A stretch of 60,184 nucleotides of DNA from Bacteroidales bacterium (GTDB taxonomy: Bacteria; Bacteroidota; Bacteroidia; Bacteroidales; VadinHA17), in assembly GCA_019429325.1 (NCBI GenBank), contig JAHYJA010000001.1, forward strand, positions 1 through 60,184. The letters are read 5' to 3'. The notes below the pieces were generated by a model. The model made no database searches, was not told where the DNA came from, and saw only the letters and a list, made by a program, of their open reading frames with translations. The translations under genes and the position numbers were made by a program. Below, piece after piece: positions 1 to 60,184 of this stretch (position 1 is its first letter; each line of letters begins with the position of its first letter).

Positions 1-10
1 GGGGGGGGGG
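1..10. other. Poly-G run at contig edge, probably a sequencing/assembly artefact
   Basis: Ten consecutive G at the extreme 5' end, with no counterpart elsewhere in the window. Confidence 0.5.
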
Positions 11-63
11 TCTTGTGTACCGTTCGGTTGCGATCCGTGCTGATAATGTTTACCCGCAGGTTA

Positions 64-1374
64 TCAGAACCTGTAAGACAATCCCGAGAATATGCCGAAT
101 GAATAGGGATGGGTTCTTAAGCCCGGCACGTTTGTGAAAGGATTAAGATAATATCTGAATGTCGGTTCGAGGTTAAAGGATATTCTGTCAGAAAAGTTAT
201 ATTCCATTCCCATTCCGAGGGAGCTGCTTATTGTGAAAGGATTGAGCCCTTCCGTTTTTCCGACTGCAAGCCTGCCGGCATCCGAGGTGGTATAGACTGA
301 ATTGTTTACCAGCAGGTTATAGGATAATCCTCCTATCAGGTTGAAGTCGATGGCTCTGTTCATCAGTTTATATCTGATAATAACCGGCATCTCTATATAG
401 CTGAAGCTTTGCTGCAGTGAGCTGTTCATATAATCAAGCTCCGATTTGACAGGGTCGAACACATCGTTGGTATAGGCAGTGAGTACTCTGTCGGCGCTCC
501 TGTCAATAAGGAACACATCCGAGTTGTTTGTATAGATTGTACCGCTTGACGTGAGTACCCTGAAGTTGGCATCGCCCTTTGTATAATCGTAACGCTGGAA
601 GCCTGCGTATGAGCTTATTCCGGCGACCTCCTGCCCGACTGAGGCATAATAGATACCTGACTGAATGCTAAGTTTTTTACTAAGTCTGTAAGCAAAACCG
701 ACCCCGCCTGAATAAGATACCCGGGTCTGTTCGGATGCCATCAGCTGTTTTGAGAGCTCGTCACCGGAGGCGGCAAATCCGTTATAGTATATAGGGGATG
801 CGAGTGCGGACAATGACCATCTGGGGGACCTCTCCTTTACGTCTTCATAATAGGGATCTGCACCGCGGGTCTCGTCGATTCCCGGGTAACGGATAATACC
901 TGTCCGGTAGAGTGCCGAGACAGGTCCGGGCGGCGAGATCAACTCATTATATGAAAAGTTGTCTGTTGCGGCGGGATATCCGGTCTCGTCCGGGCTTACA
1001 ATGTTTTCTGCAAGTTGAACAGATTCATTTATTACAACCTGCTCCCTCAGGGGAACTGTTTCCATTCTCCTGTTATCCCTGAAAGTCTGGACCGGGGGAG
1101 AAGGATTGCCGGCCATCATCTGATCAGTTAACTCATTAATTGCCGGAAGAAGGTTCTCAGCAGAAACCTGTAATTCCCTGTTGTAGCGGTATACAATTAC
1201 ACTGAGGGATAAAAGCACTGCAATCATCGCGGCAGAGCGGAGAAATAGAAACGGGGCCGCCTTTTTTCTTATCGCCGGCCGGATATTTGCCCAGGCCCCG
1301 ACGGGAGGAAGTACTTCAAGATCCTTCAGGCCGTTCCTGAACAGGAGATCAATATTTGCTCTGCTGTTATCCAT
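64..1374 (-). CDS. Anti-sigma-like membrane protein with a C-terminal outer-membrane beta-barrel-type domain
   Basis: Its start overlaps the stop of the upstream ECF sigma gene by 8 nt. It has a short N-terminal cytoplasmic segment followed by one hydrophobic helix (FLFLRSAAMIAVLLSLSVIVY). The C-terminal ~250 aa show an alternating aromatic/polar beta-strand pattern ending in ...GLSYRF (terminal Phe). Confidence 0.6.
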   Translation of the reverse strand: MDNSRANIDLLFRNGLKDLEVLPPVGAWANIRPAIRKKAAPFLFLRSAAMIAVLLSLSVIVYRYNRELQVSAENLLPAINELTDQMMAGNPSPPVQTFRDNRRMETVPLREQVVINESVQLAENIVSPDETGYPAATDNFSYNELISPPGPVSALYRTGIIRYPGIDETRGADPYYEDVKERSPRWSLSALASPIYYNGFAASGDELSKQLMASEQTRVSYSGGVGFAYRLSKKLSIQSGIYYASVGQEVAGISSYAGFQRYDYTKGDANFRVLTSSGTIYTNNSDVFLIDRSADRVLTAYTNDVFDPVKSELDYMNSSLQQSFSYIEMPVIIRYKLMNRAIDFNLIGGLSYNLLVNNSVYTTSDAGRLAVGKTEGLNPFTISSSLGMGMEYNFSDRISFNLEPTFRYYLNPFTNVPGLRTHPYSFGIFSGLSYRF

Positions 1375-1927
1375 TGACGATCTGTTTTTGAATTCCCGTA
1401 AAAAGATTCACTTTCCGCTGAAGAATAGCCCGTGCCCTCGAAAGATTTGATTTTGAGGTCCCTTCGGAGATGTTGATCATCCTGCTGATCTCCTTGTGGG
1501 AATAACCTTCGATGGCAAAGAGGTTGAACACCATTCTGTATTTGGGAGGAAGATCCCTGATAATGTCGAGCAGATCGATAGCTTCGAGGCCTGTATTATG
1601 CTCATTATAGGTCTCCGATTCGCTCTCCGGCAACAGATCAATATCATCAACCCTGTAGAGGTGGTTCCTGCTGCGGAATTTCTCCAGTGCAGTGTTGACA
1701 ATAATACGGCGCATCCATCCTTCAAAAGAACCTTCATTCTTATAATGCACGAGATTCTCAAAGATCTTGATGAACCCTTCCTGTAAAACATCCCGTGCCT
1801 CTTCATCATTGCCGGAATACTGAAGGCATACAGCATACAATCTTGATGCATGCCGCCGGTACAGAAGCTCCTGATCTCTTCTGTTGCCAGCCAGACAACC
1901 CTTTATGATATTTTTCAAGTCTGGCAA
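1367..1927 (-). CDS. ECF-type RNA polymerase sigma-70 family factor
   Basis: 186 aa. Region 2 (DVLQEGFIKIFENL, WMRRIIVNTALEKFR) and region 4 (PPKYRMVFNLFAIEGYSHKEISRMINISEGTSKSNLSRAR) are recognisable. TTG start. Confidence 0.85.
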   Translation of the reverse strand: MPDLKNIIKGCLAGNRRDQELLYRRHASRLYAVCLQYSGNDEEARDVLQEGFIKIFENLVHYKNEGSFEGWMRRIIVNTALEKFRSRNHLYRVDDIDLLPESESETYNEHNTGLEAIDLLDIIRDLPPKYRMVFNLFAIEGYSHKEISRMINISEGTSKSNLSRARAILQRKVNLFTGIQKQIVNG

Positions 1928-2033
1928 GGTCTAAACCTTTAACAAACTATAAAGATATAATAAATCTGTCTGAAATGCCAGCATTCCACACAAGAAAGAT
2001 GCTGATAATGGAAAAAAGGTTGCGTCGGAGTTA

Positions 2034-3428
2034 CTATAAATGAATAACCTCATCATAAGCTGCTGCTGCTGCTTCCATAATTGCCTCTGACATAGTCGGA
2101 TGCGGGTGAATCGATTTGATTATCTCATGGGCTGTCGTCTCGAGTTTCCTGGCAACAACGATCTCTGCTATCATTTCAGTGACACTTGATCCGATCATGT
2201 GGGCACCCAGCATTTCACCATAGGCTGAATCAAAAATAAGCTTCACAAAACCTTCTTTTGCACCTGCTGAGCTTGCTTTACCGGAGGCAGTAAACGGGAA
2301 CTTACCGACTTTTATCTCATAGCCTGCCTCCCTTGCTGCAGATTCCGTGAGCCCGCATGAGGCTATTTCGGGGCTCGTGTAGGTGCAGGCAGGAACATTT
2401 TTATAATCCAGAGGATCAGGATCCATTCCGGCCATCTTTTCCACGCAGATAATGCCCTCAGCTGAGGCTACATGGGCCAGAGCCGGTCCGTGGACAATAT
2501 CGCCGATGGCACATACCCCCGGTATTGTGGTCCTGTAATATTCATCAACCACCACCTTGCCCTTTTCCAGTCCAATACCATGTTCCTCAAGCCCCAGTCC
2601 CTCAGTGTTAGGCACCACTCCGGCGGCTGACAGAACTATTTCTGCTTCAATAATTTCCTGACCTCCTCCCTGGGTCCTGACAGTTACCCTGCAATTTTCG
2701 CCTGAAGTGTCTGCCGACTCAACCGATGACCCGGTAAGTATCTTTATTTTACGTTTCTTAAAGGATCTCTCCAGCTGCTTTGAGACCTCCTCATCCTCGT
2801 TGGGAACGATCCGCGGGAGAAACTCAACCAGTGTCACATCAGTGCCCAGTGTCCGGTAGAAATCAGCAAACTCGCAACCAATGGCTCCCGATCCGACGAT
2901 CACCATCGACGCGGGTTGTTTTTCAAGGCTCATGGCTTCCCTGTATCCGATAATCTTCCTTCCATCCTGTTTAAGCCCGGGCAGCTCCTTCGAGCGGGCG
3001 CCGGTGGCCACTATAATATTTCCGGCCGAATAGCTTTTTCTGTTACCCTCCATGTCTTCAACCTCAACGCTGTTCTGCCCGGAAAGACGGCCCGACCCTT
3101 CAATGAGAACAATATTGTTCTTTTTGAAAAGGAACCGGACTCCCCTGCTCATTCCTTCCGCAACGCCACGGCTTCTGGCGATAACAGCCGCGAAATCGGC
3201 TTTGACCTCTCCTCCGGTCACTATTCCGTAATCTGAAGCATGGTTAATATATTCGAGGACCTGTGCGCTCTTTAACAGCGATTTGGTCGGGATACAGCCC
3301 CAGTTCAGGCATACTCCGCCCGGCTCAGCTCTTTCAATAATGGCTACTCTCATTTTCAGCTGTGAAGCCCTTATTCCTGCGACATAACCGCCCGGGCCGC
3401 TTCCAATTATAATAAGATCAAAATCCAT
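2034..3428 (-). CDS. lpdA: Dihydrolipoyl dehydrogenase (E3 component)
   Basis: FAD motif GSGPGGY, redox-active disulfide CLNWGCIPTK, NAD motif GSGAIGCEF and C-terminal HPHPTMSE interface motif. 464 aa. Confidence 0.9.
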   Translation of the reverse strand: MDFDLIIIGSGPGGYVAGIRASQLKMRVAIIERAEPGGVCLNWGCIPTKSLLKSAQVLEYINHASDYGIVTGGEVKADFAAVIARSRGVAEGMSRGVRFLFKKNNIVLIEGSGRLSGQNSVEVEDMEGNRKSYSAGNIIVATGARSKELPGLKQDGRKIIGYREAMSLEKQPASMVIVGSGAIGCEFADFYRTLGTDVTLVEFLPRIVPNEDEEVSKQLERSFKKRKIKILTGSSVESADTSGENCRVTVRTQGGGQEIIEAEIVLSAAGVVPNTEGLGLEEHGIGLEKGKVVVDEYYRTTIPGVCAIGDIVHGPALAHVASAEGIICVEKMAGMDPDPLDYKNVPACTYTSPEIASCGLTESAAREAGYEIKVGKFPFTASGKASSAGAKEGFVKLIFDSAYGEMLGAHMIGSSVTEMIAEIVVARKLETTAHEIIKSIHPHPTMSEAIMEAAAAAYDEVIHL

Positions 3429-3470
3429 GGCATATAATTTTTACTTGATTAATTCCTGACTAAAAAAAGC

Positions 3471-3503
3471 CTTCCGTCTTCGGTCTTCGGTCTTCGGTCT
3501 TCT
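3471..3503. repeat. Heptamer tandem array (CTTCSGT) x ~4.7
   Basis: cttccgt cttcggt cttcggt cttcggt cttct, between the znuB stop and the lpdA start. The same unit recurs at 57011-57024, 59651-59699 and 59888-59907. Confidence 0.9.
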
Positions 3504-3522
3504 CTATAAATATCCTGAGCAT

Positions 3523-4341
3523 CTATGGCGTACTTTTCACTGTCAGCTTTCTTACTATTTTACCTGCAACCCAGAGCAGAACAAGGGTGAAAATTATTGT
3601 CGCACCCACGGGTATCCCGGCCAGGTATGATATTGCATAACCCCCTGCGGTACCCGCGAAGGCCGCGACCACCGACCATACGACGATCCTGCTGTACACT
3701 TTTGTGAACAGCATCGCAATATTCGGAGGGATGGTAAGGAGCGAAATAACAAGCACAACCCCTGCCATCCTGATATTCAGAACTATCGTCAGGGCTATCA
3801 GGCTGGTGGTAAGATACTTGATTATATTGACATACGAGGAGTAAGTACGTGCAAATTCCTCATCGAATGATATGTAAAGAATTGTACGGTAGAAGATAAG
3901 GAAATAGAGGATAAGGACCGCCGACAAAATTCCCAGAGCGATGATATCAGCATTTGTTACGGTAAGTATACTGCCGAAAAGGTAACTCATTAGGTTCGGA
4001 GTGTAACCGGGCGTAAGATAAATGAAGATTATTCCTACTGCCATGCCGAAAGCCCATAAGATTCCGATGGCGGAATCCTCCCTGATCTTCTGTTTAACCG
4101 CAAGGTATTCCACTCCCAGGGCCGACAGGATCCCAAAAATGGCGGCGCCGGCTATGGGATTGAATCCCGCAAAATAACCGATCCCTATTCCTCCGAATGA
4201 AGCATGTGTTATACCACCACTCAGGAAAACCATTTTGCGTGTTACGATATATGTTCCTGCCAGCCCGGCTGTAATACTTGCAAAAATGGCGCCCAGCAAT
4301 CCTTTTATGATAAATCCGTATTGAAAAATATTTTCCTCCAC
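3523..4341 (-). CDS. znuB: Zinc ABC transporter permease
   Basis: 272 aa polytopic membrane protein of the ABC-3 family type. It is the last gene of a three-gene operon with an ATPase and a His-rich-loop binding protein. Its GTG start overlaps the znuC stop by 1 nt (TAGTG). Confidence 0.75.
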   Translation of the reverse strand: MEENIFQYGFIIKGLLGAIFASITAGLAGTYIVTRKMVFLSGGITHASFGGIGIGYFAGFNPIAGAAIFGILSALGVEYLAVKQKIREDSAIGILWAFGMAVGIIFIYLTPGYTPNLMSYLFGSILTVTNADIIALGILSAVLILYFLIFYRTILYISFDEEFARTYSSYVNIIKYLTTSLIALTIVLNIRMAGVVLVISLLTIPPNIAMLFTKVYSRIVVWSVVAAFAGTAGGYAISYLAGIPVGATIIFTLVLLWVAGKIVRKLTVKSTP

Positions 4342-5087
4342 TATTGGTGATATTTGAGAACTGTATGAGGAACATCACCATGAGTTATCAGCTGTATCGG
4401 GCATCCGTATGCAAGCAGCTGCTCGTTGGTTATCTCCGAAGAGGGATGATAGTGAAGCGTCTTGTTCACACAGGCAAACGATTTGACATAAGATGAGATC
4501 GTTCCTATATCATGCGAGACCATAAGAATGGCCATACGGTCGTTGAGTTCGCGCAGTTTTCCGTAAAAATCATTCTCGAAATTGGCATCCACGAAATTTC
4601 CGGGTTCATCGAGCAGAAGCAGTTTCGGGTCCCCTATAATGGCACGGCCAAGGAAAACCCTCTGAAGCTGACCGCCCGACAACTCGTTCAGCGGCGAAAG
4701 TGCCATTTCCGACAATCCGAGCTCCTCAATAACTTCAGAAGCCCTGTTCCTGTCTGCTGACGACATGGCGGGTACAAAGCTCTTTCTGATCATCAGCCCT
4801 GAAAGCAGGACATCTTTTACTGTAACCGGATAGCTTAGATCACCGGTCTGCAGCTGGGGCAGATACCCGATGCTCTTGCTGCTGACAAGGCTGCTGTTGA
4901 AACTGATACCTCCCTTAAATGGTTTTACCAGTCCGAGAATTACTTTCAGCAGAGTTGTTTTTCCTCCGCCATTGGGCCCGATAACTCCGACAAAATCATG
5001 CTCATTCACTTTGAAATCGACATCTTCAAGAACAGCACTGCCATTATATGATACTGATAAAGAGCTTATTTCAAACAGGTACGCCAT
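4341..5087 (-). CDS. znuC: Zinc ABC transporter ATP-binding protein
   Basis: Walker A GPNGGGKTT, signature LSGGQLQRV and Walker B LLLLDEP. The start is trimmed to MAYLFEISSL; the longer ORF-track N-terminus runs into znuA. Confidence 0.8.
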   Translation of the reverse strand: MAYLFEISSLSVSYNGSAVLEDVDFKVNEHDFVGVIGPNGGGKTTLLKVILGLVKPFKGGISFNSSLVSSKSIGYLPQLQTGDLSYPVTVKDVLLSGLMIRKSFVPAMSSADRNRASEVIEELGLSEMALSPLNELSGGQLQRVFLGRAIIGDPKLLLLDEPGNFVDANFENDFYGKLRELNDRMAILMVSHDIGTISSYVKSFACVNKTLHYHPSSEITNEQLLAYGCPIQLITHGDVPHTVLKYHQ

Positions 5088-5103
5088 TCTGTCAAATTGG
5101 TGT

Positions 5104-5985
5104 TCATCTTGTAAAGCTAACGTGCAGGGCATTGATAATATCCATTGTTGCATTAAGCCAGTCCTCCGACAGGGGATCAATAGTCAGGATCTCAGCGCCC
5201 GTCTCACCTGCAATTGTCCTCGCATTCCTGGTATCATGCTCCCGTTGAATGAAAATTGATCTGATATTTTCCTTCCTGGCCCTGTCAATCAGTTTCTTCA
5301 TGTGTGATGGAGAGGGTTCTTTCCCTTCATGCTCAAGGGATATCTCCTCAAGACCGTAATCCCTGGCGAGGTAGCCCAGTGAGGGATGAAATATCATAAA
5401 TGCCTTGTTCTCAACATCCTTAAACAGTGCTACAGCTATACTGTCCGCCTCTTCGATCTTTCCGGCCAGGCGCTCGTAATTTGATCCGTATTCATCAGCT
5501 TTTTCCGGATTGAGCTCCTTCAGCATATCCCTGACCGAGACAGCAATGATCAGGGCAGACCGTAGGGAGACCCAGTAATGCGGATCGGCTCCTTCAACAT
5601 GGTCGCCGGAATGTTCATGCTCAGCAACAATAGGATCGATCCTGTCGCCAATATTGAGCTTTTTCATTCGGGTATTAGCCTCATAGAAACGGTCGAGCCA
5701 TGTCATCTCAAAGCCAAGGAAACCGTTGCTGACATAAGCCACTGATCTGCGAAGATACCTCATCTGCCCCGGGTAGGGCTCATAGATATGGGGATCTGCC
5801 CCTGCAGGGACCATCACATTCACAGAGAAATCATTGCCGCCAATCTGTTCGATAAAGTACTTAAAGGGAGCAATGCTTACTGAAATTACAGGATCTGTAA
5901 GCGCCGGCCCCCTACTGCCGCACGACGTCATAAAGATAATTGCCGGAATTATCAGAATCCGGAGCATCATTCTATTTAAATTCAT
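5104..5985 (-). CDS. znuA: Zinc ABC transporter substrate-binding lipoprotein
   Basis: Lipoprotein signal (MNLNRMMLRILIIPAIIFMTSCGS) and an acidic His-rich loop AEHEHSGDHVEGADPH typical of ZnuA. The start is trimmed from 6012 to the Met preceding the signal peptide. Confidence 0.75.
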   Translation of the reverse strand: MNLNRMMLRILIIPAIIFMTSCGSRGPALTDPVISVSIAPFKYFIEQIGGNDFSVNVMVPAGADPHIYEPYPGQMRYLRRSVAYVSNGFLGFEMTWLDRFYEANTRMKKLNIGDRIDPIVAEHEHSGDHVEGADPHYWVSLRSALIIAVSVRDMLKELNPEKADEYGSNYERLAGKIEEADSIAVALFKDVENKAFMIFHPSLGYLARDYGLEEISLEHEGKEPSPSHMKKLIDRARKENIRSIFIQREHDTRNARTIAGETGAEILTIDPLSEDWLNATMDIINALHVSFTR

Positions 5986-6007
5986 TACAGGTACAAATTT
6001 AACATAT

Positions 6008-6031
6008 AACACTTCAAAAGGATTAAGTGTT
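6008..6031. promoter_or_regulatory. 7-bp inverted repeat AACACTT-N10-AAGTGTT; candidate operator in the znuA / M14 divergent region
   Basis: A perfect inverted repeat lies 23-46 nt upstream of the trimmed znuA start. Its identity as a Zur-type box is not established. Confidence 0.3.
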
Positions 6032-6051
6032 GCAAATAAAATAATATAAGC

Positions 6052-6059
6052 TATTTTTG
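6052..6059 (+). promoter_or_regulatory. Bacteroidota -7 promoter box (TAnnTTTG)
   Basis: TATTTTTG lies 32 nt upstream of the ATG at 6091. Confidence 0.45.
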
Positions 6060-6090
6060 GTTTCTCAATATTTAAATTCCCTCCTGAAAG

Positions 6091-7707
6091 ATGAAGATGA
6101 ATTCAAGAATTCTGATCATGGCATTGATTGTCATTCCTCTGCTCTCCGGCACACCGGCCGCAGGGCAATACAACAATTACAGCCGGATGACGCAGATCAT
6201 TAAGAATCTTGCATCGGAATACTCTTCCGTATGCAGTGCGAGATCGCTTGTAAAAACTGCCGGAGGCAAAGATATCTGGCTTTTGTCGGTAGGAACAGGC
6301 GATCGCGATAATAAACCGGCAATAGCAATTATCGGAGGCGTTGAAGGAAATCACATACTGGGAAAAGAGCTCGCTCTCGGTTTCGCCTCTTCGCTGCTGA
6401 AGGATTATCAGACACCGGAGGTAAGGGATCTTCTTAACCGCCTGACTTTTTACATAATTCCCGACGTAAGTCCGGACGCAACCGAGCAGTTCTTCGCCGG
6501 CCTGAAATATGAAAGAATCCTTAATGCCCGTCCGGTTGATGATGACAGGGATTTTTCGGTCAGTGAGGATCCCTTCGAGGACCTTAACCAGGATGGTTAC
6601 ATTACTCTGGTTCGCATCAGGGATCCCTCAGGTTCATACATGGAAAGCCCTGAAGATAAAAGGATCATGGTGACAGCTGACCTGGCGGAAGGGCAGGCGG
6701 GAAGCTGGCTTGTGATAAGCGAAGGGATTGATAACGACAAAGACGGAAGGTTCAATGAAGATGGTGAAGGCGGGGTCTGTTTCAACAGGAACTTCTCCTT
6801 CAATTATGAGGAGTTCGGACCCGGCGCCGGCCTTCATGCCGTGTCAGAACCTGAATCAAAAGCCGTTGCAGATTTTCTGTTCGACAGATTTAATATTTAT
6901 GCAACTTTTTCTTTTGGCCCTCAGGATAATCTCGGACAGCCGATGAAAGCCTCTGACCGTCCGGCACAGGGAAGAATGGTTACAAGCATTACTAAAAGCG
7001 ACGAGACAATAAACAAACTCGTATCGGATAAATATCACGAGATCACCGGAGCGAAAGGGGCCCCTGCAGCACCAGACTCAAGGGGTAATTTCATGGAATG
7101 GGCATACTACCACTATGGGAGATACAGTTTCAGCACTCCGGGCTGGTGGTATCCCGTGGAAAAGGGCAAAAACAACGAAGCAGCTTTCCTGAGATTTGCT
7201 GAAAAGAACAAAATGAACGATGTGTTTGTTCCCTGGACCGCCATCAATCATCCGGATTTTCCCGGGAAGCAGGCTGAAGTGGGAGGTATAAAGCCTTTTG
7301 CAATGATCAATCCTCCTGCTGATACACTCCCTGACCTGATCAGTGCAAACTACAGATTCATAAAGGCCATTGCGGAATTGCATCCCGAACTGGAGTTCCT
7401 TGATCTTAAAACAGAGAACCCCGGAGAGGATGTCTACCGGCTGACACTGAAAGTACATAATAAAGGTATTTTCGCAACCTGTGCAGAGGTCGGGAATCAG
7501 AATATCTGGACAAGAATTATGAGAATTACCGTTGAGCCCTCTAAAGGACAGACGATCCTGAGCGGACAGAAGGTCCAGAGGATCCCGAGGCTCGGGGGTG
7601 ATCAGTCGGAAGAGTTCTCCTGGCTGATCTCCGGAAAAGGGAATGTAACGATCAGGGCCGGTGCAATCAATACCGGTACAATAACCGAAACAATAAACCT
7701 GAGATAA
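6091..7707 (+). CDS. Secreted M14 (zinc carboxypeptidase) family homologue, predicted catalytically inactive
   Basis: It has a signal peptide and aligns without gaps to the downstream paralogue through the M14 core. The HxxE site reads ExxH (GGVEGNHILGKE vs GNIHSNEIQGTE). The second zinc His is Gly (FSFGPQD vs QSFHNSG). The general-base Glu is Pro (STPGW vs SNELW). It retains NRNF and the Asp-rich DNDKDGRFNEDG loops. Confidence 0.6.
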   Translation: MKMNSRILIMALIVIPLLSGTPAAGQYNNYSRMTQIIKNLASEYSSVCSARSLVKTAGGKDIWLLSVGTGDRDNKPAIAIIGGVEGNHILGKELALGFASSLLKDYQTPEVRDLLNRLTFYIIPDVSPDATEQFFAGLKYERILNARPVDDDRDFSVSEDPFEDLNQDGYITLVRIRDPSGSYMESPEDKRIMVTADLAEGQAGSWLVISEGIDNDKDGRFNEDGEGGVCFNRNFSFNYEEFGPGAGLHAVSEPESKAVADFLFDRFNIYATFSFGPQDNLGQPMKASDRPAQGRMVTSITKSDETINKLVSDKYHEITGAKGAPAAPDSRGNFMEWAYYHYGRYSFSTPGWWYPVEKGKNNEAAFLRFAEKNKMNDVFVPWTAINHPDFPGKQAEVGGIKPFAMINPPADTLPDLISANYRFIKAIAELHPELEFLDLKTENPGEDVYRLTLKVHNKGIFATCAEVGNQNIWTRIMRITVEPSKGQTILSGQKVQRIPRLGGDQSEEFSWLISGKGNVTIRAGAINTGTITETINLR

Positions 7708-7727
7708 TCCTTTATAAAACGATCATC

Positions 7728-9458
7728 ATGAAAACCACGATAATAAAATCTCTTCTGATTTTCTTTTTCTCATCACTATCTCCTGCACTCTGTTCCCAGA
7801 GCGCGGAGTTGTTCTTCAAAGCGGCCGGATCTCCTGCAAATCCGAAGGTTCAGGTCTCCTGGAACAAGTATTATACATACCAGGGAATTACCGATCTGTG
7901 CCGAAGACTTGAAAAGGCTTATCCCGATCTTGTTACAATGGAATCTGCAGGCAAATCATATCAGGGAAGGGACATCATTGCCCTGACAATCTCCTGCAAA
8001 AAGAACATGGACCCCGGCCTGAAGCCAGGTTTCTATATCGACGGCAATATCCACTCAAATGAGATCCAGGGTACCGAGATGGCTCTCTACACAGCCTGGT
8101 ACCTTTGCGAAATGTTCGGGGAGAACCAGTTCATCAACAAGCTTCTGAAAGACAAGGTGTTCTATATATTACCGACCATAAATCCTGATGCAAGGGAATA
8201 CTTCATGCACGAACCGAACACCGCGAGTTCACCAAGATCGGGTCTGGTACCGGTCGATAACGACCGCGACGGCCTGTATGATGAGGACGGATATGACGAT
8301 CTCAATGGTGACGGGATGATCAGCCAGATGAGAAGAAAAAATCCCGATGGCCAGTACAGGGCCGATCCGAAGGACCCCCGGAGAATGGTCCGGGTTGCTC
8401 CCGGGGAAAAGGGTGATTATGAGCTGCTGGGGCTCGAGGGAATTGATAATGACGGCGACGGACTGGTTAACGAGGATGGTCCGGGAGGATATGATCCTAA
8501 CCGCGACTGGGGCTTCAACTGGCAGCCTGCCTATGTTCAGTCGGGTGCAGGAAAATACCCTTTTACCTTTCCTGAGAATCAGGCGGTCCGCGATTTTGGG
8601 TTAAAACACAGGAATATTGCAGCTTCACAGTCTTTCCATAACTCGGGAGGAATGATCCTGCGGGGACCCTCCATTCAGGGAGGAGGAGCGGAGGTTTACA
8701 GCCGGGCCGACGAGGAGGCAATAAACGCAATAGGAAAGAAAGGGGAACTGATCATTCCCGGATACAGATTCCTGACAATCTGGAAAGACCTTTACACGGT
8801 TTACGGCGGGGAAGTGGACTGGTGGTATGGCGCCATGGGATCGTACGTCTATTCCAACGAACTCTGGACCAGCTATCTTATGTTCTACGACACTGCAAAC
8901 ACCGACCAGTATGAGTTTGACAGGCTTCTCCTTTTTGAAGATGCCTTCATACCATGGCAGGAGGTGGATCATCCAGTCTATGGCAAGGTGGAGGTTGGCG
9001 GGTTCAGCAAGAATTTCGGCAGAACGCACCCCGGGTTCCTTCTGGAATCGGACGCTCACAGGAACGCTGCATTCTGTATATATAATGCATGGGTGACCCC
9101 TGAGCTGGTGGTCTCGGATGTAAAAGTAAAGAATCTCGGGAGCGGACTTAAGGAGGTCACAGCCACCGTGTCAAACAGGCAGTTGCTCCCAACCCATTCA
9201 GGAACCAACCTGCGGTATAAGATTGATCCTCCGGATTATTGCTATATCGAAGGCGGGACAGTTATTGCAGGGATGATCGTTATTGATGCTGACAGGAACA
9301 TCAACGCAGAACAGAAAAGGAATCCCGCGAGGATTGAAATAGAAAATATTGCCGGCTACCAGAGCATTAAACTTAAATGGCTGGTAAAGGGCGGCAATAA
9401 TTTCACTGTGCGGGTTGAGAGCGTAAAGGGGGGACGTGCCTCAGCCCGGTCCGAATAG
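7728..9458 (+). CDS. Secreted M14 family zinc carboxypeptidase
   Basis: Signal peptide, zinc motif HSNE, NRDW, second His in SFHNSGG and catalytic Glu in YSNELW. Two DxDxDG-type Asp-rich loops are present (DNDRDGLYDEDG, DNDGDGLVNEDG). Confidence 0.75.
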   Translation: MKTTIIKSLLIFFFSSLSPALCSQSAELFFKAAGSPANPKVQVSWNKYYTYQGITDLCRRLEKAYPDLVTMESAGKSYQGRDIIALTISCKKNMDPGLKPGFYIDGNIHSNEIQGTEMALYTAWYLCEMFGENQFINKLLKDKVFYILPTINPDAREYFMHEPNTASSPRSGLVPVDNDRDGLYDEDGYDDLNGDGMISQMRRKNPDGQYRADPKDPRRMVRVAPGEKGDYELLGLEGIDNDGDGLVNEDGPGGYDPNRDWGFNWQPAYVQSGAGKYPFTFPENQAVRDFGLKHRNIAASQSFHNSGGMILRGPSIQGGGAEVYSRADEEAINAIGKKGELIIPGYRFLTIWKDLYTVYGGEVDWWYGAMGSYVYSNELWTSYLMFYDTANTDQYEFDRLLLFEDAFIPWQEVDHPVYGKVEVGGFSKNFGRTHPGFLLESDAHRNAAFCIYNAWVTPELVVSDVKVKNLGSGLKEVTATVSNRQLLPTHSGTNLRYKIDPPDYCYIEGGTVIAGMIVIDADRNINAEQKRNPARIEIENIAGYQSIKLKWLVKGGNNFTVRVESVKGGRASARSE

Positions 9459-9464
9459 CTCAGA

Positions 9465-10118
9465 TTAATATGTCTGCAGGGAGATCTTGAACTGGCCGGT
9501 AGCGTTCCGGGCGCTGATCTTAAATGTCCATTCACCGGTTTTGTCCTTGTTCTCCTCTTCGGTGATATTGAAGGATTTTCTCCAGTTAAGGTTCCCGAAT
9601 TCATCAATAACGATATCAGAATAGCTCTTGCCTCCCGGCATAATAATACTGACCCTGATCTCGCCCGATTTACAGTCGCCGTTAACCGACATAACCACGG
9701 TGCGGGCTGTTTTCTCCACATCGAAGGAATAGCTCTTTGTAAATGATGCCCCCTTGACCGACCTGAAGAAGTCCCATGTGGTTCTTTCCGAATCGCCCCC
9801 GAAAGGTGCTCCGTGAATAAATTCGCCCCCGGGTGTGAAGATGAACGGTTCGCCGTAACTGAAAGATCTGCCGGAACCCCTGTAGGTACGCATCATCTCA
9901 TTTATTTTCTCCGTAGCTTTCTCAATATTTACTTCGGCTTCCTTCATAGCTTTCTCCTGGGCTTTCTCCTGGGCCTTCTTCTGTGACTCTAACTCCTTCA
10001 GGTCTCTGAGCTCCTTTTCTTTCTCACCAACGCTCCTCTCCTGGGCGGTGGCGGATTGAACGGCAATCACTGCTGTGATCAGGGTGATTGCTGCTAACAT
10101 AAATACTTTCTTTTTCAT
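9465..10118 (-). CDS. Secreted hypothetical protein (N-terminal coiled coil, C-terminal beta-rich domain)
   Basis: Signal peptide MKKKVFMLAAITLITAVIAVQSATAQ, a Lys/Glu-rich heptad-like segment with KAQEKAQEKA, and no recognisable catalytic motif. It is divergent from the HK/RR operon. Confidence 0.6.
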   Translation of the reverse strand: MKKKVFMLAAITLITAVIAVQSATAQERSVGEKEKELRDLKELESQKKAQEKAQEKAMKEAEVNIEKATEKINEMMRTYRGSGRSFSYGEPFIFTPGGEFIHGAPFGGDSERTTWDFFRSVKGASFTKSYSFDVEKTARTVVMSVNGDCKSGEIRVSIIMPGGKSYSDIVIDEFGNLNWRKSFNITEEENKDKTGEWTFKISARNATGQFKISLQTY

Positions 10119-10144
10119 GACTGCCTGTTTTTTAATTCCTTATC

Positions 10145-10152
10145 CAAAGATA
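10145..10152 (-). promoter_or_regulatory. Bacteroidota -7 promoter box (CAAAnnTA on the + strand)
   Basis: CAAAGATA lies 27 nt upstream of the minus-strand start at 10118. Confidence 0.45.
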
Positions 10153-10158
10153 GTGCCC

Positions 10159-10220
10159 TTTATGCAGGAATATTGTTAATGCAGGGTTAATGCAAGGTTA
10201 ATGTTCAGCTCAATGCTCAG
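10159..10220. promoter_or_regulatory. Phased direct repeats (WATGCWSG core, 11-12 bp period); candidate response-regulator binding array
   Basis: tatgcagg(10161), gttaatgcagg(10175), gttaatgcaag(10186), gttaatgttcag(10197) and ctcaatgctcag(10209) sit between two divergent -7 boxes. Confidence 0.45.
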
Positions 10221-10238
10221 ATATAAGATTAAAATGAA

Positions 10239-10246
10239 TAATTTTG
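10239..10246 (+). promoter_or_regulatory. Bacteroidota -7 promoter box (TAnnTTTG)
   Basis: TAATTTTG lies 20 nt upstream of the ATG at 10266. Confidence 0.45.
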
Positions 10247-10265
10247 AGAATGTAAATCTTCACGG

Positions 10266-11717
10266 ATGAAAAAAAGAAATACAGCCCAGCTTCTTGGGAT
10301 CTTTTCGATCGTAATACTTATTCTGGTACAGATATTTATTATCAGGGGTGTTTGGAAACAAAAGGATGAGATGTTCAATCTCAGGTACCGGATGCTTTCC
10401 CAGGAAGCACTGACGGCCATGAGCAGGCGCTGGAACACGGATGGTTTTGATACTGCGCGTTATATTCTTAGTGAGTTCTCCCGTCAGATCGTCAGGGAGG
10501 TCGCTGCAATAAGCAATGATTCGGTGCTGAATGAAAAAAAGAAGGATATTCTGGAGTTCGTTACAGATGTCCTTAATGAAGAGCAGTTCCTGTCGTACTT
10601 CCTGTCGGGTTACTTTGAGAGACAGGGCTTTGAGAAGGATTTCAACCACAAGATCATCGTTAATTACTTTGAACTCATTGATTTTGACACCCGGATACCG
10701 ATCTACGTAAGTGAGGAGTATGCCAGCAGAAGACCCTTGAGAACCGCCAGGCCGGAGTCCGGACAGGTACAGGGACCGGGGTCAGGGCCCGGATCAGGAG
10801 CCCCTCCGCCAGGTATGGGCCGCAGACAGACCTCAGAGATCCTGGTAAGGGACGATCGTTCGGAGGACAATAATTACAGGCTTGATTTTGAATACTATAT
10901 TGATTTCTCCGACAAACAGAAGGTTATCCTGAAGGAGACATCAGCATCCCTTGTATTAAGCATACTCAGCATCCTGGTTGTGGCAACCCTTTTCCTGATT
11001 ACATACCGTAACCTGATGGAAGAGAAGAGATTGTCAGACCTCAAGACCGATTTTATCAATAATATGACCCATGAGCTGAAAACCCCGCTCTCCACAATCA
11101 CTGTGGCTGGCAGGACACTTGAAATGGAAAAGATCAGGAGCGACGATTCAAAGATCCTCGAAACGGCAAAACTGATCGGGAAGCAAAGCGTGCATCTTAA
11201 CCAGCTCATAAACATGATACTCGAGATCAGCATGTGGGAAAGGACACAGTTCGAGCTCGATAAAAGAAAAATCCCGGTTGAGGAGCTTATGAACGATATT
11301 GTCGGGAGCTTTAAAACAGGCAGCGGCAGCAGCGTATCGCTCATGGAGAAATATCATCTTGAAGGGGTGAAGGCTGACCTTGATATAGTGTATTTCACAA
11401 CCCTTATCAACAACCTTCTCTCGAATGCTGTCAAATATTCAGATAAAGATCCTGTTATCGAAATTGAGGGCTTTAAGGAGAATAACAGCATCATGATCAG
11501 GGTAGCCGATAACGGGATAGGAATAAGCAAAAACGACCAGAAACACGTGTTTGACAAGTTTTACAGGGCGTCTTCAGGGAATGTCCATAAGTATAAAGGC
11601 CTCGGGCTTGGCCTCTACTACGTAAAAAGGATTGCCGAAGCCCACGGAGGAGATGTTTCCGTCGCCAGTAAACCGGGAAAAGGCAGTATATTTACAGTAA
11701 CAATACCTTACGAATAA
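10266..11717 (+). CDS. Sensor histidine kinase
   Basis: N-terminal TM helix, second TM helix (LVLSILSILVVATLFLITY), H-box MTHELKTPLSTI, N-box LLSNAVKY, G1 DNGIGI and G2 GLGLGL. There is a Gly/Pro low-complexity linker (GPGSGPGSGAPPPG). Confidence 0.9.
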   Translation: MKKRNTAQLLGIFSIVILILVQIFIIRGVWKQKDEMFNLRYRMLSQEALTAMSRRWNTDGFDTARYILSEFSRQIVREVAAISNDSVLNEKKKDILEFVTDVLNEEQFLSYFLSGYFERQGFEKDFNHKIIVNYFELIDFDTRIPIYVSEEYASRRPLRTARPESGQVQGPGSGPGSGAPPPGMGRRQTSEILVRDDRSEDNNYRLDFEYYIDFSDKQKVILKETSASLVLSILSILVVATLFLITYRNLMEEKRLSDLKTDFINNMTHELKTPLSTITVAGRTLEMEKIRSDDSKILETAKLIGKQSVHLNQLINMILEISMWERTQFELDKRKIPVEELMNDIVGSFKTGSGSSVSLMEKYHLEGVKADLDIVYFTTLINNLLSNAVKYSDKDPVIEIEGFKENNSIMIRVADNGIGISKNDQKHVFDKFYRASSGNVHKYKGLGLGLYYVKRIAEAHGGDVSVASKPGKGSIFTVTIPYE

Positions 11718-11729
11718 ATCAGAGCAGTT

Positions 11730-12431
11730 ATGAAAGTACTATTGGCAGAAGACGACAGGGATTTTGGGAATATCCTTTCGCAATATATAAGCATAAGCGG
11801 CTTCGAAGTTATCCTGGCGCGTGACGGGAAAGAAGCATGGGAACAGTTTGAAAAGAACAGGCCCGATCTGTGTGTCCTGGATGTTATGATGCCTGAAATG
11901 GATGGCTTTACGCTGGGTGAAAAAATCAAGGATGCTTCACCCGGAGTGCCGGTCATATTTCTTACTGCAAAAAGCCTGAAGGAAGATATTGTGCGCGGGC
12001 TGAAGATCGGCGCTGATGACTACATCACCAAACCCTTTGATCCCGAAGTGCTTATACTTAGGATCAACAATATACTGAAACGCGCCTATTCCGCTTCGAA
12101 CGATGAGTTCCGGATCTCGTCGACAGTTCTTAAGTTCAACACGCTCGAACTGATCAGCGGAAGCAGGAAAGAGAAGCTCACCCTGAAAGAGGCCCTGCTG
12201 CTGAAATATTTTATAGTGAACAGGAATAAAATTCTTGCCAGGGAAGATATCCTGACTGAAATATGGGGTGAGGATGACTATTTCCTGGGAAGGAGCATGG
12301 ATGTGTTCATCTCGAGATTAAGGAAATACATCTCCGACGACAAGCATATTGATATACGTACCGTCAGGGGCACCGGTTTTATCCTTGAAGAGATCCAGAA
12401 GGGAGAAGAGTTCAAAAATGAAGAACTCTGA
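11730..12431 (+). CDS. OmpR/PhoB-family response regulator (REC + winged-helix)
   Basis: REC residues EDD...DVMMPEMDG...LTAK...K, and a C-terminal Trans_reg_C-like segment LTLKEALLLKYF...RSMDVFISRLRKYI...IRTVRGTGF. Confidence 0.9.
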   Translation: MKVLLAEDDRDFGNILSQYISISGFEVILARDGKEAWEQFEKNRPDLCVLDVMMPEMDGFTLGEKIKDASPGVPVIFLTAKSLKEDIVRGLKIGADDYITKPFDPEVLILRINNILKRAYSASNDEFRISSTVLKFNTLELISGSRKEKLTLKEALLLKYFIVNRNKILAREDILTEIWGEDDYFLGRSMDVFISRLRKYISDDKHIDIRTVRGTGFILEEIQKGEEFKNEEL

Positions 12432-12441
12432 TAATTTCCGC

Positions 12442-13545
12442 CTATCTGCTGCCCAGAACCTCGTTCACCTTATTGTAAAGAGCCTCTCCTCTCAGGTTAC
12501 GTGCTATGATCATCCCGTTTTCGTCGAGCAGGAAGCTTGCAGGGATCGCGTTCACCGCGTAGGCTTTTGCTGCTGAATTGTTCCAGTACTGAAGGTCCGA
12601 GACATGCGTCCATGTCAGATTGTCGTCGGCAATGGCCTTCACCCAGTCCTCCTTTGTCCTGTCGAGTGAAACGCCGAAAACGTCAAATCCTTTCTTATTG
12701 AACTCTTTATAAACCTTTACAACATTGGGGTTCTCCTGGCGGCACGGACCGCACCAGGCTGCCCAGAAATCGAGCAGGAGAAGCCCCGAACCGACTCTGG
12801 AATAGAGTGTCACCGGATTTCCATTCACATCATCCATTGTAAAATCAGGAGCTTTCTTTCCGACAGAGACAGCCTTCATCATCTCCGTTCTCTCCAGAAG
12901 GCTTATGACTGCCGGGGTAGCGGCAACACCCGGGTCCATGGCTTTTATCATCGCTTCGATCTCCTCTGCTTCCATCTCGTAGCTAAGGCCCTGAAGAAGG
13001 GAAGGAGCGAAATACGATGAAGGATTGTTCCTGATAAATTCCTTCTGAAGGTTATTCATCTCTGCCTGAATCTCCTCAGCCTGTTTTTCAAGCTCTGCCA
13101 CCCTGGCCAGGTCCTTGTTCTGAATCGCGATCTGATATTCATTGTAAAGATTTGAATACCTCTCGCTTAACGGTTTGTTTGACTCAAGAAAGGAGACATA
13201 TTCATCATGTGTCCCGGAGCCGGTAATCTTTGCATCAGGCAGTGAGTCGAGAGTACCCGTAATGGTAATCTCCGAATTTTCAAGATAGAAGGAGGCCCGT
13301 GTTCTGGTCTCTTTGGCAACAAGCATGACCATCTGCGGGAACTCGACCGCGCCGCCCTTCATTTTAAAGGACCCCTTGCGGGCCACGGCTGAATCAATGT
13401 TCACCATCATACCTTCGTCTCTCTTCTGAAGGTAGAATGTTACACTGTCCGCACCCTCCAGATTGCCCTTAATCACATAACGGGGCTCGGAAGAACAACC
13501 AGCGATCAGTATCACTGCAAATGACAACAGGATTAATTTTTTCAT
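12442..13545 (-). CDS. TlpA-like thiol:disulfide oxidoreductase lipoprotein (thioredoxin fold with N-terminal extension)
   Basis: Lipobox LIAGCSS and thioredoxin motif WAAWCGPCRQE in the C-terminal ~150 aa. Confidence 0.8.
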   Translation of the reverse strand: MKKLILLSFAVILIAGCSSEPRYVIKGNLEGADSVTFYLQKRDEGMMVNIDSAVARKGSFKMKGGAVEFPQMVMLVAKETRTRASFYLENSEITITGTLDSLPDAKITGSGTHDEYVSFLESNKPLSERYSNLYNEYQIAIQNKDLARVAELEKQAEEIQAEMNNLQKEFIRNNPSSYFAPSLLQGLSYEMEAEEIEAMIKAMDPGVAATPAVISLLERTEMMKAVSVGKKAPDFTMDDVNGNPVTLYSRVGSGLLLLDFWAAWCGPCRQENPNVVKVYKEFNKKGFDVFGVSLDRTKEDWVKAIADDNLTWTHVSDLQYWNNSAAKAYAVNAIPASFLLDENGMIIARNLRGEALYNKVNEVLGSR

Positions 13546-13589
13546 AATGATGATAATTGGATTTTGCTAAGCTTGAATATTTTGTGACG

Positions 13590-13597
13590 CAAAGATA
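13590..13597 (-). promoter_or_regulatory. Bacteroidota -7 promoter box
   Basis: CAAAGATA lies 45 nt upstream of the start at 13545. Confidence 0.4.
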
Positions 13598-13607
13598 TTA
13601 ATTATTG

Positions 13608-14669
13608 TCAGCCGTGCATCCTTTTATTGTATTTATCAATTAATCTGAGTGCAGCGTTATACGAGGTTACAGAACTGTTAAACAGTTGTTTCTCCATTTC
13701 CGGCAGCAGGAGCCGCACTTCACTGTTATTATAGAACGATTTGCTTAAATATTCGGTGATGGTGTCATGCATCCTTTCGACGGCCTGATGCTTTCTCCTT
13801 TCCTCAAGGTAACCGGTTTTTGTGGTAAACTCAATATAGTCCCTGATATTTTTCCATATTTCGCTTATTCCCCTGTTTTCGTGAGATGAACAGGTAAGCA
13901 CTTCCGGTCTCCGGCCCGACCCGGGTGGGGGAAACATCGCGATTGCGTTCCTGAACATACCTTGTGTCCTTTCGACAGCCGTTATATTCTGTCCGTCGGC
14001 TTTTGTAATAACAATGGCATCAGCCATTTCCATTATACCCCTCTTTATTCCCTGCAGTTCATCGCCGGCTCCCGCAAGCATGAGCAGAAGGAAAAAGTCG
14101 ACCATCGTGTGGATGGCTGTTTCTGACTGTCCCACGCCGACTGTCTCCACCAGTATTGTATCAAAACCTGCAGCTTCGCAAAGTATAATCGTTTCCCTGG
14201 TTTTACGGGCGACGCCTCCCAGGGTCCCGGCTGAAGGTGAAGGCCTTATAAATGCATGAGGGTGCACGCTAAGCCTTTCCATCCTGGTTTTATCTCCAAG
14301 AATACTGCCCCTGGTCCTTCCGCTGCTGGGATCGATCGTCAGCACAGCGAGGCGTCTTCCCTCTTCAAGGACAACCATTCCGAAGGCATCTATGAAAGTG
14401 CTCTTACCGGCCCCCGGAACACCCGTGATACCTATCCTTACCGACAGGGCACTGTGTGGCAGGCACTTGCCGATAATCTCCTGTGCAATATCATAATGCT
14501 CAGGCAACAGACTCTCGGTCAAGGTTATAGCCTGACTGAGAATGGTCCTGTTACCCGACAGGATGCCATCGACAAACTCATCGGCAGAATAGATCTTTCG
14601 TTTAGCCCTTTTCCTGCTCTTAAGTATCTCAGGATTAATATTGGGCGTAGGTGGCACACCCTCAGTCAC
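13608..14669 (-). CDS. meaB: Methylmalonyl-CoA mutase-associated G3E GTPase (MeaB/ArgK)
   Basis: P-loop GVPGAGKST, ETVGVGQSE switch motif and NKAD-like TKADG. 353 aa. Confidence 0.85.
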   Translation of the reverse strand: MTEGVPPTPNINPEILKSRKRAKRKIYSADEFVDGILSGNRTILSQAITLTESLLPEHYDIAQEIIGKCLPHSALSVRIGITGVPGAGKSTFIDAFGMVVLEEGRRLAVLTIDPSSGRTRGSILGDKTRMERLSVHPHAFIRPSPSAGTLGGVARKTRETIILCEAAGFDTILVETVGVGQSETAIHTMVDFFLLLMLAGAGDELQGIKRGIMEMADAIVITKADGQNITAVERTQGMFRNAIAMFPPPGSGRRPEVLTCSSHENRGISEIWKNIRDYIEFTTKTGYLEERRKHQAVERMHDTITEYLSKSFYNNSEVRLLLPEMEKQLFNSSVTSYNAALRLIDKYNKRMHG

Positions 14670-14701
14670 CTTAAGGGCGCTTTTATTTTCTTTTTTCGGG
14701 T

Positions 14702-15793
14702 TTATTGTGCCTGAGTTTTGGGAACAACGTTTGCAGTAAGCATCAGTACCACTTCGCTGTTTTTGGGATCGTTCGTGTAAACATATATGGCTTTGGTGGT
14801 CTTCCCTTTATAACTGCCCGAATTAAAAACTGCCTTGATAGAGCCAGTCTCGCCTGCCTTTATCGGGGCGTCTTTCACTCCCTGCTGTACTGCAGTACAA
14901 CCGCAGGTCGACCTGATATGCCTGATCTCCAGATCGTTTTTCCCGGTATTGGTGAATTTGAATTCAAACTCTTTTGAAGTTGCATCAGCCATCGTACCCA
15001 GATCGACGGTCTTGGACTCTACGTTGAAGACCGGTGCGTTGGCGAGGTCGTCCTTTGAGAGCTTTGAGAAATCCTCTACGAGGTTTGCTGACACGTAGTA
15101 ATAGATTTTCGGGTCAACAGTGCCGTTTACCTTTACCTTAATCAGATCGCTGACATTTCCCCATCCGTTGTTTTTGGTTGCATCGTAAGTGCCCTCAATA
15201 ATCCCCTTCTGCCCTGGCTTCAGGGTCTCGGGATTGGCTTTCAGCGAGAGATGGGCAGGTACATTATCGAACTCAATCTTTGCAGGGGCATCCGAGGTGT
15301 TAACCACCTGCATCACCCTGATCTTCTTCTCATTCTTTTTAATACTTGTAAAAGCGAGATGATTGCTTTCGAATCTTACTCCTGCGACAGGGAATGTAAA
15401 CAGTTCCTCCATCGTCTTTTCCCTTGGAACTACCTCCCCCTTTATCGTGAGCACTGCCACCTGTGGCTTTGAGTTTGTATAGACCGAAAGGGTCTTGTTA
15501 AAAGCGCCGGGCCGGTTTGCAGGGTCATAAATGGCAGTTATCTTACCCTTCCCGCCGGGAGGGATCGGCGACTTGGTCCACTCAGGCGTTGTGCACCCGC
15601 ACGATGCAACAATATTCTGAATAACCAGAGGTGTATCACCGGTGTTTGTGACCGTGAAATCATAAGTCTGCCTGCCTGCCTCCTCCTTGAATGTTCCGAA
15701 ATTATGATCATTTGATGAAAGTTGCATCCTTGGCTGTCCCCAGGCTGTAATAGCAAAAGATGTGATCAACAAAATAAATAATGCTCTTCTCAT
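14702..15793 (-). CDS. DUF1573 repeat protein (secreted)
   Basis: Signal peptide MRRALFILLITSFAITAWGQ. DUF1573 hallmarks are repeated, with CGC motifs (ASCGCTTPEW, STCGCTAVQQ) in Ig-like ~110-aa modules. The ORF-track start at 15868 is probably too long. Confidence 0.7.
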   Translation of the reverse strand: MRRALFILLITSFAITAWGQPRMQLSSNDHNFGTFKEEAGRQTYDFTVTNTGDTPLVIQNIVASCGCTTPEWTKSPIPPGGKGKITAIYDPANRPGAFNKTLSVYTNSKPQVAVLTIKGEVVPREKTMEELFTFPVAGVRFESNHLAFTSIKKNEKKIRVMQVVNTSDAPAKIEFDNVPAHLSLKANPETLKPGQKGIIEGTYDATKNNGWGNVSDLIKVKVNGTVDPKIYYYVSANLVEDFSKLSKDDLANAPVFNVESKTVDLGTMADATSKEFEFKFTNTGKNDLEIRHIRSTCGCTAVQQGVKDAPIKAGETGSIKAVFNSGSYKGKTTKAIYVYTNDPKNSEVVLMLTANVVPKTQAQ

Positions 15794-15912
15794 ATCAGAT
15801 AATTTTAAGATTAACCTATTGTCACGTTTCTGAGTTAAACGGTTGCTAAACGATAAAAGTTGCATCAATAACTACAAAAATCAGACCAAAAGCGTTTATC
15901 TTCATCAGGATA

Positions 15913-15920
15913 CAAATTTA
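15913..15920 (-). promoter_or_regulatory. Bacteroidota -7 promoter box
   Basis: CAAATTTA lies upstream of the DUF1573 gene. Confidence 0.35.
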
Positions 15921-15962
15921 ATAAAGTTTGTCATTTTTTGCGAAATATAAATGATAAAATTT

Positions 15963-15970
15963 TAGCTTTG
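15963..15970 (+). promoter_or_regulatory. Bacteroidota -7 promoter box
   Basis: TAGCTTTG lies 72 nt upstream of the ATG at 16042. Confidence 0.35.
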
Positions 15971-16041
15971 CTCCCTGACATTAATTGTTTGGAACAGAAT
16001 TTGCTGATCAATCTCCGGCCTGTCTCTTGAAGGAATATTTG

Positions 16042-19000
16042 ATGAAGATTACCAATAAACTGATTATCATAACTATAGGCTGCATTCTTTCTCTTGATGC
16101 AGGTGCTCAGTTTTATAATGGACATCAGATGCCATTTGGCAAGAACAAAGTCCAGTATTATGATTACTACTGGTCGTTCTACAGATTTGATGACTTTGAC
16201 TGTTATTTTAATGAGTTTGGCCGTGACCTTGCACAATTTACAGCTGATTTCGCGACCAGGAAGATAAACGAGATCGAGGAGTATTTTGACTACACTCTTG
16301 AGAAGAGGCTGATCTTCATTATTTACAACAAGCAGGGCGAGTTCAGGCAGTCCAACATCGGACTGATTACCTTCGATGAGGATACTTACAATACCGGGGG
16401 CTTCAGCAGGATCATCAAGAATAAGGTTATGCTCTATTTCGAGGGTGATCATGTGGCATTTCAGAAACAGATATCTGCATCGATTGCGGAAGTGGTGGTC
16501 AATGAGATGCTTTACAGCGCTGACCTTAAAGACCGTATAGCCAGCTCATCAGTCATAAACATGCCCGACTGGTACCTGAAGGGGCTGATCAACTATGTCG
16601 GGTTCGGCTGGGATTTCAATGTTGAGAACAGGGTCAAGGATGGACTCAGCACCGGGAAATACAATAAGATTAACCACCTCGAATACAATGATGCCATATA
16701 TGCAGGGCAGTCATTCTGGAGATTCCTTGGAAGGGAATACGGGGATGCAATTATTCCCAATATCATATATATCACCAAGATCTACAAGAATATCGATGAC
16801 GGATTCCTGTACGTGACCGGTAAGAAGCTGAAAGAGCTCCTTGAGGAGTGGCGCGGGTATTACAGCGAAGAGTATGCTGACGACAGGAAAAGGCCAGGGG
16901 ATGATGGCAACATTATCCGAAAATCGAGGAGGGAACAGATATTCCAGCAGATTAAGGCCAGCCCTGATGGCGGCCATATTGCCTATGTCTCCAACGACTG
17001 GGGCAGAAAAAGGATCTGGCTTTATGATCAGACTACCGGCAAACAGAAAGTCATCTTCAGGGCTGAACCCAGATTTGAACAGAAAACAGATAATACCTAC
17101 CCTGTCCTTGCCTGGCATCCCACCGGAAGGATCCTTACATATATCAACGAAGAGAAAGCCGGACTGGTAATGTATTTCTACAGGACTCAGGAGGGAACAA
17201 CTGAAGAGAGAAATCTGCTCTATTTTGACAAGATCCTGGATTTTTCTTATTCCCCTGACGGGACAAAACTTGTTTTTTCTGCCGTAAAAGACGGTTTTTC
17301 AGATATTTACATTCACACGATCGCTTCCGGAACAAATGACCAGATAACAAGGGACGTTGCTGACGACCTGAATCCTTCTTTCCTGAGGGAATCACCCGGA
17401 GAAATAATTTTTTCATCGAACCGGCTATCCGATACTCTCACCAATACAGGCAGTCCTTTTGAAAGGCTCTCTCTTACCTATGACCTCTTCCTGTACGACA
17501 CCGAGGGCAGAAGCAATATCCTGACAAGGCTGACCGAAGACATGTTTTCGAGCAGGTACCAGCCTTCAGGTGTAGCAAAAGGCAGATTCTCCTATGTCGG
17601 CGACCAGAACGGGGTCCTCAACAGGTTCGTCGCCTCCTACGACAGTACGATAAGCTACATAGATACTATTACACATTTCAGGTATTTTATCAACTCCGTA
17701 CCTGTCACCAATTACGACCGCAACATTATTGATCAGTCCGTTGTGAGCGGTTCAGATACATACGGCGAAATTCTATTCAATCAGGGTAAATATCAGGTCA
17801 GAAAAGGGTCATTAAGAGAAGCCCAGCGTGTTCCGGAAAACGAGATCAACATTTCCAGGTTCAGGGAAGAGAGGAACGAGTATCTCCACAAAGCCGACAG
17901 TATAGATCAGATAAGGCAATGGCTGATCGCTGAGGACAAAAAGAGAAGGGATACACTCACCAAGCCTTTTTATGAATACTTTCTGACAGACGAACCCATT
18001 GATATCAATCATTATATCTTCGAAAAGGAAAAACAGAACTATTACGATCAGCTGTGGCGGCAGGATTATATGGATATTGATCTCGATACGGGTACTCTGA
18101 AACTGCCCCTCATAAGGATCTACGAAACGTCCTTCTACAACAACTATATAGCTAATCAGATCGATTTCACATTCCTGAATAATTCTTACCAGGTGTTCAC
18201 CGGGGGTGCCCCATACTTTAATCCCGGTACAAATCTACTGACCCGGTTCGGGATAATTGACCTGTTCGAAGATTACAGACTGACAGCAGGATTCAGGTTC
18301 TCAATGAATTTCGACAGCAATGAATATCTTCTCAGTGCCGAGAGCCTGAAAGGAAAGTTCGACAAACAGCTTATATACCACCGGCAGGCCTTTTTCAGTT
18401 CCGACGGCTACGATTATTTCAAGTCCCATACCCACAATATTCAGCTATCCTACTCATATCCCTTTACCCCTGTTCTTGCCCTGAAAGGGACGCTTGGCTA
18501 CAGGTACGACAGGCATGTCTATCTTGCGACCGACATGATGTCGCTGATGAGCGATAATATCTCAAGACATTGGGCCAGCCTTAAAGGTGAGGTGATATAT
18601 GACAATACCCGCAAGAGGGCTGTAAATATTTATTTCGGGACAAGGTTTAAAGTATTCGGCGAGTATTACCGCAAGATCGCGGAGAGCAAGTCCGACATGA
18701 TCGTTCTTGGCATCGATTTCAGGCACTATACAAGGATACACCGCGAGCTGATCTGGGCTAACCGTTTCGCCGCCAGCACCTCGTACGGTCCGACCAAGCT
18801 GGTGTATTATCTTGGAGGGGTTGACAACTGGATGGGATACCTTTTCAGCAACCGCATTCCCATGTTTGACTATTCAATTTCGGTAAGCCAGTCTGAGAAC
18901 TATGGCTTTCAGGCGCTTGCAACAAACATGAGGGGATTTAGCCAGAACATACGCAACGGAAGCAGTTTCGCCCTGATCAACAGTGAGATAAGATGGCCTT

Positions 19001-19320
19001 TCGTAAGATATTTTGCAGGTCATCCCCTGAAGTCAAACTTCCTGAACAGCCTTCAGGTTGTCGGATTCGGAGATATAGGCACGGCATGGGCCGGAAGGAG
19101 TCCCTGGTCAGGGGAGAACGCCTACGATACTGAAGTGATAAGAAGCGGGCCCGTGGTTGTTACGCTCGATTCGAACAGGAACCCTATTGTGGCAGGGTTC
19201 GGAGCCGGACTGAGAGCTCAGCTTTTCGGCTATTTCATCAGGGCCGACTGGGCTTGGGGAATCGAGGACAATTACCTGCTGCCCAGAATATTCTACCTTT
19301 CCTTCAGCCTCGATTTCTAG
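16042..19320 (+). CDS. Large outer-membrane protein: N-terminal domain + TolB/PD40-like beta-propeller repeats + C-terminal Omp85/surface-antigen-like barrel
   Basis: Signal peptide MKITNKLIIITIGCILSLDAGAQ. PD40-like repeats are present (SPDGGHIAYVSND, WHPTGRILTY, YSPDGTKLVFSAVKDGFSDIYIH, NPSF..IIFSSNR). The C-terminus carries Omp85-type motifs (LGGVDNW, MRGF, GDIGTAW, GAGLRAQLFGYFIRADWAW) and ends in SLDF. Confidence 0.5.
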   Translation: MKITNKLIIITIGCILSLDAGAQFYNGHQMPFGKNKVQYYDYYWSFYRFDDFDCYFNEFGRDLAQFTADFATRKINEIEEYFDYTLEKRLIFIIYNKQGEFRQSNIGLITFDEDTYNTGGFSRIIKNKVMLYFEGDHVAFQKQISASIAEVVVNEMLYSADLKDRIASSSVINMPDWYLKGLINYVGFGWDFNVENRVKDGLSTGKYNKINHLEYNDAIYAGQSFWRFLGREYGDAIIPNIIYITKIYKNIDDGFLYVTGKKLKELLEEWRGYYSEEYADDRKRPGDDGNIIRKSRREQIFQQIKASPDGGHIAYVSNDWGRKRIWLYDQTTGKQKVIFRAEPRFEQKTDNTYPVLAWHPTGRILTYINEEKAGLVMYFYRTQEGTTEERNLLYFDKILDFSYSPDGTKLVFSAVKDGFSDIYIHTIASGTNDQITRDVADDLNPSFLRESPGEIIFSSNRLSDTLTNTGSPFERLSLTYDLFLYDTEGRSNILTRLTEDMFSSRYQPSGVAKGRFSYVGDQNGVLNRFVASYDSTISYIDTITHFRYFINSVPVTNYDRNIIDQSVVSGSDTYGEILFNQGKYQVRKGSLREAQRVPENEINISRFREERNEYLHKADSIDQIRQWLIAEDKKRRDTLTKPFYEYFLTDEPIDINHYIFEKEKQNYYDQLWRQDYMDIDLDTGTLKLPLIRIYETSFYNNYIANQIDFTFLNNSYQVFTGGAPYFNPGTNLLTRFGIIDLFEDYRLTAGFRFSMNFDSNEYLLSAESLKGKFDKQLIYHRQAFFSSDGYDYFKSHTHNIQLSYSYPFTPVLALKGTLGYRYDRHVYLATDMMSLMSDNISRHWASLKGEVIYDNTRKRAVNIYFGTRFKVFGEYYRKIAESKSDMIVLGIDFRHYTRIHRELIWANRFAASTSYGPTKLVYYLGGVDNWMGYLFSNRIPMFDYSISVSQSENYGFQALATNMRGFSQNIRNGSSFALINSEIRWPFVRYFAGHPLKSNFLNSLQVVGFGDIGTAWAGRSPWSGENAYDTEVIRSGPVVVTLDSNRNPIVAGFGAGLRAQLFGYFIRADWAWGIEDNYLLPRIFYLSFSLDF

Positions 19321-19407
19321 AGTTGCCGCACCAGTCATCCAGATTACAGGCTCACACGAAAAATTCATATAATGATAAAGATCCTTTTTCATTTAGAAAA
19401 ATTAGGA

Positions 19408-19415
19408 TACTTTTG
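19408..19415 (+). promoter_or_regulatory. Bacteroidota -7 promoter box
   Basis: TACTTTTG lies 38 nt upstream of the ferredoxin ATG. Confidence 0.45.
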
Positions 19416-19452
19416 GCGATTAAAATAATTCAGTAAACTTAAAACAATAGAA

Positions 19453-19620
19453 ATGGCTTACCAAATTAATGACGATTGTACAGCTTGTGGAACTTGTATT
19501 GATGAGTGTCCGGTTGAGGCAATTTCAGAGGGTGATATTTACGTGATTGATCCGGATGTCTGCACTGATTGCGGTGCATGCGCTGATGTTTGCCCGGTCG
19601 AGGCAATTCATCCCGCTTAA
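19453..19620 (+). CDS. fdx: 2x[4Fe-4S] ferredoxin (55 aa), not in the ORF track
   Basis: It translates to MAYQINDDCTACGTCIDECPVEAISEGDIYVIDPDVCTDCGACADVCPVEAIHPA. There are two CxxCxxCxxxCP clusters, and the gene has its own -7 box and terminator. Confidence 0.9.
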   Translation: MAYQINDDCTACGTCIDECPVEAISEGDIYVIDPDVCTDCGACADVCPVEAIHPA

Positions 19621-19644
19621 GTTCCCCTGCTCCGTAGATTTAAG

Positions 19645-19673
19645 GGCTGTATTGAAGAATATGGCCTTTTTTT
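19645..19673 (+). terminator. Rho-independent terminator of the ferredoxin gene
   Basis: ggctgtatt-gaag-aatatggcc forms a 9-bp stem (two G.U pairs) with a GAAG loop, followed by TTTTTTT. It overlaps the stop codon of the convergent gldB-like gene. Confidence 0.7.
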
Positions 19674-20703
19674 ATTGGGGACTATATTTAGCCTGATCCA
19701 GGATCTTCTGTATGTCAGTCTCATTCATCAGCTCCTCCAGGCTTGTACCCGGATTCTTCATCATGTACGATTCGACAATCCTGAAACCTGTCCAGACAGC
19801 AGCCCTCCCGGGTGATTCGCTGGTGAACCATCCGGTGAACGGTGCCTCTCCCGTAAGCTTCCGGATCGTAAGATGATCTGTCCTGAACAGAAGATCATTG
19901 CTTACAAGATACTGCCACATCTGTCCCTCGTTGTTTACGCAGAACTTAAGCTGATCGCGGGTAAAGCCGAATATTATCTCATCAGGCAATTCCGGGAGCA
20001 TGCACTTGGCAAAGTATTTGAGCTTCCCTTCATGTATCATCCTTGCTATCACATTCTCCTTTCCGTAATTCAATTCATTGAAATCCCATTCAGATGATGC
20101 CCACCCGTAAATACAGTCTGGCACAATATAATCCGGTGTCATTCTTGCTGCAACGTACCTGTAAATCTGCAGACGGGGATAATATTCACAATCGGCCCCC
20201 AGATACCTGTCAAGCCCTATCCCGAGAACCGAATCGCCGGCTATAATGCTGGAATTAAACCCGGTAATGCAGGTAAAAACAGCCGGGACATGCTTTTCCG
20301 GAAAATACCTGATATAATGGCGAAATGCCCTCTCCAGATCCCCTTCAATTCCAGTGAGGTCGGGAAAGATTGTCATAGCCATATCATAGACCTCATTGTT
20401 AAGCCTGTCGGTGCAAAAAGCTGTCAGATATTCTCCGAAAGCCGGATCCTCAATGTCGCCCGTATTAATAACGTAACTGAACAACTGCAGGAAAGAACCA
20501 TATTTTTCCTTAAGGTCCGGTACATTTTCAGCAATCTCATGCGGATCAATCGAAAACAGGTCCTTCTCAAGCCTGCTGATCTCAAGCTTAAGATCAATTG
20601 AAGAGATGTCAATCCGGTATGGGTTCTTCCTGCACGATGTGGCCTGCAGTAATCCCAGCACGATCATTGATAAACAAATAATACGCCCTCTCATATCATT
20701 CAT
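19672..20703 (-). CDS. gldB: Gliding-motility lipoprotein GldB-like
   Basis: 343 aa with lipobox LLQATSC. The size and the N-terminal I-x-I-x-R-x-E-K-D-L-F pattern match my recollection of the GldB family. This is not verified by search. Confidence 0.55.
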   Translation of the reverse strand: MNDMRGRIICLSMIVLGLLQATSCRKNPYRIDISSIDLKLEISRLEKDLFSIDPHEIAENVPDLKEKYGSFLQLFSYVINTGDIEDPAFGEYLTAFCTDRLNNEVYDMAMTIFPDLTGIEGDLERAFRHYIRYFPEKHVPAVFTCITGFNSSIIAGDSVLGIGLDRYLGADCEYYPRLQIYRYVAARMTPDYIVPDCIYGWASSEWDFNELNYGKENVIARMIHEGKLKYFAKCMLPELPDEIIFGFTRDQLKFCVNNEGQMWQYLVSNDLLFRTDHLTIRKLTGEAPFTGWFTSESPGRAAVWTGFRIVESYMMKNPGTSLEELMNETDIQKILDQAKYSPQ

Positions 20704-20753
20704 GGATTTTATCCTGACCCTTCCTAATTAAAGTTATTACTAATTTATTGTAT

Positions 20754-20828
20754 GCCTTTGTGTTACTTAGTGTAAGCCTTTGAGTCCTTTGTGGTTAAAA
20801 TCTTTTTACTACAAAGTTCACAAAGTTA
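20754..20828. repeat. CCTTTG(W)G direct repeats (x3) facing inverted CAAAG copies (x2)
   Basis: gcctttgtg(20754), gcctttgag(20776) and tcctttgtgg(20785) face tacaaag(20810) and cacaaag(20819). CTTTGTG/CACAAAG forms a 7-bp inverted repeat. Confidence 0.5.
20821..20828 (-). promoter_or_regulatory. Possible -7 promoter box for the gldB-like gene
   Basis: CAAAGTTA lies 118 nt upstream of the start at 20703 and overlaps the repeat above. Confidence 0.3.
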
Positions 20829-20975
20829 GGAATTAATCAGGCAAAAATTAAGCACACAAATTTATGTAACAACATTTCTGCCTTCAGGTATAGTTTTTCT
20901 TAATATTTGTTAATTTTACGTAGATATATGAAAAAAATTATCCGGACATAACGTTTCATCTAAATTATTTCAGTC

Positions 20976-21671
20976 ATGATAACCTTTGCAGCCTTAAACC
21001 GCTTCCGGAAAATTCTTCCGGTGATACTCCTTGTTATGATCTCCACCCAAATCTCAACCGCCCAGAATTTAAAGTATGGAGTATATCTGGCTCCGTCAAT
21101 AACCTGGTTTTCATCAGATATCACCGAGGTGGACAATCAGGGATCAAGACCCGGAATGGTTTACGTTATCAATGCGGAGAAGCCACTGAATAACAACTTC
21201 TTCCTCACTGCCGGCCTCAGTATTGTGAACGCAGGCGGCAGGCTCGTTGGGCGGGACGCTGCACCCTTCAAGTTCCAGAATTATACTGCCATCGTGGCCG
21301 CAGGTGAACCAGTCATCTACAGAATTCATTATCTCTCTGTTCCGGCGGGGTTCAAGGCCAGGACAAACCAGATCGGATCAATATTCGTTTTCGGCGACAT
21401 CGGGATCGACCCTAAGGTTGTGGTGCTCGGCAAAGTAGATGTGCCATCGCTTGATGTTGAAAAGGAAAACGGCATGGCCGAGATAAACAGGTTCAACTTT
21501 GGATGGCATCTTCATGCCGGCATCGAATATCCTCTCGGAGACAGAACATCTGCGGCACTTGGACTGGGATTCGAAAACAACTTCGCTGACATTACAAAGG
21601 ATGTGGGGACACAGGTCAATGACAGGATCGCTCACAAGATTCTGAAATTTATTTTCGGAATAAATTTCTAA
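20976..21671 (+). CDS. Small outer-membrane beta-barrel protein (porin/OmpW-like size class)
   Basis: It has a signal peptide ending STAQ and amphipathic beta-strand periodicity, and the C-terminus ends FGINF. Confidence 0.55.
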   Translation: MITFAALNRFRKILPVILLVMISTQISTAQNLKYGVYLAPSITWFSSDITEVDNQGSRPGMVYVINAEKPLNNNFFLTAGLSIVNAGGRLVGRDAAPFKFQNYTAIVAAGEPVIYRIHYLSVPAGFKARTNQIGSIFVFGDIGIDPKVVVLGKVDVPSLDVEKENGMAEINRFNFGWHLHAGIEYPLGDRTSAALGLGFENNFADITKDVGTQVNDRIAHKILKFIFGINF

Positions 21672-21681
21672 AATCCGGGGG

Positions 21682-23334
21682 ATGAGGATCACTCTTGCGC
21701 AACTCAATTATCATGTAGGAAATTTCACACGGAACAGGGAACTTATCTGCCGGGCCATAAGAGAAGCGAAGGATCAGGGATCCGATCTTGTAATATTCTC
21801 CGAACTCTCAGTAAGCGGCTATCCCCCGCTTGACCTTCTCGACCGGTACGACTTCATCCGGGAATGCGGCATCACCGTTCAGAAAATAGCTGATGAGTGC
21901 GCCGGCATAACGGCCATAGTGGGGGCTCCGGTTATAAACCAGAGGCCTGAGGGGAAGAAATTGTTCAACTCAGCACTCCTTCTCTCCGAAGGAAAAATAA
22001 TCTTCTCGGTTAACAAGGCACTTCTGCCAACATACGATATCTTTGATGAATACCGGTATTTCGAGCCTGAAACGAGTTTCTCAACATTCACATTCAGGGG
22101 TCTGAAGATAGCTCTCACCATCTGCGAAGATCTGTGGGATGAACAGCCTTTCGATAATGAGTTCGAAAAAACCAGGCTGTATACCATCTCCCCAATGGAA
22201 GAACTGGCAAAACAGAATCCGGATCTTGTTATCAATATCTCCGCATCTCCCTTTTCATACTCAAAGGTAAAGGCAAAGGTTGACATCTTCAGATCGAAAG
22301 CGCTCAAATACGGACTGCCTGTGATTACTGTCAACCAGACGGGAGCCAACACCGAGCTTATTTTCGACGGTGCTTCATCAGTCATCAACACCAGGGGGGA
22401 AATTGTATACCGTCTTCCGTTTTTCGAAGAGCAGATATTCACTTTCTCACTTGATGAAGCTCTTTCGCAGGAGAAAGCCGTAGAAGAAACCGGGCCTCCT
22501 GTCATCCCTCTGATTCATAAAGCTCTTATCACGGGGATACGCGATTACTTCGGCAAGATGAATTTCACCAACTGTATCCTCGGACTTTCCGGTGGCCTCG
22601 ACTCGGCCGTAACATTGTGCCTGGCAACAGAAGCTCTGGGAAAAGAGAATGTCAGGGCCCTGCTTATGCCGTCTCATTTTTCATCCGGACATTCCGTCTC
22701 CGACTCGGAGGAGCTGGCTGACAGACTGGGAGTCAGATACGACATTCTCAGCATCGCCGGACTTGCCGGGGCTTTCTCGGAGACCCTGACTCCCTTTTTT
22801 GAGGGAATGGAGGAAGATATAACGGAGGAGAATATTCAGGCAAGAATAAGGGCAGTACTCCTTATGGCCTTCGCAAACAAGTTCAACTATATTCTGCTTA
22901 ATACTTCGAACAAAAGTGAAGCAGCCGTGGGGTACGGGACCCTGTACGGCGACATGGCCGGCGGGCTTTCCGTGATCGGCGATGTCTACAAAACCGACGT
23001 TTACAGGCTGGCTCGTCATATCAACGCAAACGGTGAGATCATTCCCCGGCATATCCTCGAAAAACCACCCTCGGCAGAACTCCGCCCCAATCAGCTTGAT
23101 ACTGATTCACTTCCCGATTACAGCATCCTGGATTCAATTCTTTACCAGTATATTGAACTGCAGAAATCCCCCGGGAACATAACGGTGCCGGGAGCAGATA
23201 CTGAACTTATCACGGAAATACTGTGGAGGATCAATGCCAATGAATATAAAAGGTATCAGGCTCCTCCGGTACTGAGAATATCATCGAAGGCGTTCGGCGC
23301 CGGAAGAAGGATGCCGCTCGTGGCCAGGTTCTGA
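21682..23334 (+). CDS. nadE: Glutamine-dependent NAD+ synthetase
   Basis: N-terminal CN-hydrolase domain (catalytic Cys in LTICEDLW) and C-terminal PP-loop SGGLDSAV. 550 aa. Confidence 0.9.
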   Translation: MRITLAQLNYHVGNFTRNRELICRAIREAKDQGSDLVIFSELSVSGYPPLDLLDRYDFIRECGITVQKIADECAGITAIVGAPVINQRPEGKKLFNSALLLSEGKIIFSVNKALLPTYDIFDEYRYFEPETSFSTFTFRGLKIALTICEDLWDEQPFDNEFEKTRLYTISPMEELAKQNPDLVINISASPFSYSKVKAKVDIFRSKALKYGLPVITVNQTGANTELIFDGASSVINTRGEIVYRLPFFEEQIFTFSLDEALSQEKAVEETGPPVIPLIHKALITGIRDYFGKMNFTNCILGLSGGLDSAVTLCLATEALGKENVRALLMPSHFSSGHSVSDSEELADRLGVRYDILSIAGLAGAFSETLTPFFEGMEEDITEENIQARIRAVLLMAFANKFNYILLNTSNKSEAAVGYGTLYGDMAGGLSVIGDVYKTDVYRLARHINANGEIIPRHILEKPPSAELRPNQLDTDSLPDYSILDSILYQYIELQKSPGNITVPGADTELITEILWRINANEYKRYQAPPVLRISSKAFGAGRRMPLVARF

Positions 23335-23362
23335 ATTGGCGGCTCCGGCTCTTAAGCCTTGA

Positions 23363-25825
23363 TCATTCCCTGTAAAAGATCCTCTTCACCCTTGCAGGTA
23401 TTGATGTGAGCATCTCGTAAGGAATAGTACCGCAGATCTCTGCAATCTCCTCTATGCGTATGTTCTCCCCGAATATCTCAGCCTCATCCCCCTCAGCCAG
23501 GTCGATGCCGGTAATATCGGCACTGCACATATCCATGCAGATATTTCCTATCAGGAGAACTCTTCTTCCTTTGATAAAGAGGTTTCCTTTCCTGTTTCCG
23601 AGTTTTCTGTTAAGCCCGTCAGCATAACCCACCGGTAAGATTGCTATTATCCTTTCGTAATCGGCCACATCCGCACAATTATATCCTACCGGCTCTCCTG
23701 CGGGGATCCTTTTTATCTGGCTGATCCTCGTCTTGAAGGTGCCGGCCGGCTTCAGGTTAATCCCCTTATACCTTCCTATCCCATAGAGTCCGATACCCGG
23801 ACGGACCATGTCAAACTGATATTCGGGGAAACGGACAATCCCTGAAGTATTAAGGATATGAATAAGGAAAGGATACCCGGCCATGCTCCTGATCTTTTCC
23901 ACCGATTCAAGGAAAATACCGGCCTGCCGCTGCGTAAATTCATCAAGTGAAGGATCATCACTGCCTGCCAGATGTGAGAAGACCGAAATCACCCTGACGC
24001 ATTCATTATCCCTGATCATTTCGCCCAGTAGTCCGGTCTCTCCGGGTAAAAAACCCAGACGGTGCATGCCGCTGTCGATCTTTATATGTACAGGATAATG
24101 CAACAACCCGTGCTTCGAGGCAACCTCGATGAATCTGCCAAGAGATGAAAAATTATAAAGCTCAGGCTCAAGGTTGTACCTGATCATCTGACCGAAAGCA
24201 GACGGATCGGGGTTCATGACAAGCACCGGCAGGGTAACACCGGATCTCCGAAGTTCCATGCCCTCATCCGCGCAGGATACGCCGAAATATCCCACCCGGT
24301 GGTATTCGAGAAGTCCGGCAATCTCCGAAGCTCCCGCACCATACGCAAAGGCCTTCACCATTGCCATGATGCCTGTGCCGGGGTTCAACAGCTTGCGGAA
24401 TTCATTAAGATTATGCAAAATGTTGTCGAGGTTTATCTCAAGAACCGTGGAATGTGTCTGCAGCTCGAGGAGGGATCCTATTCTTTCAAATTCATACATC
24501 CTCGCTCCTTTCAGCAGTATGGCTTCATCCCTGTGATCAGACGGGTTAAACCGTTGTATGAACTCATCCGTCGACCAGTAGAACTTCGAACCGCTGTCAA
24601 AGTTCCTGCTGTTCCTTACCAGAGTCTCTCCTATCCCGATAAACTTGTCGATGCCTGCGCGCCTGATCAGTTCCGCCACTTCACCATAAAGCTCCTCCTC
24701 ATTCCTCCCGCTCTGAATAAAATCGGAAAGTATCAGGGTCGTCTTTGGCCTGTTTTGCAGTTTCATGTACTCAAGTGCCATCCTGAGCGATCCGGGATCT
24801 GAATTATAGTAATCCTCAATAAGCTGGCAGTTATTGATCCCGCTCTTGATATCCATTCTCATGGCAACCGAAACGAGCCCGGAAACACCTCTCTTTATGA
24901 TGTTATTTTCTATCCCCAGGGAGAGGCATACCGCAATCACAGCAGTGGCGTTCTCAACCGAGGCCGGGTCACTGAAGGGTATGGTAAATTCACTTGCTGA
25001 TCCGTCAAATGTAATTTCGGCACGGGACGTACCCTCCGCTGAAGGCAGTTTTCGCACAAATATCCTGGCTGCCGGATCCTTGAAGGACCAGTCGAATATC
25101 TCTTTTGACCTGAAGTCGTCGTTTTTCATAATCGCCTGACGGACAGGGTTATGATCCCTGCAATAAATCAGCACAGGGGTCTTTTTGAAAAGTTTTAGTT
25201 TCTCTTCAACCTTCGATTCCTTGTCAGGGAAATTCTCATCGTGGGCATCTCCTATATTTGTAAAAACACCAATATCCGGATCCATTATTGCAGCAAGCTT
25301 TTCCATTTCACCTTTCATGGATATCCCTGCCTCAAAGATCCCGTATTCATACCTGTCATCGAGTTTCAGCAACGAGAGAGGAACGCCGATCTGGGAGTTG
25401 TAGCTTCTGGGGCTTCTCACAACAGGCACTGCAAGCCCGAGAATATCTGCAAGCCACTCTTTGACTACAGTCTTTCCTGCACTGCCGGTAATGCCTATCA
25501 CAGGCGCTCTGAACAGTTTCCTTAAATGACCTGCCAGCCTCTGCAGCGCTTCAACCGTGTCTGAGGCAAGTATGAAGGCGGAGCCGGGATACCGGTCAAT
25601 ATTATCCGGCATTTTGGCTACAATGAATACTTTTACCCCCCTCGCAAAGAGAGGATCAATGAAAAGATGGCCATCGTGATGAATACCCTGTATTGCAATG
25701 AATGCAATCTCTCCGGTGTAATGCAAATTGCGGCTGTCGGTTATTATATCGGTTACCGGCAGGTCCGGCCTGCCTGTGATCCGCCCTCCCGTAATACCTG
25801 CAATATCTGATGAATAGTATCTCAC
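23363..25825 (-). CDS. murF-alr: Bifunctional UDP-MurNAc-pentapeptide synthetase (MurF) / alanine racemase (Alr)
   Basis: The N-terminal Mur ligase has GITGSAGKT. The C-terminal half has the alanine racemase PLP site AMVKAFAYGAG and a C-terminal beta domain. 820 aa. Confidence 0.85.
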   Translation of the reverse strand: MRYYSSDIAGITGGRITGRPDLPVTDIITDSRNLHYTGEIAFIAIQGIHHDGHLFIDPLFARGVKVFIVAKMPDNIDRYPGSAFILASDTVEALQRLAGHLRKLFRAPVIGITGSAGKTVVKEWLADILGLAVPVVRSPRSYNSQIGVPLSLLKLDDRYEYGIFEAGISMKGEMEKLAAIMDPDIGVFTNIGDAHDENFPDKESKVEEKLKLFKKTPVLIYCRDHNPVRQAIMKNDDFRSKEIFDWSFKDPAARIFVRKLPSAEGTSRAEITFDGSASEFTIPFSDPASVENATAVIAVCLSLGIENNIIKRGVSGLVSVAMRMDIKSGINNCQLIEDYYNSDPGSLRMALEYMKLQNRPKTTLILSDFIQSGRNEEELYGEVAELIRRAGIDKFIGIGETLVRNSRNFDSGSKFYWSTDEFIQRFNPSDHRDEAILLKGARMYEFERIGSLLELQTHSTVLEINLDNILHNLNEFRKLLNPGTGIMAMVKAFAYGAGASEIAGLLEYHRVGYFGVSCADEGMELRRSGVTLPVLVMNPDPSAFGQMIRYNLEPELYNFSSLGRFIEVASKHGLLHYPVHIKIDSGMHRLGFLPGETGLLGEMIRDNECVRVISVFSHLAGSDDPSLDEFTQRQAGIFLESVEKIRSMAGYPFLIHILNTSGIVRFPEYQFDMVRPGIGLYGIGRYKGINLKPAGTFKTRISQIKRIPAGEPVGYNCADVADYERIIAILPVGYADGLNRKLGNRKGNLFIKGRRVLLIGNICMDMCSADITGIDLAEGDEAEIFGENIRIEEIAEICGTIPYEMLTSIPARVKRIFYRE

Positions 25826-25828
25826 CGA

Positions 25829-26410
25829 CTAGCTTTTTGTGGCTTTATTGAAACACGACCGGCAGAGCGGTTCGTAAATATTCCCTGAACCAAGGAGGAC
25901 AACCTGCGGATCATCTGATTTCCTGTATGAATAGTGCGCGAGACTGCCGCATCTCATACAGATAGCCTGCACTTTTGTCACAAATTCGGCAATAGCCATA
26001 AGCTCAGGCATCCGGCCGAAAGGCTTAGCCATGAAATCCATATCAAGCCCTGCAACCAGCACTCTGATGCCATTATCAGCCAGGCTCACGCAAACATCAA
26101 CTATCGACTCATCAAAAAACTGGGCCTCATCAATTCCCACCACATCTACATTTCCTGCCAGCAGAAGGATCGATGAGGGATTATCCACAGGGGTTGATAC
26201 GATCGATTTGTTGTCATGCGAGACTATGCTTGTTTCAGAATACCTCCTGTCAAGCGAGGGCTTGAATATAGCTACCGTCAGTCCGGCAAACTGGGCTCTT
26301 CTCAACCTTCTGATAAGCTCCTCGGTCTTACCGGAAAACATACATCCCGTGATAACTTCCACCGAACCCCTTTTTCCTGCTGTCCCTGCCCAATTCCCGT
26401 GAACATCCAT
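25829..26410 (-). CDS. tdk: Thymidine kinase
   Basis: P-loop [18 protein letters not shown] and zinc-ribbon cysteines CMRCG...CRSC. Confidence 0.9.
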
Positions 26411-26474
26411 ACCGGTAAAATATATCGTTACTGCAAAGCGTTATTTTGTTTTCCCCCTGCTTGAGGAAAATGGT

Positions 26475-26482
26475 TACTTTTG
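26475..26482 (+). promoter_or_regulatory. Bacteroidota -7 promoter box
   Basis: TACTTTTG lies 39 nt upstream of the ATG at 26521. Confidence 0.45.
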
Positions 26483-26520
26483 CAAAATAAAGATAATGGT
26501 TTGTTTAATATCATAAAATT

Positions 26521-27222
26521 ATGGATTTCAATGCCACCATCGACCTGATCATTAAAGATCTCAGGGAAGCACAGGAGATTATTGACGATCTGAAGAAGTA
26601 TCCGGGAGTTCCGGTTTTACAGGTAGAGCTTGCCAAATCGAGGTGTAAGAGTGCAGGAGAAGTCATAGCCTGCCTTAAGGATATTCAGTCGCGGGTCACG
26701 GCAGAAACTGTTTCAGTTTCCACTGCCCGTGAACAGACAGAAGAGCCTTCAATTGTTTCGGACAACACAGCCGGTCAGATACCTGACAAGCCGGAGATCG
26801 TTCCCGAAGTTCAGAATGAACTGATAGAGATGGTTACTGAAACAAGGGAAGCAGTTCAGCAACCTGCCAGAAAGCCGGTTGAATCTACCATAATTGCCGA
26901 CAAATTCAGTCATCTTTCGAGCCGGTTCAACGAACAGCTGGGAAGCAGCAGGGGCCCTGATGAGGTAACTGAGATGCTGAAGTCCAAGCCACTGAAAAAT
27001 CTTTCGGACGCAATAGGATTCAATGATAAATTTCTCTTTATCAGGGAGATATTTAACGGCAACAAGGATGTCTATACCCAGGCCATTACCAGGCTCGAGA
27101 GTGCCGGAAGCTTATCTGAAGCCAGGGGCCTAATAATGAATTACAAGGGAGATGATGAAGAGAATGAAGCCGTCATCCAGCTTCTGGATATTTTAAAACG
27201 TAAATTTCCTGCCCATGGGTAA
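26521..27222 (+). CDS. Hypothetical acidic protein
   Basis: 233 aa with no signal peptide or TM helix and no motif I recognise. Its stop overlaps the rsmI start by 8 nt. Confidence 0.55.
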   Translation: MDFNATIDLIIKDLREAQEIIDDLKKYPGVPVLQVELAKSRCKSAGEVIACLKDIQSRVTAETVSVSTAREQTEEPSIVSDNTAGQIPDKPEIVPEVQNELIEMVTETREAVQQPARKPVESTIIADKFSHLSSRFNEQLGSSRGPDEVTEMLKSKPLKNLSDAIGFNDKFLFIREIFNGNKDVYTQAITRLESAGSLSEARGLIMNYKGDDEENEAVIQLLDILKRKFPAHG

Positions 27223-27910
27223 GCTTATCCTGGTCCCGACTCCCATCGGTAATCTGAAGGATATTACTCACAGGGCCCTGGAAGTGCTGGCAGACGCCGA
27301 CCTGATACTTGCGGAAGATACGCGCCACGCGGGAAAGCTTCTTTCCCATTTCAGGATCTCCACCCCTCTGCAGTCTCACCATATGTTCAATGAACACAGG
27401 ACCGTTGAATCGGTCTGCGCAAAGATCATCTCGGGCCTTACTGTCGCACTTGTCTCCGATGCAGGCACTCCCGGTATTTCTGATCCGGGCTTCCTGCTTG
27501 TCAGGGAATGTATCAAAAGAGAGATCCCTGTTGAGACACTGCCCGGACCCTCTGCCCTGATTCCGGCACTGGTCAATTCGGGGCTCCCCACCGATCGTTT
27601 TTGCTTTGAAGGCTTCCTGCCGGCAAAAAAAGGGAGACAGAAAAGGCTGGCCTCACTGGAGTCGGAAAAAAGAACAATGGTGTTTTACGAATCACCTTAC
27701 AGGCTGCTTAAAACCATTGACGACATGGCGCTGGTTTTCGGACCCGAAAGGGAAGCAAGCGTCTCGAGGGAATTGAGCAAAATCTTCGAAGAGACCGTCA
27801 GAGGCTCGCTGGCTTATATCTCAGAATATTATAAGGGAAAACCACCAAAAGGTGAAATAGTAATAGTAGTTGCGGGCAAAAAGGAACCAGCACCTTGCAA
27901 CCTGAGTTAA
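27215..27910 (+). CDS. rsmI: 16S rRNA (cytidine1402-2'-O)-methyltransferase
   Basis: N-terminal GKLILVPTPIGNLKDIT and the tetrapyrrole-methylase-fold motifs DAGTPGISDPG and PGPSA. Confidence 0.85.
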   Translation: MGKLILVPTPIGNLKDITHRALEVLADADLILAEDTRHAGKLLSHFRISTPLQSHHMFNEHRTVESVCAKIISGLTVALVSDAGTPGISDPGFLLVRECIKREIPVETLPGPSALIPALVNSGLPTDRFCFEGFLPAKKGRQKRLASLESEKRTMVFYESPYRLLKTIDDMALVFGPEREASVSRELSKIFEETVRGSLAYISEYYKGKPPKGEIVIVVAGKKEPAPCNLS

Positions 27911-27929
27911 TTAATCGCGGTATTGTTTA

Positions 27930-30617
27930 ATGAAATCTTTTATCCTTTTACTTATCCTCTTCATCCGTTTTTCACCCCTGGCAGATGCACAGGTGATCAG
28001 GGGGAAGGTCACCAGCACCTCCGGCGAACCTGTCCCCTATGCAACAATCTATATACAGGAACTGAAACAGGGAACAACAGCGAACACAAGGGGGGATTAC
28101 GAGATCAGACTGCCTCCTGGAAAATACATGCTTATTTGCCAGAGTCTTGGCTTTGAGCCGCTGTTCGCAGAGATCCTCCTGGCAGATAAGGATATCGCGA
28201 GGGATTTTGTTCTCCCCGAACAATACTATGAAATACCGGAAGTGCGGATAACTGCCTCGGGTGAAGATCCTGCCTATGTTATAATGAGAAAGGCCATCGG
28301 TCTGGCTCCCTATTATCTGAATCAGATAAGCCACTATAAAGCAGATGTTTACCTCAAGGGCAACCTTGTAATCGGCAGGATCCCGAAAATAATGGAGAGA
28401 GCTATCAGAATGGAAGCCCGCAGCAGCTCGGGAGGATCCTCAGTCAGCAGCAGCAGGATGAAAGAAGGGGATTCATTTTTTATGGAATCATTCAACGAGA
28501 TAGAGTTTACGGCTCCGGATAAATATGTTCAGAAAGTGATCTCTTACAACAGCACCTTCCCCGATGAAGGGAACGAGATATCACCGATGGATTTCATTCA
28601 GGCAAGCCTCTATCAGCCTCTCATTGCGGATCTTGCGATCTCCCCCCTCTCCCCCGATGCATTCTCGCATTACAATTTCAGATACATGGGTTCTTCACCT
28701 CAGGGCAACTACGTTATAAACAAGATCGGGGTAAGGCCCAAAAGGAAAAGTCAGCAACTCTTTTCAGGAACAATTTTCATTATCGAGGACCTCTGGTGCC
28801 TTCACAGCATTGACCTCACAAACGAGAACATAGTCGGAAAGATAAGACTGCAACAGTTGTTTATACCTGTACAGGAGGAGGTCTGGATGCCGGTAAGCCA
28901 TACTTTCGACGTGGATATCTCCATAATAGGGTTCAGGGCTGTCGCAGGCTATGGAAGTTCAGTCAGGTACAACGAGGTTATTCCGAACACCTCCCTCGCC
29001 AGACCCTCTTCCCTGACCACTGATTTCAGAATGAGGAACATTGACACCGACACCATCGGATCCGGATCGAGGCAGCAGATTGAGAAGATACTTCAGAAAG
29101 AAGAGCTTACAAACCGCGACATGGCAAGACTCTCGAGGCTGATGACGAAGGAATCTGAAAGGAGTGTCAGCGACAGCACCAGGAATAGTCTCGAGGTCAG
29201 GGACAGGACAACATATGTTATTCGGGATGGCGCTGCTGCGAAAGACAGTGCCTGGTGGGCCGGGGTCCGTCCCGTTCCCCTGTCTGATATTGAAAAACGA
29301 AGCCTGAGGGTGGCCGACAGCACAAAGGCCCTACTCAGGAGAGCCGGAGAATCAAAAACGGATACAGTCCCTGAAACTGAGTCGCGGAAAAAAAACAAAA
29401 CAATTACTGCAGTAAAGAATATTGCCTTCGGTCACACCTGGACTGACTCAAAAGGATTCAGGTTCATGGCGGGTGGTCTTATCGACCTTAAAAAACTATC
29501 TTTCAACACTGTCGACGGATTTGTTTATGGCACTGATTTCAGGTTCTCGAAGGCCTGGAAGGAGAAGGGGACACTGTCGCTCTATCCCGATTTTCGCCGG
29601 GCTTTCAGCCGCCAGTCCCTGATGTGGCGTGTCAACACCAATTACAGCTTCAGCGGGATGAAGCAACGACAGATCTTCATCAGGACAGGCGTTACCAGCA
29701 AGGATCTTAACAGCAACGGAGGAATAAATCCGTTTCTGAACGCCGAGGCATCGCTGCTTGTGAAAAGTAATTACCTCAAGCTGTATGAGAGCAGGTATAT
29801 TCTGGGCGGGTACAGCAGTGAGATCGCCAACGGACTTAATATTGAACTGACAGCAGGCTATGAGGACCGCAGGGTGTTGGAAAACACCACCAGCTTCGCT
29901 CTTTTCGGTTCCTCACGAGAATATACAGCCAATGTTCCTGTAAATGAGTTCCTCGATCCCCCGGTCACTTCCTATGTTTCGCTGAGGGATCAGAGACACG
30001 GGGATTTCGCAGTAAGCTTGCAGTATACTCCATATCAGAGATACAGGATCGCAGGAGGTAACAAGATACCTGCCGGTTCAGACTGGCCTACCTTCAGGCT
30101 GACCTGGAAGCATGGAATAAACGAGTTTTCGGATCTGTCAGATGATCTCCTGCACTACGATATGTTCAGGTTCGAAGTGTCGAAGAGGCGCAACATCGGT
30201 GCATTCAGCGAATTTGTCTGGAGGCTTAGGACAGGAGCATTCGCCAATAATACAACCCTTCCCTGGTACGATTTCTTCCACTTCAATACGCAGCCCTTAC
30301 CCTTTCTTATAGACAATTATGAAGATGCGTTCAGGCTGCCGGATTACTATTCCTTAAGCACCTCCGAACTTTTCGGTGAGTTCCACCTGAAATATACCAC
30401 ACCCTACCTGCTTCTTAAATTGCTTCCGGGGCTCAGCAACACTCTTATGCGCGAGAACCTCACACTGTCGTGGCTCGGATCGCGGTATCACAGCCACTAC
30501 ACGGAGATAGGTTACACACTGAGCGAGATATTCCTGCTTGGAGAGGCGGGCATCTGGGCCGGATTTGACAACCTCAGGTACAGGAGCCTTGGCTTTAAGA
30601 TAATACTGCGTCTCTGA
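27930..30617 (+). CDS. CarboxypepD_reg-like domain protein with a large C-terminal DUF5686-type region
   Basis: A signal peptide is followed by IRGKVTSTSGEPVPYATIYIQELKQGTTANTRGDYEI (carboxypeptidase regulatory-like fold). 895 aa. The C-terminal strand pattern suggests an outer-membrane location. Confidence 0.55.
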   Translation: MKSFILLLILFIRFSPLADAQVIRGKVTSTSGEPVPYATIYIQELKQGTTANTRGDYEIRLPPGKYMLICQSLGFEPLFAEILLADKDIARDFVLPEQYYEIPEVRITASGEDPAYVIMRKAIGLAPYYLNQISHYKADVYLKGNLVIGRIPKIMERAIRMEARSSSGGSSVSSSRMKEGDSFFMESFNEIEFTAPDKYVQKVISYNSTFPDEGNEISPMDFIQASLYQPLIADLAISPLSPDAFSHYNFRYMGSSPQGNYVINKIGVRPKRKSQQLFSGTIFIIEDLWCLHSIDLTNENIVGKIRLQQLFIPVQEEVWMPVSHTFDVDISIIGFRAVAGYGSSVRYNEVIPNTSLARPSSLTTDFRMRNIDTDTIGSGSRQQIEKILQKEELTNRDMARLSRLMTKESERSVSDSTRNSLEVRDRTTYVIRDGAAAKDSAWWAGVRPVPLSDIEKRSLRVADSTKALLRRAGESKTDTVPETESRKKNKTITAVKNIAFGHTWTDSKGFRFMAGGLIDLKKLSFNTVDGFVYGTDFRFSKAWKEKGTLSLYPDFRRAFSRQSLMWRVNTNYSFSGMKQRQIFIRTGVTSKDLNSNGGINPFLNAEASLLVKSNYLKLYESRYILGGYSSEIANGLNIELTAGYEDRRVLENTTSFALFGSSREYTANVPVNEFLDPPVTSYVSLRDQRHGDFAVSLQYTPYQRYRIAGGNKIPAGSDWPTFRLTWKHGINEFSDLSDDLLHYDMFRFEVSKRRNIGAFSEFVWRLRTGAFANNTTLPWYDFFHFNTQPLPFLIDNYEDAFRLPDYYSLSTSELFGEFHLKYTTPYLLLKLLPGLSNTLMRENLTLSWLGSRYHSHYTEIGYTLSEIFLLGEAGIWAGFDNLRYRSLGFKIILRL

Positions 30618-30629
30618 AACCACCCCTTA

Positions 30630-32153
30630 TCATGCAAACGGGGGCTCATCGCTCAGATCATTTTCATTGTCGAATCCGCCGCCCAGCCTTCTCATGTTGT
30701 CGTGATTCATTTTTGAACCAAGGGTTATGCTCTGTGCACTTTCCCTGAACTCAGCATCAGTATCGATCTCAAAATCGTCAATATCCACGAACTGGGCCTT
30801 TTCTTCGCGAAATCTCAGTCTGACATCATCAACGGGGCCGTTACGGTTTTTCGCCAGGATGATCTCGGCTATCCCCTTGGTGGAGGAGCCATCCTCAAAT
30901 GCCGGTATTCCGAATTTATCCTGGCGGTGAATAAATACAACCATGTCAGCATCCTGCTCGATGGCGCCTGATTCCCTGAGGTCGGAAAGGAGGGGCCTCT
31001 TGGTGCCGCCTCTCATCTCCACCGATCTGTTCAGCTGCGAGAGAGCAAGAATGGGAACATTCAGCTCCTTGGCGATGCTTTTCAGCGAACGTGATATGTT
31101 GCTTACCTCCTGCTCCCGGCTGCCTGCATTCTCGGGCCCCGACATAAGCTGAAGGTAGTCAACAATGACTATGTCAAGCTTATGCTGGGCAACCAGGCGC
31201 CGGCATTTCGCACGCAGCTCGAAGATCGAGATTGCCGGCGTATCATCGATGAAAACAGGTGCCTGTACCAGCTTCTTGATCCTGGAATCAAGTTGCTTCC
31301 ACTCCTCCTCCGACAGACGGCCATTCTTAATCTTATCTCCGGGTATGTCTGTCTCAGCTATTATAAGCCTGTTTACCAGCTGGATGGAAGACATCTCGCA
31401 CGAGAATATGGCCACCTTTTTACCATGATCGATCGCCATATTACGCGCCATGGATAGTGCAAATGCCGTTTTACCCATCGACGGTCGGGCAGCAATAATG
31501 ATAAGTTCCGATTTCTGCCAGCCCGATGTAAGACGGTCGAGCTTCGTAAAGCCGGAAGGGATCCCTACAAGAGCATCCTCCCTCTTCCCCGCTTCCTCAA
31601 TCTCCCTGATCGCTTCCTTAAGCACTACATTTATCGGGGATACCTCCCTCTTTATATTGCCCTCGGCAATCTGGAAAAGAGCATTCTCGGAATAATCGAG
31701 TAACTCGGTCACATCGTATGTGTCATCAAAAGAGCGGTTCTGTATTTCAGTAGCTACCCTGATAAGCTCCCTCTGAATGTATTTCTGTGCAACGATCCTC
31801 GCATGATAATCGACGTTTGCGGCCGATACCACTTTCGAAGTAAGCTGAGTCAGGTAAACGGGGCCCCCGACGCTGTCGAGCTCGTTATGAGCCCTCAGCT
31901 CCTCCGTTACGGTGTACAGGTCAACAGGATATTCCCTCGAAGAAAGATCTGAAACAATCTTGAATATTTTCTGATGAGCCTCCTTGTAAAAACTCTCCGG
32001 ACGAAGAATGTCCAGAATTGTAATCACGGCCTCTTTTTCCAGCATAATTGCCCCGAGAACCGCCTCTTCCATATCAATGGCCTGAGGCGGCACTTTGCCA
32101 AAATCAGGAAGAGCTGCAACTACGGGCCTTGCACTTGTTCGTTGTTTTGCCAT
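30630..32153 (-). CDS. dnaB: Replicative DNA helicase
   Basis: N-terminal PPQAIDMEEAVLGAIML, Walker A ARPSMGKTAFAL, Walker B IVIVDYLQLM and LSQLNR. 507 aa, no intein. Confidence 0.95.
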   Translation of the reverse strand: MAKQRTSARPVVAALPDFGKVPPQAIDMEEAVLGAIMLEKEAVITILDILRPESFYKEAHQKIFKIVSDLSSREYPVDLYTVTEELRAHNELDSVGGPVYLTQLTSKVVSAANVDYHARIVAQKYIQRELIRVATEIQNRSFDDTYDVTELLDYSENALFQIAEGNIKREVSPINVVLKEAIREIEEAGKREDALVGIPSGFTKLDRLTSGWQKSELIIIAARPSMGKTAFALSMARNMAIDHGKKVAIFSCEMSSIQLVNRLIIAETDIPGDKIKNGRLSEEEWKQLDSRIKKLVQAPVFIDDTPAISIFELRAKCRRLVAQHKLDIVIVDYLQLMSGPENAGSREQEVSNISRSLKSIAKELNVPILALSQLNRSVEMRGGTKRPLLSDLRESGAIEQDADMVVFIHRQDKFGIPAFEDGSSTKGIAEIILAKNRNGPVDDVRLRFREEKAQFVDIDDFEIDTDAEFRESAQSITLGSKMNHDNMRRLGGGFDNENDLSDEPPFA

Positions 32154-32213
32154 TAAGCTTATATCGCTGATTTAATAATGATTAGGAGATAAAAGATTGC
32201 TTACTCAGCATCT

Positions 32214-32221
32214 TCAAAGGT
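32214..32221 (-). promoter_or_regulatory. Bacteroidota -7 promoter box
   Basis: CAAAGGTA lies 61 nt upstream of the dnaB start. Confidence 0.4.
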
Positions 32222-32339
32222 ATGAATAACAATATGCAATAATCAGACAGGTGTTCATTTATTACAAACAAATTAATGTTTAAAACTTGTTGAAAAACTG
32301 AAAAAACGGAATATTGGATTTTTATTCGAAACCATTAGG

Positions 32340-32347
32340 TATTTTTG
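32340..32347 (+). promoter_or_regulatory. Bacteroidota -7 promoter box
   Basis: TATTTTTG lies immediately before the first ATG (32349), which favours the second ATG (32364) as the ispE start. Confidence 0.4.
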
Positions 32348-32363
32348 CATGAAACGGCTTAAG

Positions 32364-33182
32364 ATGGTTAGTTTTCCGAAAGCTAAGATAAATATCGGGT
32401 TGCGGGTAAGGGCAAAACGCAGGGACGGATTTCATGATATTGAAACAATATTTTATCCGGTTCCTCTCTGTGACGCACTCGAAATTGTTGAGGCAGACGA
32501 TCCATCATCAGGCGACAGTATTACAGTTACGGGGCTCAATACGGGGGGCAGACCTGAAGATAACCTGGTAATCACGGCAATAAAGACTCTGAGGAAGGAG
32601 TACCCCATCCCGGCCCTGAAGATCCATCTGCACAAGGCTGTTCCGGCCGGGGCAGGACTTGGAGGGGGTTCCTCAGATTCGGCCTTCACTCTTTCTTTGC
32701 TTAACAGGCAATACGGGCTCGCCCTTGAGGCAAGTGAACTCCGGAAATTTGCACTTGAGACCGGAAGTGACTCTCCATTTTTTATTGATCCTGTACCCTC
32801 CTGGGCCACAGGAAGAGGAGAAGTGCTGAATCCTGTTGATCCTCTTGCTGATGGCTTCCACCTGCTTCTTGTTAACCCCGGCATAAGGATAAACACCAGG
32901 GAGGCTTACGCCCATTGTACACCCCGGACTCCGGACATAACGCTTAACGAGCTCTACAGCCAGCCGGTCGCGGAATGGAAAAACCTGATTTATAACGATT
33001 TTGAAGAAAATATTTTCAGGCAGTATCCGGTGATAGCCGGCATTAAAAGAAAACTGTACGAATCGGGAGCAATATTCAGCTCAATGTCGGGCAGCGGCTC
33101 AACAGTTTACGGTATCTACTCAGGTAAGCCGGCAGTTCCGGAGGAAATAAAACCCTGGGTGATCTGCAAAGGATTGTTATAA
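32364..33182 (+). CDS. ispE: 4-diphosphocytidyl-2-C-methyl-D-erythritol kinase
   Basis: N-terminal FPKAKINIGL and GHMP kinase motif PAGAGLGGGSSD. The alternative upstream ATG is at 32349. Confidence 0.85.
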   Translation: MVSFPKAKINIGLRVRAKRRDGFHDIETIFYPVPLCDALEIVEADDPSSGDSITVTGLNTGGRPEDNLVITAIKTLRKEYPIPALKIHLHKAVPAGAGLGGGSSDSAFTLSLLNRQYGLALEASELRKFALETGSDSPFFIDPVPSWATGRGEVLNPVDPLADGFHLLLVNPGIRINTREAYAHCTPRTPDITLNELYSQPVAEWKNLIYNDFEENIFRQYPVIAGIKRKLYESGAIFSSMSGSGSTVYGIYSGKPAVPEEIKPWVICKGLL

Positions 33183-33184
33183 TC

Positions 33185-33502
33185 TCACTCCATCTCCAGC
33201 AAAAGGGTTCCCTTCGATACCTTGTCCCCCTTTTTTACTGCAATGCTCTTTATCCGTGCATCGGTACTGCAGATAAGGACGTTCTGCATTTTCATGGCAT
33301 CGAGTATCATCAGTTTCTCTCCCTTACTGACATCCTGCCCGACTTTTACCATGATGTCGAGGATGGTACCCGGTATAAAGCTCCTGATGATTTTCGGATC
33401 AGCAGGCTTGTAGGGCTTACGACTGGCAAATCTTTTGCTTATCCTTGTTTTGTACAGAGTTGTATCGATATTAAGTACGCCCAGTTCTTTATGCTCTTTC
33501 AT
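33185..33502 (-). CDS. Biotin carboxyl-carrier (biotinyl domain) protein
   Basis: Biotinylation motif LDAMKMQN in a ~70-aa C-terminal biotinyl/lipoyl fold. It lies directly downstream of the carboxyltransferase gene. Confidence 0.8.
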   Translation of the reverse strand: MKEHKELGVLNIDTTLYKTRISKRFASRKPYKPADPKIIRSFIPGTILDIMVKVGQDVSKGEKLMILDAMKMQNVLICSTDARIKSIAVKKGDKVSKGTLLLEME

Positions 33503-33536
33503 AATCTGTCTTCTGATATGGAACCACCCGAATTGA

Positions 33537-35081
33537 TCAGAACGGAGGTAGACCGTGCTTCTTATTAGGCATTACAACATCTTTGTTTTCAGATATTTCA
33601 ATCCCGTGCAACAGCAGTCGTCTTGTTTCGCCCGGCACAATCACGGCATCTATATATCCCCTGGAAGCGGCAACGTAAGGATTGGCGAACTTTGCTTTGT
33701 ATTCTTCGACTTTCTGTTTTCTCATACCGTCAGGATCGTCAGAGGACATTATCTCTTTTCTGAATATAATATTTGCGGCTCCCTCAGGTCCCATAACAGC
33801 TATTTCAGCAGTCGGCCAGGCAAAGACAAAATCAGCCCGGAGGTGTCGTGAGCCCATTGCTATGTATCCGCCACCGTATGCTTTCCTGAGAATAACAGTC
33901 AGTTTCGGGACCGTGGCTTCGCTGTAGGCATAGAGTACTTTTGCACCGTGCCTGATCACCCCTGCATGCTCCTGGTCAACTCCCGGGAGGTACCCCGGCA
34001 GGTCAACGAGCGATATGATGGGTATATTGAACGAGTCGCAGTACCTGATAAACCTGGCTGCCTTGTCAGATGAATCGACATCAAGAACCCCGGCCATCTC
34101 AAGTGGCTGGTTGGCGACAAAACCCGTTGTCCTTCCTCCCATTCTGCCAAAACCGATCACCATGTTCTTTGCATAGTGTTCCATTATCTCAAAAAAGTCG
34201 GATCTGTCGATTATCGCCCGTATCACATCCCTCACATCGTACGGAAGGGTCGGGTTGTCCGGAACAATTTTGTCAATATTGTATTGCGGGTCCGGTTCTC
34301 CGGGTTCAAAGCTTCTTGCTTTGCGGCTGTTGTTCCACGGGATAAAGGTGATAAGCCTTTTTATCTGCTCGAAGCACTCTTCCTCGGTTGCGGCAAAAAA
34401 ATGAGCATTTCCTGTAATCTCGCTGTGAACCCTCGCCCCGCCAAGATCCTCCATCGAGATCTCTTCGCCAAGGACGGTTTTGATAACTTCGGGACCCGTG
34501 ATGAACATCTTGGATATGTTGTCCACAACAAAGACGAAATCTGTCAGAGCCGGTGAATAGACTGCTCCGCCTGCGCAGGGGCCCAGAATCACCGAGATCT
34601 GGGGGATGACCCCGCTGGAGATGGTGTTCCTGAAGAATATCTCCCCATACCCGGCCAGCGAATTGACCCCTTCCTGGATTCTTGCTCCTCCTGAATCGTT
34701 GATCCCGATAAGCGGAATCTTCATCTTCAGAGCATGATCCATTATCTTGGTGATCTTCCTCGAATGCATCAGGCCGAGCGAGCCTCCGGCAACTGTAAAA
34801 TCCTGTGCGTAAACAGCTATGGGAGCTCCGTAAATGGTCCCGGTGCCAATTACAACACCATCGCTTGGAAGCGATTTCTTGTCCATGTCAAAATCGCGGG
34901 CATCATGCTCGACAAAAAGATCATACTCACTAAAGGTGTTGTGATCGAGAAGGGCCATGATCCGCTCCCGGGCAGTGCGTTTCCCTAAAGCCTTCTGCTT
35001 CTCAATAGCCTGTTCACCCCCGCCGAGTAAAACCTTATCACGTTTCTCCTGCAATTCGCGGATCTTCTTTTCAAGTGGCAT
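33537..35081 (-). CDS. Acyl-CoA carboxyltransferase (methylmalonyl-CoA decarboxylase alpha / propionyl-CoA carboxylase beta type)
   Basis: 514 aa with two crotonase-like halves and family motifs GGARIQEG, GPCAGGAVYSPALTDF and AYGGGY. Confidence 0.85.
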   Translation of the reverse strand: MPLEKKIRELQEKRDKVLLGGGEQAIEKQKALGKRTARERIMALLDHNTFSEYDLFVEHDARDFDMDKKSLPSDGVVIGTGTIYGAPIAVYAQDFTVAGGSLGLMHSRKITKIMDHALKMKIPLIGINDSGGARIQEGVNSLAGYGEIFFRNTISSGVIPQISVILGPCAGGAVYSPALTDFVFVVDNISKMFITGPEVIKTVLGEEISMEDLGGARVHSEITGNAHFFAATEEECFEQIKRLITFIPWNNSRKARSFEPGEPDPQYNIDKIVPDNPTLPYDVRDVIRAIIDRSDFFEIMEHYAKNMVIGFGRMGGRTTGFVANQPLEMAGVLDVDSSDKAARFIRYCDSFNIPIISLVDLPGYLPGVDQEHAGVIRHGAKVLYAYSEATVPKLTVILRKAYGGGYIAMGSRHLRADFVFAWPTAEIAVMGPEGAANIIFRKEIMSSDDPDGMRKQKVEEYKAKFANPYVAASRGYIDAVIVPGETRRLLLHGIEISENKDVVMPNKKHGLPPF

Positions 35082-35175
35082 AACTCTTTTTATTTGTTTG
35101 TTTCCTCAGGACCAAAGAATTGAGATATGGTAAAACCAGGTGGCAAGTTTAATGAAATTGAATGATTAAAAAAAA

Positions 35176-36312
35176 CTATTTTGGCGCTAATCGGTATAAT
35201 ACCAGTGCAACAACCGCGTAGATAATATTTGGCAGCCACATGGCCAGCATCGGATCAAGGTTCCCTTTCAGGGAAAATTGCGATGAAAACTGCATGAAAA
35301 GGATATATGTAAAACTCAGACCGAGTCCTATCCCGATATTCATCCCGATTCCTCCCCTTACTTTACGTGAAGAGAGCGAGACCCCTATCAGTGTCAGTAT
35401 AAATACAGCGAACGGACTTGAGAAGCGCCGGTGCTTCTCGATAAGGAAAAGCTTTATCTCATCAGAGCCCTGGAGCCTCAGAAGGCTGATATAACTGCGG
35501 AGATCATTATAGGTCATGGTGTGAACAAAATCCGGGTCCCTCGACAGATCATCCGGTCTTATCGTCAGGGTCGTATCGGTCTGCATGCCTCTGGTTATTA
35601 CCTCCCCTTCACTGCTTATCTCCCTTATATAATAATTACCAACCGTCCATCTCTGCGTCGCAGTATCCCACCTTACCCACATCGATGATAGTTTGGACCG
35701 GAGCATCCCGTCATCATCAAACTTCTCAATAGTGAAATTACGTCCCGACATGCTTAAAGGATTGAACGACTCCATGTAAATATAAATGTTCCTGTATACC
35801 TGCCGGTGAACATTCATCACCTGCACCCGGCGGCTGGTACGCCTGTAATACTTATCCTCAAAATTCATCCTCTTCATGTTCGCATCCGGAATAACAAAAT
35901 TTGTAAGGAGGTAAATGAAGATCGCAATTACAAGCGCTGAGAGGAAATAGGGCCACATCATCCTCCTGTAGCTCATTCCGCTGTTGAGTATGGCAATTAT
36001 TTCAGTATTAACCGACATTTTCGAGGTAAAGAAGATGACGGAGATAAACACGAACAGCGGAGCGAAAAGGGTGGCGAAGAAGGGTATGAAGTTCATGTAG
36101 TAGTCAAGAATGATGGCCTTTACCGGGGCCTCTTTCTCCATGAAATTGTCGATCTTCTCCGCGAAGTCGAAGACTACGGCAATCGTGAGGATCAGTATCA
36201 GGCTGAAGACAAACGTACCAAGGAACTTCCTGATAATGTACAGATCGATTATCCTTATCCGTAAACCCCCTAAAGTCTCTCTGAGACTCTTCTTACTGTA
36301 GATTCTTTCCAT
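35176..36312 (-). CDS. LptF/LptG family lipopolysaccharide export permease
   Basis: It has the YjgP/YjgQ architecture: three N-terminal TM helices, a ~130-aa periplasmic beta-jellyroll and three C-terminal TM helices. IDLYIIRKFLGTF is the typical N-terminus. The annotated start overlaps tgt by 43 nt and may be too long. Confidence 0.8.
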   Translation of the reverse strand: MERIYSKKSLRETLGGLRIRIIDLYIIRKFLGTFVFSLILILTIAVVFDFAEKIDNFMEKEAPVKAIILDYYMNFIPFFATLFAPLFVFISVIFFTSKMSVNTEIIAILNSGMSYRRMMWPYFLSALVIAIFIYLLTNFVIPDANMKRMNFEDKYYRRTSRRVQVMNVHRQVYRNIYIYMESFNPLSMSGRNFTIEKFDDDGMLRSKLSSMWVRWDTATQRWTVGNYYIREISSEGEVITRGMQTDTTLTIRPDDLSRDPDFVHTMTYNDLRSYISLLRLQGSDEIKLFLIEKHRRFSSPFAVFILTLIGVSLSSRKVRGGIGMNIGIGLGLSFTYILFMQFSSQFSLKGNLDPMLAMWLPNIIYAVVALVLYRLAPK

Positions 36313-37397
36313 CTCTTGAAGTCACCTTCTATGATCCTTTTTCTTGCCTCTTCGACAAGGCGCAAATAAAATGCCAGGTTATGAATGCTTGCAATCTGGG
36401 CCCCGAGTATTTCCCCCGATATTACCAGATGCCGCAGATAAGCTTTGGAATAATACAGACTTACGGAAGAGGGCCCCTCAGGATCAATAGGACTGAAATC
36501 GGTAGTCCATTTCCTGTTCTTGATATTGATTATTCCCTCATGCGTAAAGAGCATTCCGTTCCGGCCGTTCCTTGTGGGCATCACACAATCGAACATATCT
36601 ATTCCCCGCTCGATTGATTCGAGTATGTTTGCCGGTGTACCCACTCCCATAAGGTATCTCGGCTTATCCCCGGGAAGTATCTCATTGACTGTTTCAATTA
36701 TCCTGTACATCTCTCCTGCAGGTTCTCCGACCGATAATCCGCCAATCGCGTTCCCTTCCATCCCCGCCTCTGCTATTACCTCAGCAGAGTGCCGTCTGAG
36801 ATCGTCAAATGTGCTGCCCTGCACAATGGGAAACAGATACTGCGCATTACCCCACAGGGAGTCTGTTTCGTCGTATCTTTTAACTGCCCTGCCGAGCCAG
36901 TGATGCGTCAGCCTCATCGACTTCTCAGCATATTTGTATTCGCATGGGAAAGGGGTGCACTCATCAAAAGCCATAATGATATCAGCACCGATAATGCGCT
37001 GAATATCAATTGTATTCTCCGGCGTGAAGATATGGCTTGAACCATCAATGTGCGATCTGAAATGTGCTCCTTCTTCAGTGAGCTTCCTGTTTTCCGACAG
37101 CGAAAAGACCTGGTATCCTCCGCTGTCGGTAAGTATTGGCCCCTTCCAGTTCATGAAAGGGTGGAGCCCGCCCGCTTCCCTCAGCACCGTGGTGCCCGGA
37201 CGGAGATAAAGATGGTAGGTGTTTCCCAGAATGATTCCGGCCCTGATATCCTCAGCAAGATCCTTCTGCAGTATCCCTTTCACCGTCCCTGATGTGCCTA
37301 CCGGCATGAATACCGGCGTCGGGATATCACCGTGAGATGTGTGCAGAAGGCCTGCACGCGCCATGGTATCTTTATCCCTGCTCTCTACTTTAAACAT
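36270..37397 (-). CDS. tgt: Queuine tRNA-ribosyltransferase
   Basis: FMPVGT, LTDSGGYQVFSL, GLSVGEP and the zinc-site region are present. 375 aa. Confidence 0.95.
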   Translation of the reverse strand: MFKVESRDKDTMARAGLLHTSHGDIPTPVFMPVGTSGTVKGILQKDLAEDIRAGIILGNTYHLYLRPGTTVLREAGGLHPFMNWKGPILTDSGGYQVFSLSENRKLTEEGAHFRSHIDGSSHIFTPENTIDIQRIIGADIIMAFDECTPFPCEYKYAEKSMRLTHHWLGRAVKRYDETDSLWGNAQYLFPIVQGSTFDDLRRHSAEVIAEAGMEGNAIGGLSVGEPAGEMYRIIETVNEILPGDKPRYLMGVGTPANILESIERGIDMFDCVMPTRNGRNGMLFTHEGIINIKNRKWTTDFSPIDPEGPSSVSLYYSKAYLRHLVISGEILGAQIASIHNLAFYLRLVEEARKRIIEGDFKRWKESTVRRVSERL

Positions 37398-37421
37398 CAG
37401 TTATGGTTAATTTTGGAAGCA

Positions 37422-37429
37422 CAAAGGTA
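37422..37429 (-). promoter_or_regulatory. Bacteroidota -7 promoter box
   Basis: CAAAGGTA lies 25 nt upstream of the tgt start. Confidence 0.45.
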
Positions 37430-37488
37430 GCTTATCCGTATTGCATTATAAAATTATTCATTAATATTGCCTGATATTTGGAAGTCAG

Positions 37489-38619
37489 ATGATACCCCCG
37501 GATAATATTTTCCTTTTTGTTGTTTTTCTGATTTTTAGTCTTTCAACAGCGATACAGCTATTCTACTATCTGTACTTCTATCTGGCAGCGGGCATTTACA
37601 AACATCCTGACTTACAGGGATCAGATGCTCCGGTCTCAGTGATTGTATGCGCAAGGAACGAGGCGGAGAACCTGAAAAAGTTCCTGCCTGCAATACTTGA
37701 ACAGGATTATCCCGATTATGAAGTTATTGTGGTAAACGACTGTTCAGAAGATGACTCCTTCAATATCCTGGGGAACTTCCTGGCTGAATACCCGCACCTT
37801 AAGGTTTCAACTGTACATAAGGACCCTAAATTTACCCACAGTAAGAAATTCGCCCAGTTCATCGGCATCAAGGCAGCGAAGAACGACCTTCTTCTTTTCA
37901 CCGATGCCGATTGCCAGCCTATGTCCGACAAATGGCTTGCCATGATGACATCGCACTTTGACGAAAAAACTGATTTTGTTCTTGGCTTCGGGGGATATCT
38001 GAAAGAAAAGGGATTGCTGAACAGATATATAAGGTACGACAGCATGTTTATTGCCATGCAGTATTTAGGAATGGCCATCCGCGGCATTCCCTATATGGGT
38101 GTCGGCCGGAACCTCGCATGGCGCAGGTCGCTCTTCTTCAGGAACAAGGGTTTTGGATCGCACAGCCACCTTATTTCAGGTGATGACGATCTGTTCGTCA
38201 ATAAGATAGCTACAAAGGAAAACACCTCTGTCGAATTCAGGAAGGGGGCTCATACAAGATCCGTACCTTCATCAGGGATCAGTGAATGGTTCAAACAGAA
38301 AAAGAGGCACATGACAACGGCACGCTACTACAAGTCCGGGAATAAATTCCTTCTTCTGATCGAGCCTGCTTCAAGGATCCTTTTCTATGCCTCCTTCATC
38401 CTGCTTCTCACGGATCTTTATCTTTGGCCCTATTTAGCCGCCGGTTTCGGTGCAAGGTTCGTTATTCAGGTTATTGTACTTTCGCTCGCGCAGAGAAAGC
38501 TAAATGAACCCGGAATGCTGCCATTCTCATTATTTTTTGATATCTTTTCGCCTTTTATTAACGGAATAGTTTATATAAGCAATTTCAGGAACAGACCGGG
38601 CACTAACTTATGGAAGTAA
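37489..38619 (+). CDS. Membrane-bound family-2 glycosyltransferase
   Basis: N-terminal TM helix, VSVIVCARNEAENL, the DAD motif in LLFTDADCQP, and C-terminal TM helices. Confidence 0.8.
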   Translation: MIPPDNIFLFVVFLIFSLSTAIQLFYYLYFYLAAGIYKHPDLQGSDAPVSVIVCARNEAENLKKFLPAILEQDYPDYEVIVVNDCSEDDSFNILGNFLAEYPHLKVSTVHKDPKFTHSKKFAQFIGIKAAKNDLLLFTDADCQPMSDKWLAMMTSHFDEKTDFVLGFGGYLKEKGLLNRYIRYDSMFIAMQYLGMAIRGIPYMGVGRNLAWRRSLFFRNKGFGSHSHLISGDDDLFVNKIATKENTSVEFRKGAHTRSVPSSGISEWFKQKKRHMTTARYYKSGNKFLLLIEPASRILFYASFILLLTDLYLWPYLAAGFGARFVIQVIVLSLAQRKLNEPGMLPFSLFFDIFSPFINGIVYISNFRNRPGTNLWK

Positions 38620-39206
38620 CGAATGGATTATCGGAAAAGGCCAGGAATGATCTTCTGCTTGTGGAGAAGGCTAAGAACGGAAGTGAGCTTGCATTCGCCA
38701 ACCTGATGAGCCGTTACAGGGATTCCATCTATTTCATGCTCCTGAAAATGGTGAACAACCCGTCTGATGCCGAGGATCTCACGATAGAGGCATTTGGAAA
38801 AGCCTTCCGTAACCTCGAATCCTTCACACCCGAATTTGCATTCAGCACCTGGCTCTTTAAAATAGCCACAAACAATTGCATCGATTTCATCAGAAAAAAA
38901 CAGAGTTCCCCTTCACCGATCGATCAATGGCATGATGATATCGACAACCTCACCATCAACATACAATCTGATCTCCCCGACCCGGAGGAATCGCTTATCA
39001 ATGATCAGAAGATAGCTGTCCTCAGGGGAATAGTCAACCAGCTGAAGCCCCGTTACAGAACCCTTATTGAACTCAGGTACTACAAGGAATATTCCTACGA
39101 AGAGATCTCATCGGAACTTAAACTCCCCATTGGAACGGTTAAAGCGCAGCTCTACAGGGCAAAATCCCTTCTTTACAACATCTTCGTTAAAACAGGCAAC
39201 AGGTAG
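38610..39206 (+). CDS. ECF-type RNA polymerase sigma-70 family factor
   Basis: Region 2 (AEDLTIEAFGKAF, WLFKIATNNCIDFIRKK) and region 4 (YRTLIELRYYKEYSYEEISSELKLPIGTVKAQLYRAK). Its start overlaps the GT2 stop by 10 nt. Confidence 0.85.
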   Translation: MEVTNGLSEKARNDLLLVEKAKNGSELAFANLMSRYRDSIYFMLLKMVNNPSDAEDLTIEAFGKAFRNLESFTPEFAFSTWLFKIATNNCIDFIRKKQSSPSPIDQWHDDIDNLTINIQSDLPDPEESLINDQKIAVLRGIVNQLKPRYRTLIELRYYKEYSYEEISSELKLPIGTVKAQLYRAKSLLYNIFVKTGNR

Positions 39207-39847
39207 TGCCAGAGCGTATCTTCAGATATTTCCCGTCACTTTCAGAAATCCAGGCCGACAGAATCTCGCGCATGATGGAGATCTACCGTGAATGGAACGA
39301 CAGGATCAATGTTATCTCGCGAAAAGACCTTGAAAATTTCTATATTCATCATGTTCTTCATTCACTGTCGGTTGCCAGGATAATCTCCTTCCTGCCATCC
39401 ACGCGTATTCTGGATGTCGGTACAGGAGGGGGCTTCCCCGGCATACCCCTTGCCATACTCTTTCCCGCATCGGAGTTTACCCTTCTCGACTCTGTGGCGA
39501 AAAAGATAAAAGTGGCAGACGCTGTGATCGGCGGGCTTGGTCTGAGTAACGCCTTCACGGCAAGGAGAAGGATTGAAGAGGAAAAAGGAAAATATGATTT
39601 CGTCGTCAGCAGGGCTGTCACCGGCTTTCCCGCCCTGGTGAAGCTGACGGCAGGAAAAATCTCTGACAACAGCAGGAACAGCCTGCAGAATGGCATCATC
39701 TGCCTGAAGGGAGGCTCCATTGAGGATGAGCTTGCTCCTTTCAGAGACAGGGTCAGAATTTGGGACATAAAGGACTTCTTCTCAGAGCCATTCTTTGAAA
39801 CAAAAAAGATTATCTTTCTTCCGTCAGCTAAAGCTGACGGCAATTGA
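39206..39847 (+). CDS. rsmG: 16S rRNA (guanine527-N7)-methyltransferase
   Basis: SAM motif LDVGTGGGFPGIPLAI. Its GTG start overlaps the sigma stop by 1 nt (TAGTG). The last 8 codons plus the stop lie in a repeat element. Confidence 0.85.
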   Translation: MPERIFRYFPSLSEIQADRISRMMEIYREWNDRINVISRKDLENFYIHHVLHSLSVARIISFLPSTRILDVGTGGGFPGIPLAILFPASEFTLLDSVAKKIKVADAVIGGLGLSNAFTARRRIEEEKGKYDFVVSRAVTGFPALVKLTAGKISDNSRNSLQNGIICLKGGSIEDELAPFRDRVRIWDIKDFFSEPFFETKKIIFLPSAKADGN

Positions 39848-39997
39848 ATTTTCCTGAAACAGGACTAAGGTCCCGGACTGAGAAGGAGGGAGCCTCATCT
39901 GTCCGTCAGCTAAAGCTGACGGCAATTGAGCTGCTTCAATTGCCGTTGGCTTTAGCCAACGGATGTGGAAGCTTTTACTGCAGCCGGGCTTTAGCCC
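39821..39997. repeat. REP-like hairpin cluster with a 27-bp direct repeat
   Basis: ccgtcagctaaagctgacggcaattga occurs at 39821-39847 (rsmG 3' end) and again at 39903-39929. Consecutive 8-bp-stem hairpins are CCGTCAGC-TAAA-GCTGACGG (39903-39922), GGCAATTG-N8-CAATTGCC (39921-39944) and CCGTTGGC-TTTA-GCCAACGG (39943-39962), plus GGGC-TTTA-GCCC (39986-39997). Confidence 0.85.
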
Positions 39998-40053
39998 AAT
40001 AAAGCGAAATTCAAAAAAATTATCCCTTCAGCCTCAATTTTCCAAAAAAACAC

Positions 40054-40061
40054 TATATTTG
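40054..40061 (+). promoter_or_regulatory. Bacteroidota -7 promoter box
   Basis: TATATTTG lies 42 nt upstream of the rpmH ATG. Confidence 0.5.
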
Positions 40062-40102
40062 CGGTCTCAAATAAAAACAGCAACAATTAAATAATTATCA
40101 AT

Positions 40103-40258
40103 ATGAAAAGGACATTTCAGCCATCCAGGAGAAAGAGAGTGAACAAGCATGGTTTCAGGGAAAGGATGTCCACCCCTAACGGCAGAAGAGTGATTTCAGC
40201 ACGGAGGGCAAAAGGGAGGAAGAGGCTGACAGTCTCTTCTGAAATGAGGTTAAAATAA
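40103..40258 (+). CDS. rpmH: 50S ribosomal protein L34 (51 aa), not in the ORF track
   Basis: It translates to [51 protein letters not shown], which has the canonical L34 N-terminus and basic composition. Confidence 0.95.
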
Positions 40259-40283
40259 TATTTACCAAGCCTGTAATCCATAA

Positions 40284-40315
40284 AGGGTGTCTGCTGAAAG
40301 GACACCTTTTTTTTT
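40284..40315 (+). terminator. Rho-independent terminator of rpmH
   Basis: The stem AGGGTGTC / GACACCT has a core of 6 Watson-Crick pairs and a 9-nt loop, followed by a run of 9 T. Confidence 0.8.
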
Positions 40316-40316
40316 C

Positions 40317-40324
40317 TACCTTTG
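40317..40324 (+). promoter_or_regulatory. Bacteroidota -7 promoter box
   Basis: TACCTTTG lies 25 nt upstream of the ATG at 40349. Confidence 0.45.
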
Positions 40325-40348
40325 CCTGCATCATTTCATGCGGTTTCA

Positions 40349-41449
40349 ATGAACGGACTGGCCGATTATATTGATAATGAAGCATTGAAGCAGATATCCG
40401 CCAGGATAGATGCCGGTGAGAGGATAACTCCCGCGGAAGGCTTGATGTTATACGAAAAGGCAGGCCTGCCTCTCCTGGGGATGCTGGCCGGAAGAGTCAG
40501 AAGACGGCTTAACGGTAATTCAGCCTTCTTTAACCGTAATTTCCATATCGAACCAACAAACTTATGCATTCACAACTGCCTCTTCTGCTCGTATCAAAAG
40601 AGCGAAGGCGATCCCGGGAGCTGGGATTACGGACACGATGAGATACTCGAAGCATTAAGGCGTTTTGATGAAGAAAAAATTACAGAGGTGCATATTACAG
40701 GAGGAGTACACCCCGGCCACGGTCTGGATTTCTACTGCAAGATGGTCCGTATGATCAAACAACACAGGCCATCACTGCACGTGAAAGCATTTTCCGCAAT
40801 TGAGATCGATCATATGATCAGCAGGGAAAACCTCACAATGGAAGAGGGTCTCCGCAGGCTTGTCGATTGTGGAGTTGACTCCATACCAGGCGGAGGCGCT
40901 GAGATATTTGATGAGAAACTGAGGGAGAAGATTTGCCCGGGAAAAACCTCCTCTGAGAAATGGCTGGAGATTCACGAAACAGCTCATAAGATTGGAATTA
41001 AATCTAATGCCACAATGCTTTACGGGCATTTTGAATCGTACAGCCACCGGATAGACCACATGGAACGGCTCAGGAAGCTCCAGGACAGAACCTCCGGTTT
41101 CAATGCTTTCATACCACTCAGGTTCAGAAACGCGAATAACCGCATGGAGCACCTTGGTGAGGTGAGCGTAACCGAAGACCTGAGAAATTACGCAGTCGCA
41201 AGACTCTTCCTTGATAATATCCCCCACATCAAGGCATACTGGCCGATGACAGGCAGGGAGGTCGCCCAAATGGCACTCTCTTTCGGTGCTGACGATCTCG
41301 ATGGCACAATCGGAGATACTACGAAAATTTACTCCATGGCCGGGGCAGGTGAACAGAATCCCGTCATTACCGTCGAGGAAATAACGAGACTTATCTGCGA
41401 AGCAGGCTACCAGCCGGTAGAGAGAGACTCCGCTTACAACCCGGTCTGA
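40349..41449 (+). CDS. Radical SAM enzyme of the MqnE/MqnC/CofH family (futalosine-route menaquinone biosynthesis type)
   Basis: Radical SAM cluster motif CIHNCLFCSY sits ~55 aa from the N-terminus. ~367 aa, with a C-terminal CofH/MqnC-like region (DDLDGTI). I cannot distinguish the subfamily by eye. Confidence 0.6.
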   Translation: MNGLADYIDNEALKQISARIDAGERITPAEGLMLYEKAGLPLLGMLAGRVRRRLNGNSAFFNRNFHIEPTNLCIHNCLFCSYQKSEGDPGSWDYGHDEILEALRRFDEEKITEVHITGGVHPGHGLDFYCKMVRMIKQHRPSLHVKAFSAIEIDHMISRENLTMEEGLRRLVDCGVDSIPGGGAEIFDEKLREKICPGKTSSEKWLEIHETAHKIGIKSNATMLYGHFESYSHRIDHMERLRKLQDRTSGFNAFIPLRFRNANNRMEHLGEVSVTEDLRNYAVARLFLDNIPHIKAYWPMTGREVAQMALSFGADDLDGTIGDTTKIYSMAGAGEQNPVITVEEITRLICEAGYQPVERDSAYNPV

Positions 41450-41477
41450 TCAGCTCTCCACTTAATAATTTTATCAT

Positions 41478-41485
41478 TACATTTG
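41478..41485 (+). promoter_or_regulatory. Bacteroidota -7 promoter box
   Basis: TACATTTG lies 29 nt upstream of the ATG at 41514. Confidence 0.45.
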
Positions 41486-41513
41486 CGTTATATCTAATGT
41501 TCAATAAACCGGT

Positions 41514-42356
41514 ATGAGCCTGAAGAACTTCCTCCTCAGTAAGATTTTCCTGAAAAACCTGGTCCTGGCCGTTGTGATCGCAATCGGCCTGATAATTCTT
41601 TTGCTTGTATCGCTTAATTTCTATACACGTCACGGACAGGCCCGGCCTGTACCGGATTTCACCGGCCTGAATCTGGACGAGGTCGCTCAGCTCGCCAGAA
41701 AGAACAGGCTGAAATTCGTGGTAATCGATTCTGTGTATACCTCAAACGTGCCAAGAGGTTATATTGCGGAGCAAAATCCTCAGCCCGGGTTCAAAGTAAA
41801 AAAATGGAGGAACATTATTCTTACTATTAATGCTTTTCACCCCGAAATGGTGGCAATGCCCGACCTGGTTGACCTGCCCAAGAGGCAGGCTCTGGCCCTG
41901 ATTGAGAGCTCGGGCCTGAAAATGGGGGAACTCAGGTATATACCCGACCTTTCTGTTGATGTTGTTCTCAGACAGTTGCTTAACGAAAGAGAGATCGCTG
42001 CAGGTGATTCCCTCCAGAAAGGCTCGGTAATCGACCTTATCCTGGGAAAAGGATTGAGTAATCTGAGGACCCCCGTCCCCAACCTTTCCGGCATGACTCT
42101 TGAACCTGCCAGAAACAGGATTCTCGGAGCCTCCCTTAACCTCAGGACCTTCATTTATGACAATACCATCAGATCCGGAAGTGATTCTGTCAAGGCTTTC
42201 GTCTACCGGCAAAATCCTGAGTTCAGGGAGGACCTGACACTTCAGCTTGGTTCCGATATTTACCTCTGGCTGACGATTGATTCTGCCAAACTGCCCGGTG
42301 AGCCAGGCATGATGCTGCCAGACACCATTCCCGGGATTGAACTGCCTGAGCTTTAG
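41514..42356 (+). CDS. Membrane-anchored PASTA-domain protein (no kinase or PBP domain)
   Basis: An N-terminal TM helix (LVLAVVIAIGLIILLLVSL) is followed by three ~65-aa PASTA-like repeats (VPDFTGLNLDEV..., MPDLVDLPKRQA..., VPNLSGMTLEPA...). Confidence 0.7.
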   Translation: MSLKNFLLSKIFLKNLVLAVVIAIGLIILLLVSLNFYTRHGQARPVPDFTGLNLDEVAQLARKNRLKFVVIDSVYTSNVPRGYIAEQNPQPGFKVKKWRNIILTINAFHPEMVAMPDLVDLPKRQALALIESSGLKMGELRYIPDLSVDVVLRQLLNEREIAAGDSLQKGSVIDLILGKGLSNLRTPVPNLSGMTLEPARNRILGASLNLRTFIYDNTIRSGSDSVKAFVYRQNPEFREDLTLQLGSDIYLWLTIDSAKLPGEPGMMLPDTIPGIELPEL

Positions 42357-42369
42357 AACTGATAATCTG

Positions 42370-44229
42370 ATGTTTAAGAAAATTGTCCCATACCTGCTGA
42401 TTCTCAACCTGTTTTTTTCAGGTTCGCATGCCCAGGAGGTAGTGACAGGTTTGCCATCCCAGATTCAGATCATTGAGAAGAATTCCGGCAGCTTAAGGAC
42501 CAAGGGAATCTCAGCCGATATGATCCCCCTTCCGTTTTTTGACGATTTCTCAGGCAGTTCAATATTTCCCGACCCCTCGCACTGGTCAGATGATTTTGCA
42601 TTCATCAACAACACCTATTCCGACCGCCAGATAACTACCGGTGTGGCAACGCTGGATGCTATCGACAATTACGGAAGGCTTTATGAATCAGCGGCAACCA
42701 CAGTATTCAGGGCCGACCAGCTTACATCCCAGCCAATTGATCTTGCTTATCCTGCATCCGACAACATCTGGCTCAGTTTCTGGTATCAGCCTGGCGGTCT
42801 GGGTGATCAGCCTGAACCTAACGATTCGCTTACACTTCAGTTCCTTGCCCCTGAAGAGGGAATATGGTATTCGGTCTGGAAAGCGGAAGGGTCGGACCAG
42901 CCGGATTTCAAGCCGGTCATAATCAGGATCGAAGATGCACGTTATCTTATGGAAGGATTCAGGTTCCGTTTCGTCAACTATGCCAGCCTGACCCCAAATA
43001 TTAGCGATCCTGCAATGACAGGCAATTGTGATCACTGGAACCTGGATTACGTGCTGCTCGACCGAAACAGGCACGAAGCGGACACTCTCTTCAGGGATGT
43101 TGCATTCACTAACGGATTACGTTCACTTCTGAAAACACACGAATCAATGCCGTGGAATCAGTTCCGGCAGGCCTCTCTGCAGGAAATGGGCTCCTTTATA
43201 CCAATCAGCTACCGTAACAACGACAATATAATCAGGAACGTTACACGTAATTTCCGGATCCGGGATGTTTACAGGAACCAGCAGTCACACTCATTCTCCG
43301 CTGGAGCAACCAATATAGATCCTCAGACAAACGTGGATTATAACGCCAGTCTGATATACACATTCAATACCACCGGCAGCGATTCAGCGCTATTCAATAT
43401 CACAGCCTGGCTGATAACCGATGATTTCGACCCGAAAGCAAACGACACCATAAGGTACGAACAACGGTTCAGCAACTATTTTGCTTTTGATGACGGATCA
43501 GCCGAAGGGGGCTACGGAATAAACGGCCTCGGATCGAGAAATGCCATGGCTGCCTACAGATTCAAATCTTTCATCCGCGACACTCTCAGAGCTGTTCGTA
43601 TATGCTTTAACGACAGCTATATGAATTCAAACAGAAGATCTTTCGACCTGATGGTGTGGGACGATAACCTGGGATCACCGGGGAATGTGATCTATTCACT
43701 TGAGGAAGTGATGGTTGAACAGGGACCAAGGATCAATGGATTTTACACATATCTTCTGCCAGACGGGGTTATGGTGGATGATGTTTTTTATGTCGGATGG
43801 CGACAGCGGTCCGAGACTTTCCTGAATGCCGGCTATGATGTCAACACCCCGCATGGAAACAGACAGTTTTACTGGCTTAACGGCTCATGGAACCAGTCGC
43901 AGGTAAGTGGAAGCGTAATGATCCGGCCTGTCGTCGGGGAACCCCTTAAAACCACTTCAATCGACCCTGTGCCGGAAGAAGGTGAAAACACCTTCAGAAT
44001 AAGGATATGGCCCAACCCCGCTTCCGGTTTCATCAATCTGGGATATGACGAATCAATCATGCCTGTCAATGCCAGCATTACCGTCATTGATCTCCAGGGC
44101 CGCGAACAGATGAACGTAAAGCTCGCCAGTCGCATCGACATCTCCTTCCTTCCCGCAGGAATCTACATTGTAATTCCCAGGCTGAACGGGAGGCCGGCAG
44201 CTCATTACCGTCTGGTCAAAACAAGGTAA
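42370..44229 (+). CDS. Secreted protein of unknown function with a T9SS C-terminal sorting domain
   Basis: Signal peptide MFKKIVPYLLILNLFFSGSHAQ. The C-terminal ~80 aa (IWPNPASGFINL...ITVIDLQGRE...LPAGIYIV) match the type-A T9SS CTD pattern. Confidence 0.65.
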   Translation: MFKKIVPYLLILNLFFSGSHAQEVVTGLPSQIQIIEKNSGSLRTKGISADMIPLPFFDDFSGSSIFPDPSHWSDDFAFINNTYSDRQITTGVATLDAIDNYGRLYESAATTVFRADQLTSQPIDLAYPASDNIWLSFWYQPGGLGDQPEPNDSLTLQFLAPEEGIWYSVWKAEGSDQPDFKPVIIRIEDARYLMEGFRFRFVNYASLTPNISDPAMTGNCDHWNLDYVLLDRNRHEADTLFRDVAFTNGLRSLLKTHESMPWNQFRQASLQEMGSFIPISYRNNDNIIRNVTRNFRIRDVYRNQQSHSFSAGATNIDPQTNVDYNASLIYTFNTTGSDSALFNITAWLITDDFDPKANDTIRYEQRFSNYFAFDDGSAEGGYGINGLGSRNAMAAYRFKSFIRDTLRAVRICFNDSYMNSNRRSFDLMVWDDNLGSPGNVIYSLEEVMVEQGPRINGFYTYLLPDGVMVDDVFYVGWRQRSETFLNAGYDVNTPHGNRQFYWLNGSWNQSQVSGSVMIRPVVGEPLKTTSIDPVPEEGENTFRIRIWPNPASGFINLGYDESIMPVNASITVIDLQGREQMNVKLASRIDISFLPAGIYIVIPRLNGRPAAHYRLVKTR

Positions 44230-44237
44230 TCGCGGTA

Positions 44238-45269
44238 ATGGCAGAAGAAGAACTCCCCGATCAGCAGGAACTATTTGAACATTTCAGATTTAATGTTGAG
44301 CCCGGGCAATCCATGCTGAGGCTGGACAAATATCTTTTCTCCAGGATCGAAAATATTTCAAGGACACGTATCCAGGATGCTGCCGCAGCAGGCAACATAC
44401 TGGTTAACAACAAGCCTGTCAGGGCAAGCTACAGGGTAAAACCCGGTGATATGATCCAGATTGTACTCCCTGCGCCACCCCGAGAAATAGAGCTTATTCC
44501 CGAGAACATCCCCCTGGACATCGTTTATGAAGATGATGATGTGATTGTGGTGAATAAGAAACCCGGCATGGTTGTTCATCCGGCCTATGGGAATTATACC
44601 GGCACACTGATAAATGCACTGATGTGGCATTTCAGGGATCTTCCGCTGTTTCAGACCGGCGAGCTCAGACCCGGACTGGTGCACAGGATCGATAAGGACA
44701 CTTCCGGCATAATTGTCGTGGCAAAAAATGAGCTCAGCCTTAACCGCTTATCGCGCCAGTTCTATGAACGTACCACTGACCGTTTGTACACTGCCATCGT
44801 CTGGGGCCGGCCGGAACCTGCCTCCGGGACCATCACGGGCCATGTCGGAAGGAACATAAGAGACAGAAAGATCATGCAGGTCTTTCCTGATGGCAGTCAG
44901 GGCAAACCTGCGGTAACACATTATAAGGTCATTGAGGATCTTGGCTATATTTCAGTCGTTGAATGCAAGCTTGAGACCGGAAGGACTCATCAGATAAGGG
45001 TCCATTTCAGCTGGTTCAGACATCCCCTGTTCAATGATGACGAGTATGGTGGTGACAGGATACTAAAGGGAACCGTCTTCAGCAAGTATCAGCAATTCGT
45101 CAGAAACTGCTTTGAAATTTTGCCCCGTCAGGCGCTTCACGCACGGTCGCTTGCATTTGATCATCCTGCTACCGGGGAGAGGCTCTCCTTCGTATCTGAC
45201 CTTCCCGGTGATATGCAGACAGTGATCGATAAATGGAGGGCATATATCTCAGGAAGGGCTGAGGGCTGA
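44238..45269 (+). CDS. rluD: 23S rRNA pseudouridine synthase, RluD/RluA family
   Basis: N-terminal S4 domain and catalytic motif HRIDKDTSG. The last 4 codons and the TGA stop lie inside the GGGCTGA array. Confidence 0.9.
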   Translation: MAEEELPDQQELFEHFRFNVEPGQSMLRLDKYLFSRIENISRTRIQDAAAAGNILVNNKPVRASYRVKPGDMIQIVLPAPPREIELIPENIPLDIVYEDDDVIVVNKKPGMVVHPAYGNYTGTLINALMWHFRDLPLFQTGELRPGLVHRIDKDTSGIIVVAKNELSLNRLSRQFYERTTDRLYTAIVWGRPEPASGTITGHVGRNIRDRKIMQVFPDGSQGKPAVTHYKVIEDLGYISVVECKLETGRTHQIRVHFSWFRHPLFNDDEYGGDRILKGTVFSKYQQFVRNCFEILPRQALHARSLAFDHPATGERLSFVSDLPGDMQTVIDKWRAYISGRAEG

Positions 45270-45307
45270 GGGCTGAGGGCTGAGGGCTGAGGGCTGAGTG
45301 CTGAGGG
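45256..45307. repeat. Heptamer tandem array (GGGCTGA) x ~7.4
   Basis: Six perfect copies plus GTGCTGA and GGG. The array contains the rluD stop codon. Confidence 0.95.
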
Positions 45308-45312
45308 AAGAT

Positions 45313-45353
45313 TTGTGAGTTGTGAGTTGTGAGTTGTGAGTTGTGAGTTGTGA
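45313..45353. repeat. Heptamer tandem array (TTGTGAG) x ~5.9
   Basis: Perfect copies. It is related to the TTGTGAT arrays at 55647 and 59567-59648. Confidence 0.95.
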
Positions 45354-45385
45354 TTAGGCTGAGCTGCCATCCCTTGTAATACGCC

Positions 45386-45426
45386 TGAATGACTATTGAA
45401 TGACTATTGAATGACTATTGAATGAC
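45386..45426. repeat. 11-mer tandem array (TGAATGACTAT) x ~3.7
   Basis: Three perfect copies plus a partial one. Confidence 0.95.
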
Positions 45427-45434
45427 CAGATAAT

Positions 45435-45469
45435 TCGCTCCATCGCTTTGTCGCTCCATCGCTCCATCA
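45435..45469. repeat. Octamer tandem array (TCGCTCCA) x ~4
   Basis: tcgctcca tcgctttg tcgctcca tcgctcca tca. Confidence 0.85.
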
Positions 45470-45483
45470 TTCCCTGCTTCCTG

Positions 45484-45590
45484 CTTTGCCAGCCGTCTTC
45501 GTCGGCCGTAGGTCGACTTCGACGACCGAAGGCCGAAGCCTTGCTTTGCCAACCGTAGCCATGCGGAGGTTGGGCGAAGGCTGGCTCCCC
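45484..45590. repeat. GC-rich hairpin block sharing words with the 59.7-59.9 kb locus
   Basis: CTTTGCCAGCC (45484) and GCGAAGGCTGGC (45574) are both also present near 59722/59831/59869. Local stems are GGTCG-N7-CGACC and CCAACC-N13-GGTTGG. Confidence 0.75.
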
Positions 45591-45610
45591 GCTCTACGCT
45601 CTACTCTATC

Positions 45611-46429
45611 TCACCATCTGCCGCCGGCACCACCTCCTCCGAAACTGCCTCCTCCGAATCCGCCGAATCCGCCGCCAGACCCTGTTCCTCCTCCTCCCGA
45701 GAATCCTCCCCAACTGCCGCTGTGCCTGCTGCTGCCTGAATTCATCATTGCCAGCAGCATCCACACAGGAAGCCCCTTTTTGCTTATATGCCTCTGGTTC
45801 GAGCCTCCCTTTGTACGGATAAACAATATCGTCACCAGTACGATTATGAAAATAACAAAAGGTATGACATCACTTACATTGCCCCTCATCTCTTTGCTAT
45901 ACTCGTCCGCAGTAAACTCCCTGGCTGCAAGCGACATGATGACGTCAGTGGCTTTGTCGAGGCCATTGTAAAAATTTCCAGCCCTGAACTCTGGCAGTAT
46001 CTCGTAATCTACTATCTGACCGCAGACAATATCAGGGATTACCCCTTCAAGGCCGTATCCCGGCGCAATAAAGACCTCACCAACCGGCGACACTGTTGTT
46101 TTTGGCTTTACAAGTATCAGAACGCCGTTATCCAGGCCCTGACGGCCTATTCCCCACTTTTCAGCAAGACGGTGGGCATAATCTGCCACGTCGTATCCCC
46201 CGAGATCTGAAACAGTAACAACAGCTATCTGGGTTGATGTGGTGTCGCTGAATGCGACAAGCTTGCCCTCGAGCATGTTTATCTCCCCTGATGTCAGCAT
46301 CCCGGCAAAGTCGTTTACAAGCCTGGGGGGAGATGGCTTATCCGGGATTGTCTGGGCTGCAACATTGCCGGTGATGCCTGTGCCAGCAAGCAAAACATAT
46401 ATGATCAGAATAACGTATCTCGTTTTCAT
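45611..46429 (-). CDS. TPM-domain protein with a TM helix and Gly-rich C-terminal tail (YgcG-like)
   Basis: Signal peptide, TPM/phosphatase-like domain (NDFAGMLTSGE...QIAVVTV), a TM segment (VIPFVIFIIVLVTILFI), and the tail GSWGGFSGGGGTGSGGGFGGFGGGSFGGGGAGGRW. Confidence 0.75.
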   Translation of the reverse strand: MKTRYVILIIYVLLAGTGITGNVAAQTIPDKPSPPRLVNDFAGMLTSGEINMLEGKLVAFSDTTSTQIAVVTVSDLGGYDVADYAHRLAEKWGIGRQGLDNGVLILVKPKTTVSPVGEVFIAPGYGLEGVIPDIVCGQIVDYEILPEFRAGNFYNGLDKATDVIMSLAAREFTADEYSKEMRGNVSDVIPFVIFIIVLVTILFIRTKGGSNQRHISKKGLPVWMLLAMMNSGSSRHSGSWGGFSGGGGTGSGGGFGGFGGGSFGGGGAGGRW

Positions 46430-46890
46430 TTATCGGAAAACTTATAGGGATCGTCATACGATATATCATCCGGCAGTTCGTTGACATCATCCGGCATTCG
46501 GGGGAAATGATCCTTAAGCTGTTCACCTGCAAGCAGGATGGCTTCCGCCAGCCCTTCAGCAAATCTTCCCTGGTTGAAACGCTCCTGAAGAAGCTCTTTT
46601 ATCCTGTCCCAGAAATCCCCGGCGACCTGCGCGTTTATTCCCGAGTCTCCAATAACGGCAAACTGTCTGCTCCTGACAGCCAGATAGAAGAGGACCCCAT
46701 TTCTCAGCTCCGTCCGGTGCATACCGATCTTTTTGAAGATCCATGCCGCCCGGTCCATAACATCTCCCTCCAGAGCCGTCTCAATGTGAACCCGTATCTC
46801 TCCCGAAGTGGCCTTCTCAGCCTCCCTGATTGCAGAAAGAATATAATCCTGCTGATCACGCGAGAAAAAATCCGAGGCTCTGATTTCCAT
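46426..46890 (-). CDS. TPM-domain protein (TLP18.3/Psb32/MOLO-1-type putative phosphatase), cytoplasmic-type
   Basis: 154 aa with a TSGEIRVHIE motif. There is a 4-nt overlap with the downstream TPM gene. Confidence 0.7.
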   Translation of the reverse strand: MEIRASDFFSRDQQDYILSAIREAEKATSGEIRVHIETALEGDVMDRAAWIFKKIGMHRTELRNGVLFYLAVRSRQFAVIGDSGINAQVAGDFWDRIKELLQERFNQGRFAEGLAEAILLAGEQLKDHFPRMPDDVNELPDDISYDDPYKFSDK

Positions 46891-46903
46891 GCTCTTCCCT
46901 GTT

Positions 46904-47506
46904 TCAGAATTTTACCTGGGGCGCTTTCTCAGTGCCGGCGTCCGCTTCGAAATAAGGTTTTTCGTGAAATCCGAACATCGCCGCAAGGATTCTCTGGGGA
47001 AACTGTTTAACAAATGAATTGTAGGCTAATGTCACTTCGTTGAATCTTCTCCTTTCAACGGAGATCCTGTTCTCGGTCCCTTCCAGTTCGATCTGGAGAT
47101 CCCTGAAATTCTGAGTGGCTCTCAGTTCCGGATATTGCTCAACAACCACCATCAGCCTCGACAGGGCAGAACTCAGACCCTCCTGTGCCTGCTGGAACTG
47201 CTGCATGTTCTCCGCAGTCATGTTTGCAGGATCAATATTAACTGAAGTAGCCCTGGCCCTTGCTTCAATAACTTGTGTAAGTGTTGATTGCTCAAAAGCG
47301 GCAGCTCCCTTGACCGTTTCCACGAAGTTTGGGATCAGGTCCGCCCTGCGCTGGTATTGAGTCTCAATATTACCCCACTGGCTGGTGACAGCTTCACTCA
47401 TCGTAACCATGTTGTTGTAGATCCTGGTACCCCAGAGAACAATGCCAAGCGCAATGAGCAAGAGAAAGCCGGCTAAGATTATCCAGATTAAACAACCTTT
47501 CTTCAT
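46904..47506 (-). CDS. lemA: LemA family membrane protein
   Basis: N-terminal TM helix and conserved QYQRRADLIPNFVETVKG and YPELRA motifs. Confidence 0.85.
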   Translation of the reverse strand: MKKGCLIWIILAGFLLLIALGIVLWGTRIYNNMVTMSEAVTSQWGNIETQYQRRADLIPNFVETVKGAAAFEQSTLTQVIEARARATSVNIDPANMTAENMQQFQQAQEGLSSALSRLMVVVEQYPELRATQNFRDLQIELEGTENRISVERRRFNEVTLAYNSFVKQFPQRILAAMFGFHEKPYFEADAGTEKAPQVKF

Positions 47507-47529
47507 CTTTCTGATATTTATTATTTATT

Positions 47530-47537
47530 CAAAGATA
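47530..47537 (-). promoter_or_regulatory. Bacteroidota -7 promoter box
   Basis: CAAAGATA lies 24 nt upstream of the lemA start. Confidence 0.45.
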
Positions 47538-47564
47538 CTTAAACAGCAGATTATTACAAATGAC

Positions 47565-47572
47565 TAAATTTG
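47565..47572 (+). promoter_or_regulatory. Bacteroidota -7 promoter box
   Basis: TAAATTTG lies 23 nt upstream of the ATG at 47595. Confidence 0.45.
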
Positions 47573-47594
47573 GAAATCAATAATTGTGGCCAGG

Positions 47595-48581
47595 ATGAGA
47601 ACAATAGCAATAGTTGCCGGAGGTAATTCTTCTGAATACGAGATCTCTGTAAAAAGCGCGAATGAAGTGAGTAAGACATTGTCTGCCAGATATATAACCT
47701 ATATCATAATGATCCGTGGCATCAACTGGTACTGGGAGGATCCCAAAGGGCGCTTCCACGCTGTTGACAAGAATGATTTTTCCCTGATGACCGATGATGC
47801 CAGGATAAGATTTGATGCCGTCTTCATAGCCATACATGGCACCCCGGGTGAGGACGGGCTACTGCAGGGTTATCTCGACATGCTGGAAATTCCGTATACA
47901 AGCTGCAGCTCTTTTTGCTCAGCCCTCACCTTCAACAAACAGGCCTGCAAGTCATATCTCAGAGAATACGGGATTCCTATGGCTGATTCAGTCTTAATAA
48001 ACAGGAGGGAAGTTCCCGCTACTTCTGAGATTATCAGCAGAACCGGATTGCCCTGTTTTGTCAAACCCAACGCGAGCGGGTCGAGCTTTGGGGTAAGCAA
48101 GGTCACAAAGGAGGAAGAGTTATCATCTGCCATCGAAAAAGCTTTTCATGAGAGCCCGCAGGTGATGGTGGAAGCGTTTATGGAGGGGCGTGAGGTCGGA
48201 TGCGGAGTTGTAAAATCCGGGGAAAAAACTTTGGTATTGCCTGTAACCGAGATCATCAGCAAGAATGATTTTTTCGACTACGAAGCCAAATACACTCCCG
48301 GGAGGTCTGATGAGATCACTCCCGCCGACCTGCCGGTAGAGATCACAGATGAAATTCAGGAAATGAGCTCAGCTGTTTATGACATCCTTGGCTGCAACGG
48401 GATTGTCAGGGTTGATTTTATTATCGTCGGCACGAGGCCATTTTTCCTTGAGATCAATACTGTCCCCGGGATGACGCCGGAAAGCATAGTGCCAAAGCAG
48501 GCAGAGGCTGCGGGGGTAGCGCTTGAGGAGCTCTATTCGATGGTGGTCGAAGACTGTATAAGAAGGGGCGTTACGGCGTAG
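47595..48581 (+). CDS. ddl: D-alanine--D-alanine ligase
   Basis: N-terminal MRTIAIVAGGNSSEYEIS, then HGTPGEDG, an ATP-grasp core and C-terminal EINTVPGMT. The last 5 codons and the TAG stop lie inside the GGGGCGTTACGGCGTA array. Confidence 0.9.
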   Translation: MRTIAIVAGGNSSEYEISVKSANEVSKTLSARYITYIIMIRGINWYWEDPKGRFHAVDKNDFSLMTDDARIRFDAVFIAIHGTPGEDGLLQGYLDMLEIPYTSCSSFCSALTFNKQACKSYLREYGIPMADSVLINRREVPATSEIISRTGLPCFVKPNASGSSFGVSKVTKEEELSSAIEKAFHESPQVMVEAFMEGREVGCGVVKSGEKTLVLPVTEIISKNDFFDYEAKYTPGRSDEITPADLPVEITDEIQEMSSAVYDILGCNGIVRVDFIIVGTRPFFLEINTVPGMTPESIVPKQAEAAGVALEELYSMVVEDCIRRGVTA

Positions 48582-48622
48582 GGGCGTTACGGCGTAGGGG
48601 CGTAGGGGCGTAGGGGCGTTAC
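48565..48622. repeat. Nested 16-mer/8-mer tandem array (GGGGCGTTACGGCGTA x2, GGGGCGTA x2, GGGGCGTTAC)
   Basis: Perfect copies. The array contains the ddl stop codon. Confidence 0.95.
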
Positions 48623-48626
48623 ACGT

Positions 48627-48655
48627 TGTGCCACTATGCAGCTGTGCCGCTATGC
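48627..48655. repeat. Direct repeat TGTGCCNCTATGC x2 (16-nt period)
   Basis: tgtgccactatgc agc tgtgccgctatgc. Confidence 0.8.
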
Positions 48656-48669
48656 CGTAATGCCGTTTG

Positions 48670-50055
48670 TTATTCCAGTGCTTTTTTAAGGGCGCTCGTT
48701 GTTGTGTAATATTTCGTTATCATTCCCGGCACTTCCCAGTCAGGCAGTTTGCCTGCTTCCATGTACTCCAGGAACTTTCCGGTAACCTGGCCGAAATGAG
48801 CCTCATGTCCGACCCTGTAGCTATCCGGGATATTGATCTTAAGTGTCTTTGCATTAACGGCCTCAACTATAAGGTTTTCGTAGGGCAGGGATGCCAGTGC
48901 ACTCTTTAGTTTCTCAGTGAAAAGATCCATATTAATACCCTTTACATTTTCAATGTAAAAGGTAGGTACATATTTCTCATCAGCCCCCTGTTTGATCACA
49001 AGATCGCATTGAGTTCCCCGCATCACCGAATAATGAGTATCTCCTGCTCCGGGAGGTGCCTGGTAATTCCATTCAACAGATACTTTGGCATATATTCCTT
49101 TTAACCGGTAGACCATCTCTCCGTTGGCGTAAACATTCAGCTTCCCATCCTTCACATCCTTCTGGAGGTAAGGAGGAAAATCCTCAATGCCGGTAACTCC
49201 CCTGAACTCCTCCTTCGACATTACTGTTGGCCATCTCCTGGCTTCAATCATCTCCACGTCTGATATGCTCAGGATCTGCTCAGGGAAGCACTCCCACTGA
49301 ATAAGATCTACAAGGTGTGTCGTCACATCAACTATTCCTTCCCCCTGCTGATCAACATCAAAAAACCAGGCCGGACGTATCAGCGGGGCTCCGGAAACAA
49401 TCTTTGAGAAATGGTGAACACTTACCTTTGTTACTGCAGGATCCTCCTTACTGCCGGTTACAAGTTTCCCAAAGACCTCTTCCTTTTGTGACAGAAGCTT
49501 CTGAAGTATTGTAGTTATCTCATACCGCTCAGTCATGATATCGTAAAGCAGGATGCCCTTCTCCTGTGCAGCGCGGAATGCTTTCTCAAGTCCTGGAAAA
49601 TCTTCCGGAAGAATGATCATTGGTTTGTCTGCAAGCACGTTAAGGCCTCCGGCTACTGATCTGCTTATATATTCGGCTTTTTTTCTGTTGTTACCTGAAA
49701 GAACAACCACATTACCGGGCTTTTCCGAAAGCATCTTTTCAAAGAAATCATCTCCCCGGTAAATGACTTCATTCCAGGCTGTCGGATCGGCCTCCCTTGC
49801 GTTGTACGACTCTATCCTGTCGAGATGTTGCTGAACATCAGGACCTTCAGGAGCATAAACATAAACATCTGGGGATACCTGATCGTACATGATTTTCTGA
49901 ACAAGGGCGGCATGAAAATGCCCGGGATCGACAGTGATTAATTTAACCTGATAATCATTTTTCATTGAGTCTGCCGGTTTTTTCTGTGAGCCTCCTGAGC
50001 CGCACGAACTCAGCAAAACTACAGCTGTGAGTATTAACAATAAGATCTTCTTCAT
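48670..50055 (-). CDS. Lipoprotein, putative oxidoreductase (Gfo/Idh/MocA-like N-terminus with a distinct C-terminal domain)
   Basis: Lipobox LLSSCGS. The KLITVDPGHFHAALVQK segment resembles the family annotated as putative oxidoreductase with the Oxidoreduct_C domain. This is from recollection only. Confidence 0.45.
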   Translation of the reverse strand: MKKILLLILTAVVLLSSCGSGGSQKKPADSMKNDYQVKLITVDPGHFHAALVQKIMYDQVSPDVYVYAPEGPDVQQHLDRIESYNAREADPTAWNEVIYRGDDFFEKMLSEKPGNVVVLSGNNRKKAEYISRSVAGGLNVLADKPMIILPEDFPGLEKAFRAAQEKGILLYDIMTERYEITTILQKLLSQKEEVFGKLVTGSKEDPAVTKVSVHHFSKIVSGAPLIRPAWFFDVDQQGEGIVDVTTHLVDLIQWECFPEQILSISDVEMIEARRWPTVMSKEEFRGVTGIEDFPPYLQKDVKDGKLNVYANGEMVYRLKGIYAKVSVEWNYQAPPGAGDTHYSVMRGTQCDLVIKQGADEKYVPTFYIENVKGINMDLFTEKLKSALASLPYENLIVEAVNAKTLKINIPDSYRVGHEAHFGQVTGKFLEYMEAGKLPDWEVPGMITKYYTTTSALKKALE

Positions 50056-50090
50056 TTCTCTGTGATTTATATTATTGCCGGTTGTTTATC

Positions 50091-50187
50091 AAACTCTGAA
50101 ACTCTGAACCGAGGCGCTCCGCGCCGAGCTCGCCGTAGGCAAACTCTGAAACTCTGAAACTCTGAAACTCTGAAACTCTGAAACCTG
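50091..50187. repeat. Octamer tandem arrays (AAACTCTG x2 and x~5.9) flanking a GC-rich core hairpin
   Basis: Arrays lie at 50091-50106 and 50141-50187. The core at 50111-50140 contains GGCGC-TCC-GCGCC. Confidence 0.95.
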
Positions 50188-50189
50188 TT

Positions 50190-51221
50190 TTAATGATTCT
50201 TTACTGCTTCAATAAATGCCATGATATTTTCGCTTTTAACATCAGGCGGCATCCCTCCACCTACGGACCATATAACATGACTGTAGTCATCCGTTTCACT
50301 GAAAGCCCTGGCAACTGCACTTTTCACATCCTCCGGTGTTCCGGCAGCCATAACATCCCTTGGCGGAACGTTTCCGACAAGTATTACATCCGGACCGGCA
50401 AGCTCCCTTATCTCACCCATGGTGTGTGTGAATGAAAAATTAAACATATTGACACCCATTTCAGTCAGGTATTTTGCTGTGATCAGCCCCTCAGCGTCAT
50501 TGTGAAGAAAGCGGACCTTTGAGCCTGTCGTGGCGAAAATCTTACTGAAGTATGGCAGCACAAATTCTCTGAATTCATCTTCTCCGACAAAACCGATTAT
50601 ATCATCAAGTATCAGCACTCCATCAATGGACGGGAAACACTCCTTCTGCCAGCTAATCCAGTCGCATATAAAATCCGTGATCTTTCTTATCAAACGGTGA
50701 GAACCCTCGGGATCCATTGCCAGTGCCATCATAAACTCTGTTGTGCCCATCAGGAAACTGGCAATGTTCAGTGGTCCCCTGGCGATTGCAAACCTGATCT
50801 GATGACCGGCATCCCTTATGGCATTTTCGTTGTTCCTCAGTCTGCTTATCATGAAGGGAAGCAACCCGTCAGTTTTAACGTTTGGCTGTGGCAGCGAAGC
50901 CGCCTCCGAGATATCTGAAATGATCCTGTCAGCATGAGGAAGGTTTTTCTCCAGGAACACCATCCTTGAACCAAAAGCAGATGGTTCGGTACACATACCA
51001 TACTCCGACCAGAAGCCGGGCATGAACCATACATCGGGAAATGTGTTCACCGCCTTGAGGTTAGCCTTGAGCCACATCTCGTCAGATGCGTAGAAATCAA
51101 CATTGGATATACCATACCAGCCTGGTATCCAGGGGCTGTCAATAATAAAGCCTGATGGTTTGTATTCCGGCTTAATTCCGTTGATCATCCTGATCAGATC
51201 ATCCCATGATGAGTTTCGCAT
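50190..51221 (-). CDS. Uroporphyrinogen decarboxylase (URO-D) family protein / MtaA-CmuA-like
   Basis: 343 aa with a TIM-barrel-like pattern and RFLHNDAEG and GGGMPPD segments reminiscent of the URO-D family. This is a low-certainty by-eye call. Confidence 0.4.
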   Translation of the reverse strand: MRNSSWDDLIRMINGIKPEYKPSGFIIDSPWIPGWYGISNVDFYASDEMWLKANLKAVNTFPDVWFMPGFWSEYGMCTEPSAFGSRMVFLEKNLPHADRIISDISEAASLPQPNVKTDGLLPFMISRLRNNENAIRDAGHQIRFAIARGPLNIASFLMGTTEFMMALAMDPEGSHRLIRKITDFICDWISWQKECFPSIDGVLILDDIIGFVGEDEFREFVLPYFSKIFATTGSKVRFLHNDAEGLITAKYLTEMGVNMFNFSFTHTMGEIRELAGPDVILVGNVPPRDVMAAGTPEDVKSAVARAFSETDDYSHVIWSVGGGMPPDVKSENIMAFIEAVKNH

Positions 51222-51277
51222 ATTCCCGGGGATAAATAATGTAAATCTGCTTCGACTTTAAAATTGAGAATTATTTT

Positions 51278-54169
51278 TCAGGAATTAAAATTAAATGTCT
51301 CCATTCTGTACGAATCGATCGGATCGCATATGCAAACCAGGTTTCTGTCGCCGTACCCGTCGTCGACACGCCCGACTGAAGGCCAGAACTTGCTCTCGAC
51401 AATCCATTTAAGAGGAAAGGCTGCTTTCTGCCGGCTGTATGCATGGTTCCATTCATCAGCCGTTACCACTTTAACTGTATGAGGGGCATTGTGAAGAACA
51501 TTATCCTCCTTGTCCGCCTTGCCTTCACTTATCTCCCTGATCTCCTTCCATATCGATTTCAAAGCATCAATGAACTTGTCAAGTTCCTGTAACGACTCTG
51601 ACTCAGTGGGCTCAACCATCAGCGTGCCATGCACCGGGAATGAGAGCGTCGGGGCATGAAATCCATAATCCATGAGTCGTTTGGCGATATCCGCTTCGGT
51701 TATACCTGCTTCAGTCTTGAAATTCCTGCAGTCGAGTATCATCTCATGCGCAACAAATCCTGTTGTGCCGGAATAAAGTGTTTTATACCAGTTTTTCAGT
51801 GATGCGGCAATATAATTCGCATTAAGGATGGCGTATTCCGTAGCCTTCGTCAGTCCGTCAGGACCCATCATCATAATATAGGCATGTGAAATTGCCAGGA
51901 TCAGCCCACTTCCGAAGGGTGCAGAAGCGACCGCTGATATAGCGTGGCTTCCTCCTGTTTTTACATGAGGGTGCGATGGCAGAAATTCCGACAGTTTGTC
52001 ATTCACGAGTATGGGTCCCATCCCTGGGCCACCACCTCCGTGGGGAATAGCAAATGTCTTGTGAAGGTTAAGATGGCACACATCAGCGCCTATGTGACCG
52101 GGATTTGTCAGCCCGACCTGTGCGTTCATATTGGCACCATCCATATATACAAGACCTCCGTTTTCGTGGATGATTTTGCACATCTCCGTCACCTCTGCTT
52201 CGAAAACACCGTGCGTTGAGGGATAGGTAATCATAAAGCATGAAAGGGCCTCCCTGTTCTCCTCAGCCTTCCTTCTAAGGTCTTCCAGACTGATATTCCC
52301 TTTCTCGTCACACTCCACGACAACAACCTTCATCCCTGCCATTACCGCACTAGCAGGGTTTGTACCGTGAGCCGATGAAGGGATAAGGGCTATGTTCCGG
52401 TGCCCCTCCCCTCTGGTCTGGTGATACTCCCTGATCACAAGCAGTCCGGTATATTCACCCGCTGCTCCCGAGTTAGGCTGGAAGGAAATGGCCGGAAAGC
52501 CTGTGATCTCCTTAAGGGCTTCACCCAGCTCATCCATAAGCTGGTAGTAACCCTCAGCCTGATCTTTGGGTACAAAGGGATGAATATTCGCAAATTCCGG
52601 CCAGCTCAGAGGAAACATTGATGTTGCAGGATTCAGCTTCATCGTACATGATCCAAGCGATATCATACTGTGTGTCAATGAGAAATCCTTGCGCTCCAGC
52701 ATCTTGATATAGCGCATCATCTCTGTCTCGCTGTGATACCTGTTAAAAGCCGGTCCCCTGAGGAAGGTTGATTTTCTTATAAACTTCTCTTCGAAACAGT
52801 TGCAATCACACAACGATTCGATCTTCTCAGCCTGCCTGCCTGCCGCTTTGGCAAATATCCCGGCAATAATGTTTATCTCATTCAGGGAGGTCACTTCATC
52901 GGTACTTATAATAACAGTGTCATCCTCCGGATAATAGAAATTCATTCCTGCCTCTTCTGCTTCTCTTCGTATTTCGTCCGGTTTAATACCTTCGTGCAGG
53001 CCAATTTTTATAGTGTCAAAGAACTGGGAGTTATGCTGAATATACCCGAGCTTCCTTAGGGCTGTACCAAGTGTGCAGGAAGACTGGTTGATATGGTTGG
53101 CTATTCTTCTGAGGCCCTCCGGCCCGTGATACTGGGCATACATACCCGACATTGTTGCCAGCAGCGCCTGTGCCGTGCATATGTTTGATGTTGCCCTCTC
53201 ACGCTTGATATGCTGTTCTCTTGTCTGAAGCGCCATCCTCATCGCATGATTGCCCTGGGCATCGACCGAAACGCCTATTATGCGCCCGGGCATATTTCTT
53301 TTAAGCTCCTCACGGGTGGCAAAGAATCCGGCATGAGGGCCGCCAAAACTCATTGGCAGTCCCATACGCTGATTGGAACCCACAACAATATCCGCTCCCC
53401 ATTCACCGGGAGGAGTGAGCAGGGCAAGGCTCATCAGATCAGCTGCTGCTGCAACAAGGAGACCGGCTTTGTGCACTCTGTCAGTAAATTCCGCGAAGTC
53501 GCGTATCATCCCCGAAGCTGACGGATACTGTATGAATGCTCCGAAGAACGATTCATCCGGCACAAATTCGTTAAAACTGCCTCTGACAATCTCAATGCCA
53601 AGAGGTTTCGAGCGTGTCTCGATAACAGCAAGCGTCTGAAGGAAGATATCATTGTCAACAAAGAACCTGTTCGATCCTGCTTTGACAGCGGCCCGCGACC
53701 GCGCATTGAACATCATTATCATTGCCTCGGCCGCAGCGGTCGATTCATCAAGAAGAGAAGCATTGGCAACCTGCATTCCGGTCAGCTCGATGATCATCGT
53801 CTGGAAATTGAGGAGAGCCTCAAGCCTTCCCTGAGAGATCTCGGCCTGGTAGGGAGTATAGGAGGTATACCATGAAGGATTTTCAAGAACATTCCTGATT
53901 ACTACCGATAAGGGTGCAACACCATAGTATCCCTGACCAATGAACGACCTGTTCATCCTGTTCCTGATGCCGAGCCTCCTGATATGAGTGAGGTATTCGT
54001 ATTCACTCATGGCATCCGGAAGAGTGAGGGCTTTTTTCAGCCTTATATTGCCCGGAACGGTCTTGCTGATCAGCTCCTCCAGAGAGCCAACCCCTATAAC
54101 TTTCAGCATTTGAGGAAGATCATGTTCCCGGGGACCGTTATGGCGGTTAACAAATTTATCAGTTGACAT
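51278..54169 (-). CDS. gcvP: Glycine dehydrogenase (decarboxylating), single-chain P protein
   Basis: 963 aa. N-terminal FVNRHNGP, YTPYQAEISQGRLE and the PLP-lysine region NLHKTFAIPHGGGGPG. Confidence 0.95.
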   Translation of the reverse strand: MSTDKFVNRHNGPREHDLPQMLKVIGVGSLEELISKTVPGNIRLKKALTLPDAMSEYEYLTHIRRLGIRNRMNRSFIGQGYYGVAPLSVVIRNVLENPSWYTSYTPYQAEISQGRLEALLNFQTMIIELTGMQVANASLLDESTAAAEAMIMMFNARSRAAVKAGSNRFFVDNDIFLQTLAVIETRSKPLGIEIVRGSFNEFVPDESFFGAFIQYPSASGMIRDFAEFTDRVHKAGLLVAAAADLMSLALLTPPGEWGADIVVGSNQRMGLPMSFGGPHAGFFATREELKRNMPGRIIGVSVDAQGNHAMRMALQTREQHIKRERATSNICTAQALLATMSGMYAQYHGPEGLRRIANHINQSSCTLGTALRKLGYIQHNSQFFDTIKIGLHEGIKPDEIRREAEEAGMNFYYPEDDTVIISTDEVTSLNEINIIAGIFAKAAGRQAEKIESLCDCNCFEEKFIRKSTFLRGPAFNRYHSETEMMRYIKMLERKDFSLTHSMISLGSCTMKLNPATSMFPLSWPEFANIHPFVPKDQAEGYYQLMDELGEALKEITGFPAISFQPNSGAAGEYTGLLVIREYHQTRGEGHRNIALIPSSAHGTNPASAVMAGMKVVVVECDEKGNISLEDLRRKAEENREALSCFMITYPSTHGVFEAEVTEMCKIIHENGGLVYMDGANMNAQVGLTNPGHIGADVCHLNLHKTFAIPHGGGGPGMGPILVNDKLSEFLPSHPHVKTGGSHAISAVASAPFGSGLILAISHAYIMMMGPDGLTKATEYAILNANYIAASLKNWYKTLYSGTTGFVAHEMILDCRNFKTEAGITEADIAKRLMDYGFHAPTLSFPVHGTLMVEPTESESLQELDKFIDALKSIWKEIREISEGKADKEDNVLHNAPHTVKVVTADEWNHAYSRQKAAFPLKWIVESKFWPSVGRVDDGYGDRNLVCICDPIDSYRMETFNFNS

Positions 54170-54262
54170 ATATTATATTTTGAATTGTAAACAACGATCT
54201 GAAGAATGAGTTCAGAGATCTGCTAAAATAACAATAAGAAAGCAGTAATAAAAAGAAAAGGG

Positions 54263-54904
54263 TCAATGTTGATTAAAATACGGATTGGTCTTAATCTCCT
54301 TTTCTATGGTCGTCGATCCGCCATGACCCGGATAAACGACTGTATCGGGAGGTAAAGTGAAGAGTTTCCCTGAAATGCTTTTTATCAGCGTTCCATAATC
54401 ACCGCCGGGCAGGTCGGTCCTGCCTATACTGCCCGCAAAGAGCGCATCCCCTGTAAATACAACTCCCTCGTGTTCAGAGTAAAAAGAGAGGCTTCCCTTG
54501 CTATGACCGGGGACATGCAACGCTTTTAGGCTTATCTCTCCGAAAGTGATTATCTGGCCGTCAGAGAGGAACCCTTCCGGTTCGGGGGGAGTCTCCATCC
54601 CGAGGCCGAAAAGCATGGCAATGTTAACCGCATTAAGGCGGTTATACTCATCATCCTCACAGCAGAATGAACGGAGCTTATATTTCTCAAGAATGAACCT
54701 GTTTCCGAAAACATGGTCAAGATGGCAGTGAGTGTTCAGAAGGAGAACCGGTTTCAGTCTCCTGCTTTCAATGAAGCCGTCGAGTTTCCGGAATTCATTT
54801 TCGGTATAACAGCCGCAATCTATAATAGCGCAATCTCCCGATTTGTCGGCCAGAACATAGGTATTGACCTCAATGGGTGAGAAAATATGTCTGTAAACTT
54901 CCAT
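54263..54904 (-). CDS. MBL-fold metallo-hydrolase (glyoxalase II-like)
   Basis: HxHxDH motif THCHLDH, then later HVPGHSKGS and GDALF. Confidence 0.85.
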   Translation of the reverse strand: MEVYRHIFSPIEVNTYVLADKSGDCAIIDCGCYTENEFRKLDGFIESRRLKPVLLLNTHCHLDHVFGNRFILEKYKLRSFCCEDDEYNRLNAVNIAMLFGLGMETPPEPEGFLSDGQIITFGEISLKALHVPGHSKGSLSFYSEHEGVVFTGDALFAGSIGRTDLPGGDYGTLIKSISGKLFTLPPDTVVYPGHGGSTTIEKEIKTNPYFNQH

Positions 54905-54910
54905 AAGCGA

Positions 54911-55561
54911 TCATGTGTTATTAACTGTGCCTTTCAGCATCGGGACAAAAACAAAGTTTCCGTGCGAAGAGTATTCATAAGTATCTTCACCTGTCCTGAT
55001 GACCACTGTCATTTCCTGCGAAAAGGAATTTCCCAGGGGAACCACGAGCCTGCCTCCCGTTTTAAGCTGTTTAAGAAGGTTTTCAGGTACTTCCGGAGCG
55101 GCGGCGGTTATTACAATACCGTCGTAGGGGCCATACTGAGGTTTCCCCTCATAACCATCTCCGAAAAAGAAATCGGCACTATAACCAAGTGAAGAAAGCG
55201 TTCTCTGGGCTTTCAGGAATAATTCCCTGTGGCGCTCTATGGTATAGACCTTTGCGCCCATTTCAGCGAGGATAGCTGCCTGATATCCCGAGCCGGTGCC
55301 GATCTCGAGAATCTTATCCTTTCTCTTTATCTTAAGCAGAGATGTCTGGACGGCAACCGTGTAGGGTTGAGAAATTGTTTGCCCGGAGGTGATCGGGAAG
55401 GCTTTATCGACGTAAGCATGGTTCAGGAATGCCGGGTCCATGAAATCATGACGCGGTACTTTGCCAAAAGCTCTTAATACTTCCTCATCGGTTATACCCT
55501 TTTTACGGAGCTCCTCTACAAGCTTTTTTCTTTTGCCTTTTGCCTCGAAATTGTCTGTCAT
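54911..55561 (-). CDS. pcm: Protein-L-isoaspartate O-methyltransferase
   Basis: PRHDF, the ISQPY motif and SAM motif LEIGTGSGYQAA. The start is trimmed to MTDNFEAKG because the 54 extra ORF-track codons translate the tandem arrays. A -7 box lies 25 nt upstream of the trimmed start. Confidence 0.85.
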   Translation of the reverse strand: MTDNFEAKGKRKKLVEELRKKGITDEEVLRAFGKVPRHDFMDPAFLNHAYVDKAFPITSGQTISQPYTVAVQTSLLKIKRKDKILEIGTGSGYQAAILAEMGAKVYTIERHRELFLKAQRTLSSLGYSADFFFGDGYEGKPQYGPYDGIVITAAAPEVPENLLKQLKTGGRLVVPLGNSFSQEMTVVIRTGEDTYEYSSHGNFVFVPMLKGTVNNT

Positions 55562-55585
55562 CAGTTGACCAGGTAGTGTGGGAGA

Positions 55586-55593
55586 CAAAAATA
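55586..55593 (-). promoter_or_regulatory. Bacteroidota -7 promoter box
   Basis: CAAAAATA lies 25 nt upstream of the pcm start at 55561. Confidence 0.45.
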
Positions 55594-55646
55594 AGAAAAA
55601 TGTAACACAACCTTTCTGCCGTTGGCTAAAAGCGGAGGACGGGGAG

Positions 55647-55688
55647 TTGTGATTTGGGATTTGTGATGTGTGATTTGTGATTTGTGAC
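55647..55688. repeat. Heptamer tandem array (TTGTGAT) x6
   Basis: ttgtgat ttgggat ttgtgat gtgtgat ttgtgat ttgtgac. Confidence 0.9.
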
Positions 55689-55736
55689 CATCGAACCATC
55701 GAACCATCGAACCGTCGAACCATAGTACCGTCGAAC
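55689..55736. repeat. Octamer tandem array (CATCGAAC) x6
   Basis: Three perfect copies, then ccgtcgaa c-catagtac-cgtcgaac variants. It directly abuts the heptamer array. Confidence 0.9.
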
Positions 55737-55744
55737 GACTAACG

Positions 55745-56299
55745 CTAAAGCCTGAATTTCCCCAGCGGTTTATAAAGCGGCCCCGTTGGCATCAATATGC
55801 TCTCATAAAGGATAACCTCATTAACATCCACCCTCTGGATCGCTTTCTCGGAGTAACTGGCAATCAGCACTTTGAGGTTCTCTGTTTCTCTCAGCGATTT
55901 TATCCGTCCGATCGTAATATGAGGCCTGAACACGCGCTCCTCAAGCCGGAACCCGTTCTCCTTCAGACCCTCAGCTATCTGCTCATTCAACTTATTCAGC
56001 TTATCAGATGACTCTATCCCTATCCAGATTACCCGGGCGTCCCGCAAACTCCTGAAGACGCCTGTCCCCTTAAGCTGAAAGCTGAATTCCCCGAAATCCC
56101 GGCATCTTTCCTTCAGCATACCGGACAGAGACTTGATTTTTCCTTCTTCAGTGTCTCCGAGGAAAGCGAGTGTCAGATGGATATTTGCCGGATCTGCCCA
56201 TTTGATCCTTTCCGCTGCCAGTACAGATTTGAATGTTGCCAGAGTTTTCTGCAGTTCGGGGCCAGCTTCAGCCTTAACAGCTATAAAAATCCGTTTCAC
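55745..56299 (-). CDS. thpR: RNA 2',3'-cyclic phosphodiesterase (2H family, LigT/ThpR)
   Basis: Two HxT motifs (HLTLAFLG and HITIGR) at the expected spacing. 184 aa. Confidence 0.85.
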   Translation of the reverse strand: MKRIFIAVKAEAGPELQKTLATFKSVLAAERIKWADPANIHLTLAFLGDTEEGKIKSLSGMLKERCRDFGEFSFQLKGTGVFRSLRDARVIWIGIESSDKLNKLNEQIAEGLKENGFRLEERVFRPHITIGRIKSLRETENLKVLIASYSEKAIQRVDVNEVILYESILMPTGPLYKPLGKFRL

Positions 56300-56910
56300 A
56301 ACCTACCGGATTCTATTTCAGTGACTATCAACTCAATAAGCAGATCATTTCCAAACGGATCGTAGCTGTCTTTGAGATTGGTGCCGAAAATCCTGGCGAC
56401 AGCCTGCCAGAATGTTGCAGAAAAGGTTCCCCTGTACTGTCTTATCAGTTCATAGGATGTGTTCTGTGTTTCCCTGTCAATAAGCTTTATCAGCAGTCTC
56501 CCCTGCGTTATTGTCATTTCACGGATATCATCCTCATATTCTGCAAAAACCTCCTTCTCGATGTCCCTGAGATATCTTCTCCTGCTCACATCTTCAGGGA
56601 TCTTTTCAAGATGGGCATTAACGTCCCCCAGCTTTGCCCTTACGATAATCGCATAAGGATATACCTTTTTCAGGTTATAAACGAGCCGCTGGTACCTCCA
56701 GAATGCAAACCTGCCCGTGGACTCTGAGCGCCCCATAATCGTTACCTCCTTTATTGCAATTTCTGGCAGGACCTCACCATCTCTTTCAACCTTGTTAAGT
56801 ACGTAGCCACGGCCCGGAAGAGAATCGGTTCCCTGCCGCAGAGTATCATTCTGTCCGGAAGCGGCAACAGTTGCAAGGAGAAATAATACTATTGAAATAA
56901 TGAGCCTCAC
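56296..56910 (-). CDS. DUF4294-like secreted protein
   Basis: It has a signal peptide. The size (204 aa) and a conserved-looking central region (YPYAIIV, LIKLIDRETQNTSYELI) match my recollection of DUF4294. It overlaps thpR by 4 nt. GTG start. Confidence 0.5.
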   Translation of the reverse strand: MRLIISIVLFLLATVAASGQNDTLRQGTDSLPGRGYVLNKVERDGEVLPEIAIKEVTIMGRSESTGRFAFWRYQRLVYNLKKVYPYAIIVRAKLGDVNAHLEKIPEDVSRRRYLRDIEKEVFAEYEDDIREMTITQGRLLIKLIDRETQNTSYELIRQYRGTFSATFWQAVARIFGTNLKDSYDPFGNDLLIELIVTEIESGRL

Positions 56911-56928
56911 TGATTAAACAGGTTTTTA

Positions 56929-56936
56929 CAAAGGTA
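56929..56936 (-). promoter_or_regulatory. Bacteroidota -7 promoter box
   Basis: CAAAGGTA lies 19 nt upstream of the start at 56910. Confidence 0.45.
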
Positions 56937-57009
56937 TCAAATAACAGGCCATTTAAAATAACCGGAAACCATCCGTAAAATTGTCCGGATATAATCGCTT
57001 TCTCCACTC

Positions 57010-57041
57010 CCGTCTTCGGTCTTACTTGGCTCAGTGCACAG
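57010..57041. repeat. 32-nt anchor word shared with 59689-59720 (29/32 identical)
   Basis: ccgtcttcggtcttacttggctcagtgcacag vs ccgtcttccgtctttcttggctcagagcacag. Confidence 0.9.
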
Positions 57042-57070
57042 TGCAGAGGGGCAGAATATCTTAAAATACC

Positions 57071-57098
57071 GATTACTGATTACTGATTACTGATTACC
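57071..57098. repeat. Heptamer tandem array (GATTACT) x4
   Basis: Three perfect copies plus GATTACC. It is followed by ATTACCAACT, which recurs at 59419-59428. Confidence 0.95.
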
Positions 57099-57102
57099 AA
57101 CT

Positions 57103-57188
57103 ATCTCCTGCTTCCGCTTTCGGTTTTCGTTCTCTCTTGTCTCCCCCTCTCCCCCTCTCCTCTTCTCCCCTTCTTTCCTCCCGTCTCC
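57103..57188 (+). repeat. Polypyrimidine (CT-rich) tract
   Basis: About 90% C/T over 86 nt, with an uninterrupted 43-nt pyrimidine run at 57140-57182. It contains GTCTCCCCCTCTCC (57139-57152), identical to 59543-59556. Confidence 0.9.
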
Positions 57189-57241
57189 AAATTTTTCGTA
57201 TCTTGTTCTGGCATGCCCATTTGGGATAATAATAAGGTCTT

Positions 57242-59419
57242 ATGAAATTTCCGGACTTTGCCAGGGCAGATAAATGGATGACGAAAATCCTGAGTTACCC
57301 GGGCATTGATGAAAAAACACTCAGCCAGAAGAAGATCAACTGGATGGCAAGCCTTGCCGTCACTTCAATGATACTGTGCCTTACAATTGTATACCATATC
57401 ATCTTTCCCCACTTGCGAATTCTGATCTGGTACGGTTTATTTCTTACTATTGTCTTTTCCCAGGGGATCATATATCCTGTAATATTCCGCCGTACGGGGA
57501 TTTGGATTTTAATCGTTGATCAGGTACTGGTAGCTGTCGCCACATTCATTGTTATACTCAAACTCGGAGGGATACCCTATTCAGGAGGACTTGTAATGGT
57601 TGGTATTGCCCTGGTCTTTTTTTCTCTCAATTTCAGGAAAAAGAGCCATTCGATCTGGATCTATCTTATTTACGTTATCACAGTGATCCTTGCGGGTATC
57701 CTCCATCCATATCTTACGATACCTCCGGAAATGACTTCTGAGGTCAACATCTCCCTCTTCGTTATTAACATCCTTTGGATATCGGGTTTTGCCATGATCT
57801 TTGTGCTCAGCTTCATTTCCCAGCGCGTGAAGCTTGAGCAGGCGGAAACAAGGCGGGTGAAGGAACTGGAAGAGGCAAAGTCGAGGCTTTATACCAATAT
57901 TACACACGAATTTCGTACTCCCCTTACCATAATCTCCGGCATGACGGACCTCATCCGGAATGAGCCTGAGCGATGGGTCGACGAAGGCACCGAAAAAATC
58001 GACCGGAACGTTCATGTTCTTCAAAACCTTGTCAATCAAATGCTTGATCTGGCGAAGCTTGAGGCCGGGGCTATGACTGTTAATATGATCAGGGCTGATG
58101 TTTACCTCTATATCAGTTACTTGGTTGAACTGTTCCGGTCGTTGGCTGATGAAAGGAATATTGAGCTCCGGTTCACCCCCCATGATGCCCCGCTTATTAT
58201 CGACCACGATCCGGACAAGCTTATGCAGATCCTGTCAAATCTGATTTCTAATTCCTTGAAATTCACCCCGGAAGACGGTACTGTTAAGGTAAGCACATCC
58301 TTGACAAGCAGCGGAGATTATCAGATAAGCGTAAGTGATAATGGTCCCGGAATACCTGAAGAGAAGCTCCCTTTTGTGTTTGACCGTTTCTACAGGACGA
58401 ATGAAAAAACTGATGGATCAGTACCCGGATCTGGCTTGGGGCTGGCACTGGTTAGAGAAATGGTAAAGCTTCTTAGAGGAACAATCGAAGTGAGGAGTAT
58501 ATTTGGAAAGGGAACTGAATTCATCATCTCCCTCCCTGTAACATATGAGGCACCCCTTCAGGAGAAACAACAATTAAACGGTCTTGAAGTGAAGGTTTCA
58601 ACGGATAAAATTAAGTTTAATCATGATGACAGAGCTCCCGGCTCCTCTTATGAATCCGATGCCGGCCATGAAAAACCCTTGCTCCTGATTACAGAAGATA
58701 ACGATGATGTTGTTCAGTACCTCAGGACTATTCTGGAGGATGAGTATGTAGTAATGACTGCCGCCGACGGAAGGGAGGGAGTCAGCATAGCGCTTGAATA
58801 TGTTCCAGACATTATCCTAAGTGATATAATGATGCCGTTGATGGATGGCATTGAGATGCTCAGCATCATAAAGGAGGATATGCGTACAAGCCATATCCCT
58901 GTGGTAATGCTGACTGCAAAGGCAGATATTGATTCGCGGATCGAAGGACTTGAAAGGGGTGCTGATGCATATATTGCCAAACCCTTTAACAGGGATGAAC
59001 TGCTGGTACAGTTGAAGTCACTGACGGAATCACGGAAGAAACTCAGGCAGAGGTATGCGGCAACAAGTCCCCCGGTCCTGTCTGAAGAGAGTGATTTTGC
59101 TATTGAGGATGCATTTATTAAAAGGGCACGTGAGGTTATGACAGCTAATCTGGGTAATGAAACGTATGATATCCAGAGTCTCTGCGGTGAAGTGGCGATG
59201 AGCCGCACACAACTCTATCGGAAGTTCGGGTCCCTGACCGGCACAACCCCGAACCAGTATTTTCTTTCCATGCGACTTCATGAAGCCAGGAAGATTCTCG
59301 GCCTGCCCGACGTCACCGTTGCCGAAGCAGCTTACAAAACAGGTTTTAAAAACATCTCCCATTTCAGCCAGGCCTTCTCTCGCGAGTTCGGCACTCCTCC
59401 GAGGGAGGTCCGTAAATAA
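57242..59419 (+). CDS. Hybrid sensor histidine kinase / response regulator with C-terminal AraC-type HTH
   Basis: N-terminal ~6-7 TM helices, H-box ITHEFRTPLTII, DNGPGIP, GSGLGLAL, a REC domain (LLLITEDNDD...SDIMMPLMDG...LTAK) and an AraC HTH (FKNISHFSQAFSREFGTPP). Confidence 0.9.
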   Translation: MKFPDFARADKWMTKILSYPGIDEKTLSQKKINWMASLAVTSMILCLTIVYHIIFPHLRILIWYGLFLTIVFSQGIIYPVIFRRTGIWILIVDQVLVAVATFIVILKLGGIPYSGGLVMVGIALVFFSLNFRKKSHSIWIYLIYVITVILAGILHPYLTIPPEMTSEVNISLFVINILWISGFAMIFVLSFISQRVKLEQAETRRVKELEEAKSRLYTNITHEFRTPLTIISGMTDLIRNEPERWVDEGTEKIDRNVHVLQNLVNQMLDLAKLEAGAMTVNMIRADVYLYISYLVELFRSLADERNIELRFTPHDAPLIIDHDPDKLMQILSNLISNSLKFTPEDGTVKVSTSLTSSGDYQISVSDNGPGIPEEKLPFVFDRFYRTNEKTDGSVPGSGLGLALVREMVKLLRGTIEVRSIFGKGTEFIISLPVTYEAPLQEKQQLNGLEVKVSTDKIKFNHDDRAPGSSYESDAGHEKPLLLITEDNDDVVQYLRTILEDEYVVMTAADGREGVSIALEYVPDIILSDIMMPLMDGIEMLSIIKEDMRTSHIPVVMLTAKADIDSRIEGLERGADAYIAKPFNRDELLVQLKSLTESRKKLRQRYAATSPPVLSEESDFAIEDAFIKRAREVMTANLGNETYDIQSLCGEVAMSRTQLYRKFGSLTGTTPNQYFLSMRLHEARKILGLPDVTVAEAAYKTGFKNISHFSQAFSREFGTPPREVRK

Positions 59420-59453
59420 TTACCAACTGCTCTCTATGGCTCAGGGCAAGACT

Positions 59454-59504
59454 GTCGTGCAGGTCGTGCAGGTCATGCAGGTCATGCAAGTCGTGCAAGT
59501 CTGA
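59454..59504. repeat. Nonamer tandem array (GTCGTGCAG) x ~5.6
   Basis: gtcgtgcag gtcgtgcag gtcatgcag gtcatgcaa gtcgtgcaa gtctga. Confidence 0.95.
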
Positions 59505-59566
59505 AGAAACTTCTTAATTATGCCCTTGGTATTCGACCTCCTGTCTCCCCCTCTCCATTTTGGTTT

Positions 59567-59648
59567 GATTTTTGAATTGTGATTTTTGAATTGTGATTTT
59601 TGATTTTAAATCACAAATCCAGACTCACGAATCACAAATCACAAATCA
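59567..59648. repeat. Imperfect long inverted repeat built from tandem units (GATTTTTGAATTGT x2.6 facing TCACAAA-type heptamers)
   Basis: The left arm (59567-59603) contains TTGTGAT words. The right arm (59611-59648) contains their complement, TCACAAA. The centre is tttaaa. Confidence 0.85.
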
Positions 59649-59650
59649 AT

Positions 59651-59699
59651 CTTCCTCCTTCGGTCTTCCGTCTTCGGTCTTCCGTCTTCCGTCTTCCGT
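59651..59699. repeat. Heptamer tandem array (CTTCSGT) x7
   Basis: cttcctc cttcggt cttccgt cttcggt cttccgt cttccgt cttccgt. This is the same unit as at 3471-3503. Confidence 0.95.
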
Positions 59700-59795
59700 C
59701 TTTCTTGGCTCAGAGCACAGGCTTTGCCAGCCATAGCTGGACGAAGGACAGCGACGGCTGGGCTCAGAGCTTAGGGCAAGAGAGTAATTCTGTTT

Positions 59796-59890
59796 GCCAA
59801 CTGCCAACTGCTTTGTCAGCCGTAGCTTCAGCGAAGGCTGGCCAACTGCTTTGTCAGCCGTAGCTTCAGCGAAGGCTGGCCAACTGCTTT
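59796..59890. repeat. 38-nt perfect tandem duplication (x2.3), each unit carrying a hairpin
   Basis: gccaactgctttgtcagccgtagcttcagcgaaggctg occurs at 59803-59840 and 59841-59878, with partial copies on both sides. The stem is CAGCC-N14-GGCTG. Confidence 0.95.
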
Positions 59891-59907
59891 CCGTCTTCCG
59901 TCTTCCA
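59888..59907. repeat. Short CTTCCGT array (x ~2.7)
   Basis: tttccgt cttccgt cttcca closes the repeat-rich spacer. Confidence 0.8.
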
Positions 59908-60002
59908 ATTGGTACTTAGACTAAAGAATTTGGGACGCAGAATAAAATGACTCTGGTGCTAATTGAATAATTTGTGTCTGAATTTCAACTAAAACCAGGA
60001 TC

Positions 60003-60184
60003 ATGAAAGTACATCTCAGAATTTTCGTAATAACTTTTCTTATGGCAGGCTCTGCCCTCTGGCTCAGCTCCTGCAAAAAGGACCCTGTTCCGCCTTCCGT
60101 AACCACGGCGGGCGTGTCAGCAATAACCCTTACAACAGCAACTTCCGGGGGTAACGTCACCGCCGACGGTGGTGCCGAAGTCAC
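60003..60184 (+). CDS. Lipoprotein, 5' partial (runs off the window)
   Basis: ATG at 60003. It translates to MKVHLRIFVITFLMAGSALWLSSCKKDPVPPSVTTAGVSAITLTTATSGGNVTADGGAEV. The lipobox is LSSC, followed by a Thr/Ala/Gly-rich surface-protein-type domain. Confidence 0.65.
   Translation, partial: MKVHLRIFVITFLMAGSALWLSSCKKDPVPPSVTTAGVSAITLTTATSGGNVTADGGAEV

Follow-up and report, generated by a model that had tools for sequence, protein, structure and literature searches.

Intergenic tandem arrays and REP-like hairpins of a Bacteroidales contig: probably two known kinds of repeat in shared gene gaps

Background

What are the short tandem arrays and GC-rich hairpins that occupy many of the gene gaps in the stretch of Bacteroidales DNA analysed here (contig JAHYJA010000001.1; 60,184 nucleotides, hereafter the window)? 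A preliminary description took them for one modular family that shares a generating mechanism or a binding/processing factor. All the arrays, hairpins and shared words that it listed were found again at their coordinates, the arrays by Tandem Repeats Finder (TRF). One new modular system in the gene gaps of this contig is not supported; we find two separate known classes instead. Our best reading, which we consider probable, is that two unrelated and already known kinds of repeat, slippage arrays and REP-like hairpins mobilised in trans, share permissive spacers with gene 3' ends.

Results and discussion

Tandem arrays

The first class is long simple-sequence repeats with units of 7-16 nt, mostly 7-8 bases, heptamers being the commonest. 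Within the window arrays make up 752 of 4098 intergenic bp (18.4%) as against 204 of 56086 coding bp (0.36%), a 50-fold enrichment. They are unevenly spread, covering 30% of intergenic bp in 39-60 kb and 3.4% in 1-39 kb. Their purity spans the homogeneous AAACTCTG arrays (100% matches) and decayed ones such as AAACYYTG in the relative L001.

The array loci, as called by TRF, are given on the + strand. At 3471..3502, (CTTCGGT)x4.6 lies between the stop of an ABC-3 permease gene (3523, - strand) and the start of an lpd-like gene (3428). Four abutting arrays occupy 45255..45468, namely (AGGGCTG)x7.6 (with the RluD stop codon inside it), (TTGTGAG)x5.9, (TGAATGACTAT)x3.7 and (TCGCTCCA)x4.2. A remnant, (CGCTCTA)x2.1 (45590..45604), has 4.7 copies in L001, where CGCTCTA arrays are also found at three other spacers. 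At 48564..48662 an 8/16-mer array (AGGGGCGT / AGGGGCGTTACGGCGT) is followed by an imperfect inverted copy. The two pair into a hairpin of ~45 bp, which takes up the spacer between the convergent Ddl and oxidoreductase genes; the fold has -57 kcal/mol (z = -5.0) for the + strand and -38 kcal/mol for the - strand. Between URO-D-like and oxidoreductase genes (50091..50184), (AAACTCTG)x2.2 and x5.5, the latter from 50141, are separated by a 33-nt GC hairpin (50109-50140). The locus at 55619..55736 starts with a decayed arm of hairpin H2, described below (CCGTTGGCTAAAAGCGGAGGACGG, 55619-55642); covariance model R1 does not detect this arm, and its 12-mer match to 39951 is near chance. It is followed by (TTGTGAT)x5.9 (55647) and (ACCATCGA)x6.2 (55687), directly upstream of the PCMT start.

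The divergent spacer at 57007..57174 (TRF 57067 and 57140; repeat family D14) holds a junction of (CTTCSGT)x2 with CTTGGCTCAGTGCACAG (57007-57041), (TACTGAT)x4.4, and TCTTGTCTCCCCCTCTCCC at the head of (TCTCCCCC)x4.4. A composite 3' of a hybrid kinase gene (59419..59906; 9-, 14-, 7-, 7-, 38- and 7-mer arrays at 59442-59906) runs from (GTCGTGCAG)x5.3 and GTCTCCCCCTCTCC to (TGATTTTTGAATTG)x2.7 facing (AAATCAC)x5.9, an AT-rich palindrome whose fold has z = -4.3. Next come (TCTTCCG)x7.6 together with the junction's other copy, a GC hairpin (59720-59765), a 38-mer x2.3 (CAGCC-GTA-GCTTCAGC-GAA-GGCTG) and (TTCCGTC)x2.6.

Long simple-sequence repeats are already known from Cyanobacteria, Beggiatoaceae and some Bacteroidetes; heptamers are the commonest and slippage is the proposed cause (PMC4679880). 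In Bacteroidetes the same source describes mixed heptamer assemblages, and short, repeat-free spacers in close relatives. The window's arrays, rich in heptamers, resemble the cyanobacterial STRR / TAACTGA arrays. At the level of kind they therefore belong to an already described repeat family (PMC4679880), a match that the preliminary description itself had held to tell against a single system. (CTTCSGT)3 is present in >119 genome stretches from several phyla, about half of them Bacteroidota, usually with other 7-8-mer arrays as neighbours.

Turnover of arrays between lineages

At these spacers, relatives whose genes are 88-92% nucleotide-identical also have arrays, which differ in unit or in copy number; the third lineage L005 and the fourth, L007 (78% amino-acid identity), have other units there too. 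Synteny is lost exactly at the arrays (309 vs 19 nt, 90 vs 19 nt). Window positions 45275-45583 (309 nt) correspond to 19 nt in L001, which at the 45255 locus has (AGGGCTG)x2.9 only. Orthologous arrays of the window and L001 differ by whole units: AGGGCTG 7.6 vs 2.9, CGCTCTA 2.1 vs 4.7, TTGTGAT 5.9 vs 2.7. In relatives the 48564 spacer holds (AGCGTAR)x3-4 within 19 nt and the long hairpin is absent. The 50091 spacer consists of a hairpin alone in L005 and of just 11 nt in L007, whereas in L001 the hairpin has another stem and is accompanied by an array that has decayed. Arrays have turned over completely at ~10% gene divergence, yet they are stable within a strain. Hypervariability, which the preliminary description had raised for testing, is not supported: one sister lineage has been assembled four times independently (ENA, NCBI, Logan, JGI; 99.95% identical), and no array has an indel among these assemblies. 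Array sites persist at the same few spacers across four lineages despite the sequence turnover; this persistence, or the uneven spread along the contig, could indicate either local selection or a local mechanism.

These between-lineage patterns suggest that arrays would originate and change length through replication slippage. A partly duplicated hairpin arm may seed new ones. Several arrays pair with inverted copies as long hairpins (z = -4 to -5), something that pure slippage does not predict.

Could the arrays be contingency loci, at which hypermutable simple-sequence repeats switch adjacent genes on and off by phase variation? Non-triplet repeats at gene boundaries, a stop codon (RluD) within an array and arrays immediately 5' of the PCMT start would suit such a role. 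We find it hardly credible, as the flanking genes are housekeeping genes, neither surface nor restriction, the arrays, most of them 3' of stop codons, have few copies (2-8), and array lengths are constant in the four assemblies of one strain-level lineage. Even less credible is an artefact, chimeric or mis-collapsed repeats of a short-read metagenome assembly. For the window's exact lineage there is just one assembly and one contig, and the UBA genome L002 has N runs exactly at the hairpin cluster, so such regions do trouble assemblers. However, arrays at the same spacers are identical in the four sister-lineage assemblies, two further lineages also have arrays there, single arrays (15-88 nt) are below read length, and their flanks are collinear with relatives.

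Hairpin elements

The second class consists of small hairpin elements, REP/REPIN-like, which fall into at least two families. The CCGT..TAAA hairpin belongs to a two-hairpin element composed of GRCTAAAGYC (H1), ~21 nt, CCGTCAGCTRAAGCTGACGG (H2) and CAAT. Copies in the window were scored with model R1. Copy a (39793..39850, + strand; 48.9 bits, E = 1e-8) has H2 (CCGTCAGCTAAAGCTGACGG, 39821-39840) and the tail CAATTGA without H1; gidB/rsmG ends within it, the element encoding the final 8 codons (PSAKADGN) of that gene together with its stop. Copy b (39859..39932, + strand; 50.0 bits, E = 5e-9) is complete, with H1 GGACTAAGGTCC (39862-39873), spacer, H2 (39903-39922) and tail CAATTGA. Copy c (39933..40000, - strand; 57.1 bits, E = 1e-10) is inverted and stands tail-to-tail with copy b, a REPIN/BIME-like doublet. 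Its H2 (the hairpin at 39943) is a variant, CCGTTGGC..GCCAACGG, with two compensatory pairs, and its H1 is GGGCTAAAGCCC (39986-39997). Folding of 39815-39964 gives -77 kcal/mol (z = -8.7), and copy c is conserved in L001.

H2 is found in >120 metagenome stretches, up to 6 per contig, from Bacteroidales, Tenuifilaceae/Rikenellaceae and Lentimicrobiaceae. Among 131 non-redundant copies, 100 have H1 at 21-34 nt upstream of H2, with CAATNRA as the tail. One pair of H1 covaries (GC 43, AU 16), with a score reached by 0 of 500 shuffles; the H2 stem occurs as CA/TG, TG/CA and CG/CG. Copies are in tandem (68), convergent (35) or divergent (14) contexts or inside ORFs (8). Paired copies are inverted in 62 cases and direct in 8, and doublets occupy every spacer of an arg operon. 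Hairpin arms are tandemly multiplied in L194, L229, L158 and L001. The element has no match in Rfam.

The preliminary description did not recognise REP/BIME here, which for the hairpins was wrong in spirit. The two-hairpin element is like REP/BIME/REPIN in its intergenic position, inverted pairs, location 3' of genes and compensatory stems; it differs in lacking the canonical 5' GT[AG]G foot. It also has the apical motif (GGCTTTAGCC or GGACTTYAGTCC) of published REPs of RAYT subclasses 2.7/2.8 (PMC6006769 Table S1).

Two GC-rich hairpins at 45480..45586 (+ strand; repeat families D7 and D8, architecture scan) represent a second, GTAG-containing family. Its pattern is GCTTTGCCARCC, outer stem, GTA, inner hairpin, GAA, outer stem, ending in GCGAAGGCTGGC; the fold of this region (z = -1.5) is not exceptional in energy alone. 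The 38-mer core of the 59419 composite recurs in the Bacteroidales MAG L086 with its outer stem compensated.

How might the hairpins move? Pfam and the gene list of a syntenic relative confirm that the window has no transposase or integrase. Since it encodes nothing able to mobilise repeats, any mobility would be non-autonomous, as had been supposed. By analogy, the hairpins may be moved in trans by an HUH/Y1 (RAYT-type) transposase encoded elsewhere in the genome; with the canonical foot absent from the two-hairpin element, analogy is what the argument for a RAYT rests on. Among the loci examined no transposase was linked to either hairpin family, and the sole RAYT-like ORF (L149) has a different REP at its flanks.

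Shared words and the question of one system

Recurrence across loci is real and goes beyond local duplication, since (CTTCSGT)n, the CCGT..TAAA hairpin and the GTAG-containing GC hairpin are all present in other genomes. Within the window, GTCTCCCCCTCTCC is shared by 57139 and 59543, ATTACCAACT by 57093 and 59419, and CTTTGCCAGCC by 45484 and 59722; GCGAAGGCTGGC occurs at 45574, 59831 and 59869. The anchor is 35 nt long (57007/59686, 89% identity). Exact words of >=14 nt link 4 spacer pairs (0.27 expected under a Markov-1 null) and words of >=12 nt link 10 (2.1 expected, maximum 7 in 100 trials). Shared words of 7 to 12 nt alone show no excess over chance between spacers. Isolated CTTCSGT and TTGTGAK heptamers fall outside spacers in 20 of 33 and 11 of 25 hits, at about chance frequency in coding DNA, and a lone 10-12-mer match, e.g. 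ATTACCAACT or GCGAAGGCTGGC, is near chance by itself. Significance is confined to the arrays, the words of >=14 nt and the joint occurrence of words in one hairpin architecture.

Array-plus-flank junctions are also identical at non-orthologous spacers of sister lineages. The identity between such sites extends over 19, 25 and 35 nt, the 19-nt junction being that of the 57007 locus, found identically in L005. The same unit or junction could appear at unlinked sites because blocks with their flanks were occasionally copied from spacer to spacer, by ectopic recombination or template switching.

The alternative, in line with the single system of the preliminary description, is one composite, MITE-like non-autonomous element, moved or assembled by a dedicated enzyme. 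Some blocks do recur jointly: the (CTTCSGT)n-CTTGGCTCAGWGCACAG junction is present twice in the window, L001 has the palindrome block as well as the hairpin block 3' of a different gene, a (CTTCGGT) array in L095 fills the slot of a hairpin inside a 60-nt tandem unit, and in one metagenome sample at least 8 contigs share a nearly identical hairpin composite of >100 nt. Nevertheless, we judge a composite element very unlikely. Composites are bounded by neither terminal inverted repeats nor target-site duplications. The supposed conserved anchors with variable arrays between them are not collinear: modules are permuted between two spacers and between lineages, and the two blocks of the 59419 composite, 85% identical in L001, have their order swapped there beside different neighbouring genes. 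Orthologous arrays vary in place by unit steps, and in 1.6 Mb of other loci none of the window's other units, apart from one 9-mer, occurs as >=3 perfect copies. Metagenome loci that bear the hairpin (741 kb) have an array density of 2.2% within 150 nt of hairpins vs 4.7% in other non-ORF DNA, and only 1 of 119 (CTTCSGT)n loci has a CCGT..TAAA hairpin. Arrays are not enriched beside hairpins, and for this reason one common system is not supported.

Are the repeats 3'-end signals?

A gene 3' end is present in 7 of the 8 array loci, as had been noted. The contrast that had been drawn with divergent spacers is not significant in the window (7 of 15 3'-end spacers vs 1 of 9 divergent ones carry arrays; Fisher one-sided p = 0.087). 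The repeats might serve as bidirectional terminators or insulators between convergent genes, as G-quadruplex or protein-binding tracts that control neighbouring genes post-transcriptionally, or, like REP/BIME in E. coli, as 3' stem-loops that protect mRNA and determine its half-life in operons. We regard such a role as possible, though unlikely. Besides the 3' ends themselves, it would fit the depletion of the two-hairpin element in divergent spacers and its presence in operon spacers, and loops (CUAAAG/CUGAAG) that are kept while stems vary. The Ddl/oxidoreductase spacer and the TTGTGAT palindrome (z = -4.3) fold far better than shuffles, the former much better on the + strand via G-U pairs, as RNA would. 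The region 39-59 kb has just one canonical intrinsic terminator, so other 3'-end signals must exist. The AGGGCTG, AGGGGCGT and GGGGGAGA tracts are G-quadruplex-capable, and transcribed G4 repeats consisting of G-rich heptamers close to stop codons have been described (PMC4692102).

Against this, array sequence is not conserved even when the genes of two lineages are 90% identical, L001 and L005 get by on 19 nt in place of the window's 90 or 309 nt, and relatives are without the long 48564 hairpin. Array orientation follows neither transcription nor GC skew, and the window's hairpins have no U-tracts. Moreover, selfish elements that are simply tolerated 3' of genes would be distributed in just this way too, and arrays and hairpins may both be tolerated there.

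Conclusion

We thus favour slippage arrays and trans-mobilised hairpins in common spacers. On that reading the shared words probably come from several sources, namely array units, the consensus of REP families and two junctions duplicated on either side of a swapped gene, and explaining them would require no sequence-specific cellular function. One of the hairpin elements is a member of a widespread and apparently uncatalogued family. The long hairpins and G-rich tracts at convergent gene ends may have an incidental effect on termination or mRNA decay.

Tandem arrays in the intergenic spacers

The intergenic repeats of the window are real as an observation, and they are best explained as two known kinds of intergenic repeat, short tandem arrays and REP-like hairpins, superposed in a lineage that is rich in both. 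Each array, hairpin and shared word listed in the preliminary description was recovered where it had been placed, either by Tandem Repeats Finder (TRF) or in the sequence itself. The window encodes a housekeeping set of the kind usual in Bacteroidota (GldB, Por_Secre_tail, a hybrid HisKA-HATPase-REC-AraC regulator, DnaB, Ddl, GcvP, rpmH). Pfam domains reveal no transposase or integrase in the window, as had been said, and no cas genes; tRNA and tmRNA genes are also absent from it.

TRF reports about 25 arrays of period 7-16 in the window, with at most 7.6 copies and 75-100% matches, about half of them of period 7. Of the 4.1 kb of DNA between genes, 18.4% falls within tandem arrays; for coding base pairs the share is 0.36%. 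Their distribution is very uneven: the share of intergenic base pairs is 3.4% in positions 1-39000 and 30% in 39001-60184. CTTCSGT arrays are found at four spacers and TTGTGAK arrays at three, and within the window all of the former and most of the latter are on the + strand. A replication-strand bias was considered and rejected, since in other genomes array orientation agrees with the local GC skew in just 59 of 129 arrays; the "inside ORF" classes from that scan are unreliable in high-GC genomes and were left unused.

The claim that the shared words are not due to chance holds for the longer ones. Exact words of at least 14 nt are common to 4 pairs of spacers where a Markov-1 null predicts 0.27 (about a 15-fold excess), and words of at least 12 nt to 10 pairs where 2.1 are expected (about 5-fold). 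It does not hold for lone heptamers and single 10-12-mers, which by themselves are not significant; 20 of the 33 CTTCSGT matches in the window fall outside spacers. Similarly, seven of the eight repeat-bearing loci do touch a gene 3' end, but the contrast that had been drawn with divergent spacers (n = 9) is not significant (p = 0.087). The idea that one of the two spacers flanking the kinase gene is a collinear copy of the other was also rejected, the global alignment being uninformative and the modules permuted.

Some observations concern gene annotation. The TGA stop codon of an RluD-like pseudouridine synthase gene (45255-45269) lies inside an (AGGGCTG)n array, and likewise in L001, a syntenic assembly of a sister lineage. 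Since many array units contain TGA or TAG, all three frames are stopped within three units. The PCMT ORF on the - strand (54911-55723) is 270 aa long, while the gene of relatives is called at 216 aa; its length is due to (ACCATCGA)n and (TTGTGAT)n arrays that have no stop codon on that strand, and automatic annotation would probably place its start too far out. Inside an apparent 351-nt convergent spacer we read from the sequence a 55-aa 2x[4Fe-4S] ferredoxin-like ORF (19454-19620; MAYQINDDCTACGTC...), which is below the 100-aa limit of the ORF list.

Arrays in related lineages

Syntenic DNA is available from four independent assemblies of one lineage (L001-L004; 99.95% identity among themselves and 88-92% to the window), from a third lineage (L005), and from more distant relatives at 78% (L007/L008) and 79% (L006) amino-acid identity. 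In BLASTN alignments synteny with L001 is interrupted exactly at the arrays: where the window has 309 nt (45275-45583) and 90 nt (48572-48661), L001 has 19 nt in each case. Relatives bear arrays in the same spacers as the window, with different content. In the RluD/TPM spacer L001 has (AGGGCTG)x2.9 and (CGCTCTA)x4.7, L005 has (TCTCCCCC)x4.4, and L007 has about 25 copies of CGCTCAC. In the Ddl/oxidoreductase spacer the window has (AGGGGCGT)n, L001 and L005 both have (AGCGTAR)x3-4, and L007 has (GGCGCAGA)n; AGCGTAR arrays occur at 4 spacers within 21 kb of L001. Orthologous arrays, some homogeneous and others decayed, have copy numbers that are apart by whole units (7.6 vs 2.9, 2.1 vs 4.7, 5.9 vs 2.7).

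No array contains an indel among the four L001-type assemblies, contrary to the hypervariability that had been suspected. Assembly chimeras are also very unlikely, as these four independent assemblies of a sister lineage carry identical arrays. Taken together, the comparisons of lineages and of assemblies mean that the arrays are reproducible and are replaced within about 10% gene divergence, yet are not hypervariable on the time-scale of strains.

Blocks larger than the unit also recur. Identical junctions of array and non-repeat flank are found at non-orthologous spacers: TCTTGTCTCCCCCTCTCCC at window position 57136 and in the RluD/TPM spacer of L005, GGAGCGTAGAGCGTAAAGCGTAAAG in the DUF4294 spacer of L001 and the Ddl spacer of L005, and a 35-nt (CTTCSGT)n-CTTGGCTCAGWGCACAG junction at window positions 57007 and 59686. 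Since independent slippage does not recreate flanks, we infer that blocks are now and then copied between spacers. Among individual units, (CTTCSGT)3 occurs in at least 119 genome stretches in a scan of one genome per GTDB species. About half of the matches listed are from Bacteroidota (Bacteroidales, Rikenellaceae, Cyclobacteriaceae, Flavobacteriaceae) and the rest from Acidobacteriota, Gemmatimonadota, Actinomycetes, delta-proteobacteria and others; other 7-8-mer arrays often accompany it in these listed matches. Of the window's other units, just one was found in three or more perfect repeats across 1.6 Mb of these loci, the 9-mer GTCGTGCAG in a Bacteroidales MAG (L119), so the shared vocabulary is mainly limited to the immediate clade.

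Two further features of these loci can be mentioned. The spacers of the more distant relatives contain a further type of repeat, imperfect (CACAGAG N)n arrays that stand opposite their own inverted copies (L006 14512-14684 and 12327-12609; L007 1-238 and 3718-3939), and a TTGTGAT palindrome of the window (59564-59648) has the same layout. At window 57242-59419, compared to L001 730-2745 and L006 1-1609, a different gene follows the same DUF4294 neighbour and precedes the same downstream repeat blocks: the window encodes a 725-aa hybrid HisKA-HATPase-REC-AraC protein, while L001, L004 and L006 encode a TPR plus HTH_18 protein of about 670 aa, and the two are just 28% identical, over the HTH. 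The genes past the spacer downstream of the kinase also differ between the window and its relatives. Judged from these sequences, the difference looks like a gene replacement bordered by array-rich spacers.

Comparison with known repeat arrays

The preliminary description did not recognise the architecture as classical REP/BIME, ERIC, CRISPR or a MITE; the arrays fit published long simple-sequence repeats (LSSR; PMC4679880). Repeats of this kind, with units of 5-11 nt, were described by Mrazek in 2007 (as summarised in PMC4679880); heptamers are their commonest class, and slippage has been proposed as the cause (PMC4679880). Among them are the STRR heptamers of Cyanobacteria and arrays of TAACTGA, which occur in Beggiatoaceae, Cyanobacteria and Bacteroidetes (MacGregor 2015, PMC4679880). 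Mixed heptamer assemblages are known in Bacteroidetes, and the spacers of close relatives are short and without repeats (PMC4679880).

Like LSSR and STRR, our arrays are head-to-tail and mostly heptameric, with 2-8 copies in the window and up to tens elsewhere. In the window they are nearly all intergenic, and different units abut within one spacer; a given unit is found at numerous loci, the spacers of close relatives are short and array-free, and the phylogenetic distribution is patchy and includes Bacteroidetes. Thus the window arrays share with LSSR and STRR the unit and length, the heptamer-rich intergenic recurrence, and the change by whole units between related genomes. The differences lie in the units (CTTCSGT, AGGGCTG, TTGTGAK, AGCGTAR and others, with TAACTGA arrays absent), in the host, an uncultured environmental Bacteroidales lineage, and in the fact that some window arrays oppose inverted copies, giving long hairpins. 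The arrays of the Guaymas Beggiatoa are just upstream of start codons, whereas many of those in the window are downstream of stop codons.

G-rich heptamers near stop codons have been described before (PMC4692102), namely the G-quadruplex-forming GGGNATC repeats of Xanthomonas and Nostoc (Rehm 2015, PMC4692102). The window likewise has heptamers and octamers with G-tracts (AGGGCTG x7.6, AGGGGCGT, GGGGGAGA) where aligned or convergent ORFs meet, no more than about 50 nt from a stop codon. Here, though, G-rich units are a minority, there is no preference for four units, and G-quadruplexes are predicted from sequence.

Another parallel is found in Nostoc punctiforme, where Elhai et al. reportedly described (in Genome Research, 2008) small dispersed repeats (SDR) embedded in tandem heptamers. 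Both there and here tiny hairpin-forming dispersed elements and heptamer arrays share spacers, and the window hairpin at 50109-50140 has the same 8-mer array on both sides. The comparison of lineages suggests, in contrast to insertion into an array, that the 50109 hairpin is older than its array; moreover, hairpins and arrays show no statistical coupling here, and the phylum and the sequences are other ones.

With CRISPR and MITEs the arrays have in common that they are repetitive, intergenic and non-coding. CRISPR consist of 24-48-nt direct repeats with unique spacers of similar length between them, usually accompanied by cas genes. The preliminary description was right in setting the arrays apart from CRISPR, as the units abut (the period equals the unit length), unique spacers are absent and the window has no cas domains. 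A MITE is taken here as a 50-500-nt multicopy unit with terminal inverted repeats and target-site duplications around it; the composites of the window have neither at their borders, and the order of their modules is permuted.

A two-hairpin element of Bacteroidales

The second kind of repeat is an element of two hairpins, H1 and H2, with the consensus NNGRCTAAAGYCNN, about 21 nt, CCGTCAGCTRAAGCTGACGG, then CAATNRA. Exact matches to CCGTCAGCTRAAGCTGACGG, the H2 hairpin, occur in at least 120 stretches of JGI metagenome contigs, with up to 6 copies per contig among the matches listed. The H1 core is invariant, CTAAAG (91%) or CTGAAG, while its stem varies (GGGC/GCCC, GGAC/GTCC, TGGC/GCCA and others). 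In 100 of 131 non-redundant copies, H1 precedes H2 at a distance of 21-34 nt, and the spacer between them is rich in pyrimidines. AAT is found directly 5' of H1, the H2 stem has 8 bp, and a CAATNRA tail is conserved (C 76%, A 95%, A 94%, T 75%). Both stems show compensatory change: 43 sequences have GC at one pair of H1, 16 have AU and 1 is mismatched, and none of 500 shuffles reached the observed covariation score; H2 stems are compensated as CA/TG, TG/CA and CG/CG.

Proteins on contigs with the element are labelled Bacteroidales, Tenuifilaceae/Rikenellaceae and Lentimicrobiaceae, and there are just 4 matches of H2 in viral contigs (IMG/VR). Gene context, determined for 211 copies, comprises 35 convergent, 68 tandem and 14 divergent spacers, with 8 of 125 classifiable copies within called ORFs. 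Pairs are inverted in 62 cases and direct in 8. In one metagenome contig (L227, 3760-6900) an inverted doublet of about 130 nt fills every spacer of an arg operon, whose genes, judged from ORF translations, are argR, an acetyltransferase gene, argG, argC and argD.

A covariance model, R1, made from 60 copies, detects exactly three copies in the window, all in the gidB/rpmH spacer. The first (39793-39850) is without H1 and provides the last eight codons and the stop of gidB; the second (39859-39932) is complete; the third (39933-40000) is inverted, tail-to-tail with the second, and its H2 is compensated. What had been taken for a degenerate hairpin copy at 55619 is a 12-mer match that R1 does not detect. 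The hairpin cluster in this spacer has a predicted fold of -77 kcal/mol (z = -8.7). It is kept in L001, and L006 has unrelated inverted repeats there. At 39821-39847 the hairpin and a CAATTGA tail encode the end of gidB/rsmG, PSAKADGN and TGA; in L001 the protein ends in PSAEADGN. In a UBA genome (L002) runs of N fall exactly at the REP-like hairpin cluster (12334-12385) and within lemA (5463-5516), and it seems that the cluster breaks short-read assemblies or masks them.

ATG is often found before H1, and H2 with its tail translates as PSAKADGN-stop. A small ORF was nevertheless rejected as an explanation, because H1 and H2 are not spaced by multiples of three (mode 25 nt) and just 9 of 214 copies continue an ORF of at least 100 codons. 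The 7-nt tail is TAACTGA, the array heptamer of MacGregor, in 4 of 131 copies (for example on the metagenome contigs L147, L157, L176 and L191), which may be a coincidence. At least eight contigs from two related samples, Ga0272441 and Ga0272442 (L131, L133, L138, L185, L188, L206, L212, L218), carry a near-identical composite of more than 100 nt, consisting of GGACTAAAGTCC, H2, an AT hairpin and then CCGTTGGCTTTAGCCAACGG; its sequence suggests a larger unit lately amplified in one genome.

Relation to REP elements

The organisation of the element is that of REP/BIME/REPIN repeats, which are linked to RAYT (TnpA-REP) transposases (Di Nocera 2013, PMC3733652; Quentin 2018, PMC6006769; Bertels and Rainey 2011, PMC3116915). 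A GC-rich palindrome of 20 nt, closed by a 4-nt loop, is dispersed in many copies between genes. Most pairs are inverted and few are head-to-tail, the copies lie between unidirectional and convergent genes (organisation as in PMC3733652), compensatory changes keep the stems, and there is occasional overlap with gene 3' ends. Its apical motif, GGCTTTAGCC / GGACTTYAGTCC, is identical to that of REPs of RAYT subclasses 2.7/2.8, such as GTAGGACAGGCTTTAGCCTGTC from Ignavibacterium and GTAGTGAGGACTTYAGTCCTC from Anabaena (PMC6006769 Table S1).

The hallmark of a canonical REP is a hairpin whose foot has a conserved 5' tetranucleotide, GT[AG]G (PMC6006769, PMC3733652). The two-hairpin element has no such foot, and GTAG/CTAC occurs 7 times in 100 spacers with no fixed position. 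Instead, CAAT follows the hairpin (on the other strand, ATTG precedes it). The unit also differs in having two parts, a short hairpin of variable stem and, about 21 nt away, a longer conserved hairpin with the same loop. The earlier statement that these are not classical REP/BIME is therefore correct as to the foot, but not as to the organisation. CGTC-tagged REPs have an unpaired terminal CGTC, an 8-9-bp stem that opens with two A-T pairs, a 4-5-nt loop and a CCA tail (PMC3733652). That assignment was rejected for the two-hairpin element, in which CGTC is base-paired in the stem (CCGTCAGC/GCTGACGG), the stem opens with C-G and the tail is CAAT.

When every fetched locus was scanned for RAYT motifs, none turned up beside the two-hairpin element; the sole RAYT-like ORF is flanked by another REP. 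This ORF (DHVH ... WQ ... YIKNNP), on the metagenome contig L149 (12400-13080), has three tandem 27-nt copies of a different REP, GGCTCCCTTCGGCTTCGCTCTGGGAGCC, upstream and one downstream, which by sequence looks like a REPtron. The same contig bears a two-hairpin element 7 kb from the ORF. As the GT[AG]G foot is absent, the CGTC definition does not fit and a cognate transposase was not found, we name the element REP-like and not a canonical REP.

We class it with the REP kind, as a further member or a variant that appears neither in Rfam nor in the literature searched. The Rfam search that had been proposed gave 0 matches at gathering thresholds with 4227 covariance models, and by E-value just sub-threshold matches to miRNA precursors and snoRNAs; a search of the literature by sequence string gave no relevant match. 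RAYT subclass 2.6 of Bacteroidetes is flanked by "atypical secondary structures" (PMC6006769), which are barely described. One might speculate, though we consider it somewhat doubtful, that the element is a Bacteroidales-wide family of a more specific nature: either a non-GTAG REP variant handled by an unstudied Bacteroidetes HUH/Y1 enzyme (e.g. RAYT subclass 2.6), or a structured RNA motif read via its CUAAAG/CUGAAG loops. AAT and CAAT, which are conserved to its left and right, respectively, could serve for cleavage or as targets.

The window also has a second family of GC-rich hairpins (45480-45586, 59720-59765 and a 38-mer repeat). The words CTTTGCCAGCC and GCGAAGGCTGGC are part of hairpins built from an outer stem, GTA, an inner hairpin, GAA and the outer stem again; one is at 45503, two are in the 38-mer at 59817/59855, and looser copies are at 45543 and 59720. 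Their GTAG sits in a loop or internal loop, not at the foot. A Bacteroidales MAG (L086) has two tandem copies, CCGCC-GTA-GCTTCAGC-GAA-GGCGG, with an identical core and a compensated outer stem; hence this family also exists outside the window.

One system or two?

The preliminary description proposed one new modular system of arrays and hairpins. The modules are permuted, and arrays are no denser near hairpins: in 741 kb of hairpin-bearing loci their share of non-ORF bases is 2.2% up to 150 nt from a hairpin and 4.7% farther away. Conversely, among the array-selected genome loci listed, just one, the Bacteroidales MAG L095, has the hairpin. These two observations speak against arrays and hairpins being one system.

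Hairpin arms are sometimes tandemly multiplied (a 20-mer x5.8 in L194, a 15-mer x5.4 in L229, a 15-mer x2.3 in L001), and in L095 a (CTTCGGT) array begins from the CCGTC arm. Hairpins can thus seed arrays, which does not imply that arrays in general derive from hairpins.

Possible functions

An intrinsic terminator is a GC-rich stem-loop with a T-run directly after it, and none of the hairpins is followed by a T-run. Between 39 and 59 kb the sole convincing consensus terminator is after rpmH (40282-40310), and none of the 12 terminator-like sites in this region overlaps arrays or REP-like hairpins. The terminator scan accounts for none of the hairpins, and canonical termination was rejected as their role. 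Could hairpins and arrays act in 3'-end formation or mRNA stability in some other way? At two spacers an array and its imperfect inverted copy give a long hairpin (48560-48668, z = -5.0; 59556-59655, z = -4.3), and several array units are G4-capable by sequence, which leaves room for such a role. Sequence conservation between sister lineages is completely lacking, however, and spacers of L001 and L005 are just 19 nt, which argues against any sequence-specific function. We regard a role in 3'-end formation or mRNA stability as unlikely.

Implications

For annotation, the arrays are a warning, as they lengthen ORFs artificially, provide the stop codons or C-terminal residues of real genes, and break assemblies. 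The two-hairpin element, now defined with covariation and a covariance model, is widespread in Bacteroidales metagenomes and not in Rfam; it could be used as a typing marker or as a handle to the mobilising enzyme. The arrays are a clear multi-lineage case in which heptamer-rich arrays are abundant and quickly turning over in uncultured Bacteroidales, and this widens a poorly understood phenomenon that is mainly known from Cyanobacteria and Beggiatoaceae.

A bolder suggestion can also be made. REPs with TTTA/TTCA loops and heptamer arrays could co-occur causally in Cyanobacteria, Flexibacter and these Bacteroidales, in which case nicking at REP-type hairpins, or the repair afterwards, would seed the heptamer arrays. 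If this is true, REP-linked seeding would account for the long-unexplained patchy distribution of heptamer repeats.

Follow-up and report, generated by a model that had tools for sequence, protein, structure and literature searches.

Genes and Repeat Elements of the Locus

The window, i.e., the whole 60,184-nt stretch of DNA that was analysed, came from the genome of an uncultured Bacteroidales (a MAG), the nearest named relative of which was "Bacteroidales bacterium UBA5621" (UBA5621 below). The spacers of the MAG were dense with hypervariable short tandem arrays, mostly of 7-nt units, and with REP hairpins. The features considered here are given in Table 1. An earlier note on this DNA had claimed that rsmG, the rluD-like gene, and ddl terminate within repeats; all coordinates were verified, and the repeats provided the last 3-8 codons and the stop codon in each case. 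The note had also listed the stop of a hybrid kinase (59417-59419), which overlaps ATTACCAACT by one base. The overlap was literally true, but ATTACCAACT was a dispersed 10-mer with 14 genomic copies instead of an array, and the first array past the kinase lay approximately 23 nt downstream of its stop.

Table 1. Genes and repeats around the 3′ ends of rsmG, the rluD-like gene, and ddl (positions in the window).
Feature	Position	Strand	Description
rsmG	39206-39847	+	16S rRNA m7G527 methyltransferase; TIGR00138, 113.9 bits
REP-type hairpin, copy 1	39821-39847	+	CCGTCAGC-TAAA-GCTGACGG-CAATTGA, 27 nt; encodes PSAKADGN and the stop
REP copy 2	39903-39929	+	Core identical to copy 1; spacing 55 nt
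REP copy 3	39937-39962	-	Inverted stem variant CCGTTGGC...GCCAACGG; makes a BIME-like cluster
rluD-like gene	44238-45269	+	RluA-family pseudouridine synthase; TIGR00005, 281 bits
GGGCTGA array	45255-45307	+	x7.6 (TRF); G-rich on the rluD sense strand
GTTGTGA array	45313-45353	+	x5.9 (TRF); absent from the UBA5621 spacer
TGAATGACTAT array	45386-45426	+	x3.7 (TRF); absent from UBA5621
TGGAGCGA-type array	45435-45468	-	TRF; the minus strand, sense for the convergent TPM gene, is G-rich
TAGAGCG array	45590-45604	-	x2; a few nt past the TPM gene stop; GTAGAGC x4 kept in UBA5621
TPM-domain gene (convergent)	45611-46429	-	PF04536; native Gly-rich C-terminus conserved up to the stop
ddl	47586-48581	+	D-Ala-D-Ala ligase; NF002527, 357.9 bits; profile match stops at residue 325 of 331
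ddl array	48564-48622	+	AGGGGCGT(TACGGCGT); 16 nt x3.7 or 8 nt x7 (TRF)
Inverted complement of ddl array	48623-48662	+	Imperfect

C-terminal Tails Compared With Orthologues

The C-termini were aligned with those of orthologues, as the earlier note had proposed, and the RsmG, Ddl, and RluD tails were indeed lineage-specific additions or replacements. The last eight codons and the TGA of rsmG (ccg tca gct aaa gct gac ggc aat TGA) were within the REP hairpin. The TIGR00138 profile match stopped at residue 204 of 213, and RsmG ended in ...YLP[V/A/S/L]* in nearly all of the 29 relatives, whereas the MAG protein carried an extra AKADGN (+6 residues). The same REP was present in the rsmG of UBA5621.

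The REP family had 63 copies in the genome at five or fewer mismatches, with compensatory stem variants (CCGTCAGC/GCTGACGG, CCGTTGGC/GCCAACGG, and CCGTCGGC/GCCGACGG). BIME-like clusters of alternating orientation were found at C182:39596-40760, C26:53-376, C216, and window positions 39903-39962. A candidate RAYT gene (IS200/IS605-like Y1 transposase; C182:39919-40263) matched PF01797 with 90.2 bits and was bracketed by REP copies at 39596-39753 and 40378-40760. The rsmG element thus resembled REP/BIME and RAYT systems in being a 26-28-nt palindrome in approximately 63 copies, with alternating clusters and a copy-flanked Y1-transposase gene. Judged from sequence, it is best classed as a REP hairpin with a putative cognate RAYT, which is another kind of element than the tandem arrays. 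A stop codon was overlapped by only 1 of the 63 copies (that of rsmG), indicating no family-wide stop preference. Unlike known REP/BIME elements, this copy was translated as the last eight codons of a gene. REPs near stop codons in Escherichia coli reportedly influence translation, a result ascribed to Liang, Rudd, and Deutscher in 2015.

The rluD-like gene ended in agg gct gag ggc TGA. The GGGCTGA array contained this TGA and, before it, the 3-4 terminal codons, (R)AEG; the stop used was the TGA of the second unit. Conservation among RluD relatives reached ..YxSGR and was followed by 0-6 variable residues. UBA5621 RluD already had the identical AEG* tail with only 2.6 array units, so the expansion to 7.6 units occurred downstream of an existing stop. 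Because AEG* was shared with UBA5621, the first two units read equally well as array or as native sequence.

In ddl (agg ggc gtt acg gcg TAG), the TAG arose at the junction of array units 1 and 2. The array and its inverted complement (48560-48675) were folded as a single long hairpin (RNAfold, -59.1 kcal/mol, z = -4.9). Most of approximately 100 relatives had a Ddl C-terminus of the form ...EDLF[x], whereas the MAG protein ended in ...EDCIRRGVTA; the tail CIRRGVTA and the TAG stood in place of the usual ...LF[x]*. The contig Ga0105104, with 85% identity, had the end EDLFK-TAA and no array, and, aligned to it, the MAG and UBA5621 shared a 2-nt gap within the final three codons. The tails diverged after this shared gap, with RRGVTA* and the 16-mer x3.7 in the MAG vs. 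RRSVERKA* and GAGCGTA x4 in UBA5621. The alignment shows that a 2-nt frameshift common to both genomes took the old stop out of frame, so that the ORF entered the G-rich tract. At least five distinct Ddl-array fusions were found (MAG/UBA5621, L107/L137, L152, L124, and L159), so that fusion with the same spacer array happened independently in at least four other lineages. Four relatives (L108, L147, L161, and L169) kept the native ddl TAA with an array immediately downstream. The direction of events was polarised directly for ddl alone. A phase-variable contingency locus was considered and rejected: the repeats were confined to the last 1-8 codons, and the RsmG, RluA/D, and Ddl profiles were complete upstream, which left only the tail changeable.

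Placement and Polarity of Arrays in the Genome

Genes of the whole genome were called with a home-made ORF caller (2628 genes), and arrays were detected via TRF (707 arrays). The majority of arrays were intergenic (511 of 707), and 51 partly overlapped gene ends. The most frequent period was 7 nt (181 arrays), with a further 73 arrays of period 14. The 181 heptamer arrays fell into 49 unit classes, the largest of which had 18 members, and several classes were found again at 10-18 unlinked loci each. Classes with a GGG run covered only 33 of the 181 (~18%), and the commonest classes, AGTTGGC, AGAGCGT, AATCGGT, and CTGGTTG, were all without one. Most genes of the MAG had no array. Contigs also broke at arrays, with 22 stop-adjacent arrays at contig ends.

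The positions of the arrays relative to stop codons were compared with a null model in which each array was re-dealt inside its own spacer (2000 permutations). Measured from the final base of the stop, array edges, to which TRF may add 1-2 chance matches, peaked between -1 and +7 nt, with 6-12 per position against a background of ~2-4 elsewhere and ~1-2 at 5′ ends. The gap to the stop was at most 3 nt for 90 arrays vs. 36.2 ± 4.3 expected, and at most 7 nt for 112 vs. 58.5 ± 4.9; neither count was attained in any of the 2000 permutations. The 5′ (start-codon) flanks served as an internal control and agreed with the null. The excess persisted in a strict set of genes and arrays. The stop codon was within an array in 74 genes, and in 32 of these at least 9 nt of the ORF were inside the array. 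Stop-flush placement is therefore real and strongly non-random, and the earlier expectation that array starts coincide with stops far above random placement was borne out.

Moreover, stop-flush arrays were G-rich rather than C-rich on the gene sense strand (93 vs. 18; 47 vs. 4 in the strict set). Among arrays whose units had a stop triplet on neither strand, the polarity was still 37 vs. 6, and it was seen in tandem, convergent, and contig-end contexts alike. It was limited to arrays approximately 10 nt or nearer to the stop and flipped mid-spacer between convergent genes. Arrays were also present at 5′ flanks and in mid-spacer, there without polarity (16 vs. 16 and 24 vs. 22 at the 5′ flanks genome-wide). 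The same stop and polarity trend was seen in the 626 kb of UBA5621 examined. Stop-flush arrays had no extra RNA structure (median z -0.59 vs. -0.49 in array-free 3′ flanks, p = 0.9). Back-up stops were no closer in them than in ordinary flanks, and the arrays were not richer in stops than controls.

Turnover of Arrays Relative to UBA5621

Orthologous spacers of UBA5621 were as short as ~20-53 nt at 92-94% DNA identity. An array was detectable by TRF at the orthologous UBA5621 stop for only 4 of 16 stop-flush arrays, compared with 5 of 14 other arrays, and stop-flush arrays were thus no better kept. Arrays turn over fast at ~92% DNA identity. The changes at individual loci were varied. At C78:3716-5326, UBA5621 had GAG-TAG-TGA where the MAG had GAG-CGG-TGA, which shifted the stop one codon into the array. 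Stop-flush arrays of the MAG at C233 and C261:9608 had none at the orthologous UBA5621 site, a new array at C115 was wedged precisely between the stop and an older array, and the orthologous stop at C211:793 was flanked flush by different unit families. Three apparent array gains relative to UBA5621 were all 0-8 nt past the stop; they are compatible with targeted insertion too.

Discussion

A combination of stop-flush repeats and small stop-removing mutations probably accounts for the tails, with the anchoring inferred to reflect a permissive site and not necessarily a dedicated insertion machine. One sub-class of arrays adjoins stops flush, and its G-rich strand is the sense strand of the preceding gene. 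With the repeats in contact with the stop, even a minor mutation that destroys or displaces it would run the ORF into repeat DNA; a substitution may suffice, as may an indel of 1-2 nt among the final codons or the slippage of a single unit of a length not a multiple of three. The extended ORF would then terminate at the first in-frame stop triplet that the repeat contains by chance, and conserved housekeeping proteins thereby acquire non-conserved, lineage-specific tails of 3-8 residues, which we infer to be neutral by-products. The stop would be followed by the first unconstrained, ribosome-free, transcribed base past the gene, where repeats can arise and persist, and slippage may be favoured by the G-rich non-template strand. 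The permissive site alone leaves two features unexplained, namely the strong sense-strand G-richness and the recurrence of 49 classes among 181 heptamer arrays at unlinked loci.

The earlier note had offered two mechanisms; the tails and the anchoring that it described stood, but neither mechanism matched the evidence, and rsmG was a case apart with its REP element. The replacement of native C-termini by array growth is very improbable and was largely refuted for ddl and rluD. Tandem growth by slippage gains or loses whole units, i.e., it inserts DNA and separates the flanks without replacing anything; many relatives kept the native Ddl stop with the array behind it, the event common to the MAG and UBA5621 was a 2-nt frameshift, and all of the rluD growth was downstream of an unchanged stop. 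It could be invoked for L152 and L107, where the array register began directly behind the conserved ...EDLF or ...EDII and the old last codon or stop had left no trace. Insertion targeted to the 3′ ends of ORFs, in which a dedicated mechanism such as an integrase, a retroelement, or recombination copies arrays from a small number of unit families to sites just past stops and tails are landings a few bases upstream, is quite unlikely. The sharp edge peak, the few and recurring unit classes, the arrays at C233, C261:9608, and C115, and the different families flush at the C211:793 stop are all in its favour. However, neither an enzyme nor a target-site duplication or conserved junction was detected, arrays also occurred without polarity at 5′ flanks and in mid-spacer, the ddl case was a stop loss rather than an insertion, and the copy number of the PF05635 genes described below did not follow array content across relatives. 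Moreover, two genomes are too few to polarise gains and losses.

A selected gene-end signal, in which C-poor, G-rich post-stop RNA is functional and the tails are incidental, is unlikely. Such a signal might block Rho loading on the sense strand and offer a rut-like C-rich site to antisense or convergent transcription, pause transcription through G4 or R-loops, or protect 3′ ends. The confinement of polarity to ~10 nt from the stop in every gene context, its switch midway through convergent spacers, the Rho encoded in the genome, and the same rule described in Xanthomonas and Nostoc (PMC4692102) fit with a signal. It is opposed by the retention of stop-flush arrays, which was no better than that of other arrays, the unremarkable folding of their RNA, the scarcity of G3 runs among heptamer arrays, and the majority of genes being array-free. 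A related but rather doubtful idea is that stop-anchored, sense-G-rich arrays mark the base of ribosome release and owe their origin or persistence to a process dependent on ribosome-free transcription, i.e., a sequence-agnostic, multi-phylum "gene-end code". This process may be R-loop-promoted slippage on the G-rich non-template strand, or it may be selection for Rho-refractory C-poor RNA, with antisense transcription meeting a C-rich rut-like tract. It is hardly credible that the pattern is an artefact produced by ORF calling, by TRF boundaries, or by MAG assembly. The lengthening of arrays by TRF and the contigs that end at arrays could be cited for it, but stop positions were independent of the gene caller, the strict sets kept the signal, the 5′ flanks behaved as a control, and the independently assembled UBA5621 had the rsmG REP, the rluD AEG* tail, and an extended Ddl.

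Heptamer repeats of cyanobacteria, the STRRs, were reportedly described by Mazel and colleagues in 1990, and the arrays of the MAG resemble LSSRs and STRRs in being heptamer-dominated, sporadic, and presumably slippage-driven. In LSSRs, unit length ranges over 5-11 nt and 7 nt predominates; units that are not a multiple of three are kept out of coding DNA, the repeats occur sporadically among lineages, and slippage is the presumed driver (Mrazek, Guo and Shah 2007, as summarised in PMC4679880). The LSSR and STRR descriptions, as far as that summary goes, give neither stop anchoring nor a sense-strand polarity rule, whereas the MAG arrays have both. The TAACTGA direct repeats of marine Beggiatoaceae, cyanobacteria, and some Bacteroidetes (MacGregor 2015, PMC4679880) are heptamer arrays as well; they consist of a single unit, lie mostly just 5′ of start codons, and were proposed as translational regulators, whereas the MAG arrays are 3′-anchored.

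The closest parallel is given by the G-rich heptamers of Xanthomonas (GGGAATC) and Nostoc PCC 7120 (GGGGA(C/T)T), which are found at the stop or across it, on the sense strand (Rehm et al. 2015, PLoS One 10:e0144275, PMC4692102). Both sets are intergenic tandem units of ~7 nt with variable copy number, enriched in non-coding DNA, and near or over the stop with the G-rich strand as the coding strand. Since this placement rule was already published in 2015, the MAG arrays belong to a known kind, as a further case of the repeat class of Xanthomonas and cyanobacteria. The differences are several. Rehm heptamers have one consensus unit per genome, whereas the MAG has 49 heptamer classes and units of 8-16 nt. 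They have G3-4 tracts, a four-unit preference, and demonstrated G4 folding, compared with G3 runs by sequence in ~18% of the MAG arrays. In the 50 bp upstream of ORF starts, their G-rich strand is the non-coding one, whereas the 5′ flanks of the MAG were unpolarised. The MAG host belongs to another phylum, and here the placement was resolved to single nucleotides and the capture of ORF ends was documented with orthologues.

The stop-proximal sense-strand rule of 2015 is thus extended to Bacteroidales, at single-nucleotide resolution and over many unit families, and since so many families obey it, the rule is independent of any one motif or of G-quadruplex potential. ORF 3′ ends in general lengthen and shorten via stop loss and gain, giving short non-conserved tails (J Mol Evol 72:138, 2011, as cited in PMC3549826). 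In the MAG the added DNA is a stop-flush repeat, and this flush position makes the extension recurrent, as in the Ddl fusions. These fusions, together with a turnover measurable at ~92% identity, provide an evolutionary handle on a repeat class that has lacked an explanation ever since STRRs were reported in 1990. For annotation and orthologue trimming, the arrays account for odd species-specific C-terminal tails on housekeeping proteins and for unstable gene and contig ends in such MAGs. If it is true that the anchoring depends on ribosome release or Rho, the arrays would bear on the marking of gene ends where canonical terminators are little used.

PF05635 (Avd-like/23S-rRNA-IVS four-helix bundle) was the sole gene family observed to associate with arrays, and its genes are a possible hardware link in the "gene-end code" reading. 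All seven PF05635 genes of the genome were bracketed by inverted arrays, and the unit family of the cassette on C156 was the same as that of the "empty" ddl hairpin.

Gene ends and repeat arrays in the window

Contig C120, the window analysed here, is part of a MAG of 3.39 Mb (263 contigs, 46% GC; contigs of this assembly are denoted by C and a number) from a genus of uncultured Bacteroidales found in fens, lake sediments and digesters. Besides the three genes of interest, which were annotated with NCBIfam and Pfam and are listed in the table, these profiles recognised one gene each for LemA and an Oxidoreduct_C lipoprotein, together with two convergent genes with a TPM domain. In RsmG, the RluD-like protein and Ddl, the profile match stopped 4–11 residues short of the protein end. 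The earlier note had placed the last codons and stops of these genes inside repeats, and all three cases were borne out by the sequence and TRF. The rluD frame ended in 'agg gct gag ggc TGA' within GGGCTGA x7.6 (45255-45307), and that of ddl in 'agg ggc gtt acg gcg TAG' within AGGGGCGTTACGGCGT x3.7 (48564-48622), while the rsmG end lay within a 27-nt hairpin (39821-39847) with a second copy at 39903-39929. The repeat word at the kinase stop, ATTACCAACT, was rejected as an array; it is a 10-mer scattered through the genome in 14 copies. Elsewhere in the window, arrays of TTGTGAT x6 and ACCATCGA x6 (55647-55736) were stop-free in one minus-strand frame, so that the longest pcm ORF (54911-55723) was falsely extended at its N-terminus; its match to the Pcm profile began at residue 58.

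Positions of annotated genes, PF05635 cassettes and hairpins, with the Ddl end states among relatives
Feature	Location	Method or 3' end
rsmG	39206-39847	NCBIfam + Pfam
RluD-like RluA-family pseudouridine synthase	44238-45269	NCBIfam + Pfam
TPM gene convergent to the rluD-like gene	45611-46429 (-)	
ddl	47586-48581	NCBIfam + Pfam
Hairpin family GCTTTGCCAGCCGTAGC...GGCGAAGGCTGGC	45485-45585 and 59725-59890	
PF05635 cassette	C198:9210-9703	
PF05635 cassette	C38:17846-18320	
PF05635 cassette	C156:2727-3309	
PF05635 cassette	C243:2034-2506	
PF05635 cassette	C206:2989-3626	
PF05635 cassette	C232:3612-4120	
PF05635 cassette	C128:3741-4194	
Ddl, native state	L108	'ttt gag TAA agg cgc aac ggc'
Ddl, native state	L161	'gag TAA cgg cgt aaa tgc aca aag gcg TAA'
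Ddl fusion	window genome/UBA5621	
Ddl fusion	L107/L137	'...IIQRHNGVKA*'
Ddl fusion	L152	'...LFNGVKA*'
Ddl fusion	L124	'...MFNAAKA*'
Ddl fusion	L159	'...LFEGTKSVTM*'
L and a number, locus of a relative.

Genome-wide anchoring of arrays at stop codons

The positions of 707 arrays detected with TRF were compared with 2628 genes called by a codon-bias ORF picker. Period 7 was the commonest (181 arrays), and another 73 arrays had period 14. The heptamer arrays fell into 49 recurrent unit classes, among them AGTTGGC (18), AGCAGGG (16) and AGAGCGT (12). The array edges closest to gene 3' ends were most frequent between -1 and +7 nt, counted from the final stop-codon base, with 6–12 edges per position, compared with about 2–4 beyond and about 1–2 at 5' ends. 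The coincidence of array starts with stops was well above the random expectation on which the earlier note had made its case depend. Under a null model in which each array was randomly re-dealt inside its own spacer, gaps of ≤3 nt were expected at 36.2 ± 4.3 of the 3' flanks and observed at 90, and gaps of ≤7 nt were expected at 58.5 ± 4.9 and observed at 112; none of the 2000 permutations was as high in either case. The 5' flanks agreed with the null (27 vs 25.8). Anchoring persisted in a strict set of genes of ≥150 aa and arrays of ≥3 copies. The stop was within an array in 74 genes, in 32 of which ≥9 nt of the ORF was array; the 74 do not include read-through capture of the type seen at C243:2457-5732 (minus strand). 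There, a 1091-aa ORF traversed an in-frame array of 9-nt period (2467-2506), and its stop lay about 8 nt past the array.

Strand polarity of the stop-adjacent arrays

Arrays ≤10 nt from a stop were G-rich on the sense strand of the gene in 93 cases vs 18, and in 47 vs 4 in the strict set. The polarity was 45 to 15 for tandem genes, 28 to 3 for convergent genes and 20 to 0 at contig ends; no polarity was found in arrays >10 nt from the stop or at 5' flanks. In convergent spacers it switched in mid-spacer, e.g., at 45255-45604. Stop triplets were rejected as the cause, because the polarity was kept (37 to 6) for units without a stop triplet on either strand, and coding-strand composition was far too mild (G 0.249 vs C 0.217). 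Of 22 stop-adjacent arrays at contig ends, 20 were G-rich in the sense of the gene and none was C-rich; the assembly therefore appears to break at arrays, and the array counts for this genome are lower bounds.

Array turnover relative to UBA5621

The nearest named relative, Bacteroidales bacterium UBA5621, was syntenic with window positions 39000-48800 at 92–94% DNA identity. The three repeat spacers, only about 20–53 nt long in UBA5621, were the exact points at which the match was interrupted. Its RluD ended in ...YIAGRAEG* with only 2.6 GGGCTGA units, followed by a conserved GTAGAGC x4 flush with the TPM stop. Arrays flush with both convergent stops (GGGCTGA, and GTAGAGC on the other strand) were common to window 45255-45604 and UBA5621 C46:26612-26670. 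Between them, the window genome alone held about 290 nt of GTTGTGA, TGAATGACTAT and TGGAGCGA arrays and hairpin blocks; this DNA was missing in UBA5621 and is therefore recent, gained downstream of an unchanged stop. The UBA5621 Ddl ended in ...EDSVRRSVERKA* within a GAGCGTA x4 array. In UBA5621, rsmG carried the same REP hairpin, and the comparison of this spacer covers the REP copy only, because masked or unresolved bases (N) directly follow it (L181, UBA5621 C46).

Across 20 orthologous sites with stop-flush arrays, i.e., arrays touching the stop or a few nt from it, changes in unit number were seen. Moreover, one unit family was swapped for another at the same stop (C211:793), arrays 0–8 nt past the stop were found in just one of the two genomes (C233, C261:9608), the stop and an older array were separated by a new one (C115), and a stop moved by one codon, TAG becoming CGG followed by TGA (C78). 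Among 269 orthologous 3' ends, stop-flush arrays were detectable in both genomes in 4 of 16 cases vs 5 of 14 for non-flush arrays, and better conservation at stops was rejected. In a 626-kb sample of UBA5621, array placement and polarity agreed with those of the window genome: 21 of 43 arrays were ≤10 nt from a stop, with a polarity of 14 to 5.

C-terminal tails among orthologues

The comparison with orthologues set the RsmG and Ddl tails apart from the usual ends and showed RluD to be variable past ...SGR. In 29 relatives, RluD was conserved to ...(E/D)KWRxYxSGR and continued with 0–6 variable residues per species; the tail in the window genome, AEG, was array-derived. Nearly all of 29 RsmG orthologues terminated in ...FFETKKIVYLP[V/A/S/L/I/F], compared with ...IIFLPSAKADGN here, and about 100 Ddl orthologues mostly in ...LYSMVIEDLF[x], compared with ...VVEDCIRRGVTA. 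Many genus members had an 8-mer array of the ddl type (AAGGCGTA / ACGGCGCA) directly after the native Ddl TAA. The codon-level listing contained both the native-stop and the fused state, with at least five different Ddl–array fusions. A metagenome scan with the rluD end gave no match. A second scan yielded one useful contig, in which an array-free Ddl of 85% identity ended in EDLFK-TAA. In the resulting three-way alignment, the window genome and UBA5621 had in common a 2-nt gap in the last three ddl codons, a frameshift that put the former stop in another frame. Tails and arrays diverged afterwards.

Origin of the anchoring and of the tails

The earlier note had proposed either insertion targeted to ORF ends or array growth that overwrote the native termini. 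Stop anchoring and lineage-specific tails stood, but the overwritten ddl end did not, given the 2-nt frameshift. Stop-flush repeats have probably been captured into ORFs when a stop was lost, the frame shifted or units slipped, with neutral tails as the outcome. For the anchoring itself, mutation at permissive sites or linked to transcription is favoured over both a selected signal and targeted insertion. That the sense-G-rich arrays are a selected signal is unlikely despite the strong polarity near stops; no functional role that was tried held. A multi-frame stop buffer was rejected, the median next in-frame stop lying 17 codons away at stop-flush arrays vs 12 in ordinary 3' flanks; only 57 of 119 units had a sense stop triplet. 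Hairpin terminators were rejected as well, since MFE z-scores were equal for stop-flush and array-free flanks; the rluD spacer gave z = -0.17, and the ddl spacer (48560-48675) was the sole well-folding exception (hairpin of -59 kcal/mol, z = -4.9).

Placement by targeted insertion is also unlikely. All seven PF05635 genes (23S-rRNA-IVS / Avd-like four-helix bundle) were bracketed by inverted tandem arrays, such as AGTTGGC x4 ... TGCCAAC x3.4, with the left arm often flush with the stop of the upstream gene, compared with an array within ≤150 nt in only 20% of all genes. The arms at C156 matched the unit family of the 'empty' ddl hairpin. A two-arm architecture was rejected as a general rule, since only 2 of 107 stop-flush arrays had an array of the same unit in inverted orientation ≤700 nt away, and PF05635 copy number had no clear relation to arrays across relatives.

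Stop-proximal G-rich heptamers have been reported in Xanthomonas and Nostoc, on the coding strand, ≤50 bp from the stop and in some cases overlapping it (Rehm et al., 2015; PMC4692102), and the present arrays therefore belong to a known kind of repeat. TAACTGA repeats that overlap stops supply stops in all frames (MacGregor, 2015; PMC4679880), heptamers predominate in the Mrazek LSSR survey as summarised in PMC4679880, and stop-codon shift is an established mode of gene evolution (Vakhrusheva, 2011, as cited in PMC3549826). Unlike the heptamers of Rehm et al. (2015), those studied here come from another phylum, comprise many unit families and are independent of G3 tracts; anchoring statistics at single-nucleotide resolution and recurrent ORF-end capture are further additions.

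Rho and the REP element at rsmG

The open reading frame of the Rho gene (C131:4269-6041) spanned 629 aa, far more than the 415 positions of the profile, and its product probably carries a large N-terminal insertion. Rho proteins of other Bacteroidota have a large N-terminal insertion.

The element at the rsmG end belongs to a REP family that has a RAYT, and it differs in kind from the tandem arrays. Its core, CCGTCAGCTAAAGCTGACGGCAATTG, had 63 copies at ≤5 mismatches, with compensatory stem variants and clusters of alternating orientation. A PF01797 Y1-transposase gene (C182:39919-40263) was flanked on both sides by REP clusters (C182:39596-40760). Enrichment at stops was rejected for this family, only the rsmG copy overlapping a stop and three of the 63 lying within 10 nt. 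A REP cluster occupied the spacer 39848-40102, which separates the rsmG stop from a small ORF that starts at 40103 and resembles ribosomal protein L34 (rpmH); the spacer downstream of rsmG in relatives was a plain A/T-rich promoter region. Four further PF01797 genes (C168, C14, C36, C221) may serve other hairpin families, e.g., GCTTTGCCAGCCGTAGC...GGCGAAGGCTGGC.

Follow-up and report, generated by a model that had tools for sequence, protein, structure and literature searches.

In the 60,184-nt stretch of Bacteroidales DNA analysed here (the window), rsmG, the gene for the 16S rRNA m7G527 methyltransferase (39206..39847, plus strand; TIGR00138, 113.9 bits against a cut-off of 99.5), is followed on the same strand by rpmH, encoding ribosomal protein L34 (40103..40258; TIGR01030, 76.9 bits). 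The sequence between them is rich in hairpins, which a preliminary description had read as an interlocked chain with a switch-like arrangement.

Anatomy and insertion history of the block between rsmG and rpmH

All three hairpins of that description are present where it placed them and the first and third do have one common frame, but the chain resolves into a simpler anatomy: three copies of one 28-nt unit, TCCGTCAGCTAAAGCTGACGGCAATTGA, composed of an 8-bp GC-rich stem, a TAAA loop and an unpaired CAATTGA tail. Every unit has two palindromes, a perfect 8-4-8 one and CAATTG. The pattern CCGTNNGCTWWAGCNNACGG has 3 matches in the window versus 0.00 expected from 100 shuffles. Two copies, of stem variant A, are direct and 100% identical: copy 1, T-CCGTCAGC-TAAA-GCTGACGG-CAATTGA, at 39820..39847 on the plus strand (predicted fold of -9 kcal/mol as DNA and -13.8 kcal/mol as RNA), and copy 2 at 39902..39929, also on the plus strand. 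The third, variant B (TCCGTTGGCTAAAGCCAACGGCAATTGA on the minus strand, 39936..39963), is inverted and 86% complementary, with differences that are compensatory within the small stem, and its tail faces that of copy 2 across a 6-nt spacer, GCTGCT. The three hairpins thus overlap because the repeat itself contains a palindrome and two of its copies are mutually inverted; in the 'middle' hairpin, GGCAATTG-N8-CAATTGCC, the tails of two units are placed face to face. Together, these last two copies form one 62-nt long hairpin (39902..39963), a REPIN-like doublet whose predicted fold (-25 kcal/mol, z -8.0, as DNA; -41.5 kcal/mol, z -9.2, as RNA) is the core of that of a 211-nt region (RNA, -90.9 kcal/mol, z -7.6). 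As RNA it clearly beats the small hairpins (-13.8 and -14.3 kcal/mol), contrary to the proposed switch.

Copies 1 and 2 are separated by a linker (39848..39901, plus strand) homologous to the 3' flank of a Y1 transposase gene on another contig of the same genome (G000:C182, 40330-40376), with a BLAST match that reaches 39888. The linker has a degenerate GGAC-TAAG-GTCC mini-hairpin at 39862-39873 and GAGCCTCATC at 39890-39899, where its C182 counterpart reads GGGAC-TAAA-GTCCC...GGGGGGAGCCTCATCAT. Beyond variant B lies an accessory mini-hairpin, GGGC-TTTA-GCCC (39986..39997, minus strand), nearly all of whose 23 genome copies are inside clusters of the A and B repeats. The rsmG cluster therefore comprises a unit standing alone, an inverted REPIN-like doublet and the accessory mini-hairpins. 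What had been taken for a degenerate copy at 55619 has only CCGTTGGCTAAA in common with the unit and lacks the second arm; it was not recovered in a unit search allowing up to 5 mismatches, and is at most a decayed relic.

Comparison with 19 congeners, all of which lack the block, indicates that it is an insertion of roughly 160-180 nt, at approximately 39824..40005. The rsmG-rpmH spacer is 255 nt here versus 90-100 nt in most of these congeners, and homology to their spacers restarts at ~40008 ('aaattcaaaaaaa...'), a right boundary that is approximate since the congener spacers are too diverged. Downstream of the insertion is the probable rpmH promoter -7 element, TAtaTTTG (40054..40061, plus strand), which lies in a 'ctatctttgcgatctcaaat' block conserved in all relatives and agrees with the Bacteroidetes -7 consensus, TAnnTTTG. 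On its other side, the insertion reaches into rsmG: the first repeat unit encodes PSAKADGN, the C-terminal 8 residues, together with the TGA stop, the TIGR00138 match stops at residue 204 of 213, and congener RsmG ends in ...KKIVYLPV* (...LPV* in the 19). Four closer lineages (RsmG 81-90% identical) have kept the first unit as a ...PSAEADGN* tail, which reads PSAEAEGN* in lineage P0006 (RsmG 81% identical), but their sequence 3' of this unit is completely different, and even two contigs with identical RsmG protein have unlike repeat content.

A dispersed repeat family

The genome search proposed in the preliminary description was decisive, since the motif recurs and is hence not unique to the rsmG locus. 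With up to 5 mismatches allowed, we found at least 74 units, grouped in 19 clusters that lie on 17 contigs; these counts are lower bounds because the genome is a fragmented MAG of 263 contigs. The clusters occupy ~19 unrelated spacers, divergent promoter regions among them, with no consistent position relative to promoters. None of the 19 lies inside an ORF of at least 100 aa, two extend 20-28 nt into the 3' end of an ORF, and six are at contig ends. The sequence GCTRAAGCNNACGGYAAYTGA has 59 copies in this genome and 0-3 in each of 18 congeners; it had none in 12 other genera of the order. A control pattern gave 0. A copy number of ~70 is modest, as enterobacteria and pseudomonads have hundreds of REPs.

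Two stem variants, A (CAGC/GCTG) and B (TTGGC/GCCAA), make up the family and nearly always have opposite orientation within clusters. In other arrays the period is 28-56 nt and unique spacers are absent. Seven composite copies are arranged as TAG-B...GGGC hairpin...GGGAC hairpin...A-TAG. The commonest composite copy (135-175 nt) corresponds to the two ends of the transposase gene joined with the gene deleted. Relative to this canonical composite unit, the order in the window (A / GGAC..A / B..GGGC) is permuted, which calls for secondary rearrangements. Complete gene-bearing elements are far fewer than solo 28-nt units and tandem arrays.

As a 28-nt palindrome (within the 20-40 nt class) with many dispersed, extragenic copies, the unit has the generic properties of a REP, and its inverted doublets forming long hairpins and clusters of alternating variants are those of REPINs and BIMEs. 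It has no terminal GTAG or CGTC tag: the tag is a 3' CAATT(C/G)A, and CGTC occurs only within the variant A stem. We discarded a CRISPR-like reading of the two direct copies (28-nt repeat, 54-nt spacer), given that there are only two here, that the unit is a palindrome linked to a Y1 gene, and that the other arrays have no unique spacers; and also one of the 28-nt direct repeat as a target-site duplication or att site, since the same 28-mer is dispersed genome-wide.

The candidate cognate transposase and its relatives

The gene on C182 (39898-40347) encodes a 149-aa HUH/Y1 protein (Y1_Tnp in Pfam, 90.2 bits) and is flanked by a B unit on the left and an A unit on the right, both with tails outward, as well as by GGGAC and GGGC mini-hairpins. 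It is single copy, a status that is provisional in so fragmented an assembly. The HUH motif and the catalytic Tyr/Gln are invariant across the transposase alignment, and the Y motif, YIRHQVQHH, has the signature Y---Q--HH. The protein scores above the cut-off of the NCBIfam IS200 model (NF033573; 69.3 bits vs 55) and well below that of REP_Tyr_transpos (NF047646; 28.7 bits vs 80), its Y motif having no NP end. Among solved structures, those of IS608 and ISDra2 TnpA are nearest (E 7e-13 for IS608 TnpA), with no classical RAYT structure among the PDB matches. Judged by its sequence, the transposase is thus IS200-like and not a classical RAYT, and its Y---Q--HH and WQ motifs, length near ~148 aa, low copy number and Bacteroidetes host are those of subclass 1.2, to which it is assigned by signature only. 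It is nevertheless RAYT-like in combining HUH and catalytic Tyr, a single copy and inverted cognate units on its flanks, and there are neither the several near-identical gene copies nor the direct end hairpins of IS200/IS605 elements.

The genome has four other Y1 genes, all highly divergent from that on C182; the three with a match are no more than 34% identical to it. Those on C168, C14 and C36 were rejected as the cognate enzyme as they have no TRAA-loop hairpins nearby, and that on C221 because the long hairpins near it differ and contain GTAG.

The association of enzyme and hairpin extends to other genomes. TRAA-loop hairpins flank 63 of 80 homologous transposase loci, and 142 of the 193 perfect hairpins at these 80 loci combine a TAAA, TGAA, TTTA or TTCA loop with a wide variety of stems. 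On the coding strand, the first downstream hairpin is TRAA in 39 of 46 loci and the last upstream one TTYA in 31 of 46, so the flanking hairpins are mutually inverted. Across the family, the tail is a conserved, unpaired C-A-A-T-T-(C/G)-A. Of 160 sites picked solely for their loop and tail, 85 had arms with at least 7 of 8 positions complementary, compared to 0-1 for four control patterns. Genomes with an orthologue 64-79% identical have the same REP at 1-33 perfect sites, and the six orthologue-bearing genomes checked have exactly one orthologue each. Many homologue-bearing genomes have few hairpins (1-12 sites), and expansion is therefore exceptional rather than the rule. The orthologue is patchy among congeners, with a pseudogenised copy in G017, and one of 64% identity occurs with the same repeats in a MAG labelled Chloroflexota.

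Compared to the REP/BIME/REPIN and RAYT (TnpA-REP) systems of Proteobacteria (Nunvar 2010; Bertels & Rainey 2011, PMC3116915; Ton-Hoang 2012), the repeats are likewise short, extragenic and palindromic and carry a conserved, unpaired tag, their two stem variants alternate in orientation in clusters as Y and Z REPs do in BIMEs, their inverted doublets form long hairpins as in REPINs, and a single-copy HUH/Y1 gene lies between inverted cognate units as with RAYTs, repeat family and gene co-occurring across genomes. They differ in the tag (3' CAATT(C/G)A versus 5' GTAG), the invariant T-R-A-A tetraloop, the enzyme (IS200-like class 1, Y---Q--HH, versus class 2, Y...NP), the Bacteroidales host and copies numbering tens rather than hundreds. 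Subclass 1.2 TnpA-Y1 proteins, whose hosts are Bacteroidetes or Cyanobacteria and which share with the C182 enzyme the Y---Q--HH and WQ motifs, ~148 aa, low copy number, occurrence in Bacteroidetes and non-IS behaviour, were reported as a group without REPs (Quentin et al., 2018, PMC6006769), unlike what we find in the TRAA-loop hairpins flanking most homologous loci and the dispersed families of some genomes. The CGTC REP superfamily (Di Nocera et al., 2013, PMC3733652) has similar 8-9-bp stems, 4-5-nt loops, a short unpaired tail and a predominance of head-to-head dimers, has been reported in Bacteroidetes, and shares the letters CGTC with variant A. In that superfamily, CGTC is an unpaired terminal tag, stems begin with A/T pairs, the tail is CCA and there is no transposase, whereas here CGTC is within the stem (CGTT in variant B), the tail reads CAATTGA and there is an associated transposase; with tag position, stem composition and tail all in disagreement, we rejected membership. 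With IS608 and ISDra2 of the IS200/IS605 family, the system shares the HUH/Y1 fold and catalytic residues, subterminal recognition hairpins and an expected recognition of single-stranded DNA, but its end hairpins are inverted, its gene is single copy rather than multi-copy, and its hairpins proliferate on their own.

Interpretation and significance

The hairpins next to rsmG are very probably a cluster of REP-like elements belonging to a genome-wide family of non-autonomous mobile DNA with the C182 Y1 transposase as partner. The link between enzyme and repeats is by association, from which we infer mobilisation by the transposase. The latter would recognise the folded hairpin in single-stranded DNA via the conserved loop and would cut and join at or near the conserved tail, so that units are copied into intergenic DNA, where clusters may enlarge and rearrange through further insertion and tandem duplication. 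At the rsmG locus, an old insertion would have taken the place of the last codon and stop of rsmG, for which the repeat now supplies ...SAKADGN-TGA, with the remainder of the block added by later events.

The alternative that bears most closely on this interpretation is that the system is an ordinary selfish IS200/IS605-type IS with MITE derivatives, not a domesticated, vertically inherited partnership of RAYT/REPIN type. The two differ mainly in evolutionary status and not in mechanism. An ordinary IS would be in keeping with an enzyme above the NCBIfam IS200 cut-off and closest to IS608 TnpA, with composite copies that are classic internal-deletion derivatives, and with the patchy orthologue, the G017 pseudogene and the Chloroflexota-labelled copy, which suggest horizontal movement. 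Yet the gene is single copy here and in the six other genomes checked, the excess of solo units and tandem arrays over gene-bearing elements is large, and the flanking hairpins are inverted as around RAYTs, whereas the end hairpins of IS608 are direct, on one strand. We therefore regard an ordinary IS as a rather unlikely account, if the foremost among the alternatives.

Much less credible is a role of the hairpins as a cis-acting RNA element in the rsmG or rpmH transcript, selected at this locus as a switch between alternative helices, an mRNA 3'-end stabiliser or a non-canonical terminator. The block does lie in the transcribed 3' end of rsmG just before the conserved rpmH promoter, folds very stably as RNA and has its first unit kept at the site by four sister lineages; moreover, E. 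coli REPs stabilise upstream mRNA and attenuate transcription. Against this, the orthologous spacer of the 19 congeners has no block, the sequence after the first unit is rearranged among lineages even where RsmG is identical, the same units recur in unrelated spacers, and dominance of the ensemble by the long hairpin leaves no balanced alternatives. No Rfam family matched the block at gathering score; at a permissive E-value the best matches were microRNA models (38.5 bits, threshold 100; 26.8 bits, threshold 58), which, with a sub-threshold nqrA-II match, we rejected as generic long-hairpin similarity. A terminator and promoter consensus scan detected no intrinsic terminator in 39800-40100 and nothing within the block, and the hairpins were rightly described as lacking a T-run and so not being intrinsic terminators, the nearest terminator-like site being that of rpmH at 40282-40310. 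The block may have a secondary, exapted effect on expression, as a by-product that would act as a 3'-exonuclease barrier, insulate the rpmH promoter from read-through or stall ribosomes at the hairpin-buried stop; of these, 3'-end protection would be analogous to that by E. coli REPs.

That the palindromes are sites for a host DNA-binding protein (regulator, nucleoid or topology factor) spread by selection is highly improbable, for although every unit is doubly palindromic and E. coli REPs and BIMEs bind IHF, gyrase and Pol I, here the position relative to promoters is inconsistent, the association with a Y1 transposase is tight, and stems vary freely between genomes with only loop and tail conserved, which fits recognition of a folded single strand and not of a duplex operator.

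The block next to rsmG is thus selfish repeat DNA and not a regulatory switch; it has rewritten the C-terminal codons and the stop of a housekeeping gene and made a conserved spacer three times as long. The repeats also break MAG assemblies, as the clusters at contig ends attest, and create strain-level variation of possible use in typing. To our knowledge, REP/RAYT systems are known almost entirely from Proteobacteria. The recognition element described here is simple and sharply defined, with a conserved tetraloop and tail and a free stem, and the enzyme has a close relation in IS608 TnpA, whose structure and biochemistry are well understood; the system would therefore make a tractable second model for Y1 mobilisation of hairpins in trans. 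The Y---Q--HH clade is widespread in Bacteroidota and also occurs in Acidobacteriota and Calditrichia. On balance, we lean towards the view that this TnpA-Y1 clade has its own, hitherto unrecognised class of cognate elements, in which a variable 8-bp stem is capped by an invariant T-R-A-A tetraloop and followed by an unpaired CAATT(C/G)A tag on the 3' side, an inverted pair of which elements brackets the gene and which have expanded to REP/REPIN/BIME-like families in some lineages. This would revise the published view of subclass 1.2 as lacking associated repeats and, if true, would establish a third 'tagged' REP superfamily and a second, independent path by which IS200-like transposases have come to a RAYT-like lifestyle.

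Anatomy of the block between rsmG and rpmH

The region read from the end of rsmG towards rpmH (39815-40005) contains three copies of a 28-nt REP-like unit, composed of an 8-bp stem, a TAAA loop and an unpaired CAATTGA tail. The first, T-CCGTCAGC-TAAA-GCTGACGG-CAATTGA (39820-39847, plus strand), is preceded by ...ttt ctt of rsmG and is separated by a 54-nt linker (39848-39901) from the second (39902-39929, plus strand), which is followed by the 6 nt GCTGCT and an inverted copy, TCAATTG-CCGTTGGC-TTTA-GCCAACGG-A (39936-39963, minus strand). In a repeat search the two direct copies were 100% identical and the inverted one 86% complementary, its four differences being compensatory within the small stem and defining two stem variants, A (CAGC/GCTG) in the direct copies and B (TTGGC/GCCAA) in the inverted one. 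A GGGC-TTTA-GCCC mini-hairpin lies 22 nt downstream of B, then a spacer, the rpmH promoter and rpmH itself. The pattern CCGTNNGCTWWAGCNNACGG had three matches against 0.00 expected.

The preliminary description read this block as a switch-like chain of three interlocked hairpins. All three are present, but they amount to two small palindromes plus pairing between their tails, in a single 62-nt inverted repeat, and folding gave no balanced alternative structures: the long hairpin is far more stable than the small ones both as RNA (-41.5 kcal/mol, z -9.2, versus -13.8 and -14.3) and as DNA (-25 versus about -9 for each). We agree that these are not classical terminators, as no T-run was found after any stem of the block and the sole terminator-like site is rpmH's own (40282-40310). 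An Rfam search of the block returned no family above threshold. Of the degenerate copy described at 55619, CCGTTGGCTAAA matches variant B exactly over 12 nt, covering its left arm and loop, but the second arm is absent, and what follows has diverged and gives way to GTGATTT-type tandem repeats. Exact identity over 12 nt is unlikely by chance, and this stretch (55619-55646) may be a decayed unit.

Insertion at rsmG and turnover of the site

ORF calls and NCBIfam matches gave the gene order GT2 glycosyltransferase, ECF sigma factor, rsmG, rpmH and mqnE, with the match of rsmG to TIGR00138 extending to residue 204 of 213. The rsmG genes of 19 genomes from the same GTDB genus end in ...ETKKIVYLPV-TGA or a close variant, and their spacer to rpmH, mostly 90-100 nt (range 63-404), includes the conserved promoter block 'ctatctttgcgatctcaaat'. 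In the window, rsmG ends in ...ETKKIIFLPSAKADGN-TGA, the spacer is 255 nt, and likeness to the relatives' spacer picks up again near 40008. This puts the insertion at about 160-180 nt; the last eight RsmG residues and the stop codon are now encoded by the first unit.

A protein search identified four nearer RsmG relatives (81-90% identical, 213 aa) ending in ...PSAEADGN or ...PSAEAEGN, in which the same first unit occurs with a TGAA loop. Their contigs (L118-L121) retain this unit and differ in everything after it: only an unrelated CCCTTGGC-TTCA-GCCAAGGG hairpin in L118; a partial unit, B and GGGC, like the window, in L119, whose RsmG is identical to that of L118; a B unit and five 15-nt tail repeats in L120; and at least three tandem 73-nt modules in L121. 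Hence, the first unit is old and has become a fixed part of the coding sequence, and the remainder changes fast. In L118 and L120, the conserved CCCTTGGC-TTCA-GCCAAGGG hairpin, which has the family loop and no CAATT tail, directly precedes the rpmH promoter, at the position that B and GGGC occupy in the window. Each 15-nt repeat of L120 (about 1990-2070) consists of the right arm plus tail (GATGACAGCAATTGA).

A genome-wide family and its Y1 gene

The window's own assembly, G000, a fragmented MAG (3.39 Mb, 263 contigs, 46% G+C), contains at least 74 units when up to 5 mismatches are allowed, about 60 of them well formed, in 19 clusters on 17 contigs, all intergenic with respect to ORFs of at least 100 aa. 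At the same mismatch limit, no unit turned up in several other spacers of the window that carry tandem arrays. The word GCTRAAGCNNACGGYAAYTGA has 59 occurrences in G000, 0-3 per genome in 18 congeners and none in 12 further genera of the order, and its reversed control pattern was absent from every genome searched. Six of the 19 clusters lie at contig ends (the starts of C26 and C81 and the ends of C35, C40, C87 and C182), and the family therefore breaks the assembly and has a higher true copy number. The start of C26 resembles the end of C182, and these contigs may be adjacent.

Within clusters, A and B almost always point in opposite directions (A+B-A+B-A+B-A+ on C214, for example), an alternation reminiscent of Y and Z REPs in E. 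coli BIMEs. Units, complete or partial, are also found in tandem arrays, as in C1:15429-15540, where truncated units are repeated four times with a 28-nt period (AAGAACAGCTAAAGCTGACGGCAATTGA); from this array and that of L120, the unit's tail end seems liable to be duplicated locally. The units are accompanied by two accessory mini-hairpins that share their loops, GGGAC-TRAA-GTCCC (n = 11) and GGGC-TRAA-GCCC (n = 23).

The Pfam Y1_Tnp profile detected five genes in the whole of G000, whose proteins are mutually highly divergent, and each is thus single-copy. One of these, C182:39898-40347 (149 aa, 90.2 bits), lies between A+, B-, B- and a GGGC hairpin on its left and, on its right, modules of A+, B-, B- and GGGC arranged in tandem. 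The gene's TAA stop is within the loop of a GGGAC-TAAA-GTCCC hairpin, and the nearest units, B on the left and A on the right, both have their tails directed outward. Seven composite repeats spanning 135-175 nt (two on C216 and one each on C35, C22, C1, C30 and C182), with the order TAG-B, GGGC hairpin, GGGAC hairpin, GGGGGAGC and A-TAG, are the left and right ends of this locus minus the gene. The block after rsmG has this order permuted, with a solo A followed by a 'right half' (GGAC..A) and a 'left half' (B..GGGC), and its linker (39848-39901) holds a degenerate GGGAC hairpin and the word GAGCCTCATC, both from the 3' flank of the C182 gene.

The Y1 gene on C221 (about 98-673, minus strand) is of the classical RAYT type, with the Y motif YIKNNP. 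Long GTAG-containing hairpins, ACGTAGAGGCAGGTC-tga-GACCTGCCTCTACGT, lie at C221:66-98 and 223-263, one at the gene end and one within the reading frame, a layout similar to the 'REP inserted in tnpA-REP' described for subclass 2.4; no copies beyond these local ones were found in the G000 assembly. C168:336-926, C14:4810-5340 and C36:15145-15684 are three further single-copy Y---Q--HH Y1 genes with no TRAA-loop hairpins found within 500 nt, and so recognisable flanking hairpins are not universal in the subclass.

Homologous loci, classification and possible mechanism

In the 30 nearest genomes, the best homologues of the C182 protein are only about 50% identical. The congener G017 has orthologous Y1 pseudogene fragments (C217:4445-4687 and C38:5566-5800), one with 64% identity and a TAA stop, the other with 55% identity, and one of them adjoining a unit copy, which suggests that the system was lost in that lineage. 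A GTDB genome scan using an alignment of eight homologues as query yielded at least 595 loci, and the 80 fetched were mostly from Bacteroidota (including Bacteroidales, Rikenellaceae, Flavobacterium, Cyclobacteriaceae and Chitinophagales), but also from Acidobacteriota and Calditrichia. The same A/B units occur at loci with 63-79% identical proteins, whose genomes have 1-33 perfect sites over many contigs (27 in G047, 33 in G055), and each of six genomes checked has exactly one orthologue. A 5.8-kb contig of a MAG labelled Chloroflexota (L025, JBLNAO010000105.1) carries a Y1 gene of 64% identity, accompanied by the same CCGTTGGC units, a placement that may reflect either mis-binning or horizontal transfer.

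At more distant loci the stems vary (CCTCCAGC, CCACTAGC, CCCCAGCC, GGAATGGGC, GCGTAGCA and others) and the loops are constant. TAAA, TGAA, TTTA or TTCA loops were found in 142 of 193 perfect hairpins at the loci (stem of at least 7 bp, 4-nt loop), compared to 82 of 465 genome-wide in G000, 58 of these 82 being the REP family itself, and at 63 of the 80 loci a hairpin of this kind lies no further than 500 nt from the gene. Read on the coding strand, the loop of the first hairpin downstream, a median of 40 nt past the gene, is TRAA in 39 of 46 loci and that of the last one upstream is TTYA in 31 of 46, so that the gene is bracketed by an inverted hairpin pair. Across 108 unique hairpins from 70 more distant loci, the 5' flank is T-rich, the stem varies, the T-R-A-A loop is invariant, and the unpaired tail is conserved as C-A-A-T-T-(C/G)-A. 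When sites were picked independently of pairing, by 'TRAA-N8-CAAT' alone (n = 160), 85 had complementary arms (at least 7/8), versus 0-1 for four control patterns. Nine genomes with CTCCAG-type stems have only 1-12 hairpins, and large expansions like that in G000 are the exception.

Being repetitive, extragenic, palindromic and tagged, and arranged in inverted doublets and alternating variants, the units conform to what defines REP/REPIN/BIME elements; the Y1 gene, present once, flanked by its own repeats and co-occurring with them, is RAYT-like. The tag, however, differs from the GTAG or CGTC of classical REP families (Di Nocera 2013, PMC3733652). Class-2 RAYT identity was rejected for the C182 protein, given its score below cut-off with NCBIfam REP_Tyr_transpos (28.7 bits, cut-off 80) and above it with IS200 (69.3 bits, cut-off 55), and its Y motif YIRHQVQHH. 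Among solved structures, IS608 and ISDra2 TnpA come closest to it. Subclass 1.2 (Quentin et al. 2018, PMC6006769), described there as devoid of REPs and on which we found no later literature, fits its Y---Q--HH and WQ motifs, ~148-aa length, low copy number and Bacteroidetes host. The system works like REP/RAYT, yet its enzyme and tag differ.

Extrapolating from the HUH/Y1 enzymes IS608, ISDra2 and E. coli TnpA-REP, the Y1 protein would act on single-stranded DNA, recognising the hairpin in its folded form and cleaving and joining near the conserved tail, with clusters probably growing by nested insertion and slippage. By analogy with E. coli REPs, the hairpin covering the rsmG stop codon could act on rsmG/rpmH expression through message stabilisation or ribosome stalling.
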